DNA of 64,000 bases, taken from the IMG/VR virus record IMGVR_UViG_3300028920_000001, positions 310,001 through 374,000 of that record. The stretch is one strand, 5' to 3'. The notes below the pieces were generated by a model that saw only the letters and a program-made list of their open reading frames with translations, did not search any database and had not been told where the DNA came from. The translations under genes were made by a program, and so were the position numbers. Of this stretch, positions 1-64,000 are shown in pieces (within the stretch, counting starts at the first letter, position 1; every line of letters starts with the position of its first letter).

Positions 1-287
1 AGATTAATCTCATCGAGGTTGGTGGGCATCTTTCCTTCATAGGGATCGGTGCAGATATAGTTAATGACGGCCGCCGTCATCACAGCGGCATTTACTTTAG
101 GAGCGGCTTCAATACAATAATCTCGATAGTGTTTATATTCTGAATTGATTACCATGGTAATGGAATGACCATGATTTTGAAGATGCTCTCCTAGGCGAGT
201 AGCCCAGGTCCCTCGAGCATGATTGGTCAAGATCTTATTGTCGTCGATATGGGTATAAACGGGACCGCCAGTAATCAGAATATCCAT
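1..287 (-). CDS. coaB: Phosphopantothenate-cysteine ligase (CoaB/DFP C-terminal domain)-like protein, 3' end outside window
   Basis: Not in ORF track (runs off the edge). Manual translation from ATG at 287: MDILITGGPVYTHIDDNKILTNHARGTWATRLGEHLQNHGHSITMV...AAVMTAAVINY...EGKM, matching the CoaB pattern LITxG...ID.VR.xTN.SxG and IMxAAVxDY. Confidence 0.65.
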   Translation of the reverse strand, partial: MDILITGGPVYTHIDDNKILTNHARGTWATRLGEHLQNHGHSITMVINSEYKHYRDYCIEAAPKVNAAVMTAAVINYICTDPYEGKMPTNLDEIN

Positions 288-316
288 ATTTAGATATACA
301 ACGGATATCTAAATAT
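286..316. repeat. Perfect 12-bp inverted repeat with 7-nt spacer
   Basis: ATATTTAGATAT (286-297) ACAACGG ATATCTAAATAT (305-316), filling the gap between ORF 317..877 and the coaB-like start. Confidence 0.85.
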
Positions 317-877
317 TTACGCGGCTTCCATTAAGGTTACTACTCTTTGAATTGAGTTCTGAAGCTCACCGGCTTTGCTAGCTGCTTCTTCCAAAGCTTT
401 GACTATTTCCTTTCGGTTGTTACTTTTATCCCTTGGAAGTCTATATTCAAAAGGTTTTAGTTCGGGAGCTCGTTCCAGTTCTTGATGCTCATAAAGATGA
501 GTAAGACGACGTCGAACGTTGTCTTTATCAATTTTATTCTTTGCTTTGAGTTTTTTACAAATTTCGATTGAGGATAATTGGGTGCTGGGTCCGAAGAGTC
601 CCTTTATTTTGGTATCTAGATCTTGGCTACTTAGGCCAACTTGGCCGTTTTTATACCACCAATAACGACCTTTTCGATCTAAGTGTCCTTTATCTCTGGC
701 ATACATTAGTGATCTTCGGGTTGAGTTAATGGAGAGGGGTCTTCCTTGACTGTTAATCCATTTTTGGCATTCTTCAGTGGTTTTTTTCTGGTCGTTGCCT
801 AACAACTTCTTTAGCCAATGAACCAACATCATGGCGTCATTAATTAGTTGCTTAGTGGTACGGAGCTTATTGGCCAT
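317..877 (-). CDS. Hypothetical protein, possibly tandem winged-helix DNA-binding protein
   Basis: 186 aa, basic; two wHTH-like segments (STRRSLMYARDKGHLDRKG; NVRRRLTHLYEHQELER); SD AAGGAG upstream. Confidence 0.55.
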   Translation of the reverse strand: MANKLRTTKQLINDAMMLVHWLKKLLGNDQKKTTEECQKWINSQGRPLSINSTRRSLMYARDKGHLDRKGRYWWYKNGQVGLSSQDLDTKIKGLFGPSTQLSSIEICKKLKAKNKIDKDNVRRRLTHLYEHQELERAPELKPFEYRLPRDKSNNRKEIVKALEEAASKAGELQNSIQRVVTLMEAA

Positions 878-1052
878 TGTGATCTCCTTCAGGATACATT
901 ACACTCTGGAGGATCGAGTTTGCTACTGAGGATCTCGGTTCTCTTGATGAGCTCGCTTCTCTTCATAACCTTACCGCTCTGAATCGGCGATTAAAACTCC
1001 AAAAGAGCGCCGCTATTCAGGACCATTGATTGAAACTGTAATTTAAATAATA

Positions 1053-1274
1053 ATGCAGATATTCAGCTTCACGATTGTTTTGGATGAAATTAATATTTCT
1101 GATGAGATGGCTAATGATCTATACGGTGGGGGGTGTGATGATGCTCTCTTAGCACGTCAAGGAGGAGAGGTTACCCTGGATTTTGATCGTGAAGCTGAAG
1201 ACGAGCAGTCAGCTATTGATTCGGCGATTGAGGATGTCCGCAAGGCAGGATATAAAGTCAGATTTGTTCGTTAG
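1053..1274 (+). CDS. Small acidic conserved bacterial-type hypothetical protein (antitoxin-like family)
   Basis: Motif pattern FTIVL...LYGGGCDDA...LDFDREA...AIDSAIEDV resembles a recurrent bacterial family often found near toxin-antitoxin genes. Confidence 0.5.
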   Translation: MQIFSFTIVLDEINISDEMANDLYGGGCDDALLARQGGEVTLDFDREAEDEQSAIDSAIEDVRKAGYKVRFVR

Positions 1275-1326
1275 GCTTTCAATCTGACTTCACAATTAGG
1301 TTTCCAAGACCTCAAGGAGTTGATTC

Positions 1327-1512
1327 ATGGTTAAGCCTAGTGATGTTGCAAATCGTCTTCGTCAGATCGCAGCCGCGATTGATAATTCGAAATCTCCGAA
1401 ACGGGAACTAGTTGCTGAGGATTTGCAGGAAGTTCTTAGCGTTCTTGAGAATGCGGAGCCCCCGGCAGCAGAGCCCCCGGCAGCAGAGCCCCCGGCACCC
1501 CCGGCCGAATAA
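1327..1512 (+). CDS. Small hypothetical protein, paralog of 7758..8171 N-terminus
   Basis: MVKPSDVANRLRQIAAAIDNSKSPKRELVAEDLQ aligns by eye to MRPSQLAQALRQIATKIENSKAPHRELVAEDIQ; SD AAGGAG. Confidence 0.75.
   Translation: MVKPSDVANRLRQIAAAIDNSKSPKRELVAEDLQEVLSVLENAEPPAAEPPAAEPPAPPAE
1456..1497 (+). repeat. 15-bp tandem repeat (about 3 copies) encoding EPPAA
   Basis: GAGCCCCCGGCAGCA twice plus GAGCCCCCGGCA. Confidence 0.9.
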
Positions 1513-1519
1513 GTCCTGC

Positions 1520-1843
1520 ATGGACTTGGCCAGGATTGCCAGGCGATTGGTCATCGCCAGGCAAATCGCGTATGGCGATGAAGGGACTGGTCTAACTTGG
1601 CAGGCGGATTTCCCTGCGACAACTCCTTGTGAGCACTGCGGGGCAGATGCTCGTCTTGCTTTCACCCTATTGGAAGAGGGTGAGGATGACGAATATATTT
1701 GTAATTTACATGATAATGATCACGAAGAAGGTGGGGAAGGTTTTTGGCTTCATGATGCCGGAGCTTTTGCCTTGTATATTTGTACTGATATAGATTGTGT
1801 AACTAAAACGGGTGGCACTACTACACTTTGGAATCAAGCCTGA
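1520..1843 (+). CDS. Hypothetical protein with N-terminal IAxR motif and Cys/His residues
   Basis: Start reassigned to ATG 1520 (MDLARIARRLVIARQIA) because the longer track ORF overlaps the EPPAA repeat of the upstream gene; CEHC and C/H residues. Confidence 0.7.
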   Translation: MDLARIARRLVIARQIAYGDEGTGLTWQADFPATTPCEHCGADARLAFTLLEEGEDDEYICNLHDNDHEEGGEGFWLHDAGAFALYICTDIDCVTKTGGTTTLWNQA

Positions 1844-2214
1844 TGGATTTTATTAAGATGGCCGCTCGAATTTCAGGGTTAGCTCCTGAATGGTACTCGA
1901 GCGGACGTGAATTTTTAAATAATCAAACACCAATAGATTCTGGTAAAACTCCGGCTGAGGAAAAAGCTGGTACTTCTCTTCCCGGGGATAATCCTGAAGG
2001 CGTCAATCAATACGTAGGAACCAGTCCTCAAAAATTATTAGCTAAACTTCGGACTGAGGACTTGACTTTCGAACAAATAGCCGAAATCGAACATGCTCTT
2101 CAAATTCATTCGGCTTGCACTGGTGATTTTATCGGTACTAAGGCCGAACAAGCATTGGGTTTGAAGCCGCCTAAGCCGCCGGCTCCTAAGCCGCCTCCAT
2201 TTAAACTAACATAA
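1843..2214 (+). CDS. Hypothetical protein, Pro/Lys-rich C-terminus
   Basis: TGATG overlap with previous stop gives MDFIKMAARISG. Confidence 0.7.
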   Translation: MDFIKMAARISGLAPEWYSSGREFLNNQTPIDSGKTPAEEKAGTSLPGDNPEGVNQYVGTSPQKLLAKLRTEDLTFEQIAEIEHALQIHSACTGDFIGTKAEQALGLKPPKPPAPKPPPFKLT

Positions 2215-2317
2215 CTTTTCCGGGGTCATACTCGTCCTCTAGACGTAAGACGTTAGTTGTACCCCAGATCTGACACCTGAGCATTCTCGAACATGTTTTT
2301 AATGTTCGAGAAATAAT

Positions 2318-2989
2318 ATGAAAGGTATTCGAGTATGTCGAAGCTGTGGTCTCCCTAAGGATATAGACCGAGAATACCTTGTTCGGGCCTCTGGTTACGT
2401 TTCTCTGGACTGCGCTGCCTGTGAGCGGGGTAAGGCCCGCCGGAGGCGGAGAGCGCGTTACGGGACCGAAGAAGGGCGACGGAAGATACTTGAAGCCAAT
2501 GCTAAATATCATAAATCTTATTCGAGGAAGGGTCGAATGGCCGGATTGCGTTTAACGGGATTAATTCAGAAATATGCAAATGGTCGAAGAATACTAGACC
2601 CTTATATGAATAATCATTTGGCTAATTTGCTTTGTTCTGGGCTCGAGCTCGTAGGTTGCAGTTTAGATTCAAAGATTGTGAAACTGGTGGAGCAATTATC
2701 TCCTCTCTGTAGCTCTAAGACTGAATTTTATGAAATGGATGGTCTAGAATTTCTAGGTCAAGATGAGCGTAAATATGGATTAATATTTGTTTCTTTACCG
2801 CCATCTGAAGAAGATGGTTGGGCAGACAATTTCGGCTTTCCATTTATTGAACGATGTCAATCACATTTAGAATCGGACGGCCACATCTTATTTTATCTTA
2901 GGAATATATCGGTCTATCAGCCCATTCTTAAGACTAACGGATTTAAGCGACTAGAGCGTCAAGCGGAGATCCATACTTACGGATTGTAG
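2318..2989 (+). CDS. Hypothetical protein: N-terminal CxxC zinc finger, C-terminal degenerate SAM-methyltransferase-like fold
   Basis: CRSC...CAAC; RILDPYM and MDGLEFL...YGLIFVSLP resemble methyltransferase motifs, but the glycine-rich loop is lost. Confidence 0.45.
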   Translation: MKGIRVCRSCGLPKDIDREYLVRASGYVSLDCAACERGKARRRRRARYGTEEGRRKILEANAKYHKSYSRKGRMAGLRLTGLIQKYANGRRILDPYMNNHLANLLCSGLELVGCSLDSKIVKLVEQLSPLCSSKTEFYEMDGLEFLGQDERKYGLIFVSLPPSEEDGWADNFGFPFIERCQSHLESDGHILFYLRNISVYQPILKTNGFKRLERQAEIHTYGL

Positions 2990-2997
2990 ATCTAAAT

Positions 2998-3222
2998 ATG
3001 TCATTCATGATCGATACTCATTGGAAGACTAAAGATGGTCGAATTATTGCCATTAAAGATATGGTTACCCCTCATTTGATCAATGTTTATTGTATGTGTC
3101 GTCTACAAAATGACGATCATAATTTTCCTGAGGAAGTTGCCATTACTGCTGAAATTGAGAAACGGGGACTCAAAAATGAGGTCGATGAATATTTTAAAGT
3201 GTATCGTGTGATGAGATCATGA
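2998..3222 (+). CDS. Small phage hypothetical protein
   Basis: WKTKDGRIIAIKDMVTPHLIN motif typical of small phage ORFs; ATGA-coupled to next gene. Confidence 0.7.
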   Translation: MSFMIDTHWKTKDGRIIAIKDMVTPHLINVYCMCRLQNDDHNFPEEVAITAEIEKRGLKNEVDEYFKVYRVMRS

Positions 3223-3422
3223 AACACGACTGGAAGCGCATTCCGAATCAAATTAAAGGAGGAGGAGTCTATGAATGTTCAGGATGTGGAGAACGGATGA
3301 TTCGTCCCTATCCTATGTCCTATCGGACAGGTAAGCAGATGTCTATGAAGACTTATTTTGATAAACTTGAGATTTCGACTAATTGCACACTTCAAAAAAT
3401 TAAACAAGTGATGAAATCGTGA
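3219..3422 (+). CDS. Small zinc-ribbon-like hypothetical protein
   Basis: HDW...YECSGCG; overlapped start/stop with neighbours. Confidence 0.65.
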   Translation: MKHDWKRIPNQIKGGGVYECSGCGERMIRPYPMSYRTGKQMSMKTYFDKLEISTNCTLQKIKQVMKS

Positions 3423-3625
3423 GTGGAGCAGTTTTAGGAACTCGTGTATTAGTTCCTATGTTTGAATTAACTAGTTGTGCTAAGATTAATCTATCAGTGA
3501 TTAAAAATCGTAGATATTCAAATTATGTTTGTCCTATTTGTGAAGAATTAGTCCCTGATCTTTTGGAGCATGCCGAAAAGATCGGTGATTTTCTTCATGG
3601 TTGGTTAACGATTATGGAGTCATGA
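3419..3625 (+). CDS. Small C2H2-like zinc-finger hypothetical protein
   Basis: CPICEELVPDLLEH...H; GTGA overlap with previous stop. Confidence 0.6.
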   Translation: MSGAVLGTRVLVPMFELTSCAKINLSVIKNRRYSNYVCPICEELVPDLLEHAEKIGDFLHGWLTIMES

Positions 3626-4771
3626 TTACCATTTCCCGTTTGTTACTTGCTTACTACTAATTACTTTAATTTGATTTTGGGGGACGTTTACTGACTGATT
3701 TTCAGGCAGAATTTTGCCTTTGCCTTCTTTTTGAAGTGCGGCTACGCTCTTTACGCCTTTGAGTTTTTCAGTTCCGCTGAGGGCTGGATCATCGTTGTAG
3801 TAATCAAACCAGGGCATGCCATGGGAGGTGTAATCATTGGCAGTAAGTGGTGTAGTTGGTGGGGCTTCTCCAGTAAGAGTTCGCCAAACCATGGAATTAC
3901 AGAGATGAATGAAACAACGCTGTTTGATTTTCTTAGCCCAGACATCAAAGTCATGAGGGTCTTCAAAAATTTGCTGTTTCATTCGTCCACCAGCGGCTAA
4001 GCTCATATCGGCGTCTTCGTTGAGCGCCATGCTATCACAGCAATAATTCATTGAGGTTTTTTCATCAATTTCTCGAGTGGCATTAAATGAACAAAGGGTT
4101 TCTGTCATACTGTAGACACCAACTACGCCACAAGACCCACCTGGGAATCCTCCCATGCTTTGTGGCATAATTCCGCGTGTTACACTGCGCCTTCGTGTGT
4201 CTATTGGACGTTCCGGATACTTTGTATTGAAGATTTCCGCTTTCATCGGAAAAACTTCGATCTGAATGCCACCATGTTTATCTTCTCCGGTAATTTGCTG
4301 TTCAACGGAGAAGCCGCTTCCGAGTGGAGCTGCTACGAATTGACGAACTTCACCGTTTTCGACTACGTAGCCATCGAGCCAGGGCTGTTCAGGTAAAACT
4401 ACGTAATCCTTCTTTTTTAGGCCCTTCTTCCATTCTTTACCGGTAATAGCACTGATTTTGCCGGTAGCAATCTTAATGGCGAATGGATAGGCATGTCCGC
4501 GCTCGTGTATATAATGAGGATGGAAATTAATCCAGAGGGCCTCGGATTGGTACATGGGGATCATAATCCCGCCGTGTTCTACCCATTTCTTTGGCGCTCT
4601 CTTATAATCATCCACGTGTTTAGCTGGGAAGCGACCTAATCCGGGTGGGAGAGCATATTGCTTATCGTCATCTGGGATTCTGAGGGTCCGTTGGAATTCG
4701 ATTGTGCATTTAGCCTCTGGATGAATTTCCGGAAAGCTAAACTCAAGGGCGTCGTGTTGTAGTTCTAGCAT
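3626..4771 (-). CDS. Conserved hypothetical protein of the FQRTLRIPDD...LPPGLGRFP family
   Basis: Signature FQRTLRIPDD, LPPGLGRFP, PMYQSEALWINF, QPWLDG, QFVAAPLGSG; start set at ATG 4771, one base after the XRE stop. Confidence 0.75.
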   Translation of the reverse strand: MLELQHDALEFSFPEIHPEAKCTIEFQRTLRIPDDDKQYALPPGLGRFPAKHVDDYKRAPKKWVEHGGIMIPMYQSEALWINFHPHYIHERGHAYPFAIKIATGKISAITGKEWKKGLKKKDYVVLPEQPWLDGYVVENGEVRQFVAAPLGSGFSVEQQITGEDKHGGIQIEVFPMKAEIFNTKYPERPIDTRRRSVTRGIMPQSMGGFPGGSCGVVGVYSMTETLCSFNATREIDEKTSMNYCCDSMALNEDADMSLAAGGRMKQQIFEDPHDFDVWAKKIKQRCFIHLCNSMVWRTLTGEAPPTTPLTANDYTSHGMPWFDYYNDDPALSGTEKLKGVKSVAALQKEGKGKILPENQSVNVPQNQIKVISSKQVTNGKW

Positions 4772-4772
4772 G

Positions 4773-5120
4773 TCACCATTCTCCATCTCGTACTTGACGG
4801 ACAATTCTCAGAATCGAATGATCTGGTTCTTTGTCCATAGTTTCCATGAGTTGCTCAAAGACTTCCGGCCTTCTGATAATATAAGACTGGAGTCTTTTTG
4901 AGACTTTGCCTGCCATAGCGAAAAGAACGGTTTCGTTGATTTCCAGATCTTTGGCAAGAGCGATGAGCAGATCATCGGACGGGGCCACTCCTTCACGTTC
5001 GACTTTGCTCAGGTAGGTTTGTTGGAATCTGATTCTTTCAGCGACCTTTCGGAGCGAATACTTCGGATCCTGTTTTCGTTTCGCCTCTCGGATTTTCCGA
5101 AGTTGTTTTCCGAATCCCAT
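4773..5120 (-). CDS. XRE/Cro-C1 family helix-turn-helix regulator
   Basis: FGKQLRKIRE...SLRKVAERI...YLSKVERE...PSDDLLIALAKDL. Confidence 0.9.
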   Translation of the reverse strand: MGFGKQLRKIREAKRKQDPKYSLRKVAERIRFQQTYLSKVEREGVAPSDDLLIALAKDLEINETVLFAMAGKVSKRLQSYIIRRPEVFEQLMETMDKEPDHSILRIVRQVRDGEW

Positions 5121-5185
5121 GTGTGTACCTTACCATACAAACATTACATTCGTCAAGTGTTTTTATCACGTGTAATTTCGGAAAG

Positions 5186-6955
5186 ATGAAGAAAAAAATA
5201 TTAATAATTGTTTTGGGAATAATTATTTGTTCAGTAATTGGTCTCTGGTTTGCGGCTCCATCAATTGCTCGTTGGTATATTTTAGACAAGTATTCCTATA
5301 TTACATCAGTTGGTGAAATTAAGATTAACAAAGATGAAATTGAAATTCAACAAGTTATAGTAGACAAAGATAATATAGAAGGAATTCTAAGAACTGTTGT
5401 TTTTGATTATGACACCACAATTATAATCGAAGGTGGATTCCTACTGGTTGACTTGAATAAAGGCCGTCCTAAAGCTGAAAGTGTTGGGAATGCTAAGAAA
5501 TATACGATTATTGCACGAAAATTAAATGTTAATGTCAAAGTTAAAGATTATTTGGTTAAATTAAGTGATGTTGCTTATAATGACCCTAGTATTCAGGGTG
5601 AAAATGAAGTTTCTTTTAAGGAGGCAACTGCTGAAATTCCAAAATTAGAAAATGTTAAAGCTTACGGTGGTAGTTATGATCTTTTGAGTAAAAAGTTTTT
5701 GCTCGGTTCCGTTAATTTTGATTTCAAATTGCCGATCAAAATTCCAACCGTAGATGCAAAACAATCCGTTTATGCAAATTCAATTTACGTAGATTTGCCT
5801 ACTAAATTAGTTAAGGCAAAAGAAATTTCATTTTCCTCTGAGGATTCAGAATATCCTCACACTACAATTCAAAATTTAGCTGTCACATATTCAAATAAAA
5901 TTGTAGTTACTGCCTCTGAACTCAATACGATGCATCCTTGGTTTCAGAGATCAGAAACAGAACCATTTATATTAAATAAATTCCAAGTCGAAGCGCCTGT
6001 TTCATTAATAAAAGAAAAACGCGGGAAAATTAGTATTTTTCATAATGATATAATAATAGAAATTGATCCTGTTCTTTTTGGTATTAAAACAAATGAAGCA
6101 TCCTGTGCATCATGGCTTGGTTTGACTTCGGGTTTAGAATTTATTGATTATAATGATATTAGCGGGAAATTTGGATTTGAGGTTGCACTAGAACCAGAGC
6201 CTAAGGTGAAAGTAAAAAGCACCTGTGAGGTAAACTGTAAAGCTGACTTTATAGTAGCTTTAAAGAAAGAATTTACTTATACTGCTTATCATGCTGACGG
6301 GGAGCCATTTGAGAGAACAACTGGAAAGCGAACTAAAGAATGGGCTTCATTAGCCGGATCTCCTCCTTGGGTGACGCAAGGTTTTATTTTATTTGAAGAT
6401 CCTTGGTTTGAACGTCATAAAGGCTATCAAAATAGCGCATTTTTGAATTCGCTTAAGGCGAATCTTCGAGCTAAGAAATTCGTGCGCGGTGGTAGTACAA
6501 TCCCAATGCAATTAGCTAAGAATTTATGGCTTGGACGACGTAAGACATTAGATCGGAAATTTCAAGAAATCATTCTAGCAACTGCGCTTGAGGGTTGTTT
6601 TCTCAAGCATGAAATCCTGGAGCTCTATGTAAACGTAGTAGAATTTGGTCCAGATATTTATGGGATCAGAGATGCTGCGTGGCATTATTTTAAAAAAGAT
6701 ACTGGTTTTTTGACACCTTTGGAGGCTTATTATTTAGCCAGAATTCTTCCTCGTCCTCATAGTGCAACCCCGCCTGATAAGGGTGGGCTTGAACATGTAA
6801 AGAAATTATTGGCTAAGATGATTAAAACTCATAATATTCCAAAACACTTGGTGTTAGAGGATGAGATTGCTTTCTATATAGGATATAAAGAAGATGGAGT
6901 TGATACAACAAATACTGAAGACCCGGATTTTTCAGATTCTGACTCAGAAGAGTGA
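5186..6955 (+). CDS. Membrane-anchored biosynthetic peptidoglycan transglycosylase (GT51 domain, no transpeptidase)
   Basis: N-terminal TM MKKKILIIVLGIIICSVIGLWF; GT51 motifs EDPWFERHKG, GGSTIPMQLAKN, RKFQE, KHEILELYVNVVEFG, YLARILPRP. Confidence 0.9.
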   Translation: MKKKILIIVLGIIICSVIGLWFAAPSIARWYILDKYSYITSVGEIKINKDEIEIQQVIVDKDNIEGILRTVVFDYDTTIIIEGGFLLVDLNKGRPKAESVGNAKKYTIIARKLNVNVKVKDYLVKLSDVAYNDPSIQGENEVSFKEATAEIPKLENVKAYGGSYDLLSKKFLLGSVNFDFKLPIKIPTVDAKQSVYANSIYVDLPTKLVKAKEISFSSEDSEYPHTTIQNLAVTYSNKIVVTASELNTMHPWFQRSETEPFILNKFQVEAPVSLIKEKRGKISIFHNDIIIEIDPVLFGIKTNEASCASWLGLTSGLEFIDYNDISGKFGFEVALEPEPKVKVKSTCEVNCKADFIVALKKEFTYTAYHADGEPFERTTGKRTKEWASLAGSPPWVTQGFILFEDPWFERHKGYQNSAFLNSLKANLRAKKFVRGGSTIPMQLAKNLWLGRRKTLDRKFQEIILATALEGCFLKHEILELYVNVVEFGPDIYGIRDAAWHYFKKDTGFLTPLEAYYLARILPRPHSATPPDKGGLEHVKKLLAKMIKTHNIPKHLVLEDEIAFYIGYKEDGVDTTNTEDPDFSDSDSEE

Positions 6956-7256
6956 TCATGTAAGTGAGCATATTTTTACATTTGAACAAGATGGCATTCG
7001 TTCATATTACTTAACTTATGATTCTAATGGATATTCTTTATTTCTTGAATCTCAAAAAATAGCATATTATCCAATCTTTAATTTAATTGATGCTGCAATT
7101 GTTGATCAAATTGTATCTGACATTTTAAATGTTGAGTTGGTAGCTCGTATTATGGAAGTGGATCGTTCTTTTCAGGGATGGAGTGTGTCTGAAAATGTTG
7201 GGATCGGTATAGCGAATCCTCGTGGTTTAAAACAACTTCGTCTTAAATCAGATTAG
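6894..7256 (+). CDS. Hypothetical protein (start uncertain)
   Basis: ORF track; overlaps the upstream gene end. Confidence 0.5.
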   Translation: MELIQQILKTRIFQILTQKSDHVSEHIFTFEQDGIRSYYLTYDSNGYSLFLESQKIAYYPIFNLIDAAIVDQIVSDILNVELVARIMEVDRSFQGWSVSENVGIGIANPRGLKQLRLKSD

Positions 7257-7689
7257 GTTCTGATTCTTCCATTTTGACGTGTTGAAGATAGCCTGCCAGT
7301 TGTAATCCCTGTACTATTTTGTTTAATGATTCATTCTCTGATTCAAATTCACGAATAAAATTTATAATTTCTTCATTAGTATGTCCAACATTGATGTCGA
7401 TTTGAATGTAATTATTTGTGTTAAAGTCATCTAGAGTATTCCCTAGACTGCCTTTGTCTCCCAGGGCTGCTTCAAGTTCATCATATTGGTCTTGGGTCAA
7501 ATTCATAGGGGGATAAAAGAAAACAGAATAAATCTCACCTGTTGGAGGTTCATTTCCATTTGGAGTGAGACCTTGATCATCTATTATTTCCCAATCTTCA
7601 TATTTTAGAGATAAATTTTTAAGGACATCTTCTGGACTCTTAACTGGAATTGTTTCAGCTATCTTTTTAGCAATTCGACTTAAATTCAT
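7243..7689 (-). CDS. Acidic hypothetical protein with N-terminal IAxKIA motif
   Basis: MNLSRIAKKIAE start; 148 aa. Confidence 0.7.
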   Translation of the reverse strand: MNLSRIAKKIAETIPVKSPEDVLKNLSLKYEDWEIIDDQGLTPNGNEPPTGEIYSVFFYPPMNLTQDQYDELEAALGDKGSLGNTLDDFNTNNYIQIDINVGHTNEEIINFIREFESENESLNKIVQGLQLAGYLQHVKMEESEPNLI

Positions 7690-7702
7690 AATCCAAAATA
7701 CA

Positions 7703-7716
7703 ATTAAGATCTTAAT
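7703..7716. promoter_or_regulatory. 14-bp perfect palindrome in a divergent intergenic region
   Basis: ATTAAGATCTTAAT presents TCTTAAT on both strands, 13 nt before the 7689 start and 41 nt before the 7758 start. Confidence 0.45.
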
Positions 7717-7757
7717 CTGGATTAAAAGTTAAGCTTTCTGGAGTAAGGAGATTTATT

Positions 7758-8171
7758 ATGCGTCCATCTCAATTAGCTCAGGCTCTTCGTCAGATTGCCA
7801 CTAAGATTGAGAATTCTAAGGCTCCTCATCGTGAATTAGTAGCAGAAGATATTCAAGGAATTCTTCAAGAGCTTGAAGAACCATCTCTAACTCGTGAAGA
7901 AGTAGCTAAGATGTGTCCTTCTTGTGCTGAAAAGATGGCCTCTATGGGCATTACTAAAATTTCGTCTGAAGCTATTATGCGAGCAATTGTTTCAGTTGAT
8001 CTGCCTAAGGGTTGGACTGAGGAATCAGCTAAAAAGTGGTGGAATACAGCAACTAAAGGTGCTGAACATAAGAAAACCAAATGTATGGAAAAGATTAAGG
8101 GAAAGGTTTCCAATCCCGGAGCTTTTTGCAATTGGTTAGCTGGTTTAGCTGATTATAAGCCGAGTAAATAA
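7758..8171 (+). CDS. Hypothetical protein, probable virion-internal protein
   Basis: SD AAGGAG; N-terminus paralogous to 1327..1512; CPSC and KCMEKI...PGAFCNWL segments. Confidence 0.75.
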   Translation: MRPSQLAQALRQIATKIENSKAPHRELVAEDIQGILQELEEPSLTREEVAKMCPSCAEKMASMGITKISSEAIMRAIVSVDLPKGWTEESAKKWWNTATKGAEHKKTKCMEKIKGKVSNPGAFCNWLAGLADYKPSK

Positions 8172-8218
8172 TTGTAAATTATTGGGTGTATTAGGTACGT
8201 AAGTACAAATCACCCACT

Positions 8219-8539
8219 GTGAAGAAAATTGAATACATCGCTATTAAGGCAGCTCAAGGGAGTAAAAAATTTTTAAAAAAACTTCGTTCTCATTTTCCTG
8301 ATTCTTTTATTTTTTACACGTCTAACATCGGTTTGCTTGTTTTTTGGAACAATCATGTCAGACCTTTTGAGACAATGCCTATTAAATTACAACAGATTGC
8401 TTCCTACATAGAAGTGTTTGGACCTCGAGCTCAAATACTTAAAGATCGAGAGAATTGTTGTGCTGGTCGTTTTAAAAATCGTCTTTCTCTACGATTCATT
8501 AACAATGAAGTAGTAACTTGGGATGTAATGGCTTTATAA
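8219..8539 (+). CDS. Hypothetical protein
   Basis: ORF track, 106 aa. Confidence 0.5.
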   Translation: MKKIEYIAIKAAQGSKKFLKKLRSHFPDSFIFYTSNIGLLVFWNNHVRPFETMPIKLQQIASYIEVFGPRAQILKDRENCCAGRFKNRLSLRFINNEVVTWDVMAL

Positions 8540-8562
8540 ATTCTTTTTGATTCCAACTTGGT

Positions 8563-8877
8563 GTGGAATTTAGGGATTACTACAACAGTATTTTTGATTA
8601 TTTAAACAAACATCCGGGTCAGACTATCTTAGATTATGATAATCCACCAGGTCCTAAAACTCATTTTATTATTCTTGAAACTAGACAGAAGTGGTTTACT
8701 TCACATTTAGAAATTTTTCAATTCATAAATTGCCTCCATAACCAAGAATTAAAAAAACGATTGTTAGAAGGTGTTGTTAGTATAGTAGCGCCATTAAACA
8801 ATCGTATTCCATATGAAAATATTGAGGCTTGGTTTATTGATAATAATTATCATACTGTTAAAATTCCAAAATCATAA
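8563..8877 (+). CDS. Hypothetical protein
   Basis: ORF track, 104 aa. Confidence 0.55.
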   Translation: MEFRDYYNSIFDYLNKHPGQTILDYDNPPGPKTHFIILETRQKWFTSHLEIFQFINCLHNQELKKRLLEGVVSIVAPLNNRIPYENIEAWFIDNNYHTVKIPKS

Positions 8878-9145
8878 CTAAGATGGTCATGATTTCTCCT
8901 TTAAATTCAAAATCTTGATCTTCACAAATTTTCATATCAAGGACGGTATTTGAGCCCATAGTAATTTGAACTGGAATTTGTAAAGAATTTGAATAATTTT
9001 GTGCTTTGAACTTAGGAAATTTTACAAGTTCTTCCATTAATTTATTAAAATATTCATTATTGATTTCAGCAATAGAATTGTCTGCAAAAATAATTTCAAA
9101 CATGTCATCAGACCACTGCTGAATATGAGTGATGACTTTATTCAT
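8858..9145 (-). CDS. Hypothetical protein
   Basis: ORF track, 95 aa. Confidence 0.5.
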   Translation of the reverse strand: MNKVITHIQQWSDDMFEIIFADNSIAEINNEYFNKLMEELVKFPKFKAQNYSNSLQIPVQITMGSNTVLDMKICEDQDFEFKGEIMTILVMILEF

Positions 9146-9189
9146 ACTAAATAATACATGATTTAATCTTTAATTTTCGAATTTTAGAT

Positions 9190-9774
9190 ATGAAATCAAG
9201 GCAAGCAAGTATTAATGATATGCTGAAAAAATTCCTTGATTTATTAGATAACTCTGTTGAAAAGTATATATCTTCAAATCGGGAAAACATTGAAAGAAAA
9301 TTACGGTATAAGGCTCAGCAACATAAAGTTGAGCTTTCAGATGAACAAGTCAATAATGTACTCGAGTATTTAGGTGATTGGATAGATAAAAATTTGCAAT
9401 TGCCGGATGATCAAATTCAGAGATTAGTTAATTCCCTGGCTGAACCAGCTAAATTACGTGATTTAATCGAAAAAGCTTTGAATGATGAAATTTATACTTT
9501 GAAACAAGAACGGGGCATGGTATCTCAAGCGTCTTTATGCTATATGGCAGCTCGGATTGCTGGAGCAGAAGGAACTGAACCTGATAAAGAGAAATTTAGA
9601 CAATCTCTTAAGACATTGGATGAATTAGCAGATGATGTTATGTCTGCAGCAGAAAATATAAAATCATTGGTTGAATACGCTAAAAGGCGCGCTCCGCAGG
9701 CTAAATGGCAGGAATTTATTGATGGTAATATAGCTAAATATACTGAATTGAAAAAAATAATGCAAATTAACTAA
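9190..9774 (+). CDS. Helical hypothetical protein with RQAS and MAARIAG motifs
   Basis: 194 aa; internal SQASLCYMAARIAG. Confidence 0.7.
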   Translation: MKSRQASINDMLKKFLDLLDNSVEKYISSNRENIERKLRYKAQQHKVELSDEQVNNVLEYLGDWIDKNLQLPDDQIQRLVNSLAEPAKLRDLIEKALNDEIYTLKQERGMVSQASLCYMAARIAGAEGTEPDKEKFRQSLKTLDELADDVMSAAENIKSLVEYAKRRAPQAKWQEFIDGNIAKYTELKKIMQIN

Positions 9775-10349
9775 AAAGGTGCATCTTCATCAGGTCGAAT
9801 TGAAGTAAGTTCATCTTTTTCAATTTCTCTCCAACGTTTATTACAAGCTTTTACCCATTTAGCAGCTCGAGTCATTACTTCGATTCCTTCTTGTTCTATG
9901 TCTTTGCCATTTTCTTTAGTATTGAGATAACGATTAGTGGCCTTTCCTAATCTCCATAGACTTCGAAGTAAATCAGGTGGAACAAAGATGAATCCTCGTT
10001 CTCGTAATTTATTTAAAATGTCATCTAAATTATCTACTTGTTGATTCTCTTTATCAATTTTATCAATTTTCTTTTTTAATCTTTGTAAGCATTCGATTAC
10101 ATTTTCTTTGGTATGAATTTCATCTTCTAACCAATCATCAAGTCCGAATAAATTGGGGACATTGAGATCTGAAGTTATTTCATCTAAAATGGTATTCTTG
10201 TCTTGGCTAGACTTTGTGAATTTATCAATTACTTTTTCCAATAGAGTGTCTTTGGCCAGAGGTTTTTGGCAAGTAGATATAAATTCAATTATTTTTTGAA
10301 GGACATCCCTTAATTGAAATAATTCTGCACAGTTATAATCACGGAACAT
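9771..10349 (-). CDS. Helical hypothetical protein ending in acidic ...DEDAPF
   Basis: 192 aa; C-terminus RPDEDAPF. Confidence 0.65.
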   Translation of the reverse strand: MFRDYNCAELFQLRDVLQKIIEFISTCQKPLAKDTLLEKVIDKFTKSSQDKNTILDEITSDLNVPNLFGLDDWLEDEIHTKENVIECLQRLKKKIDKIDKENQQVDNLDDILNKLRERGFIFVPPDLLRSLWRLGKATNRYLNTKENGKDIEQEGIEVMTRAAKWVKACNKRWREIEKDELTSIRPDEDAPF

Positions 10350-10417
10350 ACTGAATTTTACGTTTGAATTATGGAAACGATCTATTAAATGATATAATTA
10401 TTTTGAGAACTATTTAT

Positions 10418-10609
10418 ATGAATTTATCTAAAATAGCAATTCGAATTGCAGGTTTGACTCAGCCTCTATCTGAACGTCCTGACTACGGGAGTCGTGAGTC
10501 TTCTCGAGGCTGTCCTAAATGCGGATTTGTTAAGGGAAATAATGGTGAAATCTATGATCCTACTTATCCCTGTCCTGGTTGTGGTAATGGTGGTGTAAAA
10601 TCTGGTTGA
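10418..10609 (+). CDS. Small zinc-ribbon protein with N-terminal IAIRIA motif
   Basis: Start reassigned to MNLSKIAIRIAG; CPKCG...CPGCG; TATAAT 19 nt upstream. Confidence 0.7.
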   Translation: MNLSKIAIRIAGLTQPLSERPDYGSRESSRGCPKCGFVKGNNGEIYDPTYPCPGCGNGGVKSG

Positions 10610-10683
10610 AAATAATATTAATCTTTTTATAATCAGATCTTCGTTCATCTAGTAGAGTACTCCTAGATGATAGGAGTCCAACA

Positions 10684-11700
10684 ATGGCTGAGATGATAAA
10701 ATGGAAGAGGGGTCAATTTTTCACTTTTTACGCTCAGATGAAGATCCGAGTGGGAGGATTGAACGGCCAGCCGGATATTGAAATTGCGGCTGGAGATGAA
10801 TTTGAATATGATGGTAGCATTTGTAAATATGCAGGTGCTGAATATCCTCAGCAAGGGCTCCGAGGGGCCGTTCGAGAGGGTTGGGCTACTACTGAGGAGG
10901 ATGCCGGGATTCCTGAAGGTAGGACTGCGGCTCGAAATGTAGCAGAGGCTCAATCTGTGAATCGAGATCTGAGTCGGGTTCAACGTCGTTCGGCCGCTCA
11001 GCCTATTGAGCAAGATTCTTTAGACGAAGAAACTGTTTTAGAAATTGGAGATCGGGAAGCTGCGATGGACCCTGTCACTCGTAAGGGCCATCTGACAGCT
11101 AGGGACAATCGTGGTCGTCAACTTAGGTCGGCTCGAGGAATGGAAATCGAGCAAAGTGACTTGGATGAACAGGACCATACCCCTATTTCACCTATCAAAT
11201 CACCTGCGAAGATTAAGGTAGATGTTACTGCTAATCCTAATGCGGCCCGGGACATCGAGATGCGATCTGTGGATCAAGGATATGGCCGATATGCAGGTAA
11301 GAAACCGGGTCGTTCGAATGTAATTGTAAGGGAGGGAGTTGAGATCCGAACTGACGTAAGGGGCGACTCCGCAATTGGTGGCGAAGAGACTGGAACGGTA
11401 GTTAGTCCGGTCCGTAACGTTTCCCAGAGGAAAGCTAAGATGGATAAAGAGAATAACAAGAAGCCCGTTAAGAAAGCCTCCAAGAAGAACCAGGGTATGT
11501 CCCCCAAACTTCAAAAGGCCGTCGAGCTTTATGCTGATTTCCCTCGTGATTGGAATTTCTTTGGGAAGACTGAAGAAAAGATCGCCAAGCTCAAGGAAAT
11601 CAGCCCTGACGCTGAGTTGCTGAATGCTCTATACGCTTCTGAAAGCAAATCAACTAAGGAAGCTCTGAAGAAAGCTTATCCAAAGCACTCCTTTTCCTGA
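10684..11700 (+). CDS. Hypothetical phage protein
   Basis: 338 aa, SD AGGAG, charged low-complexity middle. Confidence 0.8.
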   Translation: MAEMIKWKRGQFFTFYAQMKIRVGGLNGQPDIEIAAGDEFEYDGSICKYAGAEYPQQGLRGAVREGWATTEEDAGIPEGRTAARNVAEAQSVNRDLSRVQRRSAAQPIEQDSLDEETVLEIGDREAAMDPVTRKGHLTARDNRGRQLRSARGMEIEQSDLDEQDHTPISPIKSPAKIKVDVTANPNAARDIEMRSVDQGYGRYAGKKPGRSNVIVREGVEIRTDVRGDSAIGGEETGTVVSPVRNVSQRKAKMDKENNKKPVKKASKKNQGMSPKLQKAVELYADFPRDWNFFGKTEEKIAKLKEISPDAELLNALYASESKSTKEALKKAYPKHSFS

Positions 11701-11714
11701 TTTCAAGCTTTGAT

Positions 11715-12089
11715 GTGGCGGTCCTATTGATGCAGTATAGGACCGCCACTGGGGCAACTATATATCTTCAGGAGGAGCTTTCTACATCGAGACTTCATAC
11801 TGAAAATATAAAGCATTTAATTGTTAGAGCTTATGATTTAATTAACGCCAGTGAGAATCGAGACCACTTTTTTGCTGTGGCTGGCGATATCATTTATTCA
11901 CTTCCTCGAGAAGTTGAAGCGCTGGAACGTTCACTTAATGCTAGCGCAATGGCGGTCAATAAAATTGATTATGAAGAATTGCGCCAAGCCTTAAGACCTG
12001 ATAAAATAGATGAGTTGGAGCGAGTTTTAGATGATGTCCGACTCAAAATCCCAAGACGTACAGGTAAACTCCCAGTCATTGAAGAATAA
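11715..12089 (+). CDS. Hypothetical helical protein
   Basis: ORF track, 124 aa. Confidence 0.65.
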   Translation: MAVLLMQYRTATGATIYLQEELSTSRLHTENIKHLIVRAYDLINASENRDHFFAVAGDIIYSLPREVEALERSLNASAMAVNKIDYEELRQALRPDKIDELERVLDDVRLKIPRRTGKLPVIEE

Positions 12090-13518
12090 TTATCTGGATT
12101 ATATTATTGGTGAGTATGATAAAATCACAGATAGAACTATTGTAATTGCAAAGTGCAAATTTTGTGGGTCTCATTGTGAAATTAAAGTAAAGAATTTAAA
12201 AGCAATTATTCGTAGTAAACATATTTTTCAATGCAGAAGTTGTTCAATTAAGGCACTATGGAAGAAACCTGAGTATATAAGTAAAATTAGGCAAACTCAA
12301 ATAGCAGTATGGTCTGATTCTGAAACTAAGGATAAAATTTCATATAAGTCAAAGCTTGTATGGCAGGACGCTGAATATAGGAAAAAACAAGAAGAAATTC
12401 ATTCGGATCCAGAGTATCTTAATAAAACTGCAGATTATTCTAGAAAATTATGGGAAAGAAATGGATTTAGGAGGAATCAAGAAAAAATAAGGTCTGATCC
12501 AGAATGGTTAAAAGAGCATGCCGAGCGTTCTCGTAAATTATGGAAGGATCAGATTTATAAAATTAAGCAAAGTAAAGCTAGATTAGAATGGTTAAATACC
12601 TGTAAAGATTCAGGGATTGAGAGAACAACGCAATCTTTGTTACACTTATTGGGTGTTGAATTCAAAATTCATTATCAAATTGGTCATTATGAATTTGATA
12701 TTTTTGTCTCCTCTCATAATTTATTAATTGAATGTCAAGGAGAATACTGGCATAGTACGAAACAAGCTAAACGACGGGATGCTGCCAAGGCTTCTTATAT
12801 CCATGAATATTTTCCTGATTATAGAATACTATATCTATATGAGAGAGAATTTTTAAATCCTAATTTAGTGAAACAAAAATTAGAGCAAGCATTACATCGA
12901 ATAAGTCCTGATATTAAAATTCAACATTTCGATTTAAATTCAGTTACGATTATGAAATTATCTGTTAAAAATAAATTACAAAAATCTTTTTATTCAGAGC
13001 CTGAAGAATTTCTTCAATCATTTCATTATGCGGGCTTTGGAAGATCAGCTAAAGTAATTTACGGGGCTTATTTAGGTGATAAGTTAACTGCTGTATGTAA
13101 ATTTTCTAGGATTATACGGCAAGAAGTTGCTACGTCTATGAAATTAAAGCCATCAGAAGTCCTGGAATTAGATAGGTTTTGTATTCATCCGGAATATCAA
13201 AAGAAGAATTTCGCCTCTTGGTTTATTTCTCGTTGTTCTAAATTAATATTTCAAGAATATGAAATTAAATGTCTGGTGTCATTTGCTGATTTAACATTTG
13301 GGCACACTGGGATTATTTACAAGGCTGCTAATTGGGAAGAGATAGGAAAGATTCGACCTGATTATTATTATGTCTCAGAGGATGGATTTATTCTTCATAA
13401 GAAAACTTTGTATAATCGAGCTCGAAAAATGGGTATGACCGAACGGAAATATGTAGAAGAATATAAATATACTAGGACTTATGGGAAAGGAAAAATTAAA
13501 TATATTCTAAAACGCTAA
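12031..13518 (+). CDS. Vsr/DUF559-type endonuclease fused to Mom-like GNAT-fold domain
   Basis: N-terminal CxxC pairs and W-x7 repeats; YEFDIF...LIECQGEYWHS...RRDAAK; C-terminal FHYAG, ELDRFCI, SFAD, GIIYKAANW. Confidence 0.7.
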   Translation: MMSDSKSQDVQVNSQSLKNNYLDYIIGEYDKITDRTIVIAKCKFCGSHCEIKVKNLKAIIRSKHIFQCRSCSIKALWKKPEYISKIRQTQIAVWSDSETKDKISYKSKLVWQDAEYRKKQEEIHSDPEYLNKTADYSRKLWERNGFRRNQEKIRSDPEWLKEHAERSRKLWKDQIYKIKQSKARLEWLNTCKDSGIERTTQSLLHLLGVEFKIHYQIGHYEFDIFVSSHNLLIECQGEYWHSTKQAKRRDAAKASYIHEYFPDYRILYLYEREFLNPNLVKQKLEQALHRISPDIKIQHFDLNSVTIMKLSVKNKLQKSFYSEPEEFLQSFHYAGFGRSAKVIYGAYLGDKLTAVCKFSRIIRQEVATSMKLKPSEVLELDRFCIHPEYQKKNFASWFISRCSKLIFQEYEIKCLVSFADLTFGHTGIIYKAANWEEIGKIRPDYYYVSEDGFILHKKTLYNRARKMGMTERKYVEEYKYTRTYGKGKIKYILKR

Positions 13519-13533
13519 TACTTAATATGTAAT

Positions 13534-14808
13534 ATGAGTGACGATATTCATGGCTTTATTTTAAGTGAAGCCGCACTTTATTCATTTAAAGCTCAGGATG
13601 TATTTCCTGACTTAATTAGTTTCTGTGCTGCTATTCCGGATCATTTACGACCGTTATTTTTAATTCCAATTCAACTTGATACTAATTCTGATGTTCCCTA
13701 CGGGAATTTGGCTTCCGTGGCTTCTAGAGTGGCTTCATATACTTATATGGATGGTATGCACAATGCTACTCCAGAAGGGGAACTATTTAGCTATCAAACC
13801 TTTGTTTATGACGAAGATGAACCACCTTTAATTCCTAGTTCTGAACCTGGTTCAATTCACAATAAAGATACTGGTCCAACTAAAACGCATCATCAAGAGG
13901 ATCCTGAGGAGGACGAGAATATTCAAGTTCCAACTGATACTTCATATATGTCAGATGTGGATATGACCCAATATTGGGATTATCCATATCGAAGTGAAGA
14001 ACAACCTCGTCACTCTTCAATTATGATTGCTGCTCGTTCTTTAGCTCGGAGAGTTGCCCTTAAAACTGAACAGCTTGAGACTAAGGCTCCGGAAGAAATT
14101 CAAGATCGGGCTGAGACTTGTTTGGTCAATTTTATTTCTTATGATAAGAGGGGTCGAGTTTTTACTTTTGAAGTAAATTGTGGAAATGTTCCTCGGACGG
14201 TTAGAGCAGCCATGTCAGATATTGATCATGTTGCTTTGACGTGTAATTGTCCGTTTTGGCAATACGGTGGTCCTGAATTTCATGCTAAAGAGAACCGTTA
14301 TCTTTTAGGTCCTCCTCGGGGAACTGCTACTCCTCCTGATATTCGAGATCCAGATAGAAAATTTTTTCTTTGTAAACATGCTTATGCTGTTTTAGCTCGC
14401 CTTGATCATTTTGTAGAACGAATTGTTGAGGAGAATTGGGACTTGGATGATGCAGAATTACTAGAAATAATTGATAAAGAATGGGATAAACTTGAGCCTA
14501 CTGCTCAGATTGATCTTGATGAAGCTATAGAGGAAGAACCCGAAATAGAGGAAATAGAAGAAGAGCCTGAGGGGGCTGAAGAAGAGCCTGAAGAGGCTGA
14601 GGCTGAGGTTGAAGAAGAGTCTGAAGAGCCTGAGGTTGAAGAAGAGCCTGAGGAGGCTGAGGCTGAAGAGCCTGAGGAGGCTGAGGAGGCTGAGCCTGAG
14701 GAGGCTGAGGCTGAGGCTGAAGAGCCTGAGGAGGCTGAGGCTGAAGAGCCTGAGGAGGCTGAGGCTGAAGAGCCTGAGGCTGAAGAAGAGGAAGAAAAAG
14801 AAAAATAG
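13534..14808 (+). CDS. SWIM zinc-finger protein with long acidic tail
   Basis: LTCNCPFW...FLCKHAYAVL (CxC...CxH); C-terminal ~95 aa of E/A/P repeats. Confidence 0.75.
   Translation: MSDDIHGFILSEAALYSFKAQDVFPDLISFCAAIPDHLRPLFLIPIQLDTNSDVPYGNLASVASRVASYTYMDGMHNATPEGELFSYQTFVYDEDEPPLIPSSEPGSIHNKDTGPTKTHHQEDPEEDENIQVPTDTSYMSDVDMTQYWDYPYRSEEQPRHSSIMIAARSLARRVALKTEQLETKAPEEIQDRAETCLVNFISYDKRGRVFTFEVNCGNVPRTVRAAMSDIDHVALTCNCPFWQYGGPEFHAKENRYLLGPPRGTATPPDIRDPDRKFFLCKHAYAVLARLDHFVERIVEENWDLDDAELLEIIDKEWDKLEPTAQIDLDEAIEEEPEIEEIEEEPEGAEEEPEEAEAEVEEESEEPEVEEEPEEAEAEEPEEAEEAEPEEAEAEAEEPEEAEAEEPEEAEAEEPEAEEEEEKEK
14560..14795 (+). repeat. Low-complexity tandem repeat encoding (EEPEEAEA)n
   Basis: Repeated GAAGAGCCTGAGGAGGCTGAGGCT units. 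Confidence 0.85.
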
Positions 14809-14819
14809 TATAGTGATAT

Positions 14820-15236
14820 ATGTTATATGATTATGAATGTACTAAATGTGGGAATATTCAAGAAGAAGAAGCTAGGGTAGCTGAATTTAAAGAATTTGAG
14901 CCTACCTGCAATGAATGTGGGGGTAAATGTAAATATCATTTTACCCCAACTGTGATTCAGTTTGCTTTAAAAGATGGCCCATCTGGATCTTGGCCATCTA
15001 AGGGAAACAGATTTAAAAATTATCGAGCTAAGCAGAGCGAGGCGGTTAAAAAGCGTCAACGTGAAAGATATGGGGGTGGTAATAAATTAATTCCGAATTA
15101 TAGAGGCCAACGGACCGAAGATTGGCGGGAAGCTCAATCTATGGCTATGCAAGATAAAGATAATCCTGATTCTTTAGCGACTGCATCTACTTATAACGAA
15201 CAAATCAACAAAGAGAAGGCCGCTAAAGCTAAATAG
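14820..15236 (+). CDS. FmdB-family zinc-ribbon protein
   Basis: MLYDYECTKCG...PTCNECGG. Confidence 0.75.
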   Translation: MLYDYECTKCGNIQEEEARVAEFKEFEPTCNECGGKCKYHFTPTVIQFALKDGPSGSWPSKGNRFKNYRAKQSEAVKKRQRERYGGGNKLIPNYRGQRTEDWREAQSMAMQDKDNPDSLATASTYNEQINKEKAAKAK

Positions 15237-15274
15237 TTTAATTCCCAGGCCTTTAATTTCTCAGTAAATCCGAG

Positions 15275-15964
15275 ATGCCTCGATCTATATCTGTAACTCG
15301 TCGTAAGCCAGATTTAATTGATTTGTTCGTTGAGAAACGAGCAGGTGTGACTGGGTTCCAGTTTTCTGTAGCTGCTAATTTTGACTCTGCTTTAACTGTT
15401 TTTCAGGAAATACCAATTTATGGATATGCTTCCCCTTCAGTTATAGGAAACGCTACTATTAATAAGTATGCTGGGGCGATAGGCAATCAGTATCGGAATA
15501 AAACTCGGTTTGTATTTGCTCCGTCTGATTATACTGCGTCTGTTGCTGCGATGCGCGATGATAAGCCTATATATTTAAGTATTAAACAGCGAAATGCTGA
15601 TGGTAGTTTAGGTGCCGCTGAAGCATTACATATGATTGTGCCTCCTCCATGGCCTGGTCGCCGGCCGATCATGTTACGTGGAACAGTTCCACTTGGTGCT
15701 AATATAGCAGCTTCTTTGGAAATCCAGCTTCCTATGTCTTGTTATGATTGGGAGATTCAAAATGGCGGAGCTGCTGATATGTATATTGCTTTTGAGCGGG
15801 GTGTAGGAACTACAACAGATCCGGAATTCAGACTACCTCCTGCTACTTCAGTATTTAGGAGTTTAGAGCAGTACGCAACTAATATTTCTCAAATATTTTT
15901 GCGGGGAGCCGGTGCTAGCACAATAATTGATGGAATATTTACGGCACGTAATGAAGAACTTTAA
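15275..15964 (+). CDS. Putative virion structural protein
   Basis: Beta-rich 229 aa in structural gene run. Confidence 0.6.
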   Translation: MPRSISVTRRKPDLIDLFVEKRAGVTGFQFSVAANFDSALTVFQEIPIYGYASPSVIGNATINKYAGAIGNQYRNKTRFVFAPSDYTASVAAMRDDKPIYLSIKQRNADGSLGAAEALHMIVPPPWPGRRPIMLRGTVPLGANIAASLEIQLPMSCYDWEIQNGGAADMYIAFERGVGTTTDPEFRLPPATSVFRSLEQYATNISQIFLRGAGASTIIDGIFTARNEEL

Positions 15965-16004
15965 TTGTGGCTCTTTAATTGAGGTCCTAATTTAGGAGAA
16001 TTTC

Positions 16005-16568
16005 ATGGCTATCACCTATCTCAGAGTTGTAAACGAGCAGACTCTTAACCGCAGCATCTTGCTGGATAAAATTGATCGTGCTCAGGGAAATTTTGAGGGA
16101 TATGCTCAGAGAGTAAGGCATAAGGAACAAATTTATGTTCCTTATTCGAATCCACTTGATGCAAATGTCAAGGGATATTCTGACTTAATTGCCGGTGATC
16201 AAGTTTTAATGCAAGCTGAACCTGAAGGCAGTATTGGTGGATTGGTGGCAGCTGGTAAGCTTTCAGCTGCTTTGGTTAGCTCGACATTGGTAGCCACTCC
16301 TACTTTGACTAATGCTCAAGCCAATACTCCTGCTGGTAGCTCAACCTATACTGGGACTACATTTTTATCAGTTTCTCCTGATATCACTTATCTTGAATTG
16401 ACTAATGCAGGTGGCGGTATTCAGGTGATTGATGAAACATCATTTACTACTCATACAGCTACTTCTATTGTTATCCCTGATGCCAGTGTAACCGGTACAC
16501 CTGTTGCTGGTTGGAAGGCCAGGATTTTTGCGAACTCCAAGTGGAGTAACCAGTTCACGCTTGTCTAA
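16005..16568 (+). CDS. Putative virion structural protein (Ig-like C-terminus)
   Basis: SD AGGAG; T/A/G-rich beta composition; ends NSKWSNQFTLV. Confidence 0.65.
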   Translation: MAITYLRVVNEQTLNRSILLDKIDRAQGNFEGYAQRVRHKEQIYVPYSNPLDANVKGYSDLIAGDQVLMQAEPEGSIGGLVAAGKLSAALVSSTLVATPTLTNAQANTPAGSSTYTGTTFLSVSPDITYLELTNAGGGIQVIDETSFTTHTATSIVIPDASVTGTPVAGWKARIFANSKWSNQFTLV

Positions 16569-16586
16569 GAGACAGAGGAGAATACA

Positions 16587-17408
16587 ATGCGCGTAGCAAT
16601 GGTACGAACTGATCTTGATCGGATCTATCTCTCGGATCTCGAGAATAGCTCCCAGCGAAACTTCTCAAGTGAGCCGGTTGGGCAGAGTCGTTATGTTCAC
16701 CGTTTGACGGCGGCTGAGATTACGACTTTGTTAAGTGCAAATGCTCCTCTAACTCTGCTCGGATCTGTCGGTGCTGCGACGTTTGATACGTCAGTAAACG
16801 ATACCCTTGAGATCGGAACAGCGGCTGGTGTATTCACCGCAATTTCGGTTACCTCAGGTGCTGCCACTCCGATCGCAACTATAGTTGCTGATCTGAATGC
16901 TGGGTTCCTTGCCAATAATTTACCATTTGTAGCTGAGGCTTCTACAGATGCTGGTACCCTGAATCAGGTACGTATCAATACCACGACTCTTGGTCCGAGT
17001 GCTACATTGTACACGGATACGTTTGCTGGTGGCTCAACTCTGAATACTCCGCTTGGTCTGACCGATGGTGCGTCTCTTACGGGTTTAACTGCTGCCGCAT
17101 TTGCCGCTGCGGTTTATACTGGCGCACTTCCTAATCAAGATGTAGATATCACAGATGCTACTCTTCAGGGTCTTTCTACGTTTGATGATTTGGAAGATGC
17201 TGACGAAGCGGTTCTGCTTTTGGCGATTCGGGATGCTGTGGCTCCTAGAATTGTTGAAACTGGACAAGCTTTGCTGTCGTTTGCCTACGGTGTCACAGGT
17301 AAATTGACGGATGTGACTCTTCAGCCTGGTGGGACTCGAGCTGGCTATGCTGCAGGACGGGCTGCGGTGGTGAAGCTAGACGACGGGTCCGCTAATTTCA
17401 CTATTTAA
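16587..17408 (+). CDS. Putative virion structural protein sharing a module with tail-sheath insertions
   Basis: SD GAGGAG; VNDTLEI...IATIVADLNAG...QVRIN...LNTPLGL resembles sheath TNDTLTV...ATDIANDINGAG...HLRLN...ANGILGF. Confidence 0.65.
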   Translation: MRVAMVRTDLDRIYLSDLENSSQRNFSSEPVGQSRYVHRLTAAEITTLLSANAPLTLLGSVGAATFDTSVNDTLEIGTAAGVFTAISVTSGAATPIATIVADLNAGFLANNLPFVAEASTDAGTLNQVRINTTTLGPSATLYTDTFAGGSTLNTPLGLTDGASLTGLTAAAFAAAVYTGALPNQDVDITDATLQGLSTFDDLEDADEAVLLLAIRDAVAPRIVETGQALLSFAYGVTGKLTDVTLQPGGTRAGYAAGRAAVVKLDDGSANFTI

Positions 17409-17419
17409 TATTTGCCTCT

Positions 17420-17452
17420 TTGACCCCGGGTTTATTCTCCGCCCGGGGTCAA
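17420..17452 (+). terminator. GC-rich hairpin, probable terminator
   Basis: TTGACCCCGGG (17420-30) pairs with CCCGGGGTCAA (17442-52) just after stop 17408. Confidence 0.7.
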
Positions 17453-17506
17453 GAGTATTTCGTCAATTTTTTCTTAGTAAGGTTACTAAAATCATACGGA
17501 TATGAG

Positions 17507-17743
17507 ATGAGTACATCTGAAGAAATTGAAGTTCATGATATTTATTTTGCTGCTTATCTTAAAGTAGCTGAATGTGAATTGACTCGCCGCCGTAAGGAAG
17601 GCAGCCGATGGTATTTCGTATTCATTAATCCAGCAGGATCTTTAACTCAACTTCGTGAGGATTATTATTCAGGTAAAGGAAAAGTTTCTGCTGTTCGATA
17701 TGCTCAAGAAATTCAGAACATGAAACAGATGTGTTTCGGCTGA
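17507..17743 (+). CDS. DUF5659-like small phage protein
   Basis: Start moved to ATG 17507, downstream of the hairpin; DIYFAAYL...WYFVF...YYSG...VSAVRYAQEI. Confidence 0.65.
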   Translation: MSTSEEIEVHDIYFAAYLKVAECELTRRRKEGSRWYFVFINPAGSLTQLREDYYSGKGKVSAVRYAQEIQNMKQMCFG

Positions 17744-17794
17744 TTCGAAGGATCAAATTACACTAGAATTTTTATCAGCGTTTTCATATGAAAC

Positions 17795-18535
17795 ATGAAG
17801 GAAAAAACAATAAGAAAAATTTGTCCACTTTGCGGTAAAGAATATTTTACTATTCATAGGGATTCAAAATTCTGTAGTAGAATTTGTTCAAATAAAAATA
17901 GGCGTAGATCAGATGAGAATGGGTTCTTTGATAGGGTATGTAAAAATTGTGGGATAAGATTTAAGACTAAGAGATCATCTAACTATTGTAGTACTCAATG
18001 TTATTCTAAATTAAAATTTGGTGTAAGGGATTTTCCAGAGCCTCTTCCTGTACAAGGTGCACGATGGGTTGAATTAGGATATGGGACTTTTTCTTTAATT
18101 GATGAAACAGATTATGAATTAGTTTCCAATGTTCTTTGGAGATTGCATAAGCGTGGCTATGCTTATCGATTGGTTAAAGGTCAAAATATATATTTGCATC
18201 GTTTTATTATGGAATCACATTTAGGGAAAATCCGAGAGACTATAGATCATATTAACGGGGATAAACTAGATAATCGAAAGTGCAATCTTAGAGTAGCTAC
18301 TCAATCTCAAAATAATGCAAATCAAAAAATGCAAGAAAATACTACTAGTGAATACAAAGGTGTTTGTTTTAATCGAAATCTAAAAGCCAACTGTTGGAGG
18401 GCCTATATTCGACATAATTATAAAATGATTAATATAGGATCTTTTTCATCTGAAGAAGCAGCTGCTCGAGCTTATGACCAAAAAGCCAAAGAGTTGTTCG
18501 GTACATTTGCGAAGCTAAATTTTCCAGAGTCTTAG
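17795..18535 (+). CDS. HNH homing endonuclease with AP2 DNA-binding domain
   Basis: IDHINGDKLDNRKCNLR; SEYKGV...WRAYI...IGSFSSEEAAARAYD...LFG.FAKLNF; N-terminal CxxC repeats. Confidence 0.9.
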   Translation: MKEKTIRKICPLCGKEYFTIHRDSKFCSRICSNKNRRRSDENGFFDRVCKNCGIRFKTKRSSNYCSTQCYSKLKFGVRDFPEPLPVQGARWVELGYGTFSLIDETDYELVSNVLWRLHKRGYAYRLVKGQNIYLHRFIMESHLGKIRETIDHINGDKLDNRKCNLRVATQSQNNANQKMQENTTSEYKGVCFNRNLKANCWRAYIRHNYKMINIGSFSSEEAAARAYDQKAKELFGTFAKLNFPES

Positions 18536-18569
18536 GAATTTGATAAGGTGCTAATTCTTTATTCCAAAT

Positions 18570-18974
18570 ATGAGTCGTCAAGTATCCGGTGGACAGGTCA
18601 TTCATGACCAATTAGATATTTATTCTCCAAATACGATAACTCGATTGATTGGAGTTACTATACCTCAAATCGAGCTTTTAGTATTTACAAATAACGTTGA
18701 TCAAAATTGGGTATTAGCTGACGGATCAGCCGTACTAGATACTGGTATATCTTCAGGCACAGTCTATTTTGATGAATTAACTACAAATTCTGGATATTAT
18801 CGAGTTAGATTCTTTCCAGGTCAAGTTGGATTTTGGAGGTTGATTTATAAATTACCATCAATTCAAACTGAAATCATTAAAGAATATGATATACTGGCAG
18901 TGGGGGCACTACAGCCCGGACCTAATGTTCGCGGCTTGGTTTCTAGTTTTGAGTCAAGCGGTAGTTCATGCTAA
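18570..18974 (+). CDS. Putative virion structural protein
   Basis: Beta-rich; GYYRVRFFP...GFWRLIY Ig-like segment. Confidence 0.6.
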   Translation: MSRQVSGGQVIHDQLDIYSPNTITRLIGVTIPQIELLVFTNNVDQNWVLADGSAVLDTGISSGTVYFDELTTNSGYYRVRFFPGQVGFWRLIYKLPSIQTEIIKEYDILAVGALQPGPNVRGLVSSFESSGSSC

Positions 18975-18975
18975 C

Positions 18976-20217
18976 ATGGCTCTCCTTTTTGTCAATTCGG
19001 GTATCCCTGCTGGACGCTTGCAGCTCTCTTTATTTAATCTAGAGGGTTATCCGCAAGATGCCTATAACGTAGGATATACTATATTTAAACAAGACGGAAC
19101 TCAAGTATCTGGACGTAATATTCCTGCAGTTAAAGTTGACACTGGAAGATATGAAGCTTCATGGGCTTGTTCTAATGTAGGTGGATGTTACAAAATTAAA
19201 TGGGAATATAAACCGGAATCTGGGCGCTCTGTTGAAATAATTTGTGATGATTTCTTTGTAGTTTCTCCTTCTTTTTATCAAAATTTCTTGGCGGGAGCCG
19301 CTTCTGGTCAGCCTCTTAGTACAACTTGTAAAGCGTTCTATTGTGGTCAGGCTCTCGGCGATGGTGATTTAAGTCTATATCTGAAAGATGCAAATGGATT
19401 TCCTGCTAATGCTTATGCAGTTTTTTGGTCCATAATTGATTGTTGTACTGGTTGTCCTTTAATTCAAAGAACTGAAGCTACTCCTGGAGCTGAAATTGGT
19501 TCGTATTATGCAAATTGGTTTGTTAATTTAACCGGAGGTGAATATAAGGTAAAATGGGAATGGATGGAGGAAGCTGATTCTCCATTAGAATCAGCTTGCA
19601 TGACATTTTCTATAATTTGTAATAATTTATTCAATGTTCTCGGAGAGTGTGTTACATCTGAATCTTTTTGTGTTTCTCCGGATGGATTAGATACCTGTTG
19701 CATAATTAAGAAAATTTATATCCCAGTTTCAAATCCTTGTAGCCCAGTTGGTCCAGGAATACCGGTGGTGCCAGTGACTGATCAATGCTGCCCATTTGAA
19801 ATCCCTCGAGTAGTTCATTTAATTACTCAAGTTTTGCCTGCAGGAGGCGCCTATACTACACAACCTGTTTATGAAATTCCGTCTAGAATTCGTAAAATAA
19901 TGTTCTACGTGACTTATAAGAGAGGAATAGCTGGTGGTTATGCTAATTTCAGATTGATGTGGGGAAATGGAACTGAAGAAATTCAATCTACTATGATTGA
20001 TTTAGATTTTGTGAATATAAATACGGCTAGATCTAGACAAGATGCATTTATGAATGATTTTAAAGGACCTGAACCAATAAATGATAATCAAGTAAATTTT
20101 GCATTTGAAGTTAATGTGCCAGGAGGTTCAACTACAGTCAGATTGCTTGCGTCTGAAGGTGGACAGGTAGGAGCGCCTGGGATAATAAGTATTACCTTAA
20201 CTGCTGCGAGTGATTAG
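18976..20217 (+). CDS. Cys-rich putative virion structural protein with two copies of a neck-protein-like domain
   Basis: Start at MALLFVNSG; two repeats similar to the N-terminus of 41408..42301; about 17 Cys. Confidence 0.65.
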
Positions 20218-23200
20218 TGGCTGTTCAGAATCCCCGTGGTAAAAAACCAGGTGCAACTGGTGCAACCGGGCCTCCTGGTCCGACTGGGCCACAAGGTGTA
20301 ACTGGTTTACAAGGGCCTCCTGGTTCACCAGGTGCTACAGGACCACAGGGATCACCAGGTGCTACAGGACCACAGGGATCACCGGGTGTCACAGGTCCAC
20401 AAGGTGTTACTGGTGTAATTGGTCCACAAGGTGCCACTGGACCACAAGGTATTCAGGGATCGCCTGGTCCTGCAGGTCCACAAGGTATTCAGGGATCGCC
20501 TGGTCCTGCAGGTCCACAAGGACCCACTGGATCAATTGGTCCACAAGGTGTTACTGGTTCCCTTGGCCCCACTGGTCCACAAGGATCACAGGGTTCCCCG
20601 GGTGTTACTGGATTACAAGGTGTTCAGGGTTCCCCTGGCCCCACGGGTCTACAAGGATCACAGGGTTCCCCTGGCCCCACGGGTCCACAAGGTTCTACTG
20701 GTCCACAAGGTTCTACAGGTCCCCAGGGTCCTACTGGTGCCACTGGTCCACAGGGTGCCACTGGTCCACAGGGTTCCACTGGTCCACAGGGTGCAACTGG
20801 TTTACAAGGACCAACTGGTGTTACTGGACCACAAGGCTCACCAGGCACTACTGGACCACAAGGTTCCCCTGGACCACAAGGTTCCCCTGGACCACAAGGT
20901 GCTACAGGAATTCAAGGACCAACTGGACCACAAGGCGTAACAGGACCACAAGGAATTCAAGGTACTCCTGGCCCTCGAGGCGCTACTGGTTTACCTGGTC
21001 CTCCAGGATTGCAAGGTAATCAAGGTTCACCGGGTGTTACTGGACCACAAGGAATTCAGGGATCGCCTGGTGTTACTGGATCAACTGGTCCTACTGGTCC
21101 CCAAGGTGCCACTGGTCCCCAAGGTACACAGGGAGTAACTGGTCCTCAGGGAGTAACTGGTTCTACAGGCCCTACTGGTCCCCAAGGTGCAACAGGACCA
21201 CAGGGAATTCAGGGTGCCACTGGTTTACAGGGTGCCACTGGTTTACAGGGTCCTAATGGTGTCACAGGAGCTACTGGTCCCCAAGGTGCAACTGGTCCCC
21301 AAGGTGCCACAGGTGTTACGGGTCCTACTGGACCACAAGGGGCAACAGGACCACAAGGGGCAACAGGACCACAAGGGGCAACAGGACCACAAGGAATTCA
21401 GGGTACCACTGGCCCAACTGGACCACAGGGTGCAACTGGTCCCCAAGGTGCCACTGGACCACAGGGTGCAACAGGACCGCAGGGTATAACTGGCCCAACT
21501 GGTCCTCAAGGTAGTCCAGGTGTTACTGGACCACAAGGTATTCAGGGTCCTACGGGTCCCCAAGGTCCTACGGGTCCCCAAGGTTCTACGGGTCCCCAAG
21601 GTCCTACGGGTTTAAAAGGTGATCAAGGCAGTCCAGGTATAACTGGTGCGACAGGCCCTACCGGACCCCAGGGCGAAACAGGTGTACAAGGCACCCCTGG
21701 GTCAACTGGTCCCCAAGGCGTTACTGGTTTACAGGGTGCAACTGGTGCAACTGGGCCTCAAGGTTCGCCTGGTGTTACTGGCCCCCAGGGTGCAACTGGT
21801 GTTCAAGGTCCTACAGGTGTTCAAGGTCCTACAGGCCCTACTGGACCACAAGGCGTAACAGGACCACAAGGAATTCAAGGTACTCCTGGCCCTCGAGGCG
21901 CTACTGGTTTACCTGGTCCTCCAGGATTGCAGGGCCCACAAGGTAGTCCAGGCATAACTGGTGCACTTGGTCCTACGGGTCCTATTGGTACTACAGGTCC
22001 ACAAGGCGCTACGGGTCCACAGGGTGCTACAGGATTACAAGGCGCTACAGGATTACAAGGACCAACAGGCGCTACAGGTCCCCAGGGTGCAACTGGTCCC
22101 CAGGGTGCAACTGGTCCACAAGGTGCTACAGGATTACAAGGACCAACAGGTCCCCAGGGTGCAACTGGACCACAAGGCGTTACAGGTCCCCAAGGTGCAA
22201 CTGGTTTACCAGGCGCAACTGGTTTACCAGGCGCAACTGGATCAACTGGACCACAAGGCGTTACAGGTCCCCAAGGTGCAACAGGATTACAAGGACCAAC
22301 AGGTGCTACAGGACCAACAGGTGCTACAGGACCACAAGGCGCTACAGGTCCCCAAGGTAGTCCAGGTGTTACTGGCTCACAGGGTATTCAAGGACTAACA
22401 GGTGCTATTGGTCCCACTGGACCACAAGGATTACAGGGTAGTCCAGGTGTTACTGGGGTTACGGGTCCACAGGGTGATCAAGGCTCACCTGGTGTTACTG
22501 GTCCACAAGGATCACCGGGTGTCACAGGTCCTACGGGTTCACAAGGTGATCAGGGCTCTCCGGGTGTTACTGGTCCTACAGGTCCCCAAGGTGATCAGGG
22601 TTCTCCAGGTGTCACAGGCCCTCAAGGATCACCGGGTGTTACAGGTTCTATAGGTTCACAGGGATCACCTGGAGTCACAGGTCCCCAAGGTGATCAGGGC
22701 TCCCCAGGTGTCACAGGAGCTACAGGTCCCCAGGGATCACCAGGTGTTACCGGTCCGACTGGACCCACTGGACCGCAGGGTGATCAAGGCTCTCCGGGTA
22801 TTACCGGCTTTACTGGTCCACAGGGTGATCAAGGCTCCCCAGGTGTCACAGGTCCTACAGGCCCCCAAGGTGATCAAGGATCACCAGGTCCTACAGGCCC
22901 CCAAGGATCACCGGGTGTTACAGGTCCAACCGGACCGCAGGGTTCCCCCGGAATCACAGGTCCCCAAGGTTCTCCCGGAATCACAGGTCCCACAGGCCCT
23001 CAAGGTGATCAAGGCTCACCTGGTGTTACAGGAGCCATAGGCCCTCAAGGCTTCCCGGGTGTTACCGGTCCTACAGGTCCACAGGGTGTTACCGGTCCTA
23101 CAGGCCCCCAGGGCTCACCTGGTGTCACAGGATCACAAGGTGATCAAGGATCACCTGGAGTTACCGGTCCTACAGGTTCCCGGGGCGCCACCGGTACTCA

Positions 23201-26200
23201 GGGTGATCAAGGGTCACCTGGTGTCACAGGCCCTACAGGCCCTCAGGGTGTCACCGGTACTCAGGGTGATCAAGGATCACCTGGTGTCACAGGCCCTCAA
23301 GGATCACCTGGTGTCACAGGCCCTACAGGTCCAACAGGTCCCCAAGGTGTCACAGGCCCTACAGGCCCTCAGGGTGATCAGGGATCACCTGGAATTACGG
23401 GCACTATTGGTCCAACAGGTCCCCAGGGTGAGACAGGTGTTCAAGGAATTCAAGGAAGTCCTGGAGTAACAGGTGCTACAGGTCCTGCTGGATCTGCTAC
23501 TGGAGTCACCGGTCCCCAGGGGCCACAGGGGAGTCCAGGTGTCACAGGTTCTATAGGTCCACAAGGCAGCCCTGGTGTCACAGGTTCCCAGGGCGCTACA
23601 GGCCCACAAGGTTTCACCGGTCCCCAGGGGTCACCTGGTGCTACAGGCCCACAAGGTGTCACAGGCCCTCAGGGTGATCAGGGCTCACCTGGTGTCACCG
23701 GTCCAGTAGGGGCTACTGGATCCCAAGGTGCTCAAGGCTCACCTGGAGTTACAGGATTTACTGGGCCACAAGGCTCACCTGGAGTCACAGGTCCCCAAGG
23801 CTCACCTGGTGTCACTGGTTCTACAGGCCCCCAAGGTGTTCAAGGTTCACCAGGTGTCACGGGTCCACAAGGTTCACCTGGAGTCACAGGTCCCCAAGGT
23901 GTCACTGGTCCTATAGGTTCAACAGGTCCCCAAGGTGTTACAGGATCTACAGGTCCCCAAGGTCCCCAAGGCTCACCTGGAGTCACAGGTCCAACAGGCC
24001 CTCAAGGCGTCACAGGTCCACAGGGTGTTACCGGTTTTATAGGCCCTCAAGGCTCACCAGGTGTAACGGGTCCAACAGGTCCCCAAGGCGATCAGGGTTC
24101 TCCAGGTGTTACAGGGGCTACTGGACCTCAAGGTCCTACAGGCCCCCTGGGTGTCACAGGTCCAACAGGTCCCCAAGGCGATCAGGGAAGTCCTGGAATT
24201 ACTGGTGCGACAGGGGCTACTGGTCCTACAGGTCCCCAAGGTGTTACTGGACCACAGGGTGATCAGGGTTCACCAGGTGTCACAGGTCCACAAGGTGTCA
24301 CAGGTCCTACAGGCCCACAGGGTTCACCTGGAGTCACCGGTCCCATAGGTCCAACAGGTCTAACAGGTCCAACAGGTCCACAAGGGGTTACTGGTTCTAC
24401 AGGCCCTCAAGGCGAAACAGGGGTTACTGGTTCTACAGGCCCCCAAGGTGATCAAGGATCCCCGGGTGTTACAGGTCCTACTGGACCCCAAGGAGTCCAG
24501 GGATCACCAGGTGTTACAGGGGTAACTGGACCCCAAGCATCACCTGGTGTCACTGGTCCAGTAGGGGCTACTGGATCCCAAGGTGCTCAAGGCTCACCTG
24601 GAGTTACAGGATTTACTGGGCCACAAGGCTCACCTGGAGTCACAGGTCTTACAGGCCCCCAAGGTGCTCAAGGATCACCTGGAGTCACAGGCTCTACAGG
24701 TCCCCAAGGTGTTACTGGCCCACAGGGATCACCAGGTGTTACCGGGGCTACAGGCCCCCAAGGTGTCACAGGTCTTACAGGCCCCCAGGGCTCACCGGGT
24801 GTCACAGGCCCCCAAGGCTCACCGGGTGTCACAGGCCCCCAAGGCTCACCGGGTGTCACAGGCCCCCAAGGTGCTCAAGGCTCACCGGGTGTCACAGGTC
24901 CTACAGGTCCTGTTGGTCCACAGGGTGTTACTGGTTTTACTGGACCGCAGGGTGATCAGGGCAGTCCAGGTTTCACTGGTCCACAAGGTGATCAGGGCTC
25001 ACCTGGAGTTACAGGTCCTACAGGCCCCCAAGGTGTCACAGGCCCCCAAGGATCACCGGGTGTCACAGGTCCACCGGGTGTCACAGGTCCTATTGGACCG
25101 CAAGGTGATCAAGGCTCACCGGGTGTCACAGGTCCACAGGGTGATCAAGGCTCCCCGGGTGTTACAGGAGCTATAGGTGTCACCGGTCCACAAGGCGATC
25201 AGGGTTCACCTGGAGTCACAGGCCCTCAAGGTGTCACTGGTCCACAAGGTGATCAAGGCTCCCCAGGTGTTACAGGTGTTACAGGGGCTACAGGTCCACA
25301 AGGTGATCAGGGCTCACCTGGAGTCACAGGCCCCCAAGGTGTCACAGGTCCTACGGGTCCCCAAGGTGTTACCGGTTTCACAGGTTCTAAAGGTGATCAG
25401 GGTTCACCTGGAGTCACAGGTCCCCAAGGTGATCAGGGTTCACCTGGAGTCACCGGTTCTACGGGCCCTGTTGGCTTACAGGGTTCTCCAGGTGTTACAG
25501 GAGCTACAGGTCCACAAGGTGATCAGGGAAGTCCTGGTGTCACAGGTCCCCAAGGATCACCTGGTGTCACAGGCCCTACAGGCCCACAGGGTGTTCAGGG
25601 TTCACCAGGTGTCACAGGTTCTACAGGTCCACAAGGTGATCAAGGATCACCTGGAGTCACAGGAGCTTTAGGTCCAACAGGCCCCCAGGGTGATCAAGGC
25701 TCACCCGGAGTCACAGGCCCCCAAGGTGTCACAGGTCCTACGGGTCCCCAAGGTGTTACCGGTCCCCAAGGTGATCAAGGCTCCCCAGGTGTCACAGGAG
25801 CTATAGGCCCCCAAGGTGTTACCGGGGCTACAGGTCCTACGGGTCCCCAAGGTGATCAGGGATCACCTGGAATTACAGGCCCCCAAGGTGCTCAAGGATC
25901 ACCTGGAATTACAGGCCCCACAGGTCCTGTTGGCCCACAAGGCTCACCGGGTGTCACAGGAGCCACAGGTCCCCAAGGTTCTACAGGTCCACAGGGTTCA
26001 CCTGGAGTTACCGGTTCTACGGGTCCACAGGGTGATCAAGGCTCACCGGGTGTCACCGGTCTTACAGGCCCCCAAGGCTCACCGGGTGTCACCGGCCCCC
26101 AGGGTGTCACAGGTCCTACAGGTCCACAGGGTTCACCTGGAGTCACAGGTGCTACAGGACCACAAGGCGCTACAGGATTACAAGGATCAACAGGTTCTAC

Positions 26201-27434
26201 GGGTCCACAGGGTGATCAAGGATCACCTGGAGTCACAGGAGCTTTAGGTCCAACAGGCCCCCAGGGTGATCAAGGCTCCCCGGGTGTCACAGGAGCTACA
26301 GGCCCCCAAGGATCACCTGGTGTCACCGGTCCTACAGGCCCACAGGGTGTCACAGGTCCTATTGGACCGCAAGGTGATCAAGGCTCACCGGGTGTCACAG
26401 GTCCACAGGGTGATCAAGGGTCACCCGGAATTACGGGTGTCACAGGCCCTCAGGGTGATCAAGGCTCCCCGGGTGTCACAGGCCCCCAGGGTGTCACAGG
26501 TTCTATAGGTCCAACAGGTTCTATTGGACCGCAAGGTGATCAAGGCTCCCCAGGTGTCACAGGCCCCCAAGGTGTCACAGGCCCCCAAGGTGTCACAGGC
26601 CCCCAAGGTGTCACAGGTCCTACAGGCCCCCAGGGTGATCAGGGCTCACCAGGTGTCACCGGTCCTACAGGTCCCCAGGGTGATCAAGGATCACCGGGTG
26701 TTACAGGCCCCCAAGGTGATCAAGGATCACCAGGTCCTACAGGTCCACAGGGTGATCAAGGCTCTCCTGGTATTACAGGCCCCCAGGGTGATCAAGGCTC
26801 TCCTGGTATCACAGGAGCTACAGGTCCCCAAGGCGTCACAGGTCCCCAGGGTGATCAAGGCTCTCCTGGTGTCACAGGATCTACAGGCCCCCAGGGCTCT
26901 CCTGGTGTCACAGGCCCCCAAGGAGTCACAGGTCCTACGGGTCCCCAAGGTCCACAAGGTAGTCCTGGTGTAACTGGAGTTACTGGTTTTATTGGTCCTC
27001 AAGGATCGCCTGGAGTTACTGGTGCTACAGGTCCAGCTGGTGCTAGTACTGATTGGTTTAATTCTATTACAAGTAATACAACTATAACTTCAACTTCATT
27101 CGTTACTTTGTTATCTGTGAATATTACTAAAGCTACTTCTGGTTCGGTTCTTAAAATTTATGGAGTTGTTAATGGTGTTATTTCTTCTGCTCAGCAACAG
27201 ACAGAAGTTAGATTAAGAATTGATTCTACGACTTATATGGGTGGATCTCTTGATCAAGCTGCCAATACGAATGCAGCTTGTTGTTCATTTGTATACAGAG
27301 CAACTGGAATTTCGTCAGGAGCTCATACTGTAGAAATTCAAGTTAGATCAATTCAGCCTAGTCAATCAATTTATGTTAGACCTTCTACTTATCCTAATCG
27401 TGAGAGTGCTACACTGCTTGTTGAGGAGATTTAA
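20217..27434 (+). CDS. Giant collagen-like fibre protein (2405 aa)
   Basis: Gly-X-Y from residue 12 to about 2277 (about 755 triplets), Thr/Gln/Pro-rich, plus about 130-aa beta-rich C-terminal domain. Confidence 0.95.
20922..21931 (+). repeat. Exact ~92-bp direct repeat within the collagen gene (20922-21013 and 21840-21931)
   Basis: Identical DNA encoding [30 protein letters not shown], offset 918 bp (102 triplets). Confidence 0.85.
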
Positions 27435-27437
27435 TAG

Positions 27438-29783
27438 GTGGCTTCTTATAATTATTCAGTTTCCGGAGATTTTCCGAATAGCATAGTTGATAATGATCGT
27501 TTATGGGATGAGATTATTGCAGAAACTGCAATAACTGCTACACTCGAGTCAATAATAACTATTGGTGATACTTGTACAATCACGTTTGATATTGCTCTTT
27601 CAGGCGCTGAAGAAACTGCACTAGATAATGTTGTAGCTAATCATAGTGGTGAACCTAAAGCTTATCCTGAACCTATTTATAGTGATGATGTATTTACAGG
27701 GCCTTCTGCTACTGGTCCAGGTCGAGCTGGTATAATTCCAACTCCAATTGGTTCTGCTGCTGGTGTTGCTTCTGCTTATTTGCGAATTGATGGGACTTGG
27801 GATTATACTGGAGCTCTTGGCCCTACCGGGGCTCAAGGTGTAACTGGTCCACAAGGCATTACTGGAGTTACGGGTCCTCAAGGTGCAACGGGGGTCACTG
27901 GAGCCCGTGGTGCCACTGGAGTTACAGGCCCACGAGGTGCAACAGGCCCTACAGGTCCACGAGGTGCAACGGGGGTTACTGGATCACAGGGTGTTACAGG
28001 CCCACAAGGATCACCTGGAGTTACAGGCCCACGAGGTGCAACAGGCCCTACTGGTCCACAGGGATCACCTGGAGTCATTGGATCACAAGGGGTTACTGGA
28101 TCACAGGGTGTTACAGGCCCACAAGGATCACCTGGAGTTACAGGCCCTACAGGCCCACGAGGTGCAACAGGGGTCACTGGAGCCCGTGGTGCCACTGGAG
28201 TCACAGGCCCACGAGGTGCAACAGGGGTCACTGGAGCCCGTGGTGCAACAGGGGTCACAGGCCCTACAGGCCCACGAGGTGCAACAGGGGTCACTGGAGC
28301 CCGTGGTGCAACGGGGGTCACTGGAGTCCGTGGTGCCACTGGAGTCACAGGTCCACGGGGTGCCACTGGAGTTACAGGCCCTCAAGGCCCTCAAGGATCA
28401 CCAGGCGTAACTGGTGCAGGAGGAATCGTTGGTCCAGGATCTTCTACTGATAATGCTATAGTACGTTGGAATGGTACTGGTGGTAATCAAATTCAAGATT
28501 CTAATATTCTGGTTGATGATGATGGTAATATTGTAAATGCACGTACTACTCAATATGAATTATTAAGTCCTACTGCGGTTGCTTGGTCTGAGGGCATAGT
28601 TTTTTATGATGACGATCATCATACTTTAGCAGTTCATAATGACCAGTCTGATGCTACTCTTCGATTAGGGCAGGAAGAACATCTTCGTGTTTATAATAAT
28701 ACTGGATCTCAAATCAATAATGGAAGTGCCGTATATATTAGTGGTGCGAATGGGAACTTACCTACCGTAGCTTTAGCTCAATCTAATGCTTGGTCCACGG
28801 CTTATGCTGTTGGTCTTGCTACTCATGATATACCTAATGCTTCTGAGGGCATTATTACAGTTTTAGGGAATGTAACGATGGACACTACCGGGTTTTCTCC
28901 CGGTACCAGAGTTTATGTTTCTGCAGCTTCTCCTGGTTTATTAACTTCTACTTTACCCGCACAAGGAAACATTGTTGTTACAATTGGGGAAGTTATTAAT
29001 TCTGCTTCCGACGGCATGATTTATGTATCACCAAGTGGTCTTCCACTTGGTTCTAATAAGGAATTAGTTATTCCTGGCGATATTTATGTGAGCGCTAATG
29101 GTTCATCTTTATCCAACCCGCGCATTATTGGTGCGGTTGATATGACTTCTGGTGAGGGAGCTCGTTATCAATTTGGTGATGCTGCGAATGGCTGGCAGAA
29201 TGGCTATGATCAAGCTATGCAGTTGTGGGCATACCATACTATTATTCTTGAAGGTGATAGATCGAGTCTCACACCTCCTAGCATGGAGACTACTAGTAAT
29301 ATTAGTATACTAATTCGGAATACAACTGCCAGTAGTCCGGCATTAGTTGTACGTGGAGCATCTGGTCAGACAGCTAATCTTCAACAATGGCAGAGTTCTA
29401 CTCCAACAACATTGTGTAGTATTACATCATCTGGAAATTTTGATGCTAACAATCATGATTTAGATAATATTAGAACAGCTACTTTTAACGGTGTTATTGC
29501 TCATGGGTCCATGGGGTCTACAGAAACAATTAATTGGACTCAGGGTCAAAAACATTCAGGGACGAATAATGCAACCTGCACTATTAGTTTCACTAATCCT
29601 CCTGGACCTTGTAATTTGATTTTTGTATTAACAAATGGGGGAGCTTATACACTTACTTGGCCAGCTTCTGTGAATTGGGCTGGTGGATCACAACCCTCTT
29701 GGACAACAAGTGGTGTGGATATCATAGCGTTTTTCTTTGATGGGACCAACTATTTTGGAGTCGCTAGTTTGAACTTCTCATAG
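27438..29783 (+). CDS. Collagen-like tail/fibre protein (781 aa)
   Basis: 68 Gly-X-Y triplets (27810-28421); fibre modules [15 protein letters not shown]...GLATHDI; C-terminal [12 protein letters not shown]...[10 protein letters not shown] tail-fibre end. Confidence 0.9.
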
Positions 29784-29817
29784 TGAAAGTTCTTTCTAGT
29801 CTCTTGAAGGAGAAATC

Positions 29818-30441
29818 ATGTCGAGCACCAAGACCGTTCGTACCTATGCCGAGTCGGAGTTCACATCGGCAACCACTGTCAACGTTGGCATCTTCCAGCA
29901 AGAGTTGGAAGATGATGCCTCGGTTACAGAAAAACCATCAGCTGTCTACAAGGCGGGCACATCTGTCATTGTAGAATGGTCTGTAGATAATGTTAGTTCA
30001 GGTACATTTAGTGCTGTTGACGCTGCTGTGGCTGCTCACGTTGGAGGGGCTTACGCAAGCGTACCCATTACGGAGATTTCGGAAGGGGAGTCTTCTGACG
30101 ACTCTGGAGATGAACAGACCAAGTTGACTCTGGACACAGGTTTGCTGCCTGCTGGGAGCTACTTGCTCGGATGGTACTGTGAACTCAAGACCGCTGGTGA
30201 AGTTGCAGCGACTGCAGCTCAGGTCAGGTTGTACGCCGACAAGAATGGCGGTGGGGAAGTGGAGCGAGGACTCTGCACTTGGCAACACTCGCAGTATCAC
30301 GATTTTGGAGGCTCCTTCCCATTCGTGGCGAAGGACGGGGATCGATACGAGCTGCGTCTGGCCTACGAACGGCTCGGGGCAAGCAGCAACGAGGTCTCGA
30401 TCCAACGGGCTCGGATGTACTGCGTGCAACTGAACAGCTAG
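29818..30441 (+). CDS. Putative fibre-associated structural protein
   Basis: SD AAGGAG; N-terminus ending VDAAVAAH resembles LDNVVANH of 27438. Confidence 0.7.
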   Translation: MSSTKTVRTYAESEFTSATTVNVGIFQQELEDDASVTEKPSAVYKAGTSVIVEWSVDNVSSGTFSAVDAAVAAHVGGAYASVPITEISEGESSDDSGDEQTKLTLDTGLLPAGSYLLGWYCELKTAGEVAATAAQVRLYADKNGGGEVERGLCTWQHSQYHDFGGSFPFVAKDGDRYELRLAYERLGASSNEVSIQRARMYCVQLNS

Positions 30442-30452
30442 TACTCTGAATA

Positions 30453-31814
30453 ATGCCCAGCTATGACAACAGTTCCTCGACCACAGCTGGTGGTGGAGGG
30501 ACTAGTTATTCTGCTAATCATACGATTGCAGCGCAAGGAAACGGCCGCATTCTCATTGCGGTGTTTTTTGCGATGGCTGGGTCGAACGCTGCCACCAAGT
30601 TCACGTCGGTGCAGTACGATGGGACTGCACCGACGGGACAACTTACTCCTGATGTAGAACACGATCGATATGGAAACTATGGGAGTATCTCAGTTTACTA
30701 TTGGCTGGAATCAGATCTACCAGCCAATGGATCGCCGACTGCTTACAATATCACGGCGACGAGTGCTACTGGTCAGTGGAATGGGCATCTAGCAGCCATC
30801 TCGTTGACGGCGGCTGCCCAGACGGCCCCTACAGCCACAGGGAGGAACGAGGCCGAGAATGCAACTTCAAGCTCGGTAAGCATCACGACCACGGACACCA
30901 ATTCAATGATTGTGGATGCTGTTGCTGTCGTAGCAAGCGACATGTCGGGAGGTGTGTCACCAACAGCAGGCCAAACCGAAGTCCAAGACATTACTGCTGC
31001 TACCGCTTATAGGTTGGGTCTCGGTTACGAAGCGGTCACGACGGCCCAAGCTTACTCTCAAACTTGGTCGTGGAGCCCCACTTGCATGTTCGACATGGAG
31101 TTTGCCGTTGCGGTAGCTCCAGGTGGTGGTGTCAACATAGAAATAGGAAACCTCGCCCAGGGTAACGCTGGTTCCAGTGTAAGCCATACTCTGACAACGA
31201 GTGCCAATCGCATCGCCATCGTCTTGATCGATGACGAATCCACCAGTCAAGCCTCAGGTGTTACCTACAACAGTGTGGCAATGACCCGGGTGGCGTACTC
31301 GACTGCGACGGCAGGTGCGGGCAACGCATCCTCTATGTGGGTAATCCTTGATGCAGATTTACCTGCTGGAGGCACTAGCTACAACGTCGTGGTCTCGGGA
31401 TTGGACTCGGGTGCGTCGGTAACTGTTGTCGAGATCAACAATGTGGCACAGGTCATTCCTACAGGGTCTCAAGTGGATACGACCGAGTCTGGTGATGTTT
31501 CTAGCTCGTCCACGACAGTCACCGCACCGGATGGTAACTCGATCTCTGTAGGAGCGCTTGGGTACGGAAACGACACAGCGACTTTCAACAGTCCGAGTGG
31601 GACGGGAACTTGGACCCGGCTGTTCACGATTTATGGTCCGCCCAGCAGTGCCTGGTATGGAGGTGCTTACCAGGCATGGACAACAGGAGGATCTAAGACA
31701 TATACCGAGAGCGTAGATACTACGTTCTTTCGAGCTTCGCATATTCAAGCGGTATTTGCAGCTTATGCTGTTGTTACGACTTATAATGCCCCATTTTTCG
31801 GGACCAATTTTTGA
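30453..31814 (+). CDS. Putative fibre/adhesion protein with duplicated beta-sandwich module
   Basis: Two repeats: SANHTI...GRILIAV...VQYDG... and SVSHTL...NRIAIVL...VTYNS...; S/T/A/G-rich. Confidence 0.7.
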   Translation: MPSYDNSSSTTAGGGGTSYSANHTIAAQGNGRILIAVFFAMAGSNAATKFTSVQYDGTAPTGQLTPDVEHDRYGNYGSISVYYWLESDLPANGSPTAYNITATSATGQWNGHLAAISLTAAAQTAPTATGRNEAENATSSSVSITTTDTNSMIVDAVAVVASDMSGGVSPTAGQTEVQDITAATAYRLGLGYEAVTTAQAYSQTWSWSPTCMFDMEFAVAVAPGGGVNIEIGNLAQGNAGSSVSHTLTTSANRIAIVLIDDESTSQASGVTYNSVAMTRVAYSTATAGAGNASSMWVILDADLPAGGTSYNVVVSGLDSGASVTVVEINNVAQVIPTGSQVDTTESGDVSSSSTTVTAPDGNSISVGALGYGNDTATFNSPSGTGTWTRLFTIYGPPSSAWYGGAYQAWTTGGSKTYTESVDTTFFRASHIQAVFAAYAVVTTYNAPFFGTNF

Positions 31815-31877
31815 AGCATTTATCTGAATTGATAATGCTTATAAATTAACTCAATTTTTTAGCGGTAACGTTAGGCT

Positions 31878-34289
31878 ATGAATCAGGTTGCTCCAATATC
31901 TGTCTGTCTAATTACTAAAAATGAAGCTGGTCAAATTGAAAATTGTTTAAAATCTATCCGTCCGTATGTGGCTGAAATTTGTGTAGTTGATACTGGATCC
32001 TCAGATAATACTCCTGAAATTTGTAAAAAATACGCAGATAAACTTGAAACGTATACTGAATGTAATGATTCTCAGGGCCGAATAATATCATTTTCTAAGG
32101 CTCGAAATCGAAGTTTTGAATTAGCCAGTCAGCCTTGGGCTATGTGGGTTGATGGGGATGATGAGGTTCAAGGTGCTGAAAATTTATATAACGTAATTCA
32201 AAATCTTGATCATCTTTCTCGTCCCATTCTCATTTTGTTTCAATATGAATATTCTCATGACGATAAAGGAAATGTTACTTGTTTACATTGGAGAGAGCGA
32301 TTAGTTCAGCCTAAAGAACAATTTGAATGGGTAAATCCTGTTCATGAAGTATTGAATCCTAAAATACCGAATACTATTCATATTAGATCTGAAGCTGTTA
32401 GAATTATCCATCGACGAGATTTATCAGGTAAAATAATTGAACCAGGTCGCAATCTTCGAATTTTGAAAAAGCACTACGCAAATGTTGGGGAATCCGATGT
32501 TCGTAGTTTATATTATTTAGGATTAGAATATGGGAATAATGGTGATATTGAAAGTGCTTTAAAATTTCATAAGCGATATATTGAATTATCTGGTTGGGAT
32601 GATGAAAGATTTCAAGCATGTTTAAAAATCGTTGAACATTATCAGACTTCTGGTAGATATGAAGAAGCTATTGAATGGGCGCTTAAATCATTAACTATTA
32701 GAGAGGGATGGGCTGAGTCTTATTTTGCTTTAGCTAGGAACTATTATTTCTTGGCTCAACGGAATGATGCTAATTCGCGTCGTAATTGGGAAAGGTGTAT
32801 TTATTTTTCTAAATTAGGATTAGATTTTCCTCCGACTGAAACTATTTTATTTGTTAATCCGACTGAAAGAGACTTTGAGATCCATAAATATTTAAATGTA
32901 GCGTATAATAATGTTGGAAGGGTTGAAGACGCACTTGATAGTGTAAATACTGCACTTCAAATTAAAGGAGATCCAGGATTAGAACACAATAAACGATTAT
33001 ATGAACTTCATTTAGCTCGAGTGAGAATTAACACTGAATTAGACGTTCTTAATCGATATGAAAATGATGGAGGAATTTCTGTTAAAGCAAAGCATATTAT
33101 TGATTCAATATTGGACGGGAAGTTTTTGGTATCCCAGGAATTGGAACAAACTAAATCAGATAAGCTAGATATTGTTTTTTATGTTGGGAGTAGTATTGAG
33201 TCTTGGAATCCAAAAACAATAAAGAAAAATGGAATAGGAGGATCTGAGACAGCGGTTTGGGAAATGGGTCGTCGTTTTACTAAGATGGGTCATAGAGTTC
33301 GTGTATTCGGTGATTGTCCTGGACGGCTTGAAGGAGTCTTTGAGGATGTTGAATTTCTATATTATGATAAATGTAGGGATTTAACTTGTGATGTTTTTAT
33401 AACTTCTCGTCAGCCTCATATTGTTGATGATGGATTTAACATTAAATCTAAAATTAAATTATGCTGGGTCCATGACATTCATTGTGGATCTGGATTAAAT
33501 CATGAGCGGGCTTTGAAAATTGACAAGTTTTTATGTTTAAGTAAATGGCATAAGGATTTCTTCTTAGCTCAATATCCATATATACATCCTGATCAAGTTA
33601 TTGTAACTAGAAATGGTATTGATTTAAGTCGATTTGAATCAAATGATTCAATTATTAGAAATCCGCATAAGGGAGTTTATAGTAGTAGTCCTGATCGTGG
33701 ATTAGAGATTGCTATCAAATCTATGCCGAAGATTCGAGAACGAGTTCCAGATGCAGAACTTCATATATATTATGGATTTAAGAATTGGGAGATTTCTGCT
33801 AAATTAGCAAATAGTAAAGATCAAATGGAACTTATTCAATACTTGAAGATTTTGATTGAAGAACATGAAGAACATGGTGTAGTATTCCATGATCGATTAG
33901 ATCAAGATACACTAGCTAAGGAATTCGTGAGTGCAGGTGTGTGGATGTATCCAACTTGGTTTTCTGAGACATCGTGCATTACTGCAATGGAAGCTCAGGC
34001 AGCAGGTCTTCATATAGTTACTTCTCCAATTGCAGCATTGAATGAAACGGTCGGTGATCGCGGAACAATGATCGAGGGAGATTGGCTTTCTCCTGAATAT
34101 ATGGAAAAGTTTGTTAATGCTGTAGAATTTCACATGAATCGTTCAGGAGATGATGAGAGGAAGTCACTTCAGCAGTATGCTCGAGGGCATTTTGGATGGG
34201 ATTCTCTAGTAAATGATTGGGTTAAAATGTTTGAAAGTATAGTTGAAGAAGTGATGGAAAATATTGTTCCTGCGTTTAAATCGGTGTAA
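31878..34289 (+). CDS. Glycosyltransferase fusion: GT2 + TPR + GT4-like
   Basis: ISVCLITKNEA...VVDTGSSDNT...FSKARN...WVDGDD...VHE; TPR helices; GGSETAV, SSSPDRGL, ETSCITAMEAQAAG. Confidence 0.9.
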   Translation: MNQVAPISVCLITKNEAGQIENCLKSIRPYVAEICVVDTGSSDNTPEICKKYADKLETYTECNDSQGRIISFSKARNRSFELASQPWAMWVDGDDEVQGAENLYNVIQNLDHLSRPILILFQYEYSHDDKGNVTCLHWRERLVQPKEQFEWVNPVHEVLNPKIPNTIHIRSEAVRIIHRRDLSGKIIEPGRNLRILKKHYANVGESDVRSLYYLGLEYGNNGDIESALKFHKRYIELSGWDDERFQACLKIVEHYQTSGRYEEAIEWALKSLTIREGWAESYFALARNYYFLAQRNDANSRRNWERCIYFSKLGLDFPPTETILFVNPTERDFEIHKYLNVAYNNVGRVEDALDSVNTALQIKGDPGLEHNKRLYELHLARVRINTELDVLNRYENDGGISVKAKHIIDSILDGKFLVSQELEQTKSDKLDIVFYVGSSIESWNPKTIKKNGIGGSETAVWEMGRRFTKMGHRVRVFGDCPGRLEGVFEDVEFLYYDKCRDLTCDVFITSRQPHIVDDGFNIKSKIKLCWVHDIHCGSGLNHERALKIDKFLCLSKWHKDFFLAQYPYIHPDQVIVTRNGIDLSRFESNDSIIRNPHKGVYSSSPDRGLEIAIKSMPKIRERVPDAELHIYYGFKNWEISAKLANSKDQMELIQYLKILIEEHEEHGVVFHDRLDQDTLAKEFVSAGVWMYPTWFSETSCITAMEAQAAGLHIVTSPIAALNETVGDRGTMIEGDWLSPEYMEKFVNAVEFHMNRSGDDERKSLQQYARGHFGWDSLVNDWVKMFESIVEEVMENIVPAFKSV

Positions 34290-34291
34290 AT

Positions 34292-34957
34292 ATGCTTGGT
34301 TTATTATCATTTAAGGGCAAAGAGTTCAGATATGAATTCATACCAGGAAATATTCCTACTGGTCAGAACCCATCTTGGTATTCATTTGTAGATGAACAAT
34401 CAGTACGCGACAGATGGTGGAATATCGAAGAAGGTGATGTTATCTTTGATGTTGGATGTGCATATGGTTCTTACACCTTGCCGGCTTTAGTATTAGGAGC
34501 CAGTCACTGTTATTGTTGGAACCCCCTTGATTCAGAAATGTCTATTTTAGCTCAATCTTTAAAGCATAATGGGTGGGAAGATAAAGCTACTTTATTTATG
34601 GCTGGGCTATATAATAAGATTGGATTTCTTAACCCAGATACTCAAGAATTTTCTCAAGAATACAAAGATGGAATGTTTGCTGTTACGACTTTAGATCAAT
34701 ATTTAGAAGATCAGAAAATTAAATTAAGTAACTCTAAATGTTGGATGAAAATGGATGTTGAAGGAGCTGAATTAGAAATTCTTAAAGGAGGAACGAAATT
34801 ATTAAATCAATTTAGACCAAATATTATAATAGAAAATCATGTATTTAAGATTGCTGATATTCAGACACAGGTTCAGTCTTTTCTGGAATCATTGAATTTT
34901 AAACATGTAGAAACTGTTCCTTATCATGCTGTATCTCATTCTTTGTATATTCCATGA
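34292..34957 (+). CDS. FkbM-family SAM methyltransferase
   Basis: IFDVGCAYGSYT; VTTLDQY; MKMDVEGAELEILKGG. Confidence 0.9.
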   Translation: MLGLLSFKGKEFRYEFIPGNIPTGQNPSWYSFVDEQSVRDRWWNIEEGDVIFDVGCAYGSYTLPALVLGASHCYCWNPLDSEMSILAQSLKHNGWEDKATLFMAGLYNKIGFLNPDTQEFSQEYKDGMFAVTTLDQYLEDQKIKLSNSKCWMKMDVEGAELEILKGGTKLLNQFRPNIIIENHVFKIADIQTQVQSFLESLNFKHVETVPYHAVSHSLYIP

Positions 34958-36102
34958 AAATATTATTTGTTTTTGCCCCTTATTTGTTTTTGAGGGGTCT
35001 TTTTGACCATGGTAAAAAATATGATTTTGTAAATTTAAGGGACAATCCTAGAGGATTAACAGGTTCTGAAGTCTCTTGTTTCCAAATTGCTAAGCAATTT
35101 GCTCTAAAGGATCATGATGTTGCAATATCTACTACATTGAATTCAAATAGAATAAATATCTGGGAAAATGTCAATATTATACCTATGGATAATGTAGATG
35201 ACATTAAGAAAATTGTGAATGGTGATTGGGATGTTGTTTATTCTTGGAATGAAGTCAATGTTTTAAGATATGTAAATCCGAATTCACTTAGGATGATAAA
35301 TCTTCAAATTAATGACTTGGATCATGGTGAAGATGGATATGATGATTATGTAGATATATATACTAGTCCATCTGAATCTCACAAGTCTGTTATCGGCAAA
35401 TTAGCTCCTAATCTTAGCAAATGGGAAGTTGTGCCAAATGGATGTTATTTGGATATATATGACAAATTAAATCAAAACATAATAGATGGGAGAATAATTT
35501 ATGCATCTTCTCCAGATAGGGGTCTTCATTGGTTACTTCAAATATGGCCTTCAATTCGTAAGGCAGTTCCAGAAGCTCATTTAAAAATTTTTTATGAGAT
35601 TCAATCTTGGATAAATCGATTTAATGATATAGATCCAATATCGGTAACTAAAATAATGGCTCAACTTTCATGTCGAGCACGTTATATTAAAGAGGCTTTT
35701 AGAAGATTTGGATCAAATTCTGGAATTGAAGTTATTGGTTCTGTCAGTCGGAATCAGATTGCTAAAGAATTTGCTCAAGCTCAAATTTTAGCTTATCCTT
35801 GCGATACTGTTAGTTATACTGAAGGATTTTCAGTTACTTTGATGGAAGCGTGTGCTTCTAAAACTGTTCCAATCACTACTGATGTGGATGCTCTTGGAGA
35901 GATTTATGGATCTGCAGTTCCCATGGTGCATGCACCAATTGAGCCCAATTTGGATGAATATCGGGAGTTGGTAATTAGAGCGCTTACTGATTATAATTTT
36001 CGTCAGGAAGTGATCTCTAAAGCTAGGCAATTAGCAGAGCAGTATACCTGGGATAAGGTTGCTGATAAGGTGTTAGATATCATAGAAAAGAGACGAAAAT
36101 GA
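34954..36102 (+). CDS. GT4-like glycosyltransferase
   Basis: GLTGSE; YASSPDRGL; EGFSVTLMEACA; YTWDKVA. Confidence 0.9.
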   Translation: MKILFVFAPYLFLRGLFDHGKKYDFVNLRDNPRGLTGSEVSCFQIAKQFALKDHDVAISTTLNSNRINIWENVNIIPMDNVDDIKKIVNGDWDVVYSWNEVNVLRYVNPNSLRMINLQINDLDHGEDGYDDYVDIYTSPSESHKSVIGKLAPNLSKWEVVPNGCYLDIYDKLNQNIIDGRIIYASSPDRGLHWLLQIWPSIRKAVPEAHLKIFYEIQSWINRFNDIDPISVTKIMAQLSCRARYIKEAFRRFGSNSGIEVIGSVSRNQIAKEFAQAQILAYPCDTVSYTEGFSVTLMEACASKTVPITTDVDALGEIYGSAVPMVHAPIEPNLDEYRELVIRALTDYNFRQEVISKARQLAEQYTWDKVADKVLDIIEKRRK

Positions 36103-36566
36103 ATCATGATGAATATACAACAGCTGTGGATCAGGGTAAATGGCCATCCGATTCATTAGTTCCTTTAGATGATCCTTTCATTAATGAAAATGGGGTTATT
36201 CAGAATCTTCTTCTTAAGCCTGCAAATAGTTTTACTATCATTCATAGTAAACCATCTAGTATTCGTGCCAATCACTACCATAAGACTGATTGGCATTATT
36301 CATATGTAGTGAGTGGAAGAATTATTTATTTTGAGCGCAAAGTTGGCGATACTATTGTTCCAGAACCACAGTTTTATGAATCTGGAAAAATGTTTTTTAC
36401 TCCACCGATGGTGGAACATGTTATGTATTTTCCTGAACAAACAACTTTTGTGACTATGGCCAAAAATATACGTTCTCATGAAAGTCATGAATCTGATGTT
36501 GTCAGAGTTTCATTTTTAGATTTGGATCAAATACGAGATTTGTGTTGGAAAGCTTTGAGGAAATAA
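36099..36566 (+). CDS. Cupin-fold NDP-sugar epimerase/isomerase-like protein
   Basis: IRANHYHKTDWHYSYVVSG...FTPPMVEH. Confidence 0.8.
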   Translation: MNHDEYTTAVDQGKWPSDSLVPLDDPFINENGVIQNLLLKPANSFTIIHSKPSSIRANHYHKTDWHYSYVVSGRIIYFERKVGDTIVPEPQFYESGKMFFTPPMVEHVMYFPEQTTFVTMAKNIRSHESHESDVVRVSFLDLDQIRDLCWKALRK

Positions 36567-36567
36567 T

Positions 36568-37878
36568 ATGACTCTTCAAAGGATTCGGAAAGACTGTAGG
36601 CTGTGTGGAAGTGAAGAGCTTGAGAAAACTTTTGATTTAGAGGATTCTCCTCCAGCAAATGAATTTGTTACAGAATCAGAAATAGACAAGTCTCAGGAGA
36701 AGTTTCCACTCGGATTATGGGAATGTCAAAATTGTGGTCATGTTCAGTTACCTGTAGTAGTAAGCCCTGATCAGCTATTTCGTAATTATGTTTATGTATC
36801 TGGTACTAGCCCAGTTTTTGTAGATCATTTTCGTAAGTATGCCGAATCTTTAACTAATCGGGCCAATTTTCGAAAAGGAGACTGGGTAATTGATATTGGA
36901 AGTAATGATGGTACTCTTCTTAAATTTTTTAAAGAGAAGGGCGCTCGAGTTTTAGGTGTTGATCCGGCTAGAGATATTGCAGCTAAGGCAACAGTAGAAG
37001 GTATTGAAACTATTCCGGAATTTTTTACTAGTGAACTGGCTCAGAAAATTAGTGAAGAGCGAGATATTAGGACAACTAAGGCTAATGGAGCTAGATTCAT
37101 AACAGCGAATAATGTGTTTGCCCATGCTGATGATTTAGGTGATATTGTTAATGGAGTAAAGAAATTACTTGATACTAATGGGATATTTGTTTTTGAGGTT
37201 TCTTATTTAGTTGATGTGATAGAGAAGAATTTATTTGATACCATTTATCATGAGCATTTATCTTATCATCACTTAGGACCACTTATTAAATTTATGTTAT
37301 CTTATAATATGATGGTTAGCCATGCCGAGCGTATTGATACTCATGGCGGATCTTTACGGGTTTACTGTACGAGTTTGTTTAGTTCTGCTTTTGGAAAACC
37401 GTCGAGTTTAGTCCAAGAAATTCTTGAACACGAATTTAAGATGAACTTAAAAGGAAGTGGCTTTGATGATGTATTTAATGGATTTATGCCATTACATTCT
37501 TTGAAATCGAAGATTGATTCACTTCGTGATCAATTACTAAATAGATTGAAAGAGATTAAGTCAAGAGGAAAATCTATAGTAGTTTTTGGAGCTCCAGCTA
37601 AAGCCACTACTTTAATGCATCATTTTAAATTGGGTAAAGAAACCATTGATTTTGTGGTGGACGACTCTCCACTTAAACAGGGGTTATTTACTCCTGGAAC
37701 TCATATTCCTGTGGTATCGTCAAGTACCTTGTATGAAAAGAAGCCAGACTATTGTGTGATTTTGGCTTGGAATTTTGCAGAGCCAATTATGAAAAATCAT
37801 CAGGCTTATTTAGAACAAGGTGGAAAATTTATTGTACCAATACCAGAGTTAAAAGAATATGGAACTCCTAAAAACTGA
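36568..37878 (+). CDS. NDP-hexose C-methyltransferase (Zn-binding N-terminus, SAM domain, C-terminal domain)
   Basis: CRLCG...PPANEF...CQNCGHVQL; IDIGSNDGTLL; NNVFAH; FDTIYHEHLSY; HGGSLR; GAPAKATT; ILAWNFAEPI. Confidence 0.9.
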   Translation: MTLQRIRKDCRLCGSEELEKTFDLEDSPPANEFVTESEIDKSQEKFPLGLWECQNCGHVQLPVVVSPDQLFRNYVYVSGTSPVFVDHFRKYAESLTNRANFRKGDWVIDIGSNDGTLLKFFKEKGARVLGVDPARDIAAKATVEGIETIPEFFTSELAQKISEERDIRTTKANGARFITANNVFAHADDLGDIVNGVKKLLDTNGIFVFEVSYLVDVIEKNLFDTIYHEHLSYHHLGPLIKFMLSYNMMVSHAERIDTHGGSLRVYCTSLFSSAFGKPSSLVQEILEHEFKMNLKGSGFDDVFNGFMPLHSLKSKIDSLRDQLLNRLKEIKSRGKSIVVFGAPAKATTLMHHFKLGKETIDFVVDDSPLKQGLFTPGTHIPVVSSSTLYEKKPDYCVILAWNFAEPIMKNHQAYLEQGGKFIVPIPELKEYGTPKN

Positions 37879-38905
37879 TATTGATGAAATTGCCACTAGT
37901 TTAAACAGTTTGAGAGATGTTTTCGACGGAAAACGAATTCTCATTACTGGTGGATGTGGATTTTTAGGTCGATATTTTATCGAGACCTTTGTTTTTCTTA
38001 ATAAACACTTTCTTCGGAATCCCTGTGAATTAATTGTTTTAGATAACTTCATTACTTCTGGTGATAAGGGTGAATTACCAGAAACTAAGAACATTGCATT
38101 TATTGAACATGATATAATTAAGCCATTTTATCCAGAAAGACCGGTAGATTTCATTTTGCATGCAGCTGGAATAGCTAGCCCATTTTATTATCGTAAATAT
38201 CCATTAGAAACATTAGCAGTTGCTACTACTGGACTTCAGAATACGCTTGAACTTGCCCAAAAAAGTCCTGGATCAAGGTTACTTTTCTTTAGTTCGAGTG
38301 AGATTTATGGAGATCCAGATTCGAAATGTGTTCCTACTCAAGAAAGTTATCGTGGCAATGTGAGTTGTATCGGACCTCGCGCATGTTATGATGAATCGAA
38401 ACGATTGGGGGAGACTTTAATTGATATTTTTCATCAACAATATGGGGTTCATGCTACTGTAGTACGTCCATTTAATGTATACGGCCCGGGAATGTTGAAA
38501 ACTGATTATCGAGTGTTACCTAATTTTGGAGCTCGAATAAAAGAGGGTAAGCCGCTTCAAATTTATGGAACTGGAGATCAAACCAGAACTTTTTGTTATA
38601 TAACTGATGCTATTCGCGGGTTTTTACAAGTACTGGTTAGTGGTGTACCGGGGGAGCCTTACAATATTGGCAATCCAAGTCCTGAAATTTCCATGATTGA
38701 TTTGGCTTATGAGATTGGAAAGACTTTAGGAAAAGAAGTTAAATTTGATATAGTTGAATATCCTGATTCTTACCCAGCGGATGAACCTAATCGACGTTGT
38801 CCTGATATTACCAAAGCAGCACGTCAAGTTGGGTATGAGCCTTCCATACCTTTGCAAATGGGCTTGAAGAGATTCTTTGATTGGGTTGAAGAGGCATATA
38901 AGTGA
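37859..38905 (+). CDS. UDP-glucuronate decarboxylase-like extended SDR
   Basis: ITGGCGFLG; HAAGIASP; SSSEIYGD; GPRACYDESKR; RPFNVYGP; QTRTFCY. Confidence 0.85.
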   Translation: MELLKTDIDEIATSLNSLRDVFDGKRILITGGCGFLGRYFIETFVFLNKHFLRNPCELIVLDNFITSGDKGELPETKNIAFIEHDIIKPFYPERPVDFILHAAGIASPFYYRKYPLETLAVATTGLQNTLELAQKSPGSRLLFFSSSEIYGDPDSKCVPTQESYRGNVSCIGPRACYDESKRLGETLIDIFHQQYGVHATVVRPFNVYGPGMLKTDYRVLPNFGARIKEGKPLQIYGTGDQTRTFCYITDAIRGFLQVLVSGVPGEPYNIGNPSPEISMIDLAYEIGKTLGKEVKFDIVEYPDSYPADEPNRRCPDITKAARQVGYEPSIPLQMGLKRFFDWVEEAYK

Positions 38906-39771
38906 GATTCACTCTTGTAGGTTGTGGCGCTTGGGGAAAAAATTACTTAAAAACTGTTAAAACTATTCCAGGTATAGAAATTTCTAATGTAATTAAGCGA
39001 AGCATTCTTTCTGAAGATGCACGTACATTAATGTCGAAATATGGATTAACAATTTCAACTCCAGATGCTTTAGATTATATTAATCCAACTGGAGTTATAA
39101 TTGCTACTCCCCCACAGACACATAAAGATATGGTTATTCCACTTTTACAAAGGAAAATCCCCGTTTTATTGGAAAAACCTGTTGCTCATACTTATGGTGA
39201 TGCAAAAGAAATTTTTGAAGCTGCTAAGGCTACCGGAACCCTTTTGTTAGTGAATAATATTCATTTATTTGCTGACGCGTTTTTGAGTTTAAAAGATAGC
39301 TTAGTTCATCGACCCATCCATATTGTTTCTTGTGGAGGAAATCAGGGTCCATTTCGTGATTATTCTTCATTGTTAGATTACGCTCCTCATGATTTAGCAA
39401 TGTGTTTGTCATTGTTTGATGGGCAAAATCCAGATCAAGTAGAGATAAATAAAATAAACAGACCCAGAGGTGAGACTTATACTATTGCTTTAAAATTTGG
39501 TGATAGTTCTGCTGAGCTTGTGGTTGGGAATGGCATGACTGGAAAGCGTCGATATTTTGAAGTAACACAAGGTAGAAATAAGATTGTTTATGATGATTTG
39601 GCTTATTCAAAATTAATCGTAAATGGCATAGGTACGATGAAAACTCAAGAACCTCCATTAACTCGAGTGATTCAAACATTTGCGAAATCTATTATTGATA
39701 ACAATCGTGATTGGAGGTTTGACTATGAATTAAATCTGAGAATTATGAAGATTATTCAACAAGGACTATGA
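38902..39771 (+). CDS. Gfo/Idh/MocA family oxidoreductase
   Basis: VGCGAWG; IATPPQTH; VLLEKP; DYAPHDL. Confidence 0.9.
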   Translation: MRFTLVGCGAWGKNYLKTVKTIPGIEISNVIKRSILSEDARTLMSKYGLTISTPDALDYINPTGVIIATPPQTHKDMVIPLLQRKIPVLLEKPVAHTYGDAKEIFEAAKATGTLLLVNNIHLFADAFLSLKDSLVHRPIHIVSCGGNQGPFRDYSSLLDYAPHDLAMCLSLFDGQNPDQVEINKINRPRGETYTIALKFGDSSAELVVGNGMTGKRRYFEVTQGRNKIVYDDLAYSKLIVNGIGTMKTQEPPLTRVIQTFAKSIIDNNRDWRFDYELNLRIMKIIQQGL

Positions 39772-39772
39772 A

Positions 39773-40297
39773 TTAAGTAGTCATTATATCTTCAATCTGT
39801 TTTGTATGCGTGACATCTATTGTTTTTTCCCATCTTTGCCAATAAGATGGGAGAACGTGTCTTAGCCAATGTTCTTTATCATAATAAGCTGGTTCAATTT
39901 CTAGTATATAAAATAAGTGATGCGCTGCATCAATGGCTTCTTTACCGGAAGCAGTTTTAAGTAAATGAATGGTTGTTGAAATTTCATATGGATCAATAGT
40001 CAACTTGGGAAGGTTTTTAATTACGTGATGAGGACTTTTACAAAACCAATTTTTTTCATAGACTCTTACCTGAGCTAAATAATTTCCACCATTTGATACT
40101 GCAAATGCAGATGAGTTGTAAACATGTAGCGTGTTTTGAGGTTTAATCCATATTTCTTTTTCAATTCTGATAGTCATTCCATCTTGATTAAAGATAAGAT
40201 AAATCCAAGCTGGAGATCTAAATTTAGTACTCCTACATTTAGTGATTTCTTCAATCTTAATTCTGAAAGTATTAACTTGGTTCCAATCAGTATCCAT
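39773..40297 (-). CDS. Hypothetical protein
   Basis: ORF track, start moved to ATG 40297; ends EDIMTT. Confidence 0.6.
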   Translation of the reverse strand: MDTDWNQVNTFRIKIEEITKCRSTKFRSPAWIYLIFNQDGMTIRIEKEIWIKPQNTLHVYNSSAFAVSNGGNYLAQVRVYEKNWFCKSPHHVIKNLPKLTIDPYEISTTIHLLKTASGKEAIDAAHHLFYILEIEPAYYDKEHWLRHVLPSYWQRWEKTIDVTHTKQIEDIMTT

Positions 40298-40937
40298 TGA
40301 GATCAGGCTCCCAGCCTTCCATTCCATCAAACAGAATTTTTAGCCAATCCGGGTGCTTGGTTGATCGACTGCAGTGATCACGTCGAACGGAGCCATTCTT
40401 CTTAAGAACTACTCCATGTATGAATCCATGTTTGGAGTTTCCGGCTTTTCTCATTTCGATTGCTTCTCGATTAATTCGTTCGCATTCTTCCAATGATGCT
40501 TCGAGTATTTCAACTTGTTTAATGCTTGGACATTCTTCTTTCATTAAACTACCGAGAATTTCCCGGCGTTTTTCGATTGGTTCTTTACTTAAATCAGTCT
40601 GTCCGATCCGGATGATATCCCATAGAGTAATCCGACACTCTCCGGGTTCACATTTATGCCAGCCTCCTTTCTTTTTCTGGGTCCAGATTTCTCCGTCAAA
40701 TACTGTTCCCTTTGGAGCTTGAAGAGCTGCTAATTGATCCATCAAATCCGACGGAGCTTGAATCTTCTTCTTTTGGCGGGTAAATAATTTAGGAGTTCCG
40801 TTTAAAATATTTATGATACGCCATCCATCTAGTTTAGTTTCCATGGTATAATTTGAAGTATCAATTGTTTTAAAGACAGCCTTAGTAGTTCGGACTGGCT
40901 TGAAGGGATACATCCACCAGGAAAGAGTATTGAGCAT
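40287..40937 (-). CDS. ATP-dependent DNA ligase-like nucleotidyltransferase (adenylation domain only)
   Basis: ETKLDGWR (motif I), FDGEI (III), LWDII (IIIa), HGVVLK (IV variant), WLKI (V); no OB domain. Confidence 0.8.
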   Translation of the reverse strand: MLNTLSWWMYPFKPVRTTKAVFKTIDTSNYTMETKLDGWRIINILNGTPKLFTRQKKKIQAPSDLMDQLAALQAPKGTVFDGEIWTQKKKGGWHKCEPGECRITLWDIIRIGQTDLSKEPIEKRREILGSLMKEECPSIKQVEILEASLEECERINREAIEMRKAGNSKHGFIHGVVLKKNGSVRRDHCSRSTKHPDWLKILFDGMEGWEPDLNGY

Positions 40938-40997
40938 ATAAAGATGTACAAGGATCTAGCTGTGATTTACGCAATTTTTAATTATTTGGTTTGACTG

Positions 40998-41408
40998 ATG
41001 AACCGGCAAGCATCCATTCAAAAAGCATTCAGTTTAGCTAATATTGCTATGCGGATCGTTGAAGCTTCAGAAAAGCGGACCGCATACATTAAAAAAGAGA
41101 AAGGTAAATGGTGCGTAAAATCACCGAATAATCCTAAATGGTCTGGAGGATGTTACGATACTAAGGCTGAAGCCGAAAAGCGGCTTGGTCAAGTTGAGAT
41201 GTTTAAGCATATGAAGAAAGGGGCTGAAGAAGTAACGGATCCAGGTCCAGGTCGGAGACGTCAGCAGAGATTAAGGCGTCCGGATTGTCCTTGGGCTGAT
41301 GTTGAATTTGATGAAGAATTTAATCCTGGCCCCGGTGGACCAAGAGGGCGTGGATTAGGAGATGTAAATATTGAAGAGTTGGATATCGAAATTGAAGATG
41401 ATGATTAA
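40998..41408 (+). CDS. Probable head-associated protein with propeptide-like N-terminus
   Basis: IAMRIV...KRTA followed by YIKKEKGKWCVKS...GCYDTKAEAEKRL, a module recurrent in phage head-morphogenesis genes. Confidence 0.6.
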   Translation: MNRQASIQKAFSLANIAMRIVEASEKRTAYIKKEKGKWCVKSPNNPKWSGGCYDTKAEAEKRLGQVEMFKHMKKGAEEVTDPGPGRRRQQRLRRPDCPWADVEFDEEFNPGPGGPRGRGLGDVNIEELDIEIEDDD

Positions 41409-42301
41409 TGCCGACTTTTAAACGTGGACAAGAATTAGGTCCAGGAGACCTGAATATTCATCTTCGGACTCGAGATAGAAATCCGAGGAATGCGGCTGAA
41501 ATTTATTATAATATTTTTGATTTTACGACAGGTGTAGAGGTTCTTCTTCCTCCCACTAATCGAGCTCCTGAAAATCCATCTATTGGTGAATATTACGCTC
41601 CATTCATTATTCCATTAGATGCTAACCTTGGGCCATATCGAATTAGGTGGTATTTTAAAGAATATACTAATTCACCGGAAAATCAGGTTCTTCAAGAATT
41701 TGATATTGTAGAAACCTCAACTCAAATTGTGAGTTTGCCAGATATTACGGCGGTTGAATTTGACTTAGTTAGAAGTTTAAGGATTTTGCTCCGGGACAAC
41801 AATCCTGATCGGAATTATCATTTTGTTCCTCCAACACATGAAGAAACAATCAATCAATTTAATCGAGTATTTGGATTTATTTGGGAGGATATTGAACTTA
41901 TTGAATATTTGAGGATAGCACTTGATGTGATTAATATGTATCCTCCAATGACTACTTTTGCTACTTTAGATCAGTTGATATCTCAGCAGCGCCCATGGCG
42001 TCATTTGTTGCTTGAGGCTGCCATGATTTATGCAGTCACGGCATTGACTCTAAATTGGATTCATGAGGAATTCGACTATAGCATTGGTGGTGTATCTCTT
42101 TCAATTGAGCGTAGTTCTAAATATCAATCCTTGGCTAGTGATTTAAGGTCTCGTTTGACTGATGATATAACTGGAGCAAAGGAAACTGTTAAAATTATGC
42201 GCGGTTTGAAGCAAAGTCGTTACGGAGTTGGGATTCGTTCTTCATTCGGTCCATCAGTTGGTAGGGGAGCGCTCACCCCACGCAGATTCCTTGGTATTTA
42301 A
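41408..42301 (+). CDS. Putative neck/head-tail adaptor protein
   Basis: YLRIALDVIN.YPP; FDYSIGGVSLSIERSSKY resembles neck proteins of large myoviruses. Confidence 0.55.
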   Translation: MPTFKRGQELGPGDLNIHLRTRDRNPRNAAEIYYNIFDFTTGVEVLLPPTNRAPENPSIGEYYAPFIIPLDANLGPYRIRWYFKEYTNSPENQVLQEFDIVETSTQIVSLPDITAVEFDLVRSLRILLRDNNPDRNYHFVPPTHEETINQFNRVFGFIWEDIELIEYLRIALDVINMYPPMTTFATLDQLISQQRPWRHLLLEAAMIYAVTALTLNWIHEEFDYSIGGVSLSIERSSKYQSLASDLRSRLTDDITGAKETVKIMRGLKQSRYGVGIRSSFGPSVGRGALTPRRFLGI

Positions 42302-42347
42302 GTCCTCTTTAAGTGTTACAGTTTCTTTTTTAATGTAAATTCCTTTT

Positions 42348-43802
42348 ATGAAGAAGGAATATTACGAAGCCCATAAAGAAGAGATTAAACGTAAGGCTCG
42401 AGAACGATATAAGAAAAATCGGGCACGAATTTTAAATCAAAAGAATGAACGATACACTAGAGAGCGAGATAATATTTTAACTCGTAGGCGTAAAGCTTGG
42501 AAAGAAAACTCTGAAATTAAGAAAAACCATGATAAATACCACCGTCAGCTCAAAAATAAATGTTATGAGATTTTAGGTGGTAAATGTGTCCGATGTGGAG
42601 AGGCTAATCATGATTTACTGTCCATTGATCATATAAACGAAGATGGGGCTCAAGAAAGAAAGTCTCTTACTTTAGTTAAACTTCGGTCTAATATTGTAAA
42701 TGGTGTAAATCGGGAGAATTATCAACTTCTTTGTTTCAATTGCAATCTGAAGAAGCACCTGAATTATGAAGAACGATTTTTATTGATTGGGAGAGATAAA
42801 TACTGTCCTACTTGTCGCTTGTCTAAGGATGAATCTCAATTCAAGAAAGATAAATTGTATGAAGATGGTTATTATTATGAATGTCGATTTTGTGTTCAGT
42901 CTAGAGAGTTAGAAGTTAAAATTAAGGTATTTAATTTATTAGGAAAATCTCAATGTAATTGCGGCATCAGTGACGTTGATGTTCTTACTGTTGATCATAT
43001 TGAAAAGATTGGGAAGAAAAGAAAATGGCTAGGTAGTTCTTTATATAGAAAGATTTTACAAGGAGCTTTGAATGCTCAGAATTATCAAGTATTATGTTTG
43101 AACTGCAACATTTTGAAGAGTCTTCAAAATGGAGATAAACAGCATGCGACTAATCTGAAAATTGGTTCTTATATTACTGAGGTTGATTTTGAAGAACCTG
43201 TGACCAAAACCACTTTGGAGTATGACTTAGTTAATTTTGATTTTGAAGATATTATAATTCAGAATATTGATAGGGAAAAATCAGTCGTATTTTTAGAAAA
43301 TTATCACTACATTGGATTTGGAAGATCTGGATTTGGTGCGTATGGGGTATTCTTAGGTGATAAATTAATTGCAGTTGTTAAATTCGCTCCCCCGGTTCGA
43401 CAAAAAGTGGCTAGTTCTATTGGATATGAATCTAATAAAATTTTTGAATTAGATCGATTTTGTATCCATCCTGCCTACCAGAAGAAAAACTTTGCCTCTT
43501 TTCTTTTGTCTCGAGTTGTTAAATTGGTAAAACGAGATTATTCAGACATCAAATGTTTGGTTTCATTTGCTGATCCACGGTATGGGCATGATGGGACAAT
43601 TTATAAGGCTGCGAATTGGAAGTTCGTGAGGAAAACTGCTTATAGTTATGCTTATGAGAATGGGAAAGGTGAAGAGATAAATAAGAAAACTCTCTATAAT
43701 TGGTCAAAGGTTCGAGGGATGACTGAGAAAGAAGGGGTGGAACAACTATGTTTGAAGAAGATTAAGTTACCTCGAAAATTGAAATTTGTGTATGAATTGT
43801 AA
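42348..43802 (+). CDS. Tandem HNH-type endonuclease fused to Mom-like GNAT-fold domain
   Basis: Two C..C...(S/T)(I/V)DHI...YQ(L/V)LC.NCN units; C-terminal YHYIG, ELDRFCIHP, SFADP, GTIYKAANW. Confidence 0.75.
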   Translation: MKKEYYEAHKEEIKRKARERYKKNRARILNQKNERYTRERDNILTRRRKAWKENSEIKKNHDKYHRQLKNKCYEILGGKCVRCGEANHDLLSIDHINEDGAQERKSLTLVKLRSNIVNGVNRENYQLLCFNCNLKKHLNYEERFLLIGRDKYCPTCRLSKDESQFKKDKLYEDGYYYECRFCVQSRELEVKIKVFNLLGKSQCNCGISDVDVLTVDHIEKIGKKRKWLGSSLYRKILQGALNAQNYQVLCLNCNILKSLQNGDKQHATNLKIGSYITEVDFEEPVTKTTLEYDLVNFDFEDIIIQNIDREKSVVFLENYHYIGFGRSGFGAYGVFLGDKLIAVVKFAPPVRQKVASSIGYESNKIFELDRFCIHPAYQKKNFASFLLSRVVKLVKRDYSDIKCLVSFADPRYGHDGTIYKAANWKFVRKTAYSYAYENGKGEEINKKTLYNWSKVRGMTEKEGVEQLCLKKIKLPRKLKFVYEL

Positions 43803-43813
43803 ACTTTTCAATA

Positions 43814-44677
43814 ATGGCTCGTCTTAAAAATGAAGAATGGATAATTGACTACAATCAACAATATGAGTATAGTGATTTGTTAAATTATACTATTAGTTCG
43901 AAAGATCTTACATTTCATGCTAATAGTGATGGTAAACATTTTGAAATTAATTATTTTGATAATTTAAATCCTATTTCTTTTAATTTTTCTAAAAAATTGG
44001 AAGGTTTATCCTGGATTGAAACAATTTTGAGGTCGTCAGATATTAGATCTAGTGTTGAGTACTTAAAGGAAATAACTACTAAATTTGAACAAATCAAGAA
44101 AAATGCACGAAAGAAAGGAGTTATTTCTTCTTCTGCTAGGTTATTGTATCAATTGATCATGGATTGTCAAAAAGATTTTCAATCCAAAGTTGAAAAAGAG
44201 ATTAAATCATTTATAAAATCATTTGAGCTCGCTTGTGAGCAAATTAATATTATTGGTGTTAGTTTTCGACCTAAAGCCAATTATTATTTATTAGATTTAT
44301 CTTTTCCTTGTTATAATGTATTTGAGTATAATCAACATGAACATCTTTGCATAGCAATTACAAAGGGAAACCGGGATTTAACGAATAATGTTTTTGCATT
44401 AATGAAAAAATCTGATTCTTTCGATTATAATGGTGTATATTATTGGCATAGTAGTGAATACCATAAAATAAAATCATACTGTAATATGATAAAACGACTT
44501 GATGGTCAAATGACTAAGTTTGATTCTCAAATACTAGCTGATTCTAAAAATCCGGCTAGGAAAAAGATACGCAGTTTACTTTGGAGTCTCAGTAAAAAAT
44601 ATTCTGTTGAATTAATTGATCAATTTTTGGAGGAAGAAACGGCTTTGTTTAAAGTTGAAAAGATGCTATCTGAGTGA
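43814..44677 (+). CDS. Hypothetical protein
   Basis: 287 aa, very AT-rich; ends KVEKMLSE. Confidence 0.65.
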   Translation: MARLKNEEWIIDYNQQYEYSDLLNYTISSKDLTFHANSDGKHFEINYFDNLNPISFNFSKKLEGLSWIETILRSSDIRSSVEYLKEITTKFEQIKKNARKKGVISSSARLLYQLIMDCQKDFQSKVEKEIKSFIKSFELACEQINIIGVSFRPKANYYLLDLSFPCYNVFEYNQHEHLCIAITKGNRDLTNNVFALMKKSDSFDYNGVYYWHSSEYHKIKSYCNMIKRLDGQMTKFDSQILADSKNPARKKIRSLLWSLSKKYSVELIDQFLEEETALFKVEKMLSE

Positions 44678-44728
44678 TGCTATAATGGACTCTTGAATTA
44701 TTATGGCGTACCTTGGATGAGGTTAGTT

Positions 44729-44908
44729 ATGAAATATACTTGGGCAATTGCATTAGCTTTAGTTTTGGTTGGCTGTGGATCTGATGACGACGATGCGGGA
44801 AGTGCTGGCGCCGCTGGTGCATCCGAAGTCGGTGTATCTGGAGCTGCAGGTTCTGAAGTTGGCGGAGCTGCGGGCCAACAGGTTGGTGGGGAAGCTGGGA
44901 CTGAGTAA
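44729..44908 (+). CDS. Small lipoprotein with Gly/Ala-rich tail
   Basis: SD GAGG; MKYTWAIALALVLVGC lipobox, then GSDDDDAGSAGAAGA. Confidence 0.8.
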   Translation: MKYTWAIALALVLVGCGSDDDDAGSAGAAGASEVGVSGAAGSEVGGAAGQQVGGEAGTE

Positions 44909-44924
44909 ATTGTAATCTTATCCT

Positions 44925-45194
44925 GTGGAAGCAGGATACGATTGGCAACAAATTCAACCGCCTGTGGGATCAGGCGGTATTTATCGCATTTATCAATGTG
45001 CCAGGACAGGTATATATGGGTATGTAAGAGGAAGCGGTATTAATCCAAAGCGAAAAGTGAAGAAAATTATTCCATATTTATGCTCTGCTAAGGGATGTAA
45101 GCGGAAAGCTACGGCCAGAAAACCAGGGTTGATTGGTCCTCGATATATTTGGGTATGTGAAGAACATCTACATGTTGACTTTGCTAGAAGGTGA
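44925..45194 (+). CDS. Small Cys-containing basic hypothetical protein
   Basis: YQCARTG; CSAKGC...CEEH. Confidence 0.6.
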   Translation: MEAGYDWQQIQPPVGSGGIYRIYQCARTGIYGYVRGSGINPKRKVKKIIPYLCSAKGCKRKATARKPGLIGPRYIWVCEEHLHVDFARR

Positions 45195-45197
45195 CTT

Positions 45198-45494
45198 GTG
45201 GATGATATTAAAAATCAGATTAAGGAACGTATCGAAAGGGCCTTACGAACAACTTTGATGGAGCATGATGATCATGCTGAGGAACGAATAACGAATACGC
45301 TTATGCAGTATTTGCAAAGTCTTGATCATGTTAGTGCTCCTCAAGTTGAGTTGGTTGAAGAATCGGATGAAATGAAGATAGTTCGAGAAATTATGGAAGA
45401 AATTAAAGATAAATATGAATTTAAAGTGTCAATGCAATTACCAACGTATATAGATCATATTATTTTTGAGGTCAAAGTAGGGGATAAGGATTAA
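45198..45494 (+). CDS. Hypothetical protein
   Basis: ORF track, 98 aa. Confidence 0.6.
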   Translation: MDDIKNQIKERIERALRTTLMEHDDHAEERITNTLMQYLQSLDHVSAPQVELVEESDEMKIVREIMEEIKDKYEFKVSMQLPTYIDHIIFEVKVGDKD

Positions 45495-45517
45495 GCCCTT
45501 CATAGCACCATATTGAT

Positions 45518-45940
45518 ATGGATTTTCGATCCATTGCTATGCGCGTAGCTTCTGGGACGACGGCGGCTAGGAAAAAGTCTAAGAAGTCAAAAAAATCCCG
45601 GAAAACTAAGAAAACTCGAACTAAAAAGACTAAGCCTCGCACCTCCAAACCGGTGAAACCGGTTGAGCCGGATCCTCCTGAAGAAACTGAGGATGAAGAG
45701 GAATCAACAGATAGTATTTTGAAGCCGAAGACTGAATATTCTTGTCAGCTTCAAATATCTATAATTGCTGATTTTGAAGGTGAAGTTGATCAGGGTAAAT
45801 TAAAGAGAAAGCTTAAGACCGAATCTATCAATGCTGTGAAAGCAGGGGTGGCTACTACCGCTCGTGAATATAGATTGGAGGCCACTCAGATTACGGTTCA
45901 ACCAATCAGTATCGAATGTGCGGTTAATTCGATTGAATGA
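45518..45940 (+). CDS. Lys-rich protein with N-terminal IAMRVA motif
   Basis: MDFRSIAMRVAS then KKSKKSKKSRKTKKTRTKK. Confidence 0.7.
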   Translation: MDFRSIAMRVASGTTAARKKSKKSKKSRKTKKTRTKKTKPRTSKPVKPVEPDPPEETEDEEESTDSILKPKTEYSCQLQISIIADFEGEVDQGKLKRKLKTESINAVKAGVATTAREYRLEATQITVQPISIECAVNSIE

Positions 45941-45959
45941 GCTCAGGTAAAGTCTTCAT

Positions 45960-46319
45960 ATGAAGACTCACAGTATTCAGCTGGAAAAAGACGATACTCA
46001 ACAAGTTCAGCAAATCGAACGATCTATCATTCATTATTCAATTGAGCTTGGGAAGATAGCAGTTGTAGAACATAATATCAGGAATTCTTTGGTCGGTTTG
46101 GGTGAAGCTCGACATAAACTAATTCAGTCCATTCTAAAAAATAATGGATTTGATCTGAATAAGGTGGCTGGAGTCCAGGTTAATCCTGAAATTGGATCTA
46201 TAATTGTTGAAATCGATGAATCTAAATCTGAATCTGCACCAAACGGACCTGTTGGAGCAGAACCTGTATCAGATTCAGTTGGTAAGAATGGACCTGCGGG
46301 TCATCCTCCTACGGAATAA
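45960..46319 (+). CDS. Hypothetical coiled-coil protein
   Basis: ORF track, 119 aa. Confidence 0.65.
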   Translation: MKTHSIQLEKDDTQQVQQIERSIIHYSIELGKIAVVEHNIRNSLVGLGEARHKLIQSILKNNGFDLNKVAGVQVNPEIGSIIVEIDESKSESAPNGPVGAEPVSDSVGKNGPAGHPPTE

Positions 46320-46347
46320 CCGCCTCTTAATGTTGTGTCTCTAGTAA

Positions 46348-47673
46348 ATGCCAGCTCCTCGCGATCGACAAATCCCACATATATTGGAGATACGAAAGCC
46401 GGCTTTTCCTCTCCCGCCGCTAAATGTCCGGGTATATTCTCCTGCTAAAGAAGTTATTGATATTCGATGGACGCCTCCTAGTCAATTAGATCAAAATTCT
46501 TGTTTTAATATTATTGGTGTTAATATTTATCGTAGTTTTAATTCTGAATTTGGACCGTATTATCGATTAAATACTATTCCGCTTGGTGCTACTTTTTGGC
46601 GAGATCAGACTCGGATTGTTTTAGCTCTACAAGAAGATGTTTCCAAGTGTTTTGTGGCTCGAGGAGTGGAATCGGATCCAGTAGGACGTTATGTTTTTAG
46701 GACTCCTCATCGTCCCATCATTATTCATCCTTCCCCGGGAGCAGCGAACTGTACTAATTTGAATGTTCAGGTCACAGTTAATGGACAAAATGCATGGGTA
46801 CAGACTATCAGGACAGAAGAAGGTTTAGTAGAACTTCGAAATAAGGACGCTTTTGATGTTGCGTCTCAGCAGGCTGTACCGGTAGTTTTACCTACTAATG
46901 AAGATGATGTTGTTTTAGCTACTTACCGATATCGGGCGGAAGAAGTTAAGACTAGATTATATCAGAGAGTGTTCTATCGAATTACTACAGTTGCTACTTG
47001 TAAAGATGAACCAAGATTAATTGAGACTCCGCTTGATCGAGCGACACAATCTAATCGGCATGAAATAGAGAAACTAGATTATATTTGGCGTGAAGCTATT
47101 CGTCGCACTCGCTGGATTTTGAATCAGGGTGGAGAAAGAGTCAAATTATTTATCCGTAGATCAGCAGGTGTTCAATGTGGTTGCTATTCGGTTGAACATA
47201 AACAGCCCCAAAATGACTGTGAGGTTTGTTACGGAACCGGAATTTTAGGCGGGTATGATGGTCCTTATGATATTGTAATAGCCCCGGATGATGCTGAAAG
47301 AGGAATTTCTCAATCGAATCGAGGTCGAAATTTATCTCATTCTTATGAGACCTTTACAGGTCCTTCTCCTTTAATTTCTCAACGAGATTTTATTGTTAAG
47401 GAAAGTGGAGACAGGTATGGAATAGGTCCAGTTAGAATGCCTAGTAATCGAGGTATGCAACTTCAACAAATGTTTACAATTTCTTATTTAGATGAAGCTG
47501 ACATTCGATATAGGATTCCAATTTTTGATCCCACTTATATGGAATTTCCTGAGACTAGATGGATTGTTCCTGGTGAAGGTAAATCTACTCCGATGATGAC
47601 TGAGAAGCATAATATTGATGATCATCGTGAAATTCGTGGTAATACTGTAACATACGAAAATATAGTTTATTGA
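46348..47673 (+). CDS. Putative neck/head-closure protein with Zn-binding insert
   Basis: FN3-like start (PPLNVRV...IRW); GGERVKLF...QCGC...CEVCYGTG..GGY as in neck proteins of large myoviruses. Confidence 0.55.
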   Translation: MPAPRDRQIPHILEIRKPAFPLPPLNVRVYSPAKEVIDIRWTPPSQLDQNSCFNIIGVNIYRSFNSEFGPYYRLNTIPLGATFWRDQTRIVLALQEDVSKCFVARGVESDPVGRYVFRTPHRPIIIHPSPGAANCTNLNVQVTVNGQNAWVQTIRTEEGLVELRNKDAFDVASQQAVPVVLPTNEDDVVLATYRYRAEEVKTRLYQRVFYRITTVATCKDEPRLIETPLDRATQSNRHEIEKLDYIWREAIRRTRWILNQGGERVKLFIRRSAGVQCGCYSVEHKQPQNDCEVCYGTGILGGYDGPYDIVIAPDDAERGISQSNRGRNLSHSYETFTGPSPLISQRDFIVKESGDRYGIGPVRMPSNRGMQLQQMFTISYLDEADIRYRIPIFDPTYMEFPETRWIVPGEGKSTPMMTEKHNIDDHREIRGNTVTYENIVY

Positions 47674-47677
47674 TCAA

Positions 47678-48331
47678 ATGGCCGAAATTACTACTGCGTT
47701 TAATACGGCATTGGACCGGGCATTGGACCGGGTTATAGATAGTGTAGCTATTGAAGGAGTGAAGGCTCTTCAGGTAATACTGGACGATGCTGGATTTTCA
47801 AAATCTCCATATCTTAAAGACTATGAAATTTATGCTAATGTAATTGGACATGAGATTGTTTTTGAAATACTTTTGAGCATGGATTCGGTAGAATATGAAA
47901 AGGAGATAGAAGAAAAACAGGAAGAAGCCAAGAAGAAGCAAGAAAAGCAGCTTCAGGATTTGACCGCACGTACTTACGGGCTGACGAGACAGTCCCGGAA
48001 AGTGACTCGAATTTATAGTGCCACTGATATGCGTCGTCCTGCTCGAGACGCCAGGAAAGGGGCAAGAGACGCCAGAAAAGGGGCAGCCTATAGACTAGCG
48101 CAGCATGAAATGATAAATAAACGTCCCCGGTCAGCCCATATAACCCGTCAGGGTAAATTGGCTATCGAAATGAAACGTTCAATGAGAGAAAGTGAGACTC
48201 AAGTTCATTTACCTCAAGGTAACTTTGAGGGGATTATAAAAGATATAATTGATAAAGCAAAGGAAATTATATTAGATAAATTCCTTCCGGAACTTTCTGA
48301 CGCTATTCAGGTTCGATTTGGCAAGGTATAA
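47678..48331 (+). CDS. Hypothetical (possibly tail-completion) protein
   Basis: Position in structural operon; basic middle. Confidence 0.5.
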   Translation: MAEITTAFNTALDRALDRVIDSVAIEGVKALQVILDDAGFSKSPYLKDYEIYANVIGHEIVFEILLSMDSVEYEKEIEEKQEEAKKKQEKQLQDLTARTYGLTRQSRKVTRIYSATDMRRPARDARKGARDARKGAAYRLAQHEMINKRPRSAHITRQGKLAIEMKRSMRESETQVHLPQGNFEGIIKDIIDKAKEIILDKFLPELSDAIQVRFGKV

Positions 48332-48908
48332 AGTTACTAATCTCATTTCGGCTGGGGTTTCCATTACCGATCTTGGGATCCATCTTCCTGGAAAGGGAAG
48401 CTATAAAATAATAGATGCTAGTGCTAAGGAAAAATCTCATGATCTTAAAGATGTTAAAGGTCGGAGATGGGTTAGGGTAGACTTAATAATCGAGGAAAAA
48501 GTGCCAGTTTGGCCATTCACCAAAGGACCTCGGTCTAATCTAAAAGCTCAGCCTAAAATAAGATCTGAGCCTGAAGCTCTATCGTCTTTAGATGAATTAA
48601 CTCGTTCAGTCAAAAGTATTGAAAAATCTTTACTTGAATTATTGCAGCGTCCTTCTCCTCCTCCACCTGAGGTAATAGCTGCTCATATGAAATCAATAAG
48701 CCAAATAGGTGAAATTCCGAGAGGTCTACCCGGAGCTTCACCTAGGCCAGGTCCGGGTGTATCTGAAAATCCTCTTTATATTCCTTCTAAAATTAAGCCT
48801 GAAGTTAAAGATGGGGAGGTTTCTATTTCTTCTAAAGATATGTCGACAGATGACGTAGATCAAAGTGTGGATATGTTGAGAAAAATGAGAAAAAATAGGA
48901 AGAAATAG
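48318..48908 (+). CDS. Hypothetical protein
   Basis: ORF track, 196 aa, Pro-rich. Confidence 0.6.
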   Translation: MARYKVTNLISAGVSITDLGIHLPGKGSYKIIDASAKEKSHDLKDVKGRRWVRVDLIIEEKVPVWPFTKGPRSNLKAQPKIRSEPEALSSLDELTRSVKSIEKSLLELLQRPSPPPPEVIAAHMKSISQIGEIPRGLPGASPRPGPGVSENPLYIPSKIKPEVKDGEVSISSKDMSTDDVDQSVDMLRKMRKNRKK

Positions 48909-48941
48909 CCTCGATGTAATGTAGAAAAGACTGGAGAGATC

Positions 48942-49934
48942 ATGGCTAAAGATGTAGTAGGAGTAGGTCTTGATTGTGGCACCATGAATTTTGTTGCCGC
49001 TAGAAAAGCGGATGGAAGTATTGGTATTACTCAAATTAGAGATGCTTTTCTTGATTTACCGCTTGAGCACAAGAGAATGCTCAGATTGTCTGAAACTAGT
49101 TATGTAGAGATGGGTGACCGATTATTGGTTCTCGGAGATGAAGCACTAGAAACAGCCAATTTATTTAATCGAGAAGCTCGTCGGCCAATGATTAACGGAA
49201 TGATTTCTCCTGGTGAAATTGATGCTCAGGAAGTTATCTCGATCATGATCGAGAAAGTTTTAGGTAAACCTAAGAAAGATGAAAAATGTTGTTTTTCGGT
49301 TCCGGCTACTGCCATTGATGTTACTGGTTCTGATGTTACTTATCACAAATTGATTTTAGAGAAAATACTAAAAGAAATTGGATATTTGCCTGAACCAATT
49401 AATGAAGCTCAAGCCGTGGTTTTTTCCGAAGCACCTAAAGAGAAATTCTCAGGTGTAGGCATTTCTTATGGTGCTGGAATGACCAATGTCTGTCTGTCCT
49501 ATAATGCTATGAGTGCTCTTGAATTTTCGTTGGCTAAAGGTGGTGATTGGGTTGATGAATTGGCAGCTAAGGCGGTTAATACTACTAAAGCTAAGATGAC
49601 TGCCGTCAAAGAAAAAGAAATTGATATTAATAATCCTCAGACTCGAGAACAAGAAGCTTTAGTGCTATTTATTCAAACTCTCATTGATAATTCACTTAAT
49701 GGAATAATTGAGCATTTTCATAAAGTGAAAAATGAATTACTGGTTCCTAAACCTATTCCAATTATAGTGAGTGGTGGGACTTCCAAAGCAACTGGTTTCT
49801 TAGACAAATTTAAAGAACGATTTGAAGTTTTGAAGCAAAGATTTCCGATTGAAATTTCTGAAATTCGTGCTGCTCGAGATCCTATGACGGCAGTAGCTAC
49901 TGGATTACTTGTGGTTGCCCAAATGGAGGATTGA
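48942..49934 (+). CDS. Actin/MreB-fold ATPase
   Basis: Phosphate-1 GLDCGT, connect-1 INEAQA, phosphate-2 ISYGAGMT, adenosine VSGG, connect-2 PMTAVATG. Confidence 0.85.
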   Translation: MAKDVVGVGLDCGTMNFVAARKADGSIGITQIRDAFLDLPLEHKRMLRLSETSYVEMGDRLLVLGDEALETANLFNREARRPMINGMISPGEIDAQEVISIMIEKVLGKPKKDEKCCFSVPATAIDVTGSDVTYHKLILEKILKEIGYLPEPINEAQAVVFSEAPKEKFSGVGISYGAGMTNVCLSYNAMSALEFSLAKGGDWVDELAAKAVNTTKAKMTAVKEKEIDINNPQTREQEALVLFIQTLIDNSLNGIIEHFHKVKNELLVPKPIPIIVSGGTSKATGFLDKFKERFEVLKQRFPIEISEIRAARDPMTAVATGLLVVAQMED

Positions 49935-49964
49935 CGAGTAGTCCTTTAATGTTCTAGCCCAAAT

Positions 49965-50249
49965 ATGGGCTCATTAAATATTCCGGTTCTGAAAACTCCT
50001 GAGGATGTTCTTGCCCATAAAGGCAAGGCACCTGCTCCGATTAAGCCTGCTCCGGCTCCTCCGCCTGCTCCTCCTCCGGCTCCGGCTCCGGCTCCCGCTC
50101 CGGAACAGAGTGTTGAAGAAGTCGCAGCTGGTTTGGTGAGCCAGTATAAGAAGGATGAACTGGTTCAAATGTGCAAAGATGCTGGTTTGGAAGCTGAAGG
50201 CACTAAGGCTGATTTGGCACAGGCATTAGCTGAAGCCTACGCTAAATAA
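49965..50249 (+). CDS. SAP-domain protein with Pro/Ala linker
   Basis: YKKDELVQMCKDAGLEAEGTKADLAQAL. Confidence 0.75.
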   Translation: MGSLNIPVLKTPEDVLAHKGKAPAPIKPAPAPPPAPPPAPAPAPAPEQSVEEVAAGLVSQYKKDELVQMCKDAGLEAEGTKADLAQALAEAYAK

Positions 50250-50292
50250 TAGAAGCCAACATTTGGGTGTATCGGCCGGCGTATAGTTTTGT

Positions 50293-50451
50293 ATGTCGTT
50301 TGATAAGTTAGTTGGAATATCCGTCACATCCACACTTACAAAAGAAAAATTTGCTGAGGTAATTGACAAACCAAAATTAAAACAAAAGATGGTTGATGCA
50401 TTTGCAGCAGCAAATGGTGAAGTTGATCTTGATGATATTTTTGACGATTAA
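50293..50451 (+). CDS. Small acidic-tailed protein (52 aa), below ORF-track cutoff
   Basis: MSFDKLVGISVTSTLTKEKFAEVIDKPKLKQKMVDAFAAANGEVDLDDIFDD fills the gap. Confidence 0.55.
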   Translation: MSFDKLVGISVTSTLTKEKFAEVIDKPKLKQKMVDAFAAANGEVDLDDIFDD

Positions 50452-50467
50452 TTAAATTTCCGGATCA

Positions 50468-51211
50468 GTGGAAAAAATCTGTACTGCTTGTGATACTCCT
50501 AAATTATTATCTGAGTATCATGTACATAAATTGGGCAAATTTGGGAGAAACTCAATTTGTAAGCTTTGTAAAAATAAATATACTAGTAAACACAGGATAG
50601 GATATAAAAAACGATTTAAAGAGCTCCGTGAGTTAAGAAAAGCTAAGCTCATTGAATTCTTAAATATCGAAAAATCAAAACCATGTGTTGACTGCGGCAA
50701 GTCTTTTATCCCAGAAGCGATGCACTTTGATCATCTCCCTCAATTTCATAAAGTTAAGCATATTGCTGATATGGTTAATAGAGTATATAGTATTAGCACT
50801 GTTCAGAAAGAGCTTCAAAAATGTGAATTAGTATGTGTTGGGTGTCATCGCGATCGAACTAAAGATAGGAATGAACTAAGGGAGCATTATTCTTGTTCAA
50901 AACATAAAACATATCAAGAGGATTGTAGATTATGTAAAATTTGTGATCGAGTTAGAATTAATAAACGTAAATTTACTAAGTTTATTGAATCATTGAAGGA
51001 TAAAGAGTGTGTTGATTGCGGTCAGAAATTTCAGCCTCACAAGATGGATTTTGATCATTTTGATGATAAGCTTGAGGGAATATCTGATTTAATTCATAAG
51101 CATCATATTACATCTCGACATCAAATGAGAATCATTGAGGAAATTCAAAAATGTGAATTAGTCTGTTGTTGGTGTCATGTTAATAGAACTATAAGTAGGA
51201 GGTCTTTATGA
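50468..51211 (+). CDS. Tandem HNH endonuclease
   Basis: Two CVDCG...M(H/D)FDH...KCELVC..CH units; N-terminal CTAC...CKLC finger. Confidence 0.85.
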   Translation: MEKICTACDTPKLLSEYHVHKLGKFGRNSICKLCKNKYTSKHRIGYKKRFKELRELRKAKLIEFLNIEKSKPCVDCGKSFIPEAMHFDHLPQFHKVKHIADMVNRVYSISTVQKELQKCELVCVGCHRDRTKDRNELREHYSCSKHKTYQEDCRLCKICDRVRINKRKFTKFIESLKDKECVDCGQKFQPHKMDFDHFDDKLEGISDLIHKHHITSRHQMRIIEEIQKCELVCCWCHVNRTISRRSL

Positions 51212-52419
51212 AAAATTGGCTGTCAGCGGCCACTAAGAAGCGTGTAATCCAGGAGATCAAGCGTATTCTATATGAGCATCCTCGTTATCGGGGGGATTCT
51301 GGAAATGTTCAAAATAAATTTTCGTTTGATGAACGTCCTCAACGTGGAGTGATTGTAAACGGAACCTCTGCTGATCGGGTTAGGCTATCAGCTAATAATT
51401 ATGTTGGGAGAGTTTCTTCATTTGTAATGCAGGCCAATCTAGAAAATTATCCTAATACTACAATTGAATGGGTGATTGAGAATCAAGGTTTGTTAGGTAG
51501 ATATTCACCTAAGCGAGATGTATTCCCTACTCCACCCGGAGTTTATATAATTGAAATTGAAGAAGTTCCTGATGTGGGCCGAAATTTACCTGGAAAATTC
51601 TATATCGATCCTATTTTAACTGAATTCAATGAGCCACTCATTAAATTTCAAACTACTTCTGATACAACAGCACAGCTTTCGCGTGAAAATATTTATCCAC
51701 AGTCAGTTAGATTGTGGTTGGATGGTAGATTGTCATTAGCGCAGGGAGTCGATTATTCAGTAGATCATGAGAGTGGTCAAATCACATTTTTAAAACCTAC
51801 TCCTCCGGAAACTGAAGTTTATGCAGACTATCGATATCAATTAGAAAAACAAGGTCCATTTGATTTTTACATGGAATCAACTGATATGGAGGTGATTCCT
51901 GGTGCTATTATTGCTTTCGGAGATCGTCCTCAGAAATGTGATAAGATTCCAATCGTAGTTAGTGCTACTCGAGCTGAGGTTCATGAAGTTTATGGTGGCA
52001 AATTTGAAATGAATTTCGATTTGACAGTATTTTCTCGTGATGCTGAAGATCGAGAAAAATTGAGTGATTATATTATCATCAAAATTTTGGAAGTTCAAAA
52101 TCATCTAGGTTGGGAAGGGTTGGAATTAATGGATGTTTCTCCGGGCGGGGAAAGTGAAGAAATTTATGTAGAATCAATTGATGATTATTTTTATGATGGT
52201 GCAGTTTCATTAAGTATGAGAGTAGATTGGGAAATATATGTTCCATTGCCAGTAGAAATATTTAGAGTTGTTTCAGTATCTAAAACAGAGGAACAAGAAA
52301 AGGGATATATGGATGGGACTTACACTGATGATTTATTCAAGGCTATAGCTAATCCTATAGAGTTAGCTGGATCTGTAATATCTATAGGAAATCAGCTTTC
52401 TTTTGAGCGAATTAAATAG
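51208..52419 (+). CDS. Putative tail terminator/completion protein
   Basis: Near the sheath gene; FDLTVFSRDAEDREKLSDYI; Ig-like insert GVDYSVDHESGQITF. Confidence 0.55.
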   Translation: MKNWLSAATKKRVIQEIKRILYEHPRYRGDSGNVQNKFSFDERPQRGVIVNGTSADRVRLSANNYVGRVSSFVMQANLENYPNTTIEWVIENQGLLGRYSPKRDVFPTPPGVYIIEIEEVPDVGRNLPGKFYIDPILTEFNEPLIKFQTTSDTTAQLSRENIYPQSVRLWLDGRLSLAQGVDYSVDHESGQITFLKPTPPETEVYADYRYQLEKQGPFDFYMESTDMEVIPGAIIAFGDRPQKCDKIPIVVSATRAEVHEVYGGKFEMNFDLTVFSRDAEDREKLSDYIIIKILEVQNHLGWEGLELMDVSPGGESEEIYVESIDDYFYDGAVSLSMRVDWEIYVPLPVEIFRVVSVSKTEEQEKGYMDGTYTDDLFKAIANPIELAGSVISIGNQLSFERIK

Positions 52420-52431
52420 TATAGTTTAATT

Positions 52432-52884
52432 GTGCCAACGTATGAATATCTTTGTCAAACTTGTAATATTGAATTTGAACAATTACTGATTCAAAAAGAT
52501 GAAATCGAAGAATACCAGGATTTTCACCCTTGTCCTAAATGCGGGGAATTGTCTCCCAGGATTCCATCCGCAGTTAATTTTCAATTTAAAGGAAACGCTG
52601 AAGGGGATCCTACCAAGTCCGGCAGTTCCGGAGTCCATGATTTAGATTATCCTAGTGTGGATAAAGCTGTTGGAAGGTCTGCTAATCGCAGATGGAAACA
52701 ATTTAATGAGCGAAAGGCCCAGCGAGATAAGGCTCGGCGTGAGCTTGGAACCAATACAATAGCAGTGAGTGGTCTAGAGGCCGATGCTGGGGTTCAAGCT
52801 ATTTCTTCGGATCAGTCTAAAATTCGAGAGAAGGGCATTAAAACCTTTAAAGAGGCCCTCAAATCTGATTCAGAATCTAAATAA
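52432..52884 (+). CDS. FmdB-family zinc-ribbon protein
   Basis: MPTYEYLCQTCNIEFEQ...PCPKCG. Confidence 0.8.
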   Translation: MPTYEYLCQTCNIEFEQLLIQKDEIEEYQDFHPCPKCGELSPRIPSAVNFQFKGNAEGDPTKSGSSGVHDLDYPSVDKAVGRSANRRWKQFNERKAQRDKARRELGTNTIAVSGLEADAGVQAISSDQSKIREKGIKTFKEALKSDSESK

Positions 52885-52914
52885 TTAATAAGCTCTCTAT
52901 AATCTGATTGATAG

Positions 52915-52930
52915 TGAAGCTCGAGCTTCA
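52915..52930. promoter_or_regulatory. 16-bp perfect palindrome in the sheath gene leader
   Basis: TGAAGCTCGAGCTTCA. Confidence 0.45.
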
Positions 52931-53015
52931 TATCATACCAATATTCAAACGTTTGTGCCAAGGGAAATATATACTGAAGATTAACATCGTCGCTCGAGCA
53001 CAATAGGGAGCTGAA

Positions 53016-56000
53016 ATGACAATTGGACCTTTCACGACGTATGCCCCTCCTGGCGTCTACACTCAGACTATTGTTGAGCCAGTCGTTATTCAGCTCCTAG
53101 GAGGGCTGAGGGTTCCGGTATTGATCGGAACGGCCCAAGAGACACTCACTCAGACCGATTTTGAAATGATTCGTGGGTCCAGCAGCGTGGCTGATACCCC
53201 GATCTTCAATGAGGATGTCTCTGGTCGGTGGATTGTTAGTGGGACTAATCAAAATCCTATTATCGGTAGTCAAGATGGGACCCTTTTTAAATTTAAAGTT
53301 CGTAATTATCCGATTGTTGATGGTGATGGTCTTGGTCGTACTACATTTGATGTAACCAAGGTTTCGGTTACTGTTAATGGTGAAGCTACAGTTGTTTCCC
53401 AGGTTGATGGCACTAATGGTGTTATTACCTTATTAACTGCTCCTCAGTCTACCGATACTGTTCTAATCAGTTATTTCTTCCATCGGAAAGATACCCGTAT
53501 CACCGATGACGTTTCTGATCAGGTGACCGAGGACGCAGCGTCCTTGATTGCTCCCAAGGCTGAAACCTACGAGATTACGACTGGTACTAATGATACATTA
53601 ACTGTGTATATTAATGATGCAATTGCATCAAATTCGGTTACTTTGACCGCTGGAATTCGAAGTGCCACAGACATTGCTAATGATATTAATGGAGCAGGCG
53701 TTACTGGGTTGACCGCTACTGTCCATGTTGATAACCAAGGTTTGAATCATCTGCGACTGAATGCCCAAGGCAACATTTTAATCGGTAGTGGTACTGCCAA
53801 TGGTATCCTTGGGTTTAATCCCGGAGATTACACTAATCGTACTCGTGTATTCCGTACGTATCAAGGTCCGATTGTAGATGGTTCTGATGGTGGTATCACT
53901 ACCACTGAACCTTCCAAGGTGACGGTCTTGGTCAATGGAGTCCAGGTAGTTGCATCCGAGGTGGATGGTACCAATCGCTTGGTTACTCTGCCAACTGCTC
54001 CGGTTCCTGGTGCTATTGTCACAATTGAATATTGGTTCAATACTTGGCAGGATACGTTTGATTATCTGCCGAATTCAAATATTGTGACGATGGGCAATGT
54101 GGGTATCTCGCCTGGTCGGCGAGATTATCTGAATGGTCCGGACTTTGTAGTCGTTAATGAAAACGACCAGTCCAAGATTCTGTGGGGCACAGCTTGGCAG
54201 GTTGTTTCTGGTGAGGTCACCGGGTCTACGCCGCTTGATTCCACACAGGTTACCGCCATGTTGGTGGATGACCGAATGTACGCGGTTGAATTAGATCGGT
54301 ATGTAGATACTACTACTAACACAGTATCTTCTACACAATTTGAGCTTCCACTGATCGCCACTACCGGTAATGGACGAGATACGCCGCTTGGTACATCTGT
54401 TTACCAGACTGTGACCAATAGCCGGATTGATCTGCCAACAAATCGTCCTGATTTGGTGATTGTTCATACTGGCAAGACTCCTAGGGATGCCCTTTCTCGG
54501 CCTCCGGTTACGGTTCTCGAGGTTAACATCAGCAATAATACCATAGTTCTTCAGGATACGGTGCCTGCGGACTATAATGCTTATGCCACTTTCTGGTATA
54601 ACCGCACAGTTGATGATAATTACACTTTGACTTGTCAAACACCTGGTGCCAGTGGGATTGGCAAGTTTACGGTTACTTCCGAGCTAAATAACGATGTTAA
54701 TCTTTACAGTGTCATCTTTGGTACTAAGAATGCATTGCCTCAGACAGTGCAATGGCCAAGTGGGGTGGAGAAGATAACTGATGCTATCCATTATGGTGGA
54801 CAGCCTGTGCCCGAGACAGTTACTATCACTTTTGATAGTACGCTGCTTCCAAACACTCATGCGTCGTTCTCGAATGCTCTGCCTGAGCCATACGACCTAT
54901 ATACTACTTATAGTGATCAATTTGGTGGGATTCGGATTGATGGAGCTTCTGCATTCTCTGTTGATTTGAATACGGCGTTCGCTGCTCAGTTGTTAGGTAG
55001 TCCGGTTTCCGGTACTCTGCCGGCAGCTATTACGACAACTGATGAGCTCGTGCTTGAGATTGATGGAGTTATTCTAAATATCAATGAGACGACTGTTACG
55101 GCAGCTGCAGGCACTTGGTCTACCGTTACCACCCTTGCAGGTGTGGTTACTGCCATTAATGCTGTAATTGATGCTGACGTTCAAGTTCATCCTGATGGAT
55201 CTGGCACGTTTGCTTCAACAGCGGCTAATAGTCTGGCTTCCGTAGTTACTTATGGGACTCAGAGCATTCTGAAGATTGCCGGTAGAAATGTTCAAACTTC
55301 TACCAATGGTCTAGAATCTCAGGTTAAGGTTCTGACTCCAACTACTGTTGGTCAGGTTGATATTTCGGCCACTCTTGGTTTCACTCCGAATCAAGAATCC
55401 CTTGGTAGCTGGGATGGTTTGAATCAGCCAGCAGAGATCATTAGTTCGGTTGATGCTCCGTACTTGATTACTGCTAGTGTGGATGATTCTTTCCTGTTCA
55501 ATATTGATGGACAGGATTATCAAGCTACCATTCCGTCTGGTTCGGCGGTGACTCAGGGTCAGGTGGTTGATGCTATTAATGCTGGGTATCTAGACACTGC
55601 TCCTGCTGCTGATCAGGCTACTGCGTTGGCTCAGGCTATTGTAGTGGCGAACTCATTGGCTACTAATTACGGTGGCCATCAGGCTTTGGCTACTTGGCAC
55701 GTATTAGCGGATGCTGCTAATAATGTGACAGCGCCTGTGGCCACTGATTTGTCATCATTGCTTACTTTGTTAGCAGATATTAAGGCCCAGTTCAATGCCC
55801 ATATCATTAATACTGGTGGTGTTTATCATAATGGCTCGACTGATACCACCAATACGATATCAGCAGCTGATCCGACTACTCTGGAAGAAGCTATCAATTT
55901 CATCTGGGTTTTGAAGAATAATTTCAATTCGCACTTGGCGACAGCCGGAACCATCCACCTTTTGGCTGATGCAACCAACGTTGAGACTAATAGTAACTCT

Positions 56001-57731
56001 CAGTTGGTAGCAATTGCTGGTGCAGGTTTGTACGCGAATAAGATTATTCTTAGATCGCGTGTCAATACCATTTCTTCGCGAGTGGCAATTAGTACGTTGG
56101 GGACTGCCAATACGAAGCTCGGGTTTACTGCTGGTGATTCGGCCTCTGTTAATCAACCAACTGCTTCTCGTTTAGCAGCTGCTTTGAATGCTGATGCTAC
56201 TTTTGCTGCAGCGGCAGTGGCATGGCCAGTAACGACCCAGGGTCGTGGCACATTCCTCCAGATTGATTCTCTTTCTGCCGGTATCGGCTCCAGTATCACT
56301 TTCACTAGTGTGACTGGCACGGTCTTTACCACAGATACGGGAATCGGTATTACTCCTGGTGTTAGTGGTGATATCGGTGAGGCAGCCACTGCTGGTTATA
56401 CAGTTTCCTCTTCGAATCCAAATGGATCAAGCGGAACTGGTGTTCCGGGCCAGACTTATACAGATGCTCAGACCGGGCTTCGGTTCACTGTTCTTCCGGC
56501 ATCTGCTGGTGATTACGCTGATGGTGGTTCGTTCACTTTGATTGTGAATTCCACCTTCACTGCTGATGCCTCAATTCCGTCTCGAGCTATTCCGGGCTTG
56601 GAATTCTACGTTTTCAACACCCTGAATGTGGGCGTTGATTCGACAGCTATTCTGAGCACATTTAATAAGGGTGGTTCGGAACCAGCAGTGGGTGACGTTT
56701 ACTACGTCAGCTACAACTACGCTAAGTCGGATATTTCCACTGCCCTATTCCGGGATCTGAAGAAGATTCAGCAGAATTTTGGAGCTCCTACTCCCGAAAA
56801 TCCGCTCAGTCTTGGAGCTCGGTTGGCTCTGTTAAATGGTTCGGTTCTGCTTGGCCTGCGTCAGGTGCTTCGAGCCCCGAATTCAGCTCAAGCTTCTCTG
56901 CAATCATACGCAGATGCTATCAATGAGCAGAAGAAACCAATTGAGGGCAGCGTGAAGCCGGATGTATTGGTTGCTCTAGCAACTGATCCAGAAATCTTCA
57001 GTTTGCTGAATCAGCATGCTGTGTTCATGTCCGCTCCGCGCCAGGAAGGTGAGCGAATTAGCATCGGTGGTGTTGCAGCTGGTACCACCCCGTTGGGTGT
57101 GCGTGCTATTGCTCAAGGTCTGCAATCTGAGTTGTTCATTCTGACTTATCCTGATACTTTCGTAATTTCGGTTACGGATCAGCAGGGTAATACGGTTGAA
57201 CAGCTGATTGATGGCTCGTATGCTGCAGCGGCTTTAGCGGGTAGTGCAACCAATCCGGCTGTAGATGCCGCTACCCCATGGACTCGTCGTCAAGTTCTCG
57301 GGTTCAAGAGGTTGGGCCGCATTCTGGATCCGACTGAAGCTAATCAGGTGGCGGTCAGTGGTGTCAGCATTATTGAGCGAGTCGACACCGGGATGCGAAT
57401 TCGCCACGGGTTGACGACTCGAATTGATAACGTCATTACGCGTACACCGAGCGTGACGTTGACGATTCATTACATCCAGCAGTCTACTCGCCGAACTTTG
57501 GATCCATACATTGGGCAGAAGTTCACGAGCACTCTGATTAAGTCGGTTGAGTCCAAACTGAACGGTATGTTCAGCGGACTTATCGATAAGGAAATTGTAA
57601 CTGAGGTTGGTGGAATTGCGGTGACGATTGATGAAGATGATCCTACTATCATGAGGACGTCTGCCATCTACGTCCCAGTGTTCCCGCTTGAGTATATCGT
57701 TAGTACCTTCCAGGTACGAATTCGGCTCTAA
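53016..57731 (+). CDS. Contractile tail sheath protein with large insertion domains (1571 aa)
   Basis: N-terminal YAPPGVY; C-terminal sheath core (YAAAALAG...PWTRRQV.GF...ANQVAVSGV.IIE...IRHGLTT...YVPVFPLEYI). Confidence 0.9.
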   Translation: MTIGPFTTYAPPGVYTQTIVEPVVIQLLGGLRVPVLIGTAQETLTQTDFEMIRGSSSVADTPIFNEDVSGRWIVSGTNQNPIIGSQDGTLFKFKVRNYPIVDGDGLGRTTFDVTKVSVTVNGEATVVSQVDGTNGVITLLTAPQSTDTVLISYFFHRKDTRITDDVSDQVTEDAASLIAPKAETYEITTGTNDTLTVYINDAIASNSVTLTAGIRSATDIANDINGAGVTGLTATVHVDNQGLNHLRLNAQGNILIGSGTANGILGFNPGDYTNRTRVFRTYQGPIVDGSDGGITTTEPSKVTVLVNGVQVVASEVDGTNRLVTLPTAPVPGAIVTIEYWFNTWQDTFDYLPNSNIVTMGNVGISPGRRDYLNGPDFVVVNENDQSKILWGTAWQVVSGEVTGSTPLDSTQVTAMLVDDRMYAVELDRYVDTTTNTVSSTQFELPLIATTGNGRDTPLGTSVYQTVTNSRIDLPTNRPDLVIVHTGKTPRDALSRPPVTVLEVNISNNTIVLQDTVPADYNAYATFWYNRTVDDNYTLTCQTPGASGIGKFTVTSELNNDVNLYSVIFGTKNALPQTVQWPSGVEKITDAIHYGGQPVPETVTITFDSTLLPNTHASFSNALPEPYDLYTTYSDQFGGIRIDGASAFSVDLNTAFAAQLLGSPVSGTLPAAITTTDELVLEIDGVILNINETTVTAAAGTWSTVTTLAGVVTAINAVIDADVQVHPDGSGTFASTAANSLASVVTYGTQSILKIAGRNVQTSTNGLESQVKVLTPTTVGQVDISATLGFTPNQESLGSWDGLNQPAEIISSVDAPYLITASVDDSFLFNIDGQDYQATIPSGSAVTQGQVVDAINAGYLDTAPAADQATALAQAIVVANSLATNYGGHQALATWHVLADAANNVTAPVATDLSSLLTLLADIKAQFNAHIINTGGVYHNGSTDTTNTISAADPTTLEEAINFIWVLKNNFNSHLATAGTIHLLADATNVETNSNSQLVAIAGAGLYANKIILRSRVNTISSRVAISTLGTANTKLGFTAGDSASVNQPTASRLAAALNADATFAAAAVAWPVTTQGRGTFLQIDSLSAGIGSSITFTSVTGTVFTTDTGIGITPGVSGDIGEAATAGYTVSSSNPNGSSGTGVPGQTYTDAQTGLRFTVLPASAGDYADGGSFTLIVNSTFTADASIPSRAIPGLEFYVFNTLNVGVDSTAILSTFNKGGSEPAVGDVYYVSYNYAKSDISTALFRDLKKIQQNFGAPTPENPLSLGARLALLNGSVLLGLRQVLRAPNSAQASLQSYADAINEQKKPIEGSVKPDVLVALATDPEIFSLLNQHAVFMSAPRQEGERISIGGVAAGTTPLGVRAIAQGLQSELFILTYPDTFVISVTDQQGNTVEQLIDGSYAAAALAGSATNPAVDAATPWTRRQVLGFKRLGRILDPTEANQVAVSGVSIIERVDTGMRIRHGLTTRIDNVITRTPSVTLTIHYIQQSTRRTLDPYIGQKFTSTLIKSVESKLNGMFSGLIDKEIVTEVGGIAVTIDEDDPTIMRTSAIYVPVFPLEYIVSTFQVRIRL

Positions 57732-57759
57732 TCTCCTCTTGCGAGGTATGTTGGCTGTT

Positions 57760-57788
57760 GCCTGAGGTCGCGGGCAGGGACCTCAGGC
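57760..57788. terminator. GC-rich hairpin between convergent genes, probable bidirectional terminator
   Basis: GCCTGAGGTC / GACCTCAGGC 10-bp stem. Confidence 0.75.
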
Positions 57789-57794
57789 GCAGCT

Positions 57795-58322
57795 CTATTT
57801 CCCGCTATTATTCTTGGTAGGCGGAAGCAGGGGCATCGAGTCGATAGCGGCAGTCAAAGCCTTCATTGATTTACGACTCTTGTTGACCTCCCGCTTGACG
57901 TCAGCGCTGAGTTTGTTGACATCTACATTCTTATCTGTGGATTCTAAACTCGCGGCACTGGACTTAACCCGACGACGCTTTCGACGGTGAACAGTACGAG
58001 CCAAATCTTCATCATCAACTGTTGCTCGTACTCCCTCAACTTTATCAAACCAGATTTCCCGGTGATATTTTCGGCTCAGGATTCGGTTGGCACTGGCTAG
58101 AACACTGGAGAGGCGATTTTTGACTTGGTCGCTATCTTCCCCAGGAATTCGGCTCAAGCCGAAGGCGACCTTAGCGATATATCGTTTATCAAAAAAGGCG
58201 AGTGGGAGTTCATCGGCTCCGGTGTTTAAGAACTCGGCAGCTCGTTCGCCATAAGTTCCGGTGTTGTCAGTTTTATAAGATTTTAGAAATTCAGCAGGTG
58301 ATCTTACAGTGCGTTTTGACAT
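57795..58322 (-). CDS. Module protein C2 (paralog of 60124..60648)
   Basis: RAAEFL...GVRATVDDEDLAR...LLPP. Confidence 0.8.
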   Translation of the reverse strand: MSKRTVRSPAEFLKSYKTDNTGTYGERAAEFLNTGADELPLAFFDKRYIAKVAFGLSRIPGEDSDQVKNRLSSVLASANRILSRKYHREIWFDKVEGVRATVDDEDLARTVHRRKRRRVKSSAASLESTDKNVDVNKLSADVKREVNKSRKSMKALTAAIDSMPLLPPTKNNSGK

Positions 58323-59246
58323 TTATTTCTCCATCTGTTCGTTCCAGAGTTCTACGACCTCCCACGCTTCATTTACAGCGTGATATTGTTTAACCAGCTT
58401 GTCACTTCCATTGTTCCGATCCGGATGATACCTTGCGGCCAATCTTTTGTAAACCGATCTGGCTCTTTTAATATCGACTTTATGTCTACCTCTAGGTCTA
58501 GAGATACCGAGGGTTTCGCAGGCGTTACGGATGGCAGTAACAGTAATAGTGTCGGTGTCAGAAGGAGTGAAATCCCGCCTAAGATTTCTAATTTTCTTGA
58601 GAAGATCTTCATAGGTGACGCGGACTTCGTACTCGAAATCTTCAACTAGCCCTCTTCTTACATCAGGTTCAATACCTTCTAATCTTACATTGACGAATGT
58701 ATCTGTTAACGCCTTGATACTGGCGTAAAACATTCGGGCGTTGTCGGCTCTAAGATCTTCAGGATTGATTTCTGGAATTGAAGGTTTTGTTTTTTTAGAT
58801 TTAGGTTTTTTGGGTGGTCGTCTTCGATGAATATACCCGTCTTTATTAGGATAATCTATGTATTTATCTGAAAAATATTCCTCAAGGAATTCTTTTAATT
58901 TGGTAGGATCTCCTTTGGCTTTTTTTCCAAGAACATAAGCTGTAGCCAGGGGCATTTTTCTAACCGCGATGGCATCCCATAGTGGTTTGGCTAGATCCCC
59001 CATTAATAAAATTCCGGCTCTCTTGGCAGGGCCATATGTATTTTTTGCTCCAATTTCTACAAACCATTGACTTCTTCTTAGAGGAGTTTTATCTCCTTTG
59101 TCACGTCGGTTAATGCTATAGAAGGACCAAACTTTTCTTTCAAGTTTAGCTATTTTATATTGATTGGTTGGGATGTCTTTTTCATACTCTTCAAGTAATT
59201 CAAGGATTAGCTCTTCTACATGCTTATCAAGGTTCTGCAGATTCAT
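58323..59246 (-). CDS. Module protein B2: C-terminal J-domain (HPD) protein
   Basis: YKRLAARYHPDRNNG...YHAVNEAWEV. Confidence 0.85.
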   Translation of the reverse strand: MNLQNLDKHVEELILELLEEYEKDIPTNQYKIAKLERKVWSFYSINRRDKGDKTPLRRSQWFVEIGAKNTYGPAKRAGILLMGDLAKPLWDAIAVRKMPLATAYVLGKKAKGDPTKLKEFLEEYFSDKYIDYPNKDGYIHRRRPPKKPKSKKTKPSIPEINPEDLRADNARMFYASIKALTDTFVNVRLEGIEPDVRRGLVEDFEYEVRVTYEDLLKKIRNLRRDFTPSDTDTITVTAIRNACETLGISRPRGRHKVDIKRARSVYKRLAARYHPDRNNGSDKLVKQYHAVNEAWEVVELWNEQMEK

Positions 59247-60117
59247 GTTGCTTTAGGTGCTTCACAACGGTTTCGATCTCTTTGAATAAAGAGTCCTCTT
59301 TTTTCATTTGAGAGGACATTTGATTAATAAGATTCTTACCTCGAGAGTTAAATTCCATTACTTTTGCTAATAATTCTATAACTTGAAGTTGGGTCTTGTT
59401 GTCTACTTTCTTGTTGATTCCGGTGCAGAGTCGCATCAACCCTGCAGTTCGATCTGCACTTGCAGACGAAAGTTCTTGAATTGCGATCAATTTAGTATCA
59501 TATTCTCCGAGGAATTCAAGCTCAGTTTCAATCCCTTGGTTAATTTTGGTGGCAGTGCCGGCAATTTCTTTTAATTGTGATGTTGTGCCGTTTTGAAAGC
59601 TTTCTACTTTTTCTTCGAGTTCTTCAACTTTCTTATAAAGGTTGGTGGAGATTTGAATTAAGGCAGCTACTCCTCTTATTAATTGATCTGCAGTGTTTTC
59701 TTCTTGTTCTTGGGTAACATCAGAACCTACGTTATGAGCTATGACTGGTTCTTCTTCAGGTTTTTCCTTCAGGGGATATTCATTTGGCCAAATTATGTGT
59801 TTGATATAAACAGTATCATTTGCTGCTTTAGTAAGCAATCCAATAGCTTTGTCCTTGTTTCCAATTTCGTAAGTTGTATTTCTAAGTGAACCACTTCTAA
59901 TTGCCAATTCTTCTTCAATCAGGCGACTCATTAATTTGCGCTGCCAGTCTTTTGACATGGCCATCTTGCGCATTTGTGGAACTTCTAAATCTCCGTCACC
60001 TCTTGGAGAGAATAATTCTTTCATTGAAAGCGGGTCCTTTGAACTAATCAGTCTTTCTAAGACTACTCCAGCCCAAAGGACCTTCGCTTCATTCTTATTT
60101 AAGTTACGTGAAACCAC
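59227..60117 (-). CDS. Module protein A2: wHTH-like plus coiled coil (paralog of 61505..62620)
   Basis: SMKELF...SKDWQRKLMSRLIEEEL; C-terminal heptads. Confidence 0.7.
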   Translation of the reverse strand: MVSRNLNKNEAKVLWAGVVLERLISSKDPLSMKELFSPRGDGDLEVPQMRKMAMSKDWQRKLMSRLIEEELAIRSGSLRNTTYEIGNKDKAIGLLTKAANDTVYIKHIIWPNEYPLKEKPEEEPVIAHNVGSDVTQEQEENTADQLIRGVAALIQISTNLYKKVEELEEKVESFQNGTTSQLKEIAGTATKINQGIETELEFLGEYDTKLIAIQELSSASADRTAGLMRLCTGINKKVDNKTQLQVIELLAKVMEFNSRGKNLINQMSSQMKKEDSLFKEIETVVKHLKQHESAEP

Positions 60118-60123
60118 GTTCTA

Positions 60124-60648
60124 TTATTCTTTTTCTTCCTGGACTGGAGGCAACAGTTTCTGAATTCGATCATCAGAAATCAGGTTACTGATTTTCTTGA
60201 CATTACGGACGAAGCTACGAAGTTTACGACCTTCAGGATTTGAGGTTGAAATCTTACGGGCATCGATCATGCCGAGGCTATTATCAACACTAACCTTGGC
60301 TGAGGCTAATCGCTTAGTACGGTCAGCTAAATCAAATCGAGCTTTATCTTCATCATTGACAGTGGCACGGTAGCCAACTCCGCGTTGGCAGATATACCCA
60401 CGTTGATATTCTTTGCGTAGAAGATCACGGGCTCGAGTCATACATGCCCGTACGCTATCTGCTTCCTTGGAAGTAGCACGTGGTGTATGATTATAACCAT
60501 TAATGGCTTTTACGATTTCCTGTGCCGGGAAATACTGATACCGCAAATTCTTAGCGGCCCAGTCGAGGAAATGAGCAACACGTTGAGTTAGGCTCATCCC
60601 AGGAAGTGACTGGTAATCCGCTACTGCCGCCTTTCGTTTCTTGGTCAT
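60124..60648 (-). CDS. Module protein C1
   Basis: RVAHFL...GYRATVNDEDKAR...LLPP. Confidence 0.8.
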   Translation of the reverse strand: MTKKRKAAVADYQSLPGMSLTQRVAHFLDWAAKNLRYQYFPAQEIVKAINGYNHTPRATSKEADSVRACMTRARDLLRKEYQRGYICQRGVGYRATVNDEDKARFDLADRTKRLASAKVSVDNSLGMIDARKISTSNPEGRKLRSFVRNVKKISNLISDDRIQKLLPPVQEEKE

Positions 60649-61508
60649 AGCTTCTCCTTATTCAAGGAATCATTGTATTCCTTGAGAATTTCGTGTGCTC
60701 CTACTGCTTCTTCAAACAAATCCCTAGTCTCTTCATTGCCACCGTGAGCATCAGGATGATACAACCTGGTGAGTCTTTTCATTTGTTTAGTAGCTTGTTT
60801 TAGATCTATTGGTTGATTAATTGGAGGCGAATCAATTTGTAGGATTTTACAAGCGCGAATCAATTTTTTTCGATCTATTGTAGTTCCGAATTTAATTTTG
60901 CTTTTTGCGGCTCGGGCAGCTCTGGATTGCCAACCCATGATTAATGTTTTCAAATCAATTTCAAATTCTCTTAGAAGATTATCTTTTTCAATTTCAAGTA
61001 AATCTCCGAGTTTTCCTTCAAGATGATCAGTGATCATCATTCTGATTTGTGCCCAGAATGGTTTATCTCCGTTTTCTCGAACAATTAAACCAATCCCAGT
61101 TTCAGTTTTTCTTTTAATGATTGGAAATTTTTTCTTAATTTGTTTTCCACTGGGGAGTCGTGCTTCATAGGATTTATTTTCATATTTATTGAATTCAATA
61201 TTTAGTGCTTTTTCAATTGGTTCTCCTCGTCTTTTAGCTGTAGTGATTATTCGATAAATAGTATGAAAAGGCATTCCATTTTCAAGTCTTTCCCAAAGAG
61301 GACTTGATAATCTAGGTGGTAACTTATAAATTGACCGTCGAGTTCGATATTGAATATCAGTGATTCCGAGAGTATGAACGACAGTTTTGGCTGCTCTTTT
61401 ACTGTTTTGGATACCTTTATAATGTTTCCAAAGGGTATACTCGAATTCAGCTTTCTCCTCTTGGGTGGAAAGTTTCTGATATTCTTCCACTAATTGACTC
61501 GTGTTCAT
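60645..61508 (-). CDS. Module protein B1: C-terminal J-domain (HPD) protein
   Basis: MKRLTRLYHPDAHGG...FEEAVGAHEIL. Confidence 0.85.
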   Translation of the reverse strand: MNTSQLVEEYQKLSTQEEKAEFEYTLWKHYKGIQNSKRAAKTVVHTLGITDIQYRTRRSIYKLPPRLSSPLWERLENGMPFHTIYRIITTAKRRGEPIEKALNIEFNKYENKSYEARLPSGKQIKKKFPIIKRKTETGIGLIVRENGDKPFWAQIRMMITDHLEGKLGDLLEIEKDNLLREFEIDLKTLIMGWQSRAARAAKSKIKFGTTIDRKKLIRACKILQIDSPPINQPIDLKQATKQMKRLTRLYHPDAHGGNEETRDLFEEAVGAHEILKEYNDSLNKEKL

Positions 61509-62620
61509 TTCTTGAAAATGCGGGTTTGGACTTTACGGTTAAGTTCAGAATCAAAAATAACTGCTTTAGTACGTTTAAATCCGAATTCTCTTAAAATATT
61601 AGCGATTTCTTTAGCTTCTTGTCCTTTTGGATTTATTTGAAGTTCCAGATAATTGCAAATATCTTTTATACTTACAGCAGATAAATTTTGAACAAAATCA
61701 GCAATATTTTTCCTCAATTCAATTTGTTTCAAATTTGGTTGGGGATAAACTGTATGAACATGAGTGTCATGTTTTTGACTAATTTTTCTGAGTTCAGTTT
61801 CAATTGCTTCTAATCTGGTTGAATGATACTCAAGAATTTGTAAATATTGAACTAGCTTTTCAAGAATTACTAATCCAACATTAGTTTGATCAGATTCTTT
61901 TAATTTTGGTTCTTGCTTTGATTCAAGAGCTACGGAATGTTTAAGTTGCTTGACATTTCTTTTTAGAAATCCAGGTGCAGTTACTCTTTGTGTGTATCGA
62001 TACCATTTAGGGAAAAGTAATTCAACAATTTTTTCGTTATCTGGTTGAATGACGGCTTTACCAACTCGAGCTTTATACTCAACCCATCTGGTCCAGCCTT
62101 TAACTGAACAAAATCCAGTAGCGACAAGCCGTTTCATAAAAGCTGATTGCCAACTTGCTGTTTCTTGAAATAAATCATCCCTTCTAATTGGTTTTCCTTT
62201 AGCAAGTTTTCTTACTACTTTTGTTGCGTCAATAAACTGAGTATGTTGCTCATCAGTTAGGCGTTGGAAAATACTGAGTGCATAAATATTTTCAAAATTG
62301 CTATCTGCAATGGCGGTTCCGCAAATAGCAACCTCTTGTGTAAGAGGATAATGGGATATAATTTGACGAATAGCTTGTTTTTCTTTAATTACATATGTAT
62401 CGGCATTACGTTCAATAAGCCCCTTTCCGGCTAAATGATACATACAGCCCTTTTGCCAATCTTTAGAGGCTGTCTTTTTTCTATTACCGATTCCTATAAA
62501 GATATCCTCGATGGTAACTGGTGCGTCAGTTTTAAGCATTTCTTTTAAGGCATTACGGATAATCTTCTCAAGGGCAGAGAGGGTTTTTTGATCCATAACT
62601 GAACTTACAAGTTGATTCAA
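61505..62620 (-). CDS. Module protein A1: two wHTH-like units, coiled coil, C-terminal HTH-like segment
   Basis: IEDIF...SKDWQKGCMYHLAGKGL and RDDLF...ASWQSAFMKRLVATGF. Confidence 0.7.
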   Translation of the reverse strand: MNQLVSSVMDQKTLSALEKIIRNALKEMLKTDAPVTIEDIFIGIGNRKKTASKDWQKGCMYHLAGKGLIERNADTYVIKEKQAIRQIISHYPLTQEVAICGTAIADSNFENIYALSIFQRLTDEQHTQFIDATKVVRKLAKGKPIRRDDLFQETASWQSAFMKRLVATGFCSVKGWTRWVEYKARVGKAVIQPDNEKIVELLFPKWYRYTQRVTAPGFLKRNVKQLKHSVALESKQEPKLKESDQTNVGLVILEKLVQYLQILEYHSTRLEAIETELRKISQKHDTHVHTVYPQPNLKQIELRKNIADFVQNLSAVSIKDICNYLELQINPKGQEAKEIANILREFGFKRTKAVIFDSELNRKVQTRIFKK

Positions 62621-62630
62621 TCAATTTACG

Positions 62631-62870
62631 ATGTACAGTTTGAATATGAATCATCAATTTGAAGAATATCAAGGTCCGGAGAAGCACAACAATCAATGGG
62701 AATTTACTAATGGGGATGATCGAATTCAAATTAATTTAGAAATGAATATTGTTTATGGAGATAAAATGAAAAAGTGTAAATACTGCGGACTCATGTATGC
62801 CGTGGAATTTGAACAGCCGAAATTTCAGACTTGTGAAGAAGTGTATGTTGATGAGGTAATGAAATCATGA
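62631..62870 (+). CDS. Small hypothetical protein with CxxC
   Basis: CKYCG...CEE; ends DEVMKS. Confidence 0.6.
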   Translation: MYSLNMNHQFEEYQGPEKHNNQWEFTNGDDRIQINLEMNIVYGDKMKKCKYCGLMYAVEFEQPKFQTCEEVYVDEVMKS

Positions 62871-63352
62871 GTTCTAGTGTTCAAGCTCAGATTGATGATG
62901 ATATCCTTAAGCATTTGCTTAAGGGTTTAACTCAAACAGTATCTTCGATACCAATTTCAATCCAAACCAGGATTACTGAGTTTGTTGGGTTTGAATCAGA
63001 TATTTTATTAGCCAAGCGGCTTTACTCCGGTCTTTTAGGAAAGGGGACATTTCAAGGTCAAACAATCAAATTTGAAGATACGGAATATTCATTAAGCTGG
63101 GCTAGTGAATCTCAAATGCGAATTCCTCCCATTCAGATTCAAACTAATCCTAGTTTTAGTTTGGATCAGGTCAAGATGGTTTATAATAAGCCTCAGTTTA
63201 TGGTTTATGAAGAACCAGTGAAGATGGGTACCGAAAATCCATTGGTTGAACTTCGTAATGCACTCATACGTTGTCATCGAGAAGGTATTTCAATCAAACA
63301 AGTAGATGAAACTTATGTGTTAGCAGTAGCTCAATGGGTAATGGATCAATGA
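62867..63352 (+). CDS. Hypothetical protein
   Basis: ATGA coupling; ends QWVMDQ. Confidence 0.65.
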   Translation: MSSSVQAQIDDDILKHLLKGLTQTVSSIPISIQTRITEFVGFESDILLAKRLYSGLLGKGTFQGQTIKFEDTEYSLSWASESQMRIPPIQIQTNPSFSLDQVKMVYNKPQFMVYEEPVKMGTENPLVELRNALIRCHREGISIKQVDETYVLAVAQWVMDQ

Positions 63353-63759
63353 TTTTAAGGGTTGTTCTTGACAAAATAAATGCGGGGTCACCGCCGGCCG
63401 TCCAATATCAAAAAAATGAAAAGGATAAGTGTCTTATTTCAGTTGATGATAAGACAGCTGCTACACCTTGGTCTAATGTAAAAGATACTACTTTTTCAGT
63501 CCCTTTACATCATTTAGATGCGAATGAAGCTAAACAATTTTTAAAGGATCGATTTGCTTGCTTGAATGAAGATGGTTGTATTATGGTTCCTTATATGAGT
63601 CCTGTAAATGGAGAGGTTGTATTTGGATTAGTATATTATCCTAAAAGAACATTCATGTCATTTGATAACAATCATAATATGGCACAACCATTTGAACCGA
63701 ATGTTTTAGTAGATTATTTAATTAATATTATGCTAGTAGATGAAGTTATGGATAACTAA
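63349..63759 (+). CDS. Hypothetical protein
   Basis: Start set at the ATGA overlap; ends DEVMDN. Confidence 0.65.
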   Translation: MILRVVLDKINAGSPPAVQYQKNEKDKCLISVDDKTAATPWSNVKDTTFSVPLHHLDANEAKQFLKDRFACLNEDGCIMVPYMSPVNGEVVFGLVYYPKRTFMSFDNNHNMAQPFEPNVLVDYLINIMLVDEVMDN

Positions 63760-64000
63760 GGATTAGCTAAATCAGTAGTATTTCCAGTATCAGCTCGAGC
63801 CTTCAGTTTTCCATCTCCTGAGTCTGCCCAAACATACCAAGAACCAGTAGGTGGGGTTCCAGGATCAGAAATTGTTGAAAGTTCCAATAATGGACCCAAT
63901 ACTCCGGTAGCCCCTTGAGGTCCTGTAGCACCTATTGGGCCCGTTGGACCTATCGGTCCAGTTACAATTGACCCTGTTATTCCTTGTGGACCTACTGGCC
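63756..64000 (-). CDS. 3' end of a third collagen-like fibre gene (5' part outside window)
   Basis: Manual translation: [80 protein letters not shown]-stop (TAG 63756-58). Confidence 0.85.
   Translation of the reverse strand, partial: PVGPQGITGSIVTGPIGPTGPIGATGPQGATGVLGPLLELSTISDPGTPPTGSWYVWADSGDGKLKARADTGNTTDLANP

Follow-up and report, generated by a model that had tools for sequence, protein, structure and literature searches.

What does a tailed phage do with a collagen more than two thousand residues long? The window analysed here, a stretch of 64 kb, is part of a complete 426,960-bp phage genome from a sediment metagenome. It carries a plus-strand gene (20217-27434) encoding a protein of 2,405 residues, almost wholly made of Gly-X-Y triplets and ending in a predicted TNF/C1q-like knob. 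Genes for TerL, portal, protease, major head protein, baseplate hub and Baseplate_J identify a tailed phage, while Capsid_NCLDV has no match in this genome. The reading that we favour, and hold to be the probable one, is that this ~427-kb phage makes a homotrimeric virion fibre some 650 nm in length, probably O-glycosylated and carrying an adhesin head at its distal end.

Structure and integrity of the collagen-like gene

The gene starts with GTG and has three parts. An N-terminal leader of 11 aa (20217-20249) contains a conserved N-P-R-G motif (nt 20229-20240) and, by inspection of its sequence, no hydrophobic signal-peptide-like stretch. It is followed by the collagen-like domain (20250-27047, residues 12-2277) and by a non-collagen C-terminal head of 128 aa (residues 2278-2405; 27048-27434 with the stop codon). 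A script run on the translation found strict Gly register in residues 12-1094 (361 triplets), 1096-1440 (115) and 1444-2277 (278), giving 755 triplets with the A-S-P triplet at 1441-1443 included. The first-pass annotation had claimed Gly at every third residue over about 755 triplets, a leader of only 11 aa and just two imperfections; the script confirms all of this and finds exactly those two. The first, G-S-A-T (residues 1092-1095, 23490-23501), has one extra residue that shifts the Gly register by one. The second, G-P-Q-A-S-P, has an Ala codon at a Gly position (residue 1441, 24537-24539), just upstream of the second copy of a 94-nt exact repeat (23700 and 24555). Since Gly makes up about 7% of ordinary protein, 753 in-register Gly in 755 triplets are impossible by chance. 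Pfam Collagen (PF01391) gave ~50 matches above cut-off in the collagen frame, and the shorter ORFs in other frames within the gene are by-products of the repeat composition. GC3 is 0.25 in the gene and 0.31 in the genome, and the gene is native to this genome.

The X position of the stalk is occupied by Pro (36%), Ser (19%) and Val (19%), and the Y position by Thr (42%), Gln (37%) and Pro (16%). Charged residues are few and mostly acidic (Lys+Arg 5, Asp+Glu 48), with two occurrences of KGD/KGE. The zoned composition described earlier was recovered, GAT/GPQ-rich to about residue 690 and GDQ/GSP/GVT after it, and the recomputed contour (2,266 residues x 0.286 nm) agrees with the fibre length of ~650 nm first proposed.

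This length could be an artefact of a short-read repeat that was collapsed, expanded or chimeric. Short repeats are common in the gene (27% of its 21-mers and 10% of its 31-mers occur more than once), Logan k=31 contigs fragment all along it with many spurious joints, three of ten related contigs stop inside their own collagen gene, and no long-read run was found. However, the longest exact repeat is the 94-nt one, no 99-mer recurs, and there is no internal diagonal at 85% identity over 240 nt. All longer unitigs of the source run match with 0 differences, and the depth of exactly matching unitigs is 638-912 within the gene against 741-759 in the flanks, so even that no part can be two-fold collapsed. 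Over 7.2 kb the frame stays unbroken and Gly keeps its register, and independent assemblies carry orthologues of 1,897-3,960 aa, two of them in complete genomes of 393 and 436 kb. A related strain (93-97% identical, runs X2/X3) differs by frame-preserving changes only, namely indels of 18 and 9 nt and a compensated +1/-1 pair; it has an in-frame 9-nt insertion at 23510, just past the GSAT interruption. The exact length and the two interruptions rest on the assembly and on indirect checks on Logan contigs. The gene is real and intact, and the artefact reading, to which we give almost no probability, is close to refuted.

Genomic neighbourhood and related collagen genes

The collagen gene lies between the head and baseplate modules, in a late/structural region that runs uninterrupted on the plus strand; the major head protein gene is ~25 kb upstream, and the recognisable baseplate module is ~50 kb downstream. 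This distance from the baseplate places it outside the canonical tail-fibre position, which is held by other large proteins, one of them a 516-aa collagen-like protein. Upstream there is a conserved block of small plus-strand genes (10684-18974; 338, 124, 424, 138, 229, 187, 273, 107 and 134 aa), split by mobile endonuclease genes. In tblastn most of these genes were matched at 33-65% identity and in the same order in all ten related loci, and two in eight or nine of the ten. Searches of the block against PHROG, Pfam and PDB gave no annotation; its sole lead is a weak Atlas similarity of 16587-17408 to DUF3383/sheath domain II.

The gene immediately upstream (18976-20217, plus strand), here called the partner gene, encodes 413 aa from a conserved Met, in an ORF that opens at 18886. 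Its product has two tandem beta-rich repeats, a Cys/Pro-rich linker and a conserved C-terminal domain. The partner stop TAG shares one base with the collagen start GTG, and the two genes are translationally coupled. Partner orthologues, 40-46% identical, occur in 10 IMG/VR contigs with a collagen ORF 1-6 nt behind each of them, and no homologue was found in GenBank phages, PHROGs or PDB. Downstream, a second fibre gene (27438-29783, plus strand) encodes 781 aa, with a 124-aa N-domain, 70 Gly-X-Y triplets and a globular C-terminal part of ~450 aa. Judged by its matches to phrog_19200 (residues 663-779, E 4e-14) and phrog_3904 (694-777), this non-collagen C-terminal part appears tail-fibre-like. 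Two further plus-strand genes (29818-31814; 207 and 453 aa) precede a glycosylation cluster, with no match in Pfam, PHROG, NCBIfam or the related loci.

The 10 other IMG/VR contigs (82-436 kb) have their collagen ORF at the equivalent position, and with them the gene forms a conserved family, whose products are read as very long phage fibres. The seven complete family ORFs encode 848-3,960 aa with 223-1,189 triplets, which would give fully helical fibres a length of roughly 0.2 to 1 micrometre. In all orthologues the N-terminus follows the motif M-[SGA]-[IV]-[EQD]-N-P-R-G (variants NPQG and NPIG), or in the short form common to the family M-x-[IV]-x-N-P-R-G, and the stalks are Thr- and Gln-rich and nearly devoid of Lys and Arg. 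Behind the conserved N-terminus the globular heads differ, forming at least five sequence groups unrelated to one another, and one to five globular domains sit inside the stalk of some orthologues. A constant N-terminus with swapped heads is a receptor-binding signature, a pattern typical where hosts are recognised specifically. A 473-kb contig that is more distantly related shows an equivalent layout, with a capsid-like gene, a giant collagen and GT2/GT4.

These data bear on two other roles. The protein could be an internal ruler of tail length, a triple-helical tape measure in the tube of a tail ~650 nm long. The gene follows a run of small conserved post-head genes, one with the weak sheath-like lead, and the order on the 473-kb contig (551, 212, 73 and 111 aa, then the giant collagen) resembles sheath, tube, chaperones and tape measure. 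Tape measures are trimers, and the lumen of the tube could accommodate a 1.5-nm triple helix. However, a folded TNF-like trimer at the end, and the internal globular domains of some orthologues, would be too big for that lumen, the collagen varies five-fold in length among relatives whose neighbour genes are conserved, and its heads are swapped like receptor-binding modules. The genome also has a conventional tape-measure candidate of 1,270 aa, helix-biased by a crude propensity measure, immediately upstream of the baseplate hub genes. We consider the ruler extremely improbable.

The protein could also be a non-virion product, acting inside the cell or released at lysis, for instance a matrix or a decoy with affinity for the surfaces of hosts or competitors. 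As no signal peptide is present in the sequence, the product would stay cytoplasmic until lysis, and neighbouring genes are without annotation. Against this, the gene is part of the plus-strand late/structural region, with the head module on one side and the baseplate module on the other, and the tail-fibre-like gene comes next; the conserved docking-like N-terminal motif and swapped heads fit a particle-attached adhesin, and in GenBank phages the annotation of collagen-like segments is nearly always tail fibre or minor tail protein. We regard this role as very unlikely.

Head fold and proposed stabilisation of the stalk

An AlphaFold2 model of the head, built on a 48-sequence alignment (207 sequence homologues were found), reached pLDDT 93.9 and pTM 0.86, and is predicted to be a TNF/C1q/BclA-like jelly roll. 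Its best matches, at TM 0.65-0.73, are the trimeric PLTL of Photorhabdus, BC2L-C N-domain of Burkholderia and Pgp3 C-domain of Chlamydia, with Z 14.6 for the TNF-like lectin PLTL (Foldseek and VIA-align) and 13.6 for Pgp3. BclA and F-BclA gave Z 10.9, C1q domains 10-11.6 and collagen VIII NC1 10.2; giant-virus collagen-like and GXT-repeat proteins gave TM 0.74-0.75 in BFVD. Further fold matches were a Bdellovibrio fibre tip, a cyanophage short-tail-fibre domain and PRD1 P5. According to their entry titles, the PLTL and BC2L-C lectins bind fucosylated glycans at protomer interfaces; a lectin function of the phage head, based on likeness of the predicted fold at 11-15% identity to lectins (11-17% over these three matches), is a lead only.

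In C1q, collagen VIII and X NC1, C1q-TNF-related proteins, CTHRC1 and ectodysplasin a C-terminal jelly-roll trimer registers three chains. These animal heads resemble that of the phage with Z 10-11.6 and TM 0.6-0.7 at 7-16% identity, so both convergence and very ancient common descent are possible. Unlike the phage protein, they have short stalks (tens of triplets) that depend on hydroxyproline.

Downstream of the fibre genes lies a bifunctional GT2-TPR-GT4 glycosyltransferase gene (31878-34289, plus strand, 803 aa, assigned by Pfam). All six relatives tested have an orthologue (53-60% identical), placed downstream of their collagen gene at a distance of ~4-12 kb. The nearest solved structures of the GT2 domain are GmaR (E 2.4e-15) and SunS peptide glycosyltransferases, which are protein- and peptide-glycosylating enzymes. 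The adjoining plus-strand sugar-modification cluster (34292-39771) encodes FkbM methyltransferase, GT1, cupin, sugar C-methyltransferase, an NDP-sugar 4,6-dehydratase-like enzyme and a sugar 3-dehydrogenase-like oxidoreductase. Proteins with the same head on unrelated contigs also adjoin GT2 genes, one contig having GT2-TPR, GT1 and methyltransferase genes and another GT2. Neither a prolyl hydroxylase nor a 2OG-Fe(II) oxygenase turned up in the genome. According to PMC11923368, PMC8968730 and PMC11766948, folding of (Gly-Pro-Thr)10 needs galactosylated Thr, and glycosylated Thr serves in BclA and in the cuticle collagen of Riftia. A stalk poor in Lys/Arg and rich in Thr at Y, in a genome where no prolyl hydroxylase was found, would thus probably be stabilised by O-glycosylation. 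We hold glycosylation of the stalk to be an even prospect, and the GT2-TPR-GT4 target could equally be another virion protein or a host polymer.

Candidate roles of the fibre

Assembly may begin at the C-terminal TNF/C1q-like jelly roll, which would set the register of three chains; the triple helix would then zip from the head towards the N-terminus, yielding a thin flexible thread with a contour of about 650 nm. We are fairly confident that the protein forms a trimer and a triple helix. The conserved 8-residue N-terminal motif, ending in N-P-R-G, would fix the thread to the virion, with the product of the translationally coupled upstream gene as its putative docking partner; anchoring through this protein is a tentative suggestion. 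That the protein is a virion fibre with an adhesin role appears probable; we place it on the virion by inference and assign it no exact site. The variable C-terminal head, as the distal end, may bind a host-surface ligand, most likely a glycan, which would let the fibre act as a long-range tether while adsorption is still in its initial, reversible step. The stalk may be O-glycosylated by the neighbouring GT2-TPR-GT4 enzyme with a modified deoxysugar made by the phage. Fibres of this family are probably sugar-coated tethers that catch host cells.

A close plan known outside phages is that of BclA and F-BclA of Bacillus, found in the exosporium nap and in the tip fibrillum of endospore appendages. 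These have a very short N-terminal targeting segment, a Gly-X-Thr-rich stalk and a TNF/C1q-like trimeric jelly roll, as predicted for the phage protein. BclA is O-glycosylated with dedicated deoxysugars (PMC8968730), and the phage gene adjoins a glycosylation cluster, read here from its genes. However, sequence homology to BclA/F-BclA is limited to the repeats, the phage stalk, at 2,266 residues, exceeds the 27-1,158 given for Bcl proteins (PMC8968730), the protein is encoded by a phage and not by a spore former, and the N-P-R-G motif is unrelated to the exosporium-targeting motif.

This likeness is one point for a passive surface coat, in which many glycosylated collagen threads on the capsid or neck would form a 'hairy nap' that serves in anti-aggregation, shielding or non-specific sticking to particles, biofilm matrix or sediment. 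Short leader, Thr-rich stalk and TNF-like knob follow the plan of BclA, which forms such a nap (PMC8968730). The gene is nearer to the head genes than to the baseplate, its analogue on the 473-kb contig lies 5 kb after the capsid-like gene, a conserved glycosylation cluster is nearby, and the source is sediment. The head fold is also common to collagen-like and GXT-repeat proteins of giant viruses (mimivirus, cedratvirus), whose surface fibrils are decorated by virus-encoded sugar pathways and glycosyltransferases (PMC9614988), although these viruses are eukaryotic and of another capsid lineage, while TerL, portal and head genes here are those of a tailed phage. On the other hand, close relatives swap heads and keep the N-terminus, which is typical of specific recognition and not of a generic coat, and a separate, clearly fibre-like protein comes next in the same operon. 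A coat is rather unlikely in our judgement, but its description overlaps with that of the tether, and the two differ mainly in how many copies there would be and how specific the ligand is.

Cultured phages and prophages (mycobacteriophages, cyanophages such as S-CAM7, E. coli O157 prophage EPclA-D) also encode tail fibre and minor tail proteins of collagen-like type, in which a Gly-X-Y stalk joins a virion-binding end to a distal globular domain, and the PHROGs 'collagen like minor tail' families are matched by the neighbour gene 27438-29783. Among GenBank phage records 927 showed collagen-like similarity; the matched spans measure about 350-720 nt, and in no record is a 1,006-aa piece of the collagen protein covered to 80%. 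In contrast to those fibres, the stalk here is roughly ten times longer or more, a stretch of only 8-11 residues takes the place of a folded anchor domain, and the gene lies outside the baseplate and fibre module. Very long triple helices, as proposed for the phage stalk, occur in annelid cuticle collagens (Riftia, Alvinella), which are extracellular matrix proteins of animals, unrelated in context and function; in Riftia, glycosylated Thr and not hydroxyproline occupies the stabilising Y position, as stated in PMC11766948, which cites Mann et al. 1996.

Structure and length of the collagen gene

The collagen gene (20217-27434 in the window, plus strand) encodes 2,405 residues without an internal stop. 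The first-pass annotation had described a near-perfect glycine periodicity with two flaws, and a scripted check of the glycine register confirmed it: strict Gly-X-Y repeats were found at residues 12-1094, 1096-1440 and 1444-2277, giving 755 triplets with exactly two breaks. These are a one-residue insertion, G-S-A-T, at nucleotides 23490-23501 and a Gly-to-Ala change at nucleotide 24537, which places Ala in the Gly position at residue 1441. Translation also bore out the annotated leader of 11 residues, and 128 non-collagen residues follow the stalk. The Pfam Collagen family (PF01391) matched the 2,406-codon frame about 50 times above cut-off, which identifies the product as a collagen-repeat protein. 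The zoned composition already noticed was recovered from the triplets, with GAT and GPQ first and GDQ-GSP-GVT further on. The X positions contain Pro (36%), Ser (19%), Val (19%), Ala (10%) and Asp (6%), and the Y positions Thr (42%, 317 residues), Gln (37%) and Pro (16%). There are 2 Lys, 3 Arg, 3 Glu and 45 Asp in the 2,266-residue stalk. Predictions of collagen structure are unreliable. At 0.286 nm per residue the contour length would be about 650 nm, in line with the earlier estimate, and about 1 micrometre for the longest orthologue, if fully helical. A promoter and terminator scan gave no signal exceeding the shuffled expectation.

It is very improbable that the length of this gene is an artefact of misassembly. 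The repeats are degenerate, the longest exact one having 94 nt; 99-mers are all unique and no self-diagonal was found at 85% identity over 240 nt. A marine-sediment sequencing run (X1) contained 92% of the sampled words and is probably the source. Its unitigs showed no differences on the collagen gene, at a depth of 638-912 inside the gene versus 741-759 in the flanks, and these similar depths indicate that no two-fold collapse occurred anywhere in it. 'Joints' in the k=31 Logan contigs of the repeat had sides of only 21-51 nt and were treated as noise. Two hot-spring runs from separate studies (X2 and X3) harbor a strain 93-97% identical to the marine-sediment phage, covering the partner gene directly upstream, parts of the collagen gene, the C-terminal globular domain (the head) and the beginning of the gene that follows. 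In the collagen gene this strain differs only by substitutions, by indels of -18 nt and +9 nt and by a compensated +1/-1 pair, none of them with a net effect on the frame, which also argues against misassembly. GC3 is 0.25 in the collagen part versus 0.31 in the rest of the genome. Therefore, the high GC of the region is due to Gly, Pro, Thr and Ala codons, not to foreign DNA. Three of the ten related contigs (L002, L009 and L015) end within the collagen gene. Giant collagen genes are evidently frequent break points in short-read assemblies and, for this reason, are probably under-counted in viral catalogues.

Partner gene, leader and heads in the family

The partner gene (18976-20217, plus strand) begins with a conserved Met at 18976, and its stop codon shares one base with the collagen start. 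Orthologues with 40-46% identity were found in ten other IMG/VR contigs of 82-436 kb, and a collagen ORF follows after 1-6 nt in all ten. The complete orthologues of the collagen protein have 848, 1,897, 1,993, 2,061, 2,295, 2,424 and 3,960 aa, and three more are cut at contig ends. They contain 223 to 1,189 triplets, with uninterrupted runs of 774 and 775 triplets in two of them. The gene in the window is thus typical of the family in length, not extreme. Every orthologue opens with M-[SGA]-[IV]-[EQD]-N-P-R-G, sometimes in slightly altered form, and passes immediately into Gly-X-Y; all stalks are rich in Thr and Gln, nearly without Lys and Arg, with 0-2 KGD/KGE triplets. The N-P-R-G leader is too short for a fold of its own and probably docks into another protein. 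The candidate is the partner protein, which is translationally coupled and strictly co-occurring. When the complex of the partner protein with residues 1-43 of the collagen protein was predicted, the score was 0.00, which weighs neither way.

Synteny of the small upstream genes extends to ten of ten relatives for most and to eight or nine for two. No usable annotation was obtained for these conserved genes from PHROG, Pfam, PDB-profile and Atlas searches. Inside this block there is a homing-endonuclease-like gene with HNH_3 and AP2 domains (17795-18535, plus strand); given that only one of the ten relatives has a counterpart, a weak one, it looks like a recent mobile insertion. Another gene (12031-13518, plus strand) combines a REase_MTES_1575/Vsr-like domain with a C-terminal Mom-family domain and is labelled HNH endonuclease in PHROGs. 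It was found in only two of the ten relatives, and is therefore probably mobile. A large protein with an HNH domain fused to a C-terminal Mom-family domain is encoded at 42348-43802 (plus strand).

The last 134 residues of the collagen protein have 207 homologues (E <= 0.001) among 1.84 billion representative proteins, mostly as C-terminal modules of proteins that are otherwise non-collagen, and none has an informative name. The head sequence had no match in Pfam or PDB profile searches, and among PHROGs only phrog_10059 (unknown function, E 7e-4) was matched. A single-sequence fold was unusable (pLDDT 47), so the alignment-based model was used instead (AlphaFold2, 48 sequences, pLDDT 93.9). 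It predicts a ten-strand jelly roll whose fold neighbours are trimeric domains of the TNF/C1q type (Foldseek probability 1.00). The Z scores to the model were 14.6 for the TNF-like lectin PLTL, 13.6 for the C-domain of Chlamydia Pgp3, 10-11.6 for C1q domains, 10.9 for BclA (1wck) and F-BclA (9h38), 10.8 for a Bdellovibrio fibre tip, 10.2 for collagen VIII NC1, 9.9 for a cyanophage short-tail-fibre domain and 8.9 for PRD1 P5. Predicted structures of CTHRC1 and C1q-TNF proteins gave TM values of 0.6-0.7. Among viral models (BFVD), the nearest were uncultured Caudovirales proteins (TM 0.80-0.84), together with collagen-like and GXT-repeat proteins of cedratviruses; the BFVD matches include a 'minor tail protein', a 'tail protein' and a 'host specificity protein J'.

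Elsewhere in the family, this head occurs in one orthologue and in one internal domain of another. In the remaining orthologues, at least four other kinds of globular domain, unrelated to one another, form the C-terminus, and the stalk of some contains one to five globular domains. The leader is kept in all of them, while at least five groups without relation to each other can be distinguished among the C-terminal and internal heads. Judged from sequence, this pattern of a conserved N-terminus and swapped distal domains is characteristic of phage receptor-binding proteins. Heads of the TNF/C1q type bring the three chains of known collagens into register and nucleate folding from the C-terminal end (PMC11923368). 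By analogy, three chains would be registered by the TNF-like head and would zip towards the N-terminus into a triple helix. This thin helix would be flexible and may act as a thread rather than as a strut, with the distal head binding the host surface; the closest structural relatives of the head include glycan-binding lectins. As in BclA and C1q-like filaments, a TNF/C1q-type jelly roll directly follows the collagen stalk. However, BclA has no sequence homology to the head and carries an exosporium-targeting motif, whereas a different leader motif is conserved here. The likeness is one of architecture and fold, not of family membership.

Position of the gene in a tailed-phage genome

The window spans bases 310001-374000 of an IMG/VR virus record, which has 426,960 bp with terminal repeats, is rated complete, and has 40% GC and 92% coding density (standard code). 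It is the genome of a tailed phage, with genes for the large terminase (genome 290853-292799), a portal (293496-295319), a protease-containing protein (299465-302224), an HK97-type major head protein (304457-305350; phrog_2522, E 1e-43), a baseplate hub (387419-389074) and a Baseplate_J protein (407574-411053). The collagen gene (genome 330217-337434, plus strand) is the largest of the genome. It sits between the head and baseplate modules, within a long plus-strand run and outside the baseplate/fibre module, 25 kb past the major head protein gene and with the hub and Baseplate_J genes 50-70 kb downstream. We regard it as improbable that its product is not a component of the virion.

A giant-virus (Nucleocytoviricota) origin was ruled out by the tailed-phage head and baseplate genes. 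The NCLDV capsid family PF04451 had no match in the genome, and none in the control either. Fibril proteins of the NCLDV belong to viruses with a double-jelly-roll capsid, whereas the present protein is from a tailed phage and so falls outside that class. In GenBank, the closest terminase is that of an uncultured 485-kb phage (LR745208.1, 44% identity), with a 309-kb Tunturiibacter phage as a distant second (28%). LR745208.1, the closest published huge phage by this gene, has no collagen match and no homologue of the partner gene.

The collagen protein could also be read as a tape measure. This is appealing as a novelty, but highly improbable. Tape measures are mostly alpha-helical, lack globular folds too wide for the tube lumen and adjoin hub genes, whereas here there are collagen repeats and TNF-like domains. 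The folded head, the globular domains inside orthologue stalks and the five-fold variation in length within the family also speak against it, as does a helix-biased, conventional candidate of 1,270 aa beside the hub. The latter is encoded directly upstream of the hub genes (L006:7769-11581, in another stretch of the same genome; genome 381769-385581). By a crude propensity measure, it is the only large protein of the structural region with a helix-biased composition. From its sequence it is likely the conventional tape measure, and at 0.15 nm per residue it would correspond to a tail of about 190 nm.

Two smaller collagen-like genes are present in the genome. One encodes 202 aa with 20 triplets (window 63756-64000, minus strand, continuing to genome 374364). 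The other encodes 516 aa with 107 triplets and lies directly after the Baseplate_J gene (genome 411871-413421; L008:871-2421, a further stretch of the genome), in the canonical tail-fibre position. A 610-aa protein (window 5123-6955, plus strand) has a strong Transgly domain (PBP-type peptidoglycan glycosyltransferase, PF00912, E 2e-42), which is unusual in a phage.

Neighbouring glycosyltransferases and comparison with known collagens

The next gene (27438-29783) encodes a 781-aa protein with a 124-aa N-terminal domain, 70 triplets and a globular C-terminal part; outside the repeats, this part has matches among the tail-fibre and virion PHROGs. Four of the five globular domains of one orthologue (L016:11231-17416) contain the motif S-T-D-N-A-I-V-R-W-(D/N)-G or a variant, and so does the segment following the collagen part of this second fibre protein, which shows that the two fibre genes exchange modules. 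Just downstream of the collagen gene of the same relative, L016:18212-19564 encodes an apiosidase-like glycoside hydrolase domain together with a 'putative collagen-binding domain of a collagenase' (PF12904).

Two unknown genes further on, an 803-aa GT2-TPR-GT4 protein is encoded, followed in order by an FkbM methyltransferase, a GT1, a cupin, a sugar C-methyltransferase, a 4,6-dehydratase-like enzyme and a sugar 3-dehydrogenase-like enzyme. A 216-aa nucleotidyltransferase resembling the ATP-dependent DNA ligase/mRNA capping enzyme family lies on the opposite strand directly past this cluster (40287-40937, minus strand). Six of six relatives tested encode the 803-aa enzyme at 53-60% identity, and its distance downstream from the collagen gene is about 4-12 kb. 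The solved structures nearest to its GT2 domain are GmaR (E 2.4e-15), the Listeria flagellin O-GlcNAc transferase, and peptide glycosyltransferases of the SunS type. Enzymes of these types have proteins or peptides as substrates, and recognition of protein substrates is a common role of TPR domains. On unrelated contigs the same head domain adjoins GT2 genes (GT2-TPR, GT1 and a methyltransferase on one, GT2 on another), and a distant 473-kb contig has a capsid-like gene, a 2,349-aa collagen protein and GT2/GT4 in the same order as here. PF13640 (prolyl-hydroxylase-type 2OG-Fe(II) oxygenase), the only family searched, had no match in the phage genome.

Without galactose on its Thr, the peptide (Gly-Pro-Thr)10 is a random coil (PMC11923368), and glycosylated Thr is found in the collagen stalk of BclA (PMC8968730) and in Riftia cuticle collagen (PMC11766948). 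O-glycosylation of the stalk would be the most economical explanation here, because the Y positions are rich in Thr, no hydroxylase was found, salt-bridge triplets are few, and a protein-type glycosyltransferase and a sugar pathway are encoded nearby. The stalk may thus be stabilised at Thr by this conserved enzyme and pathway.

Tentatively, and with more doubt than conviction, we join these elements as follows. A clade of phages of about 390-440 kb may encode the longest uninterrupted collagen triple helices so far seen in any genome (774-775 perfect triplets; 1,189 in one protein, about 1 micrometre), attached by a new 8-residue docking motif through an orphan adaptor. Phage Thr O-glycosylation would replace hydroxyproline and Lys-Asp/Glu salt bridges, and the fibres would serve as micrometre-scale 'fishing lines', letting a giant virion that diffuses slowly capture hosts over a wider radius. 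A passive glycosylated coat overlaps with the reading as a host-binding fibre, and we consider it unlikely. If true, fibres of 0.65-1 micrometre would be longer than almost any known phage appendage, and would bear on how very large, slowly diffusing virions find their hosts in sediment. It has been proposed that KGE/KGD salt bridges generally help long collagens to fold (PMC11923368). The family offers a test case against that proposal: its stalks reach 775 triplets in an unbroken run with next to no Lys or Arg, and no prolyl hydroxylase was detected. It also supplies a genetically linked candidate enzyme set for stabilisation by Thr glycosylation. Biomaterials work could draw on these prokaryote-type collagen genes, which bring along their own head, predicted to trimerise, and have stalks far longer than current Scl2-/Bcl-type scaffolds (PMC8968730). 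For annotation, the partner gene, giant collagen and GT2-TPR-GT4 trio marks a huge-phage module, of which no description turned up in literature searches on phage and bacterial collagens.

Phage fibres commonly contain collagen-like segments. A 1,006-aa piece of the collagen protein was matched by 927 of 50,697 GenBank phage records over spans of about 350-720 nt, none covering 80% of the piece. According to reviews, Bacillus Bcl stalks have 27-1,158 residues and phage collagens are short (PMC8968730). A database survey mentions polypeptides of up to 6,000 aa among bacterial collagens (PMC11923368). Full-text searches of the literature on phage and bacterial collagens brought up no account of giant collagen genes in huge phages. 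Collagen stalks, TNF-like heads, phage fibres and virion glycosylation are already known; new are the scale, an N-terminal motif this short together with its orphan partner, and a glycosyltransferase of the protein type whose linkage to the gene is conserved. A whole-protein search was dominated by compositional matches (animal type VII collagen) and is uninformative on ancestry, so only lengths were compared: the longest uninterrupted run among the best 120 matches in a collection of 5.8 billion proteins had 393 triplets, and none of these 120 had the N-P-R-G start. Two collagen-only database proteins of 2,775-2,871 aa, P0157 (L023:10001-18616) and P0160, have different N-terminal domains of 470-515 aa. 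Their contigs look cellular: one of the proteins is encoded next to competence genes, and the contig of the other is labelled as a Microgenomates MAG. Giant collagens of prokaryotes are therefore not a feature of phages alone.

Follow-up and report, generated by a model that had tools for sequence, protein, structure and literature searches.

A giant threonine-rich collagen-like fibre gene and an adjoining, putatively fibre-glycosylating sugar cassette in an uncultured phage

The window analysed here, a 64,000-nucleotide stretch of IMG/VR record IMGVR_UViG_3300028920_000001 (positions 310,001 to 374,000 of that record), carries 12 co-directional late genes at 18886-39771 that form one fibre module of an uncultured phage of ~427 kb. 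An upstream partner gene is followed by a giant collagen gene, a second collagen gene, two open reading frames (ORFs) without a family and seven sugar genes:

18886-20217, + strand: upstream partner gene, 443 aa as listed, whose stop overlaps the collagen start
20217-27434, + strand: giant collagen-like fibre protein, 2405 aa (translation, triplet statistics)
27048-27431, + strand: TNF/C1q-like jelly-roll head of the giant collagen (AlphaFold2, Foldseek)
27438-29783, + strand: second collagen-like fibre, 781 aa (Pfam Collagen 9.5e-32, PHROG)
29818-30441, + strand: 207-aa protein between fibre and sugar genes (ORF)
30453-31814, + strand: 453-aa Ala/Thr/Ser/Gly-rich protein (ORF)
31878-34289, + strand: GT2-TPR-GT4 glycosyltransferase, 803 aa (Pfam, PDB profile match)
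34292-34957, + strand: FkbM-family methyltransferase, 221 aa (PF05050 5.7e-13; TIGR01444 3.5e-14, above cut-off)
34954-36102, + strand: stand-alone GT4/GT1 glycosyltransferase, 382 aa (PF00534 1.3e-12; PF13692 3.5e-10)
36099-36566, + strand: small metal-type cupin, 155 aa (weak single-sequence Pfam Cupin_2 match)
36568-37878, + strand: nucleotide-sugar C-methyltransferase of the TylC3/TcaB9/MtmC type, 436 aa (Pfam, PDB)
37859-38905, + strand: UDP-glucuronate decarboxylase (UXS)-like SDR, 348 aa (PDB profile match)
38902-39771, + strand: Gfo/Idh/MocA NAD(P) oxidoreductase, 289 aa (PF01408 7.6e-18; PDB 3c1a 2.8e-26)

A sequence-only reading had described two collagen genes followed on the same strand by seven tightly packed or overlapping sugar genes. 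All of its ORFs were recovered at their coordinates on the + strand, 20217-27434 has no internal stop, and the packing was borne out, with gaps of -20 to +63 nt and overlapping stops and starts across an operon-like array. The layout of the unit thus stood but its start at 20217 did not, as the unit opens one gene earlier, with 18886-20217, whose TAG stop shares bases with the GTG start of the giant collagen gene (TAGTG). This overlap suggests translational coupling, and the upstream product is a candidate for anchoring the giant collagen or assisting in its assembly. It matched no family; residues 148-247 are similar to the Ig-like domain at the N-terminus of the clade core gene product (41408-42301; 30-34% identity). 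As listed, the gene overlaps 18570-18974, and its true start possibly lies later. The naming of 29818-30441 and 30453-31814 as accessory fibre genes is purely positional, because these ORFs, although real, had no Pfam, PHROG or NCBIfam match. Weak homologs (32% and 28%, respectively) occur in two loci without collagen and transferase (L151 and L152), that of 29818-30441 upstream of the core gene, and none was found in transferase-carrying loci. Beyond the last sugar gene lie a convergent ligase-like gene (40287-40937) and, on the strand of the module, DUF2460-like tail genes.

The giant collagen comprises an 11-residue N-terminus, a triplet region from nt 20250 to 27047 and, at the C-terminus, a head of 128 aa encoded by nt 27048-27431; a longer N-terminus is ruled out by an in-frame TGA at 20211-20213. 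Its 754 G-X-Y triplets fall into three runs (361, 115 and 278), account for 94% of the protein, contain degenerate tandem repeats with periods that are multiples of 9 and, if fully triple-helical, would extend about 648 nm (~0.65 micrometres). The Y position is occupied by Thr in 317 triplets (42%), by Gln in 37% and by Pro in 16%. Charged residues make up 2.3% of the protein, and the triplets include two KGD and no KGE, whereas KGD represents 13% of triplets in viral collagens generally (PMC11923368). Among window ORFs of at least 100 aa, no prolyl hydroxylase was found. The sequence-only reading had suggested that Thr glycosylation could substitute for hydroxyproline in stabilizing the helix. 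The peptide (Gly-Pro-Thr)10 folds only with its Thr glycosylated (PMC11923368), and the near absence of charged residues and of KGD/KGE clamps makes this suggestion pertinent here, provided that the fibre is glycosylated as we infer.

AlphaFold2 modelled the head as an all-beta domain with a pLDDT of 94.6 (33-sequence alignment). Foldseek matched it in the PDB to the Pgp3 C-terminal domain, the TNF-like lectins PLTL and BC2L-C, C1QL3 and 4-1BBL, as well as to the phage phi812 spike knob and a cyanophage short tail fibre CBD, and in BFVD to tail fibre, minor tail and host-specificity proteins and to cedratvirus GXT collagen-like proteins. The domain is borne by ~200 representative clusters, mostly at the extreme C-terminus and mostly on non-collagen proteins. 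Judging by its modelled fold, the head is the probable trimerization nucleus and distal tip, and it possibly binds glycans. The second collagen gene begins 3 nt past the giant one; its product combines a 124-aa N-domain kept in seven related loci, 70 contiguous triplets (about 60 nm, Thr at Y in 54%) and a 447-aa tail-fibre-like C-terminal part. The non-collagen part matches PHROG tail-fibre and tail-protein families (phrog_819 at residues 194-655, phrog_3904 at 694-777 and phrog_19200 at 663-779).

The first sugar gene had been read as a GT2-TPR glycosyltransferase, which holds for one half of the protein; the whole is a GT2-TPR-GT4 fusion of a GT2 (GT-A) module at residues 8-200, a TPR-like part at 200-330 and a GT4 (GT-B) module at 450-790. 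Both transferase modules retain their catalytic motifs: across 20 homologs, D38 and D92-x-D94-D95 (DXD) are invariant, and in the EX7E motif (E697-x7-E705) E705 is nearly so. The closest similarity of the GT2-TPR half is to protein O- and S-glycosyltransferases, with best PDB matches to GmaR (2.4e-15, residues 7-202), the Listeria flagellin O-GlcNAc transferase, and to SunS. Residues 1-310 share 32% identity (E 4e-41) with a 358-aa clostridial GT2-TPR enzyme adjoining a collagen-like gene; such homologs lay 25 nt from collagen-like genes in two of six sampled contexts and away from collagen in the other four, and the two collagen neighbours are Thr-poor. We found 722 homologs of the phage transferase, many on contigs of 300-445 kb. 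The family can serve other targets, as in a podovirus of 42.6 kb a transferase with 31% identity directly follows the major capsid protein gene and collagen is absent. We propose that 31878-34289 joins a protein O-glycosyltransferase that starts the glycan to the transferase that first elongates it.

HMM and structure searches partly supported the earlier claim that the phage makes its own unusual sugar, recovering a C-methyltransferase, SDR, cupin and Gfo-type enzyme, although the branched-sugar set varies among relatives. The C-methyltransferase carries PF08484 (2.3e-48), the zinc-binding PF08421 (9.5e-19) and SAM methyltransferase domains, and matches MtmC (4rv9, 9.5e-78) and TcaB9 (1.1e-56) over its full length. 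Like TylC3, TcaB9 and MtmC, it has zinc, SAM and C-terminal domains and would require a keto sugar and a follow-up ketoreductase. Those known enzymes use dTDP-4-keto-2,6-dideoxy or 3-amino sugars as substrates, which a 4,6-dehydratase and a 2,3-dehydratase supply. In contrast to the actinomycete antibiotic pathways, the partners in the phage are a UDP-glucuronate-decarboxylase-like SDR, a CapF-like cupin and a Gfo-type oxidoreductase, so the substrate may be a UDP-4-keto-pentose. The SDR, its proposed source, scores 3.6e-63 against human UXS1 compared with 4e-21 or weaker for dTDP-glucose 4,6-dehydratases, and relatives at 65-73% identity are named UDP-glucuronate decarboxylase by JGI. On these scores and names, the pathway starts from a UDP-glucuronate-decarboxylase-like enzyme and not from a dTDP-hexose dehydratase as in a classical dTDP-6-deoxyhexose route; as the pathway is UDP-glucuronate-based, the branched sugar may be a pentose. 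One related cassette (L020) carries a UDP-glucose 6-dehydrogenase, and other phages pair the C-methyltransferase with an unrelated SDR. The cupin, kept in 24 loci with H59, H61, H66 and H107 invariant and its gene always directly upstream of the C-methyltransferase gene, matches the CapF cupin (C3-epimerase) domain (4.2e-4) and metal cupins; we propose an epimerase or isomerase acting beside the keto group of the nucleotide sugar. The Gfo product is the proposed final ketoreductase, with a sugar dehydrogenase as the alternative; it weakly matches an archaeal UDP-GlcNAc 3-dehydrogenase, far below cut-off. O-methylation of the glycan is proposed for the FkbM product and elongation for the stand-alone GT4; these genes occur in 13 and 27 of 27 surveyed cassettes, respectively, and the C-methyltransferase in 18.

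The synteny survey that the sequence-only reading had called for linked collagen to GT2-TPR-GT4 across many huge-phage contigs. Thirteen other viral contigs share the order GT2-TPR-GT4, (FkbM), GT4, cupin, C-methyltransferase, SDR, Gfo; eight have a Thr-rich collagen immediately upstream and one has it within the cassette, and two without upstream collagen have one 12-18 kb downstream on the same strand. The gene arrangement is not due to chance, recurring in these contigs and in many metagenomic ones. In the metagenome survey, 16 of the 24 loci whose upstream sequence reached 5 kb or more had a same-strand collagen upstream of the transferase, whereas 1 of 43 loci had one downstream, the loci not being phylogenetically independent. 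Collagen ORFs numbered 35 in 308 kb upstream and 1 in 354 kb downstream, with none on the opposite strand; the median collagen-transferase gap was 485 bp, and Thr occupied Y in 32-87% of triplets. The linkage holds over a GC content of the transferase gene from 27 to 65%. Among 50 related loci that have the same core gene and no transferase, 48 also lack collagen at that position (Fisher p = 1.3e-8, uncorrected for relatedness) and the remaining two carry the cassette elsewhere on the contig; more distant relatives are without either feature. In L017 and L020, collagens of 2358 and 3113 aa precede the same transferase and different sugar genes. The collagen-to-transferase link is conserved, and collagen and transferase are the constant core to which the branched-sugar genes are a variable accessory.

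We found no published description of this system in the literature. Like the BclA/BclA3 exosporium filaments of Bacillus anthracis and Clostridioides difficile, its fibre has a short N-terminus, then a collagen stalk rich in Gly-X-Thr, and ends in a trimeric TNF/C1q-like head, a layout also seen in C1q, and it shares with BclA systems a set of dedicated rare-sugar genes; the rare sugar of B. anthracis is methylated anthrose. The phage system differs in being encoded by a phage and not a spore former, in its roughly ten times longer stalk, in its UDP-glucuronate-based sugar genes with a C-methyltransferase, in a head without sequence similarity to the Pfam BclA/C1q families and in having no exosporium-targeting N-terminal domain. 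SgtA of C. difficile, a 358-aa GT-A plus TPR enzyme, adjoins bclA3 and puts beta-O-GlcNAc on Thr of the BclA3 collagen repeats (PMC7157674); the phage transferase likewise adjoins collagen, has the GT-A plus TPR build and is homologous to clostridial enzymes of SgtA size, but is fused to a GT4. Megavirinae (Mimivirus and relatives) also encode their own nucleotide-sugar biosynthesis and transferases (PMC4691112). They are, however, eukaryote-infecting giant viruses whose main fibril protein is not collagen and whose pathways give amino and 6-deoxy sugars, as opposed to the C-methyl sugar from UDP-glucuronate proposed here. Their sugar gene sets vary between clades and yield long glycosylated surface fibrils, and in Mimivirus collagen it is hydroxylysine that is modified, by a different enzyme.

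Collagen-like phage tail fibres, represented by the PHROG 'collagen like minor tail' and tail-fibre families and by E. coli prophage collagens (PMC3368898), hold a collagen stalk between attachment and distal binding domains, and 27438-29783 fits this class. Ordinary phage collagens have tens of triplets and viral collagens are usually KGD-rich (PMC11923368), unlike the giant fibre, which also has its own glycosylation cassette. Mycobacteriophages similarly place glycosyltransferases among structural genes and modify virion proteins in the cytoplasm, the known targets being capsid and tail-tube subunits, at their C-termini, and not collagen repeats (Freeman et al. 2023, PMC10527164, cited in PMC12619734); neither a comparable phage-encoded nucleotide-sugar pathway nor a GT2-TPR-GT4 fusion is reported there. 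In Riftia cuticle collagen, Thr O-galactosylation stabilizes the helix (Mann 1996 and Bann 2000, as cited in PMC11923368), so that glycosylated Thr at Y takes the place of hydroxyproline, as it does in (Gly-Pro-Thr)n and as we suppose for the phage. Riftia differs in having an animal extracellular collagen with a single galactose.

Taken as a whole, the locus probably encodes a collagen fibre of the virion that is Thr-glycosylated by the adjoining cassette with a C-methyl-branched sugar. The cassette might instead glycosylate capsid, tail tube, other fibres or virion proteins generally and lie near collagen only through a shared late structural block, as the podovirus homolog beside a capsid gene, the six of 24 well-covered loci with no collagen within reach and the occurrence of the cassette on either side of the fibre module among relatives would allow. 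We consider this unlikely in view of the strong, directional enrichment of collagen beside the transferase, their joint absence from the same position in 48 related phages and the homologous cellular enzymes that adjoin collagen-like genes; a further structural gene conserved beside the transferase was not found, the 207-aa and 453-aa products having no homologs in transferase-carrying loci. That the collagens are glycosylated but form a secreted or cell-associated matrix, or an intracellular scaffold made in infection, is quite improbable: they have no signal peptide or transmembrane segment, the second collagen matches tail-fibre and virion-protein families, the head fold recurs in tail-fibre tips and host-specificity proteins, and tail genes follow on the same strand, even though the giant collagen shows no recognizable virion-attachment domain before its first triplet and no flanking core gene could be assigned to a virion part by family searches or fold.

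Modification of the host surface (flagellin, pilin, S-layer, LPS or capsule), blocking superinfection or altering the infected cell, would agree with the flagellin target of GmaR, the closest solved relative of the GT2 domain, and with serotype conversion by phage glycosyltransferases, which is well known (PMC12619734 and references there). It has a slim chance of being right, given that the conserved linkage is to a phage gene and that the sugar genes sit within a late, fibre-gene array; the seven sugar proteins are all soluble, no module protein has a transmembrane segment (the transferase and 30453-31814 among them), and Pfam searches of the module found no flippase, polymerase, initiating phosphoglycosyltransferase or other membrane-associated polysaccharide export or initiation gene. 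That the glycosyltransferases hypermodify the DNA of the phage, protecting it from restriction with an unusual sugar, is very improbable. Some phage glycosyltransferases are known to attach diverse glycans to DNA (Pyle et al. 2024, as cited in PMC12619734) and the window encodes Mom-family DNA-modification domains, but these occur as fusions with HNH or other endonuclease domains and resemble mobile insertions, the cassette is linked to collagen and not to nucleotide-metabolism genes, and the GT2-TPR architecture and its nearest relatives are those of protein or peptide glycosyltransferases.

In the preferred reading of a glycosylated virion fibre, three giant-collagen chains would trimerize at the head and zip toward the N-terminus into a triple helix of up to about 0.65 micrometres, the head forming a distal, possibly sugar-binding tip and the N-terminal end being held on the virion via the translationally coupled neighbours. 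In the cytoplasm, the GT2 domain would add the first sugar to Thr at Y of Gly-X-Thr, with 317 sites per chain, the collagen chain being bound by the TPR part; extension of the glycan would fall to the fused GT4 domain and the stand-alone GT4, the last enzymes would convert host UDP-glucuronate via a 4-keto intermediate into the C-methyl-branched sugar, and FkbM would add an O-methyl cap. The sequence-only reading had envisaged a mimivirus- or exosporium-like hairy coat, which the results do not support; the head and second fibre look like the tips of tail fibres, so that a small number of long fibres, probably associated with the tail, is no less likely than a dense coat. The glycan would probably stabilize a helix that has no hydroxyproline and nearly no salt bridges, and, since relatives keep the collagen and first transferase and swap the sugar genes, it would give the fibre a variable sugar surface. 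The pairing of collagen and transferase recurs in dozens of related viruses.

All ORFs named in the sequence-only reading were present, in a module of twelve plus-strand genes separated by intergenic gaps of -20 to +63 nt between 18886 and 39771:

18886-20217 (+), gene overlapping the start of the giant collagen fibre gene
20217-27434 (+), giant collagen fibre, 2405 aa, stop-free
27438-29783 (+), second collagen fibre, 781 aa
next two genes (+), proteins of 207 aa and 453 aa
31878-34289 (+), GT2-TPR-GT4 glycosyltransferase (the transferase), first of the seven-gene sugar cassette
next three genes (+), FkbM methyltransferase, GT4 glycosyltransferase and cupin
36568-37878 (+), C-methyltransferase
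37859-38905 (+), UXS-like SDR
last cassette gene, ending at 39771 (+), Gfo/Idh/MocA oxidoreductase

The giant fibre consists of 11 residues, 754 G-X-Y triplets in runs of 361, 115 and 278 with two small breaks between them, and 128 non-collagen residues, its long uninterrupted repeats being those of the bacterial/viral collagen-like class (Pfam PF01391). At Y, the commonest residue is Thr (317 triplets, 42%), ahead of Gln (37%) and Pro (16%), while X is Pro (36%), Ser (19%), Val (19%) or Ala (10%). Charged residues make up 2.3% of the collagen region, with two KGD and no KGE triplets. At the standard rise of 0.286 nm per residue of a collagen triple helix, a continuous helix would measure ~648 nm. 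At the DNA level, the gene is built of degenerate tandem repeats whose periods are multiples of nine, and its GTG start overlaps the TAG of the preceding gene (18886-20217). A longer N-terminus is ruled out because an in-frame TGA lies just upstream of the GTG. We also rejected a read-through or frameshift fusion of the two genes: this TGA is one codon ahead of the GTG, and no slippery site was found.

The second fibre combines a 124-aa N-domain, 70 triplets (54% Thr at Y; PF01391 at 9.5e-32) and a 447-aa C-terminal part, which matched PHROG tail-fibre and virion-protein families outside the collagen stretch. The 207-aa and 453-aa ORFs that follow had no family match, and no homologs of either protein or of the giant fibre's head domain were found in related transferase loci.

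At the sequence level, the 128-aa C-terminal head had no match in Pfam or PDB; the C-terminal 145 aa belonged to no Pfam family, BclA C-terminal and C1q included, at E up to 0.01, and PHROG and NCBIfam returned nothing useful. The fold search alone succeeded. With an alignment of the head family as input (about 200 representative clusters, sitting nearly always at the very end of proteins 124-2660 aa long), AlphaFold2 gave an all-beta model (pLDDT 94.6), for which Foldseek retrieved the TNF/C1q jelly-roll fold. PDB matches comprised the Pgp3 C-terminal domain, C1QL3, 4-1BBL and the trimeric TNF-like lectins PLTL and BC2L-C (E 1.5e-5 to 6e-4, TM up to 0.74); the knob of a phage spike and the binding domain of a cyanophage tail fibre matched as well. 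A viral structure library yielded tail-fibre, minor-tail and host-specificity proteins as well as cedratvirus GXT collagen-like proteins. The predicted jelly roll lies right behind the last triplet, and a collagen stalk with a C-terminal TNF/C1q-fold head is the layout of BclA and C1q, a modelled likeness of fold and architecture only. In BclA and C1q, the head starts folding and forms the distal tip. Collagen folding runs from the C- to the N-terminus (PMC11923368). Relatedly, in the 445 kb relative L017 (1-3111), a 2358-aa collagen stops ~15 residues past its last triplet and the next ORF encodes a beta-rich protein of 110 aa, suggestive of a head domain with a gene of its own.

The transferase comprises three Pfam-defined modules, a GT2 domain (PF00535 at 6e-17, residues 8-179), TPRs (TPR_1 and related families at 209-295) and a GT4/GT1 domain. 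Among solved structures, the GT2 part is most similar to GmaR (2.4e-15) and SunS, described in the literature as a flagellin O-GlcNAc transferase and a peptide S-glycosyltransferase, respectively. Both catalytic modules look intact, since D38, D92-x-D94-D95 and E697-x7-E705 are retained in 20 homologs, with D92-x-D94-D95 invariant. The arrangement is that of SgtA/GmaR-type enzymes, in which TPRs come after an N-terminal, DXD-containing GT2 (GT-A) domain, and Thr/Ser glycosylation is the predicted function. The family counts 722 members at E <=1e-5, many on contigs of 300-445 kb. Among homologs from related huge phages, P0023, P0056, P0065, P0068 and P0093 contain inteins (LAGLIDADG_3, Hint_2, Intein_splicing), while in P0035, P0041, P0104 and the product of the gene at 10001-13456 of locus L020, a class-I SAM methyltransferase domain separates the GT2 half from the GT4 half, the proteins measuring 1100-1200 aa.

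Within bacterial genomes, close transferase relatives occurred only on two short MAG contigs, L104 and L105, both of which look like phage DNA. L104 (DATBQC010000445.1, 10.8 kb, binned as Methylobacter sp.) holds the complete cassette, with a collagen downstream. More distant cellular GT2-TPR-GT4 proteins had no adjoining collagen, with one weak exception in a Solirubrobacterales MAG (L111), where a 250-aa ORF with 37 consecutive Gly-X-Thr triplets (13356-14108, -) lies ~2 kb from a distant (26%) GT2-TPR-GT4-like gene.

Searching with transferase residues 1-310 (GT2 + TPR) alone led, beyond the phage relatives, to stand-alone proteins of Clostridia and Paenibacillus, numbering in the hundreds and 353-365 aa long (30-33% identity over ~90% of the query). 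Six genomic contexts of these clostridial-type homologs were inspected. In two (P0371 and P0331, Lachnospiraceae and related), the gene sits 25 nt downstream of a Pfam-Collagen (PF01391) gene with a BclA-like layout; the other four had no collagen next door. Pairwise, the transferase and P0331 share 32% identity over 296 aa (E 4e-41), covering both the GT-A and TPR parts. In Clostridium (L227), a GT2-TPR homolog lies beside the gene of a 2455-aa protein, which was discarded as not being collagen. SgtA of C. difficile is a 358-aa protein with GT-A residues 1-260 and four TPRs at 262-358; its gene adjoins bclA3, and it adds beta-O-GlcNAc to Thr in GPT repeats (PMC7157674). It thus has the size and build of the 353-365 aa relatives, a comparison of published size and architecture, not of sequence (PMC7157674).

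HMM and PDB searches, along the lines proposed for the seven sugar enzymes, assigned their families. The FkbM methyltransferase scored above the NCBIfam cut-off. The C-methyltransferase matched MtmC (9.5e-78, residues 8-427) and TcaB9 (1.1e-56), both over the full length, and contains the complete domain set of the TylC3/TcaB9/MtmC class: PF08421 (9.5e-19, four-Cys zinc), PF13489 (4.3e-12, SAM-binding) and C-terminal PF08484 (2.3e-48, Methyltransf_14). Among characterized enzymes, the SDR is closest to human UXS1, a UDP-glucuronate decarboxylase (3.6e-63, 217 bits), followed by other classes at <=114 bits, with dTDP-glucose 4,6-dehydratases at 4e-21 or weaker; decarboxylase activity is therefore predicted, and relatives with 65-73% identity are named UDP-glucuronate decarboxylase by JGI. 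For a supply of dTDP-4-keto-6-deoxyhexose, no 4,6-dehydratase-like best match was found: the SDR neighbouring the C-methyltransferase is UXS-like, and other phages carry this methyltransferase with a different SDR. The cupin, a weak match as a single sequence, is shared by 24 loci, in all of which four His are retained, and its profile matches the epimerase cupin domain of CapF. All cassette proteins appear soluble: no membrane segments were predicted, and in none of them did a 19-residue window reach a Kyte-Doolittle value of 1.6. Homologs of the UXS-like enzyme (66-67% identical) also occur on Polyangiales MAG contigs (P0440, P0461, P0488); together with the Methylobacter bin, these occurrences are weak hints at a host or donor, or mis-binned phage DNA.

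Viral-contig searches with the transferase and C-methyltransferase identified 13 other contigs (12.8-428 kb), all with the gene order GT2-TPR-GT4, (FkbM), GT4, cupin, C-methyltransferase, SDR, Gfo. In eight of them, the cassette is immediately preceded by a Thr-rich collagen ORF, and in one such an ORF lies within it. Two contigs seemingly devoid of collagen have it 12-18 kb downstream on the same strand; the cassette may therefore sit on either side of the fibre module. In L017 and a second relative, L020, collagens of 2358 and 3113 aa, respectively, are followed by small fibre-associated genes and the same transferase. Their sugar genes differ, with a TylF-like and an FkbM methyltransferase in one and a UDP-glucose 6-dehydrogenase in the other, and beyond them, as in the window, lie the convergent ligase-like gene and the core gene (41408-42301).

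The proposed synteny survey was extended to 79 metagenomic loci, counting collagen ORFs of >=20 triplets and requiring flanks of >=5 kb upstream or >=3 kb downstream. Same-strand collagen was found upstream in 16 of 24 loci with sufficient upstream sequence and downstream of the transferase in 1 of 43 with sufficient downstream sequence (none on the other strand). Altogether, the 308 kb of upstream sequence contained 35 collagen ORFs and the 354 kb of downstream sequence one. The median gap between collagen and transferase was 485 bp, Thr at Y ranged from 32 to 87%, and the linkage was kept across transferase-gene GC contents of 27-65%. As a marker of the wider clade, the core gene recovered 103 viral contigs. 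No collagen was present at the equivalent position in 48 of 50 core-gene loci lacking the transferase, the other two being the rearranged contigs with collagen 12-18 kb downstream; this co-absence has a Fisher p of 1.3e-8, computed over loci that are related to each other. Of 27 well-covered cassettes, 18 encode the C-methyltransferase and 25 a UXS-like or other SDR, so that collagen and transferase form the constant core and the sugar pathway the variable part.

Two core genes, 41408-42301 (+) and 46348-47673 (+), belong to this large huge-phage clade (103 viral contigs up to 452 kb, 41-70% identity), and the former has a confident N-terminal Ig-like sandwich that recurs in 18886-20217. No virion part could be attributed to either gene. 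Assigning the module to head or tail through 41408-42301 failed, as a PDB profile search was empty and an AlphaFold model (pLDDT 72.7) gave only generic Ig-like matches.

The source contig, IMGVR_UViG_3300028920_000001, measures 426,960 bp, of which the window spans 310001-374000, and looks like a divergent tailed phage. Its genes are closely packed and lie predominantly on one strand, with HNH and Mom-type insertions, PHROG tail-fibre matches and DUF2460-like tail genes. Against a background GC of 33-44%, the collagen genes reach 55-59% owing to their Gly, Pro, Thr and Ala codons. When 40 kb of the window were compared with GenBank phages by megablast, no match appeared, and tblastn with the transferase reached at best 31% identity, leaving no close GenBank phage relative. 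A tRNA scan found no tRNA genes, promoter and terminator scans were uninformative, and searches of the window ORFs of >=100 aa turned up no prolyl hydroxylase, nucleotidyltransferase or UDP-glucose dehydrogenase. Further genes of the window include:

5123-6955 (+), 610 aa, C-terminal PF00912 Transgly domain (peptidoglycan glycosyltransferase, GT51; 2.1e-42), unusual in phages, where lytic transglycosylases are commoner
12031-13518 (+), 42348-43802 (+) and 17795-18535 (+), two with a Mom-family DNA-modification or acetyltransferase-like domain fused to HNH or Vsr-like endonuclease domains and the third HNH + AP2; all three break up the late-gene block and look like mobile homing elements
48942-49934 (+), 330 aa, full-length match to PF25216 Volactin (E 3.5e-73), an actin-fold family named for Haloferax volcanii volactin; within a block of unknown late genes, with a homolog in related locus L078 and no PDB sequence match
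58323-59246 (-) and 60645-61508 (-), ~300 aa each, C-terminal DnaJ (J-domain) matches (6e-8 and 5e-5), which may recruit host Hsp70

Of the available explanations, the best supported is that the phage's own sugar genes serve its collagen fibres, with BclA/SgtA as the model, as the sequence-only reading had proposed; the conserved collagen-transferase linkage argues for it. Generic glycosylation of virion proteins, which we regard as quite improbable, owes what weight it has mainly to the 42.6 kb podovirus MW202524.1 (L023, Manatee Spring). This phage encodes a 31%-identical, full-length GT2-TPR-GT4 homolog (3147-5432) and no collagen; the gene lies directly behind that of the major capsid protein and is followed by further glycosyltransferases and methyltransferases, making the cluster a candidate for capsid glycosylation in a small phage. 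The window also shares with mycobacteriophages the placement of glycosyltransferase genes among structural genes, its cassette lying between the fibre genes and later same-strand late genes. Mycobacteriophage virion glycans, however, sit on the C-termini of capsid and tail-tube subunits, and neither a capsid nor a tail-tube gene was identified in the window.

Alternatively, and improbably in our view, the collagen might not be part of the virion. PHROG, Foldseek and viral-library matches point instead to a few long, probably tail-associated fibres, so that the long fibres of the sequence-only reading stand and its 'hairy coat' is not favoured over them. Action of the cassette on the host surface is similarly improbable; it does not form an Und-P-dependent polysaccharide cluster, as flippase, ABC exporter, polymerase and initiating phosphoglycosyltransferase families are absent among the twelve genes. 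DNA hypermodification by the cassette is the least probable alternative, the nearest relatives of the GT2-TPR module being protein or peptide glycosyltransferases.

Beyond the anatomy, enzyme families, solubility, linkage and head fold established here, we consider the following mechanism of fibre glycosylation, taken as a whole, reasonably probable. The fibre would trimerise at the head and zip toward the N-terminus, while the GT2-TPR module would O-glycosylate Gly-X-Thr threonines in the cytoplasm and the fused and separate GT4 domains would extend the glycan. Host UDP-glucuronate would be decarboxylated to a 4-keto-pentose and C-methylated beside the keto group; the cupin would epimerise and the Gfo enzyme reduce the methylated sugar, with FkbM adding an O-methyl group. 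This route to a branched sugar is the least secure step, and the C-methyltransferase may have a different substrate, because other phages pair the same enzyme with an unrelated SDR. The dedicated branched-sugar genes proposed earlier are present here, along a predicted UDP-glucuronate-based route, their branching part being optional across the clade. The glycan may stabilise a helix devoid of hydroxyproline and salt bridges, and exchangeable sugar genes may diversify the fibre surface. In line with such a role, (Gly-Pro-Thr)10 folds only with galactosylated Thr, and KGD makes up 13% of triplets in viral collagens generally (PMC11923368). A stronger version strikes us as doubtful: a widespread clade of huge phages whose collagen fibres, at 0.65 to about 0.9 micrometres, are the longest known from viruses and whose triple helices rely on dense O-glycosylation of Thr in place of hydroxyproline or salt bridges, the glycan carrying a new C-methyl-branched pentose made from UDP-glucuronate via a 4-keto-pentose and the phages swapping sugar genes as a diversifying 'serotype' cassette around a constant collagen and transferase core.

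The ingredients were known already, namely glycosylated Thr-rich spore collagen, mycobacteriophage virion glycosylation, giant-virus sugar pathways and collagen tail fibres. Literature searches turned up nothing that joined collagen with glycosylation in huge or jumbo phages, and no description of the conserved huge-phage module or of a UXS-like enzyme with a C-methyltransferase in such a setting. The latter pair may produce a new branched sugar and provide enzymes for glyco-engineering. If our reading is true, a single fibre gene, its initiating transferase and a few sugar genes would make up a natural, compact system in which to ask whether Thr glycosylation alone folds and stabilises very long hydroxyproline-free triple helices, a point on which collagen biophysics is undecided (PMC11923368) and which matters for recombinant collagen materials. 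Virion protein glycosylation would then extend past mycobacteriophages and giant eukaryotic viruses, collagen-directed glycosylation would be conserved in a large environmental clade of huge phages, and sub-micrometre sticky fibres with swappable glycans would alter the picture of huge-phage host capture and host range.

What the first reader, a model, noticed from the sequence alone, without database searches (positions are those of the whole stretch)
36099..39771. Predicted pathway to a C-methyl-branched, possibly pentose, nucleotide sugar
Seen: cupin, C-methyltransferase, SDR with the GPRACYDESKR signature close to UDP-xylose synthase, and a Gfo/Idh/MocA reductase, plus an FkbM methyltransferase upstream. 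Established: NDP-hexose 3-C-methyltransferases act on 4-keto sugars (mycarose-type pathways); UDP-GlcA decarboxylases pass through UDP-4-keto-xylose, which ArnA releases. Inference: decarboxylation, 3-C-methylation, epimerisation and 4-ketoreduction would give a 3-C-methyl pentose, possibly O-methylated by FkbM. No nucleotidyltransferase or UDP-Glc dehydrogenase is in the window, so the precursor would be host-derived.
Basis: inference. Interest (0 to 1): 0.65.

Follow-up and report, generated by a model that had tools for sequence, protein, structure and literature searches.

The report
Phage cassette for C-methyl pentose sugar
A 427-kb phage carries a widespread but uncharacterised four-gene module that most likely turns the host's UDP-glucuronic acid into a methyl-branched five-carbon sugar, probably to decorate the phage's collagen-like tail fibres.

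Summary
Window 36099-39771 holds four tightly packed genes: a cupin, a TylC3/MtmC-type sugar C-methyltransferase, a UDP-xylose-synthase-like SDR and a Gfo/Idh/MocA oxidoreductase. An FkbM methyltransferase and two glycosyltransferases lie upstream, and before them two collagen-like fibre genes.

The window belongs to a complete 426,960-bp phage. That genome has only this one extended SDR, and no UDP-glucose dehydrogenase, nucleotidyltransferase or sugar aminotransferase.

The four genes form a conserved cassette. They occur in the same order in 50 of 65 informative bacterial loci from many phyla, and in other jumbo phages.

The SDR keeps every UXS catalytic residue. It forms its own clade, sister to the ordinary UXS found in the same genomes. 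In a second, mostly viral version of the cassette, the same cupin + C-methyltransferase + Gfo-fold trio pairs with an ArnA/U4kpxs-type decarboxylase, a family that releases UDP-4-keto-pentose. This is strong indirect support for a pentose substrate.

The cupin looks most like 3,4-ketoisomerases, and epimerisation would achieve nothing on a C3-methylated pentose. The branch position (C3 or C4/C2) is therefore open.

Verdict: a new variant of a known kind. The nearest precedent is the maduropeptin amino-pentose pathway. There is no biochemical proof.

The parts
20217..27434 (+). Collagen-like fibre protein, 2405 aa; proposed acceptor of the sugar (inference)
   Evidence: Pfam Collagen, 1092 bits. 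It has 754 G-X-Y triplets with Thr at Y in 317 of them. The repeats explain the high-GC block seen.
27438..29783 (+). Collagen-like tail-fibre protein, 781 aa
   Evidence: Pfam Collagen E 1e-31. PHROG tail-fibre families, E down to 9e-49. 70 G-X-Y triplets, 38 with Thr at Y.
31878..34289 (+). Three-part glycosyltransferase: GT2 domain, TPR repeats, GT4 domain (803 aa)
   Evidence: Pfam Glycos_transf_2 E 6e-17, TPR_1 and TPR_8, Glycos_transf_1 and Glyco_trans_1_4. Homologues at 43-61% identity sit upstream of the cassette in L002, L005 and L097-L101.
34292..34957 (+). FkbM-family methyltransferase; probable O-methylation of the glycan (inference)
   Evidence: PF05050 E 6e-13 and TIGR01444 at 53.5 bits, above the 37.7 cut-off.
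34954..36102 (+). GT4 glycosyltransferase, 382 aa
   Evidence: Glycos_transf_1 E 1e-12. Homologues lie directly upstream of the cupin in related phage contigs.
36099..36566 (+). Nucleotide-sugar cupin; candidate 3,4-ketoisomerase (or 3-epimerase) acting on the 4-keto-pentose
   Evidence: AF2 pLDDT 95.8. Foldseek and VIA top hits are FdtA, FdtD, QdtA and WlaRA/RB, Z 12-12.7. H59, H61 and H107 are invariant in all three cassette types.
36568..37878 (+). SAM-dependent NDP-keto-sugar C-methyltransferase (TylC3/MtmC/TcaB9 family)
   Evidence: Pfam Methyltransf_13, _23 and _14. MtmC 4rv9 E 1e-77, with the CxxC..CxxC, VFAHxDD and YHEHLSY motifs kept.
37859..38905 (+). UXS-like extended SDR; probable UDP-glucuronate 4-oxidase/decarboxylase and entry step of the pathway
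   Evidence: hUXS1 E 4e-63. All catalytic residues are kept in 57 cassette members, which form a clade sister to canonical UXS. It is the only PF01370 protein in the genome.
38902..39771 (+). Gfo/Idh/MocA oxidoreductase; probable ketoreductase for the methylated keto-pentose
   Evidence: PF01408 E 8e-18. The EKP motif and D159-x3-H163 are conserved. The orphan structure 3c1a is an orthologue of the Magnetospirillum cassette member.

Best explanation
Genes 36099-39771 are a phage copy of a conserved, uncharacterised four-enzyme module. It most likely converts host UDP-glucuronic acid into a UDP-activated, C-methyl-branched pentose.

Proposed order:
1. The UXS-like SDR oxidises C4 and decarboxylates, giving UDP-4-keto-pentose. 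The residues needed for this chemistry are shown; the activity is inferred.
2. The cupin and the TylC3-type C-methyltransferase act as an obligate pair on the keto-pentose through a 3,4-enediolate. SAM puts a methyl group on a carbon next to the keto group. This is C3 if the 4-keto sugar is methylated directly. It is C4 (or C2) if the cupin first moves the keto group to C3, as its closest structural relatives do. This step is inferred.
3. The Gfo/Idh/MocA enzyme reduces the remaining keto group. Where Gfo is absent, the SDR's own bound NADH may do this. This step is inferred.

In the phage, the adjacent GT2-TPR-GT4 and GT4 transferases and the FkbM methyltransferase would then build an O-methylated glycan. 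The likely target is the Thr-rich collagen-like tail fibres encoded just upstream. This is inferred from gene order, which recurs in related phages.
For: **Gene content.**

**SDR.**
- Residues equivalent to hUXS1 T118/E120/Y147/K151/N176/R277 are kept, and are invariant in all 57 cassette SDRs.
- These 57 form one clade (SH-aLRT 99), sister to ordinary UXS paralogues at 38-41% identity in 4 of 5 genomes checked. One of those paralogues lies beside a UGDH gene.

**Whole phage genome.** One extended SDR; no UGDH, NTP-transferase or DegT.

**Synteny.**
- Cupin, C-methyltransferase, SDR and Gfo occur in this order in 50 of 65 informative loci. The loci come from Actinomycetota, Myxococcota, Acidobacteriota, Rhodospirillales, Prochlorococcus, Comamonadaceae and others.
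- The same order is found in jumbo-phage contigs L097-L100.

**Non-orthologous replacement of the decarboxylase.**
- The 229-aa protein folds as Gfo/Idh/MocA.
- A third type carries a UGDH-like gene.

**Other enzymes.**
- C-methyltransferase motifs are intact.
- All top-50 structural hits of the cupin are NDP-4-keto-sugar isomerases or epimerases, apart from the engineered cupin metalloproteins (9j9*, 9kyn, 9uyw) in the list.
- The Gfo catalytic EKP and D-x3-H motifs are kept.

**Fibres.**
- Collagen genes precede the GT genes here and in L100 and L101.
- Thr occupies the Y position in 42% of triplets.

**Precedent.** A decarboxylase followed by a C-methyltransferase, giving a 3-C-methyl amino-pentose, is proposed for maduropeptin (PMC10951976). 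RsU4kpxs and ArnA release UDP-4-keto-pentose (PMC5607165).
Against: - No activity, product or glycan has been measured anywhere for this cassette, and no paper on it was found.
- Canonical UXS enzymes keep their NADH and reduce the intermediate to UDP-xylose. Nothing in the sequence shows that this clade releases the keto sugar.
- The SDR fails the NCBIfam cut-offs: NF008872 scores 81 bits against a cut-off of 294.
- Every characterised TylC3-family enzyme uses dTDP-4-keto-6-deoxyhexoses, not UDP-pentoses.
- The cupin's role is unresolved, because ketoisomerase and epimerase matches are nearly tied.
- The Gfo gene is missing next to the SDR in 9 loci.
- The link to the collagen fibres rests on gene order alone.
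Confidence: 0.6

Rival explanations
1. There are two separate jobs. The SDR is a plain UDP-xylose synthase that supplies xylose to the glycosyltransferases. The C-methyltransferase, cupin and Gfo enzyme work on a host NDP-4-keto-6-deoxyhexose, such as dTDP-4-keto-6-deoxyglucose from host RmlA/B, to make a mycarose- or evalose-like 3-C-methyl-6-deoxyhexose. In that scheme the cupin is the 5- or 3,5-epimerase, like TylK or EvaD.
For: - All characterised relatives of the C-methyltransferase (MtmC, TcaB9, KijD1) use dTDP-4-keto-6-deoxy sugars.
- RmlC-, EvaD- and ChmJ-type epimerases score nearly as well as ketoisomerases for the cupin (Z about 11.5 against 12.7).
- The SDR's closest solved relative is a true UXS that makes UDP-xylose.
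Against: - The SDR is locked into the cassette in one order across phyla. It forms a clade distinct from the ordinary UXS already present in the same genomes, so it is not merely a xylose supplier.
- When the SDR is replaced, the replacement is another UDP-GlcA decarboxylase of the keto-releasing ArnA/U4kpxs type, not a 4,6-dehydratase.
- No RmlA- or RmlB-like gene recurs beside the cassette.
- The cupin is ketoisomerase-sized (155 aa) and gives no hit to the RmlC Pfam family.
Confidence: 0.15
2. The substrate and enzymes are as in the main explanation, but the chemistry differs in detail. The cupin is a metal-dependent enzyme that does something other than ketoisomerisation or epimerisation. 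Examples are an alpha-ketol (acyloin) methyl shift on the 3-C-methyl-4-keto sugar, or a ring contraction. Alternatively the methyl group goes to C5, giving a 6-deoxyhexose skeleton.
For: - The cupin keeps the classical metal-binding positions H59, H61, D64 and H107, which align to the oxalate decarboxylase metal motif.
- CapF's zinc cupin is among the structural hits.
- A minimal 3-C-methyl-pentose route, as in maduropeptin, needs no cupin at all, so the strict cupin and C-methyltransferase pairing asks for an extra role.
Against: - D64 is replaced by Thr in the UGDH-type cassettes, so a full metal tetrad is not universal.
- No precedent is known to me for such a cupin reaction on nucleotide sugars.
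- The fold matches are all to ordinary metal-free isomerases and epimerases, or to CapF.
Confidence: 0.12
3. The SDR is not a decarboxylase at all. It would be a 4-ketoreductase or 4-epimerase that finishes a pathway started by host enzymes.
For: Extended SDRs change function easily. The protein is below every NCBIfam equivalog cut-off.
Against: The Glu and Arg equivalent to hUXS1 E120 and R277, which I recall as the decarboxylation-specific residues, are invariant in 57 of 57 members. The protein scores about 100 bits higher against UXS than against any dehydratase, epimerase or reductase.
Confidence: 0.05

Closest known systems
Maduropeptin amino-sugar pathway (MdpA1-A6, Actinomadura madurae), as summarised in PMC10951976
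   Same: An NDP-glucuronic acid decarboxylase makes an NDP-4-keto-pentose. A SAM-dependent sugar C-methyltransferase then branches it, giving a 3-C-methyl pentose.
   Different: - The maduropeptin route ends with a transaminase and gives a 4-amino sugar. It has its own nucleotidyltransferase and dehydrogenase, and no cupin or Gfo enzyme.
- The cassette here has no aminotransferase anywhere in the genome. It has a cupin and a Gfo oxidoreductase, and it depends on host UDP-GlcA.
- The maduropeptin steps are themselves proposals from a gene cluster.
UDP-xylose synthase (hUXS1, bacterial UXS); ArnA C-terminal domain and RsU4kpxs
   Same: Extended SDR with the S/T-Y-K triad plus the Glu, Arg and Asn residues used for C4 oxidation and decarboxylation of UDP-GlcA. 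ArnA and RsU4kpxs release UDP-4-keto-pentose for a downstream enzyme (PMC5607165).
   Different: - The phage SDR belongs to a separate clade, sister to canonical UXS, with about 40 clade-specific invariant positions.
- It is only distantly related to ArnA (55-58 bits).
- Whether it releases the keto intermediate is unknown.
Mycarose-type branched deoxysugar pathways (TylC3/EryBIII/MtmC C-3 methyltransferase, TylK/EvaD cupin epimerase, 4-ketoreductase)
   Same: The same C-methyltransferase family with the Zn-ribbon and catalytic motifs. The logic is also the same: a cupin plus a ketoreductase around a keto-sugar enolate.
   Different: Those pathways start from dTDP-glucose through a 4,6-dehydratase and act on 6-deoxyhexoses. 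Here the entry enzyme is a decarboxylase, the sugar would be a UDP-pentose, the cupin is FdtA-sized, and the reductase is Gfo/Idh/MocA rather than an SDR.
FdtA/QdtA/WlaRA/WlaRB sugar 3,4-ketoisomerases
   Same: They are the best structural matches of the cupin (Z 12-12.7, rmsd 2.2-2.6 over 114-121 residues). The size is similar, and the His-x-His of the first cupin motif plus a third His are invariant.
   Different: There is no detectable sequence-family match: no FdtA Pfam hit, and 13-18% identity in the structural alignments. Known ketoisomerases feed aminotransferases, not C-methyltransferases, and they use dTDP-hexoses.
Glycosylated collagen-like surface fibres (Bacillus anthracis BclA; Mimivirus fibrils); from my own knowledge, not tested here
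   Same: Long G-X-Thr collagen repeats encoded beside genes for unusual sugars, methyltransferases and glycosyltransferases.
   Different: Here the carrier is a tail-fibre-like protein of a jumbo phage. No glycosylation has been shown.

Membership tests
UDP-glucuronate decarboxylase / UDP-xylose synthase (extended SDR) | GxxGxxG NAD-binding motif and the S/T-Y-K catalytic triad | tested here: met
   GGCGFLG at residue 31; S146, Y177 and K181 align to hUXS1 T118, Y147 and K151. All are invariant in 57 cassette SDRs.
UDP-glucuronate decarboxylase / UDP-xylose synthase (extended SDR) | Decarboxylation and enol-protonation residues (hUXS1 E120, R277, N176; residue roles from my own knowledge) | tested here: met
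   E148, R313 and N206 are aligned and invariant in 57 of 57 members.
UDP-glucuronate decarboxylase / UDP-xylose synthase (extended SDR) | Falls inside the canonical UXS clade or passes a curated equivalog cut-off | tested here: not met
   It is a separate clade (SH-aLRT 99), sister to the UXS paralogues of the same genomes, in a quick tree. NF008872 scores 81 bits against a cut-off of 294.
UDP-glucuronate decarboxylase / UDP-xylose synthase (extended SDR) | Converts UDP-GlcA to UDP-4-keto-pentose or UDP-xylose with loss of CO2 | not testable with these tools
   Needs an enzyme assay.
TylC3/TcaB9/MtmC NDP-sugar C-methyltransferases | N-terminal four-Cys zinc domain, class I SAM fold and the C-terminal Methyltransf_14 domain | tested here: met
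   PF08421 at 67.8 bits, PF13489, and PF08484 at 164.5 bits, all above their cut-offs. CxxC..CxxC is visible in the alignment.
TylC3/TcaB9/MtmC NDP-sugar C-methyltransferases | Catalytic His/Glu motif (YHEH) and the VFAH motif (residue roles from my own knowledge of TcaB9) | tested here: met
   TIYHEHLSY and NVFAHADD align with the same strings of MtmC 4rv9.
TylC3/TcaB9/MtmC NDP-sugar C-methyltransferases | Methylates C3 of an NDP-4-keto sugar | not testable with these tools
   Regiochemistry and nucleotide preference cannot be read from the sequence.
FdtA/QdtA sugar 3,4-ketoisomerases | Small cupin fold that binds an NDP-4-keto sugar | tested here: met
   Z 12.0-12.7, rmsd 2.2-2.6, 114-121 residues aligned; Foldseek E 3.5e-7. 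This is only about 1 Z unit above the RmlC-type epimerases.
FdtA/QdtA sugar 3,4-ketoisomerases | Sequence membership (Pfam FdtA family) | tested here: not met
   Only weak Cupin_2 and Polysacc_synt_C hits in Pfam. A profile search of PDB sequences finds no ketoisomerase.
FdtA/QdtA sugar 3,4-ketoisomerases | Active-site histidine cluster (FdtA His49/His51/His95, from my own knowledge) | tested here: inconclusive
   H59, H61 and H107 are invariant in all three cassette types and have matching spacing. No residue-level structural superposition was available.
RmlC-type 3,5-epimerases | Sequence family dTDP_sugar_isom and a length of about 180-200 aa | tested here: not met
   No Pfam hit. The protein is 155 aa. 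Fold similarity is Z 10.4-11.6.
Gfo/Idh/MocA oxidoreductases | N-terminal Rossmann domain, EKP motif and the C-terminal D-x3-H motif | tested here: met
   PF01408 at 65.8 bits, cut-off 24. E91-K92-P93 and D159/H163 are conserved in 43 cassette members.
FkbM methyltransferases | Family models above their cut-offs | tested here: met
   PF05050 at 49.8 bits (cut-off 22.7) and TIGR01444 at 53.5 bits (cut-off 37.7).
Maduropeptin-type C-methyl amino-pentose pathway | Sugar aminotransferase (DegT/DnrJ/EryC1) that completes the pathway | tested here: not met
   No PF01041 match in the 427-kb genome.

The most novel reading that the evidence does not exclude
The cupin is a true 3,4-ketoisomerase that hands a UDP-3-keto-pentose to the C-methyltransferase. 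The methyl group then lands on C4 (or C2), and the Gfo enzyme acts as a 3-ketoreductase like KijD10. The product would be a 4-C- (or 2-C-) methyl pentose made by a TylC3-type enzyme. As far as I know, this regiochemistry and sugar class have not been described for this enzyme family. The sugar would be used by jumbo phages to coat collagen-like tail fibres, and by many bacteria, through polyprenyl-phosphate carriers, to modify their envelopes.
Probability: 0.3. Interest if true: 0.75.

Novelty: new variant of a known kind. Interest (0 to 1): 0.62.

Why it matters
**A new route to rare sugars.** C-branched sugars are rare, and C-methyl pentoses rarer still. The known routes are apiose synthase, radical-SAM methylation after glycosyl transfer (garosamine, from my own knowledge), and the proposed maduropeptin route.

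This cassette would be a compact, portable path from a universal precursor to a new UDP-sugar. The cupin has more than 1300 homologue clusters. Relatives turn up in 179 species genomes and in 85 viral contigs, including Prochlorococcus and marine Rhodospirillales.

**What it would explain and open up.**
- An orphan crystal structure, 3c1a, would get a function.
- Phage surface glycosylation becomes testable. A glycan coat on a 2400-residue collagen-like fibre could affect host recognition or resistance to proteases.
- It would supply new enzymes for glyco-engineering.

In many bacterial loci the cassette sits beside a small GT2 that resembles polyprenyl-phosphate sugar synthases, and in fewer loci beside a PMT_2 (GT-C-type) transferase. 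This hints at an envelope modification analogous to the Ara4N system.

Tried and rejected
- **DNA search.** A blastn search of 34000-40000 against 50,697 phage records found no match.
- **Literature.** Five searches for the cassette, for C-methyl pentoses or for phage C-methyltransferases found nothing relevant.
- **Cupin by sequence.** Single-sequence and profile searches of the cupin against PDB sequences gave only weak matches to the metal motif of oxalate decarboxylase. They did not place it in a family; the fold search did.
- **Curated models.** NCBIfam gave no equivalog for any of the four proteins.
- **The 229-aa protein X.** hhalign of the X profile against the Gfo profile gave only 8.5% probability, although the EK(P/G) and His motifs lined up. 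The question was settled by folding X.
- **UDP-apiose synthase.** Rejected for the SDR: 62 bits against 217 bits for UXS.
- **Amino-sugar variant.** Rejected because the genome has no DegT.
- **Tree quality.** The careful tree search did not finish within the time limit. The quick IQ-TREE result is the one used. It contains long outgroup branches, so only the cassette-versus-UXS split is quoted.
- **ORF filter artefact.** My nested-ORF filter lost some Gfo genes in high-GC loci. The count of 50 of 65 combines that result with the tblastn table.

Full report
**Where the window lies.**
- The window is bases 310001-374000 of a 426,960-bp IMG/VR virus record with direct terminal repeats. CheckV rates it complete, so it is a jumbo phage.
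- Base composition is uneven, with GC from 0.33 to 0.59. The high-GC block at 20-31 kb is explained by two collagen-repeat genes.

**Checking the observation.**
- The run on the + strand is GT2-TPR-GT4 (31878-34289), FkbM (34292-34957), GT4 (34954-36102), cupin (36099-36566), C-methyltransferase (36568-37878), extended SDR (37859-38905) and Gfo/Idh/MocA (38902-39771).
- Neighbouring genes overlap by 4 or 20 nt, or are 1-2 nt apart. This indicates one translationally coupled operon.
- Consensus promoter and terminator scans were no richer than shuffled sequence and add nothing.

**The SDR.**
- Its best solved relative is human UXS1 (E 4e-63, 217 bits). The next family scores 114 bits. ArnA scores 55-58 bits, dTDP-glucose dehydratases about 80 bits and UDP-apiose synthase 62 bits.
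- In the residue alignment the SSSE, YDESK, FNVYGP and NRRCPD strings match hUXS1 T118-S119-E120, Y147/K151, N176 and R277. The roles of these residues are from my own knowledge of the UXS literature.
- It is the only PF01370 protein in the whole phage genome. The genome has no UDP-glucose dehydrogenase, no sugar nucleotidyltransferase and no DegT aminotransferase.
- So no 4,6-dehydratase is available to feed the C-methyltransferase, and the precursor must be a host nucleotide sugar.

**The cassette is conserved.**
- The cupin has more than 1300 homologue clusters at roughly 50-67% identity.
- Three genomic contexts were read: a phage-like contig, an unnamed bacterium and Nonomuraea. All showed cupin, C-methyltransferase, SDR and Gfo in the same order.
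- A scan of one genome per GTDB species found 179 relatives, and 80 loci were fetched. They come from Methylobacter, Polyangiales, Nonomuraea, Actinoplanes, Micromonospora, Planctomycetota, Acidobacteriota, Comamonadaceae, many marine Rhodospirillales, Prochlorococcus, Magnetospirillum and others.
- Of the 65 loci with enough downstream sequence, 50 have all four genes in the phage's order.
- Nine have cupin, C-methyltransferase and SDR but no Gfo gene next to them. There the SDR is followed by a small GT2, a WecA-like transferase or other genes.

**The cassette SDR is a distinct clade.**
- Four of five cassette-bearing genomes checked also hold an ordinary UXS-like paralogue, 38-41% identical to the phage SDR by blastp. 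One of these lies beside a UGDH gene.
- In a quick maximum-likelihood tree the 57 cassette SDRs, the phage's included, form one clade (SH-aLRT 99). That clade is sister to these UXS paralogues (97).
- The six catalytic positions are invariant in all 57. About 40 other positions are fixed differently from UXS.
- The phage SDR sits nearest Comamonadaceae and Burkholderiaceae sequences, but with weak support (89).

**Non-orthologous replacement, the strongest indirect evidence.** Viral contigs hold three versions of the module.
1. L097-L100 are contigs of 62-274 kb, three of them over 150 kb. They share the phage's own arrangement, including the GT2-TPR-GT4 and GT4 genes.
2. More than 40 contigs carry cupin, C-methyltransferase, a 229-aa protein X, and a 337-aa SDR.
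[quoted passage not shown] It scores 363 bits on ArnA.
   - X has no family hit. Its AF2 model (pLDDT 80.7) matches Gfo/Idh/MocA oxidoreductases (Foldseek E 5.5e-9). Language-model features and motif-level alignment gave the same hint.
3. About 15 contigs carry C-methyltransferase, cupin, a short SDR, a UGDH-like gene and another extended SDR.

The same cupin, C-methyltransferase and Gfo-fold trio has therefore recruited two unrelated kinds of UDP-GlcA decarboxylase. One of them belongs to the family known to release UDP-4-keto-pentose (PMC5607165). This is hard to explain unless the trio works on that keto-pentose.

**The C-methyltransferase.**
- It is 265 bits from MtmC (a D-mycarose 3-C-methyltransferase) and about 195 bits from TcaB9 and KijD1.
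- The four zinc cysteines and the VFAHxDD and YHEHLSY motifs are kept.

**The cupin.**
- Sequence methods barely place it. They show only that H59, H61, D64 and H107 sit at the classical cupin metal positions.
- The AF2 model is confident (pLDDT 95.8). Nearly all of its top structural matches are nucleotide-4-keto-sugar cupins; the rest are engineered cupin metalloproteins.
- The 3,4-ketoisomerases FdtA, FdtD, QdtA, WlaRA/RB and HCAN_0198 come first (Z 12.0-12.7). ChmJ and RmlC-type epimerases follow (about 11.5), then the zinc cupin of CapF (11.3).
- H59, H61, H107, R56, N58, R125 and D133 are invariant across all three cassette types. D64 is not.

**Why the epimerase step is doubtful (inference from established chemistry).**
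- Methylation of C3 goes through a 3,4-enediolate, which erases the C3 configuration. It leaves C3 quaternary.
- C5 of a pentose is not a stereocentre.
The maduropeptin route needs no cupin.
- A ketoisomerase would have a real job, and it would move the site of methylation to C4 or C2.

**The Gfo enzyme.**
- It keeps the Rossmann motif, the EKP motif and D-x3-H.
- Its nearest curated model is a UDP-GlcNAc 3-dehydrogenase, at 68 bits and below the cut-off.
- The Magnetospirillum cassette member is nearly identical to the orphan structural-genomics entry 3c1a (E 8e-116). It also hits the sugar 3-ketoreductase 3rbv, which from my own knowledge is KijD10, at E 6e-9.
- From my own knowledge, nucleotide-sugar enzymes of this family usually act at C3. 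That fits the ketoisomerase reading but does not prove it.

**What the phage does with the sugar (inference).**
- Directly upstream lie a 2405-aa protein with 754 G-X-Y triplets and a 781-aa collagen-like protein. The second matches PHROG tail-fibre families.
- Thr fills the Y position in 317 of the 754 triplets. From my own knowledge, this resembles the O-glycosylated GXT repeats of Bacillus BclA.
- Collagen-like genes also precede the multidomain GT in the related contigs L100 and L101, and there is a trace in L002.
- The TPR block in the GT suggests a protein acceptor.

**In bacteria the neighbours differ.**
- A small GT2 lies next to the cassette in 34 of 82 loci. It resembles polyprenyl-phosphate sugar synthases (AglJ, PpgS, ArnC), all below their cut-offs.
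- A PMT_2-type transferase appears in 17 loci, a WecA-like transferase in 15 and asparagine synthase in 13.
- This suggests lipid-linked export of the sugar in the manner of Ara4N. That is a lead only.

**Comparison with what is known.**
- The nearest precedent is the proposed maduropeptin route: decarboxylase MdpA3, C-methyltransferase MdpA4, then transaminase MdpA5. It gives 4-amino-4-deoxy-3-methyl-ribose (PMC10951976).
- The present cassette shares the first two steps. It then swaps the transaminase for a cupin and a Gfo oxidoreductase, relies on host UDP-GlcA, and is far more widespread.
- I found no paper that describes it. The library is incomplete, so that absence is not proof.

**Verdict.**
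- The general claim, a C-methyl-branched UDP-pentose made from UDP-GlcA, gets about 0.6 confidence on comparative evidence alone.
- The branch position, the cupin's reaction and the acceptor are open.
- This is a new variant of a known kind. It is of good interest to glycobiologists and phage biologists, and directly testable in vitro.

Noticed in passing
L005:5483-7885 and L097:11708-15145: In two related contigs the cassette SDR gene is interrupted by inteins. The Methylobacter-MAG contig, probably phage, has one insertion. The 242-kb viral contig probably has two. Both show Intein_splicing plus LAGLIDADG domains, and the SDR halves flank the insert. Inteins in a nucleotide-sugar SDR are unusual.
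   Followed up: partly
PDB 3c1a versus L068:12763-13680: The structural-genomics entry 3c1a ('putative oxidoreductase') is an orthologue of the Gfo member of the Magnetospirillum cassette (E 8e-116). A solved structure therefore already exists for this orphan pathway.
   Followed up: yes
window 48942-49934 (+): A 330-aa protein matches the Pfam Volactin family end to end (E 3.5e-73). It is an actin-like protein in a jumbo phage. From my own knowledge the family was defined on an archaeal cytoskeletal protein.
   Followed up: no
window 12031-13518 (+) and 42348-43802 (+): Two Mom-family proteins, which suggest DNA base modification. One is fused to a Vsr/REase-like domain and the other to an HNH motif.
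   Followed up: no
window 40287-40937 (-): A short (216 aa) nucleotidyltransferase with ATP-dependent DNA ligase and mRNA-capping-enzyme catalytic domain matches lies on the opposite strand, just downstream of the sugar operon.
   Followed up: no
window 5123-6955 (+): A 610-aa protein with a peptidoglycan transglycosylase (PF00912) domain (E 2e-42). This points to a bacterial host with a murein wall.
   Followed up: no
L103-L161 and L162-L176 (viral contigs): There are two further viral versions of the module. One has an ArnA/U4kpxs-type decarboxylase and a miniature 229-aa Gfo-fold protein. The other has a UGDH-like gene that is only 258 aa long. The first kind sits near PhoH and DNA ligase genes in L110.
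   Followed up: partly
L049:10001-12439: One Rhodospirillales locus has cupin, SDR and Gfo but no C-methyltransferase between them. This may be a natural 'unmethylated' variant or a gene loss.
   Followed up: no
G000:C1:412204-413130 (outside the window) and window end, about 63894-64000 (-): There are further collagen-repeat ORFs elsewhere in the phage genome: a 519-aa one near 412 kb and a 208-aa one at the window's end.
   Followed up: no
L003 and L007 (Nonomuraea), L010 (Actinoplanes): In Nonomuraea (L003) the cassette sits in what looks like a secondary-metabolite cluster. The cluster has a DHQ-synthase-like gene, DegT, a condensation domain, a pre-ATP-grasp protein, an aldehyde dehydrogenase, a GT2 and a Laminin_G_3 protein. 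The sugar may also decorate a natural product.
   Followed up: no
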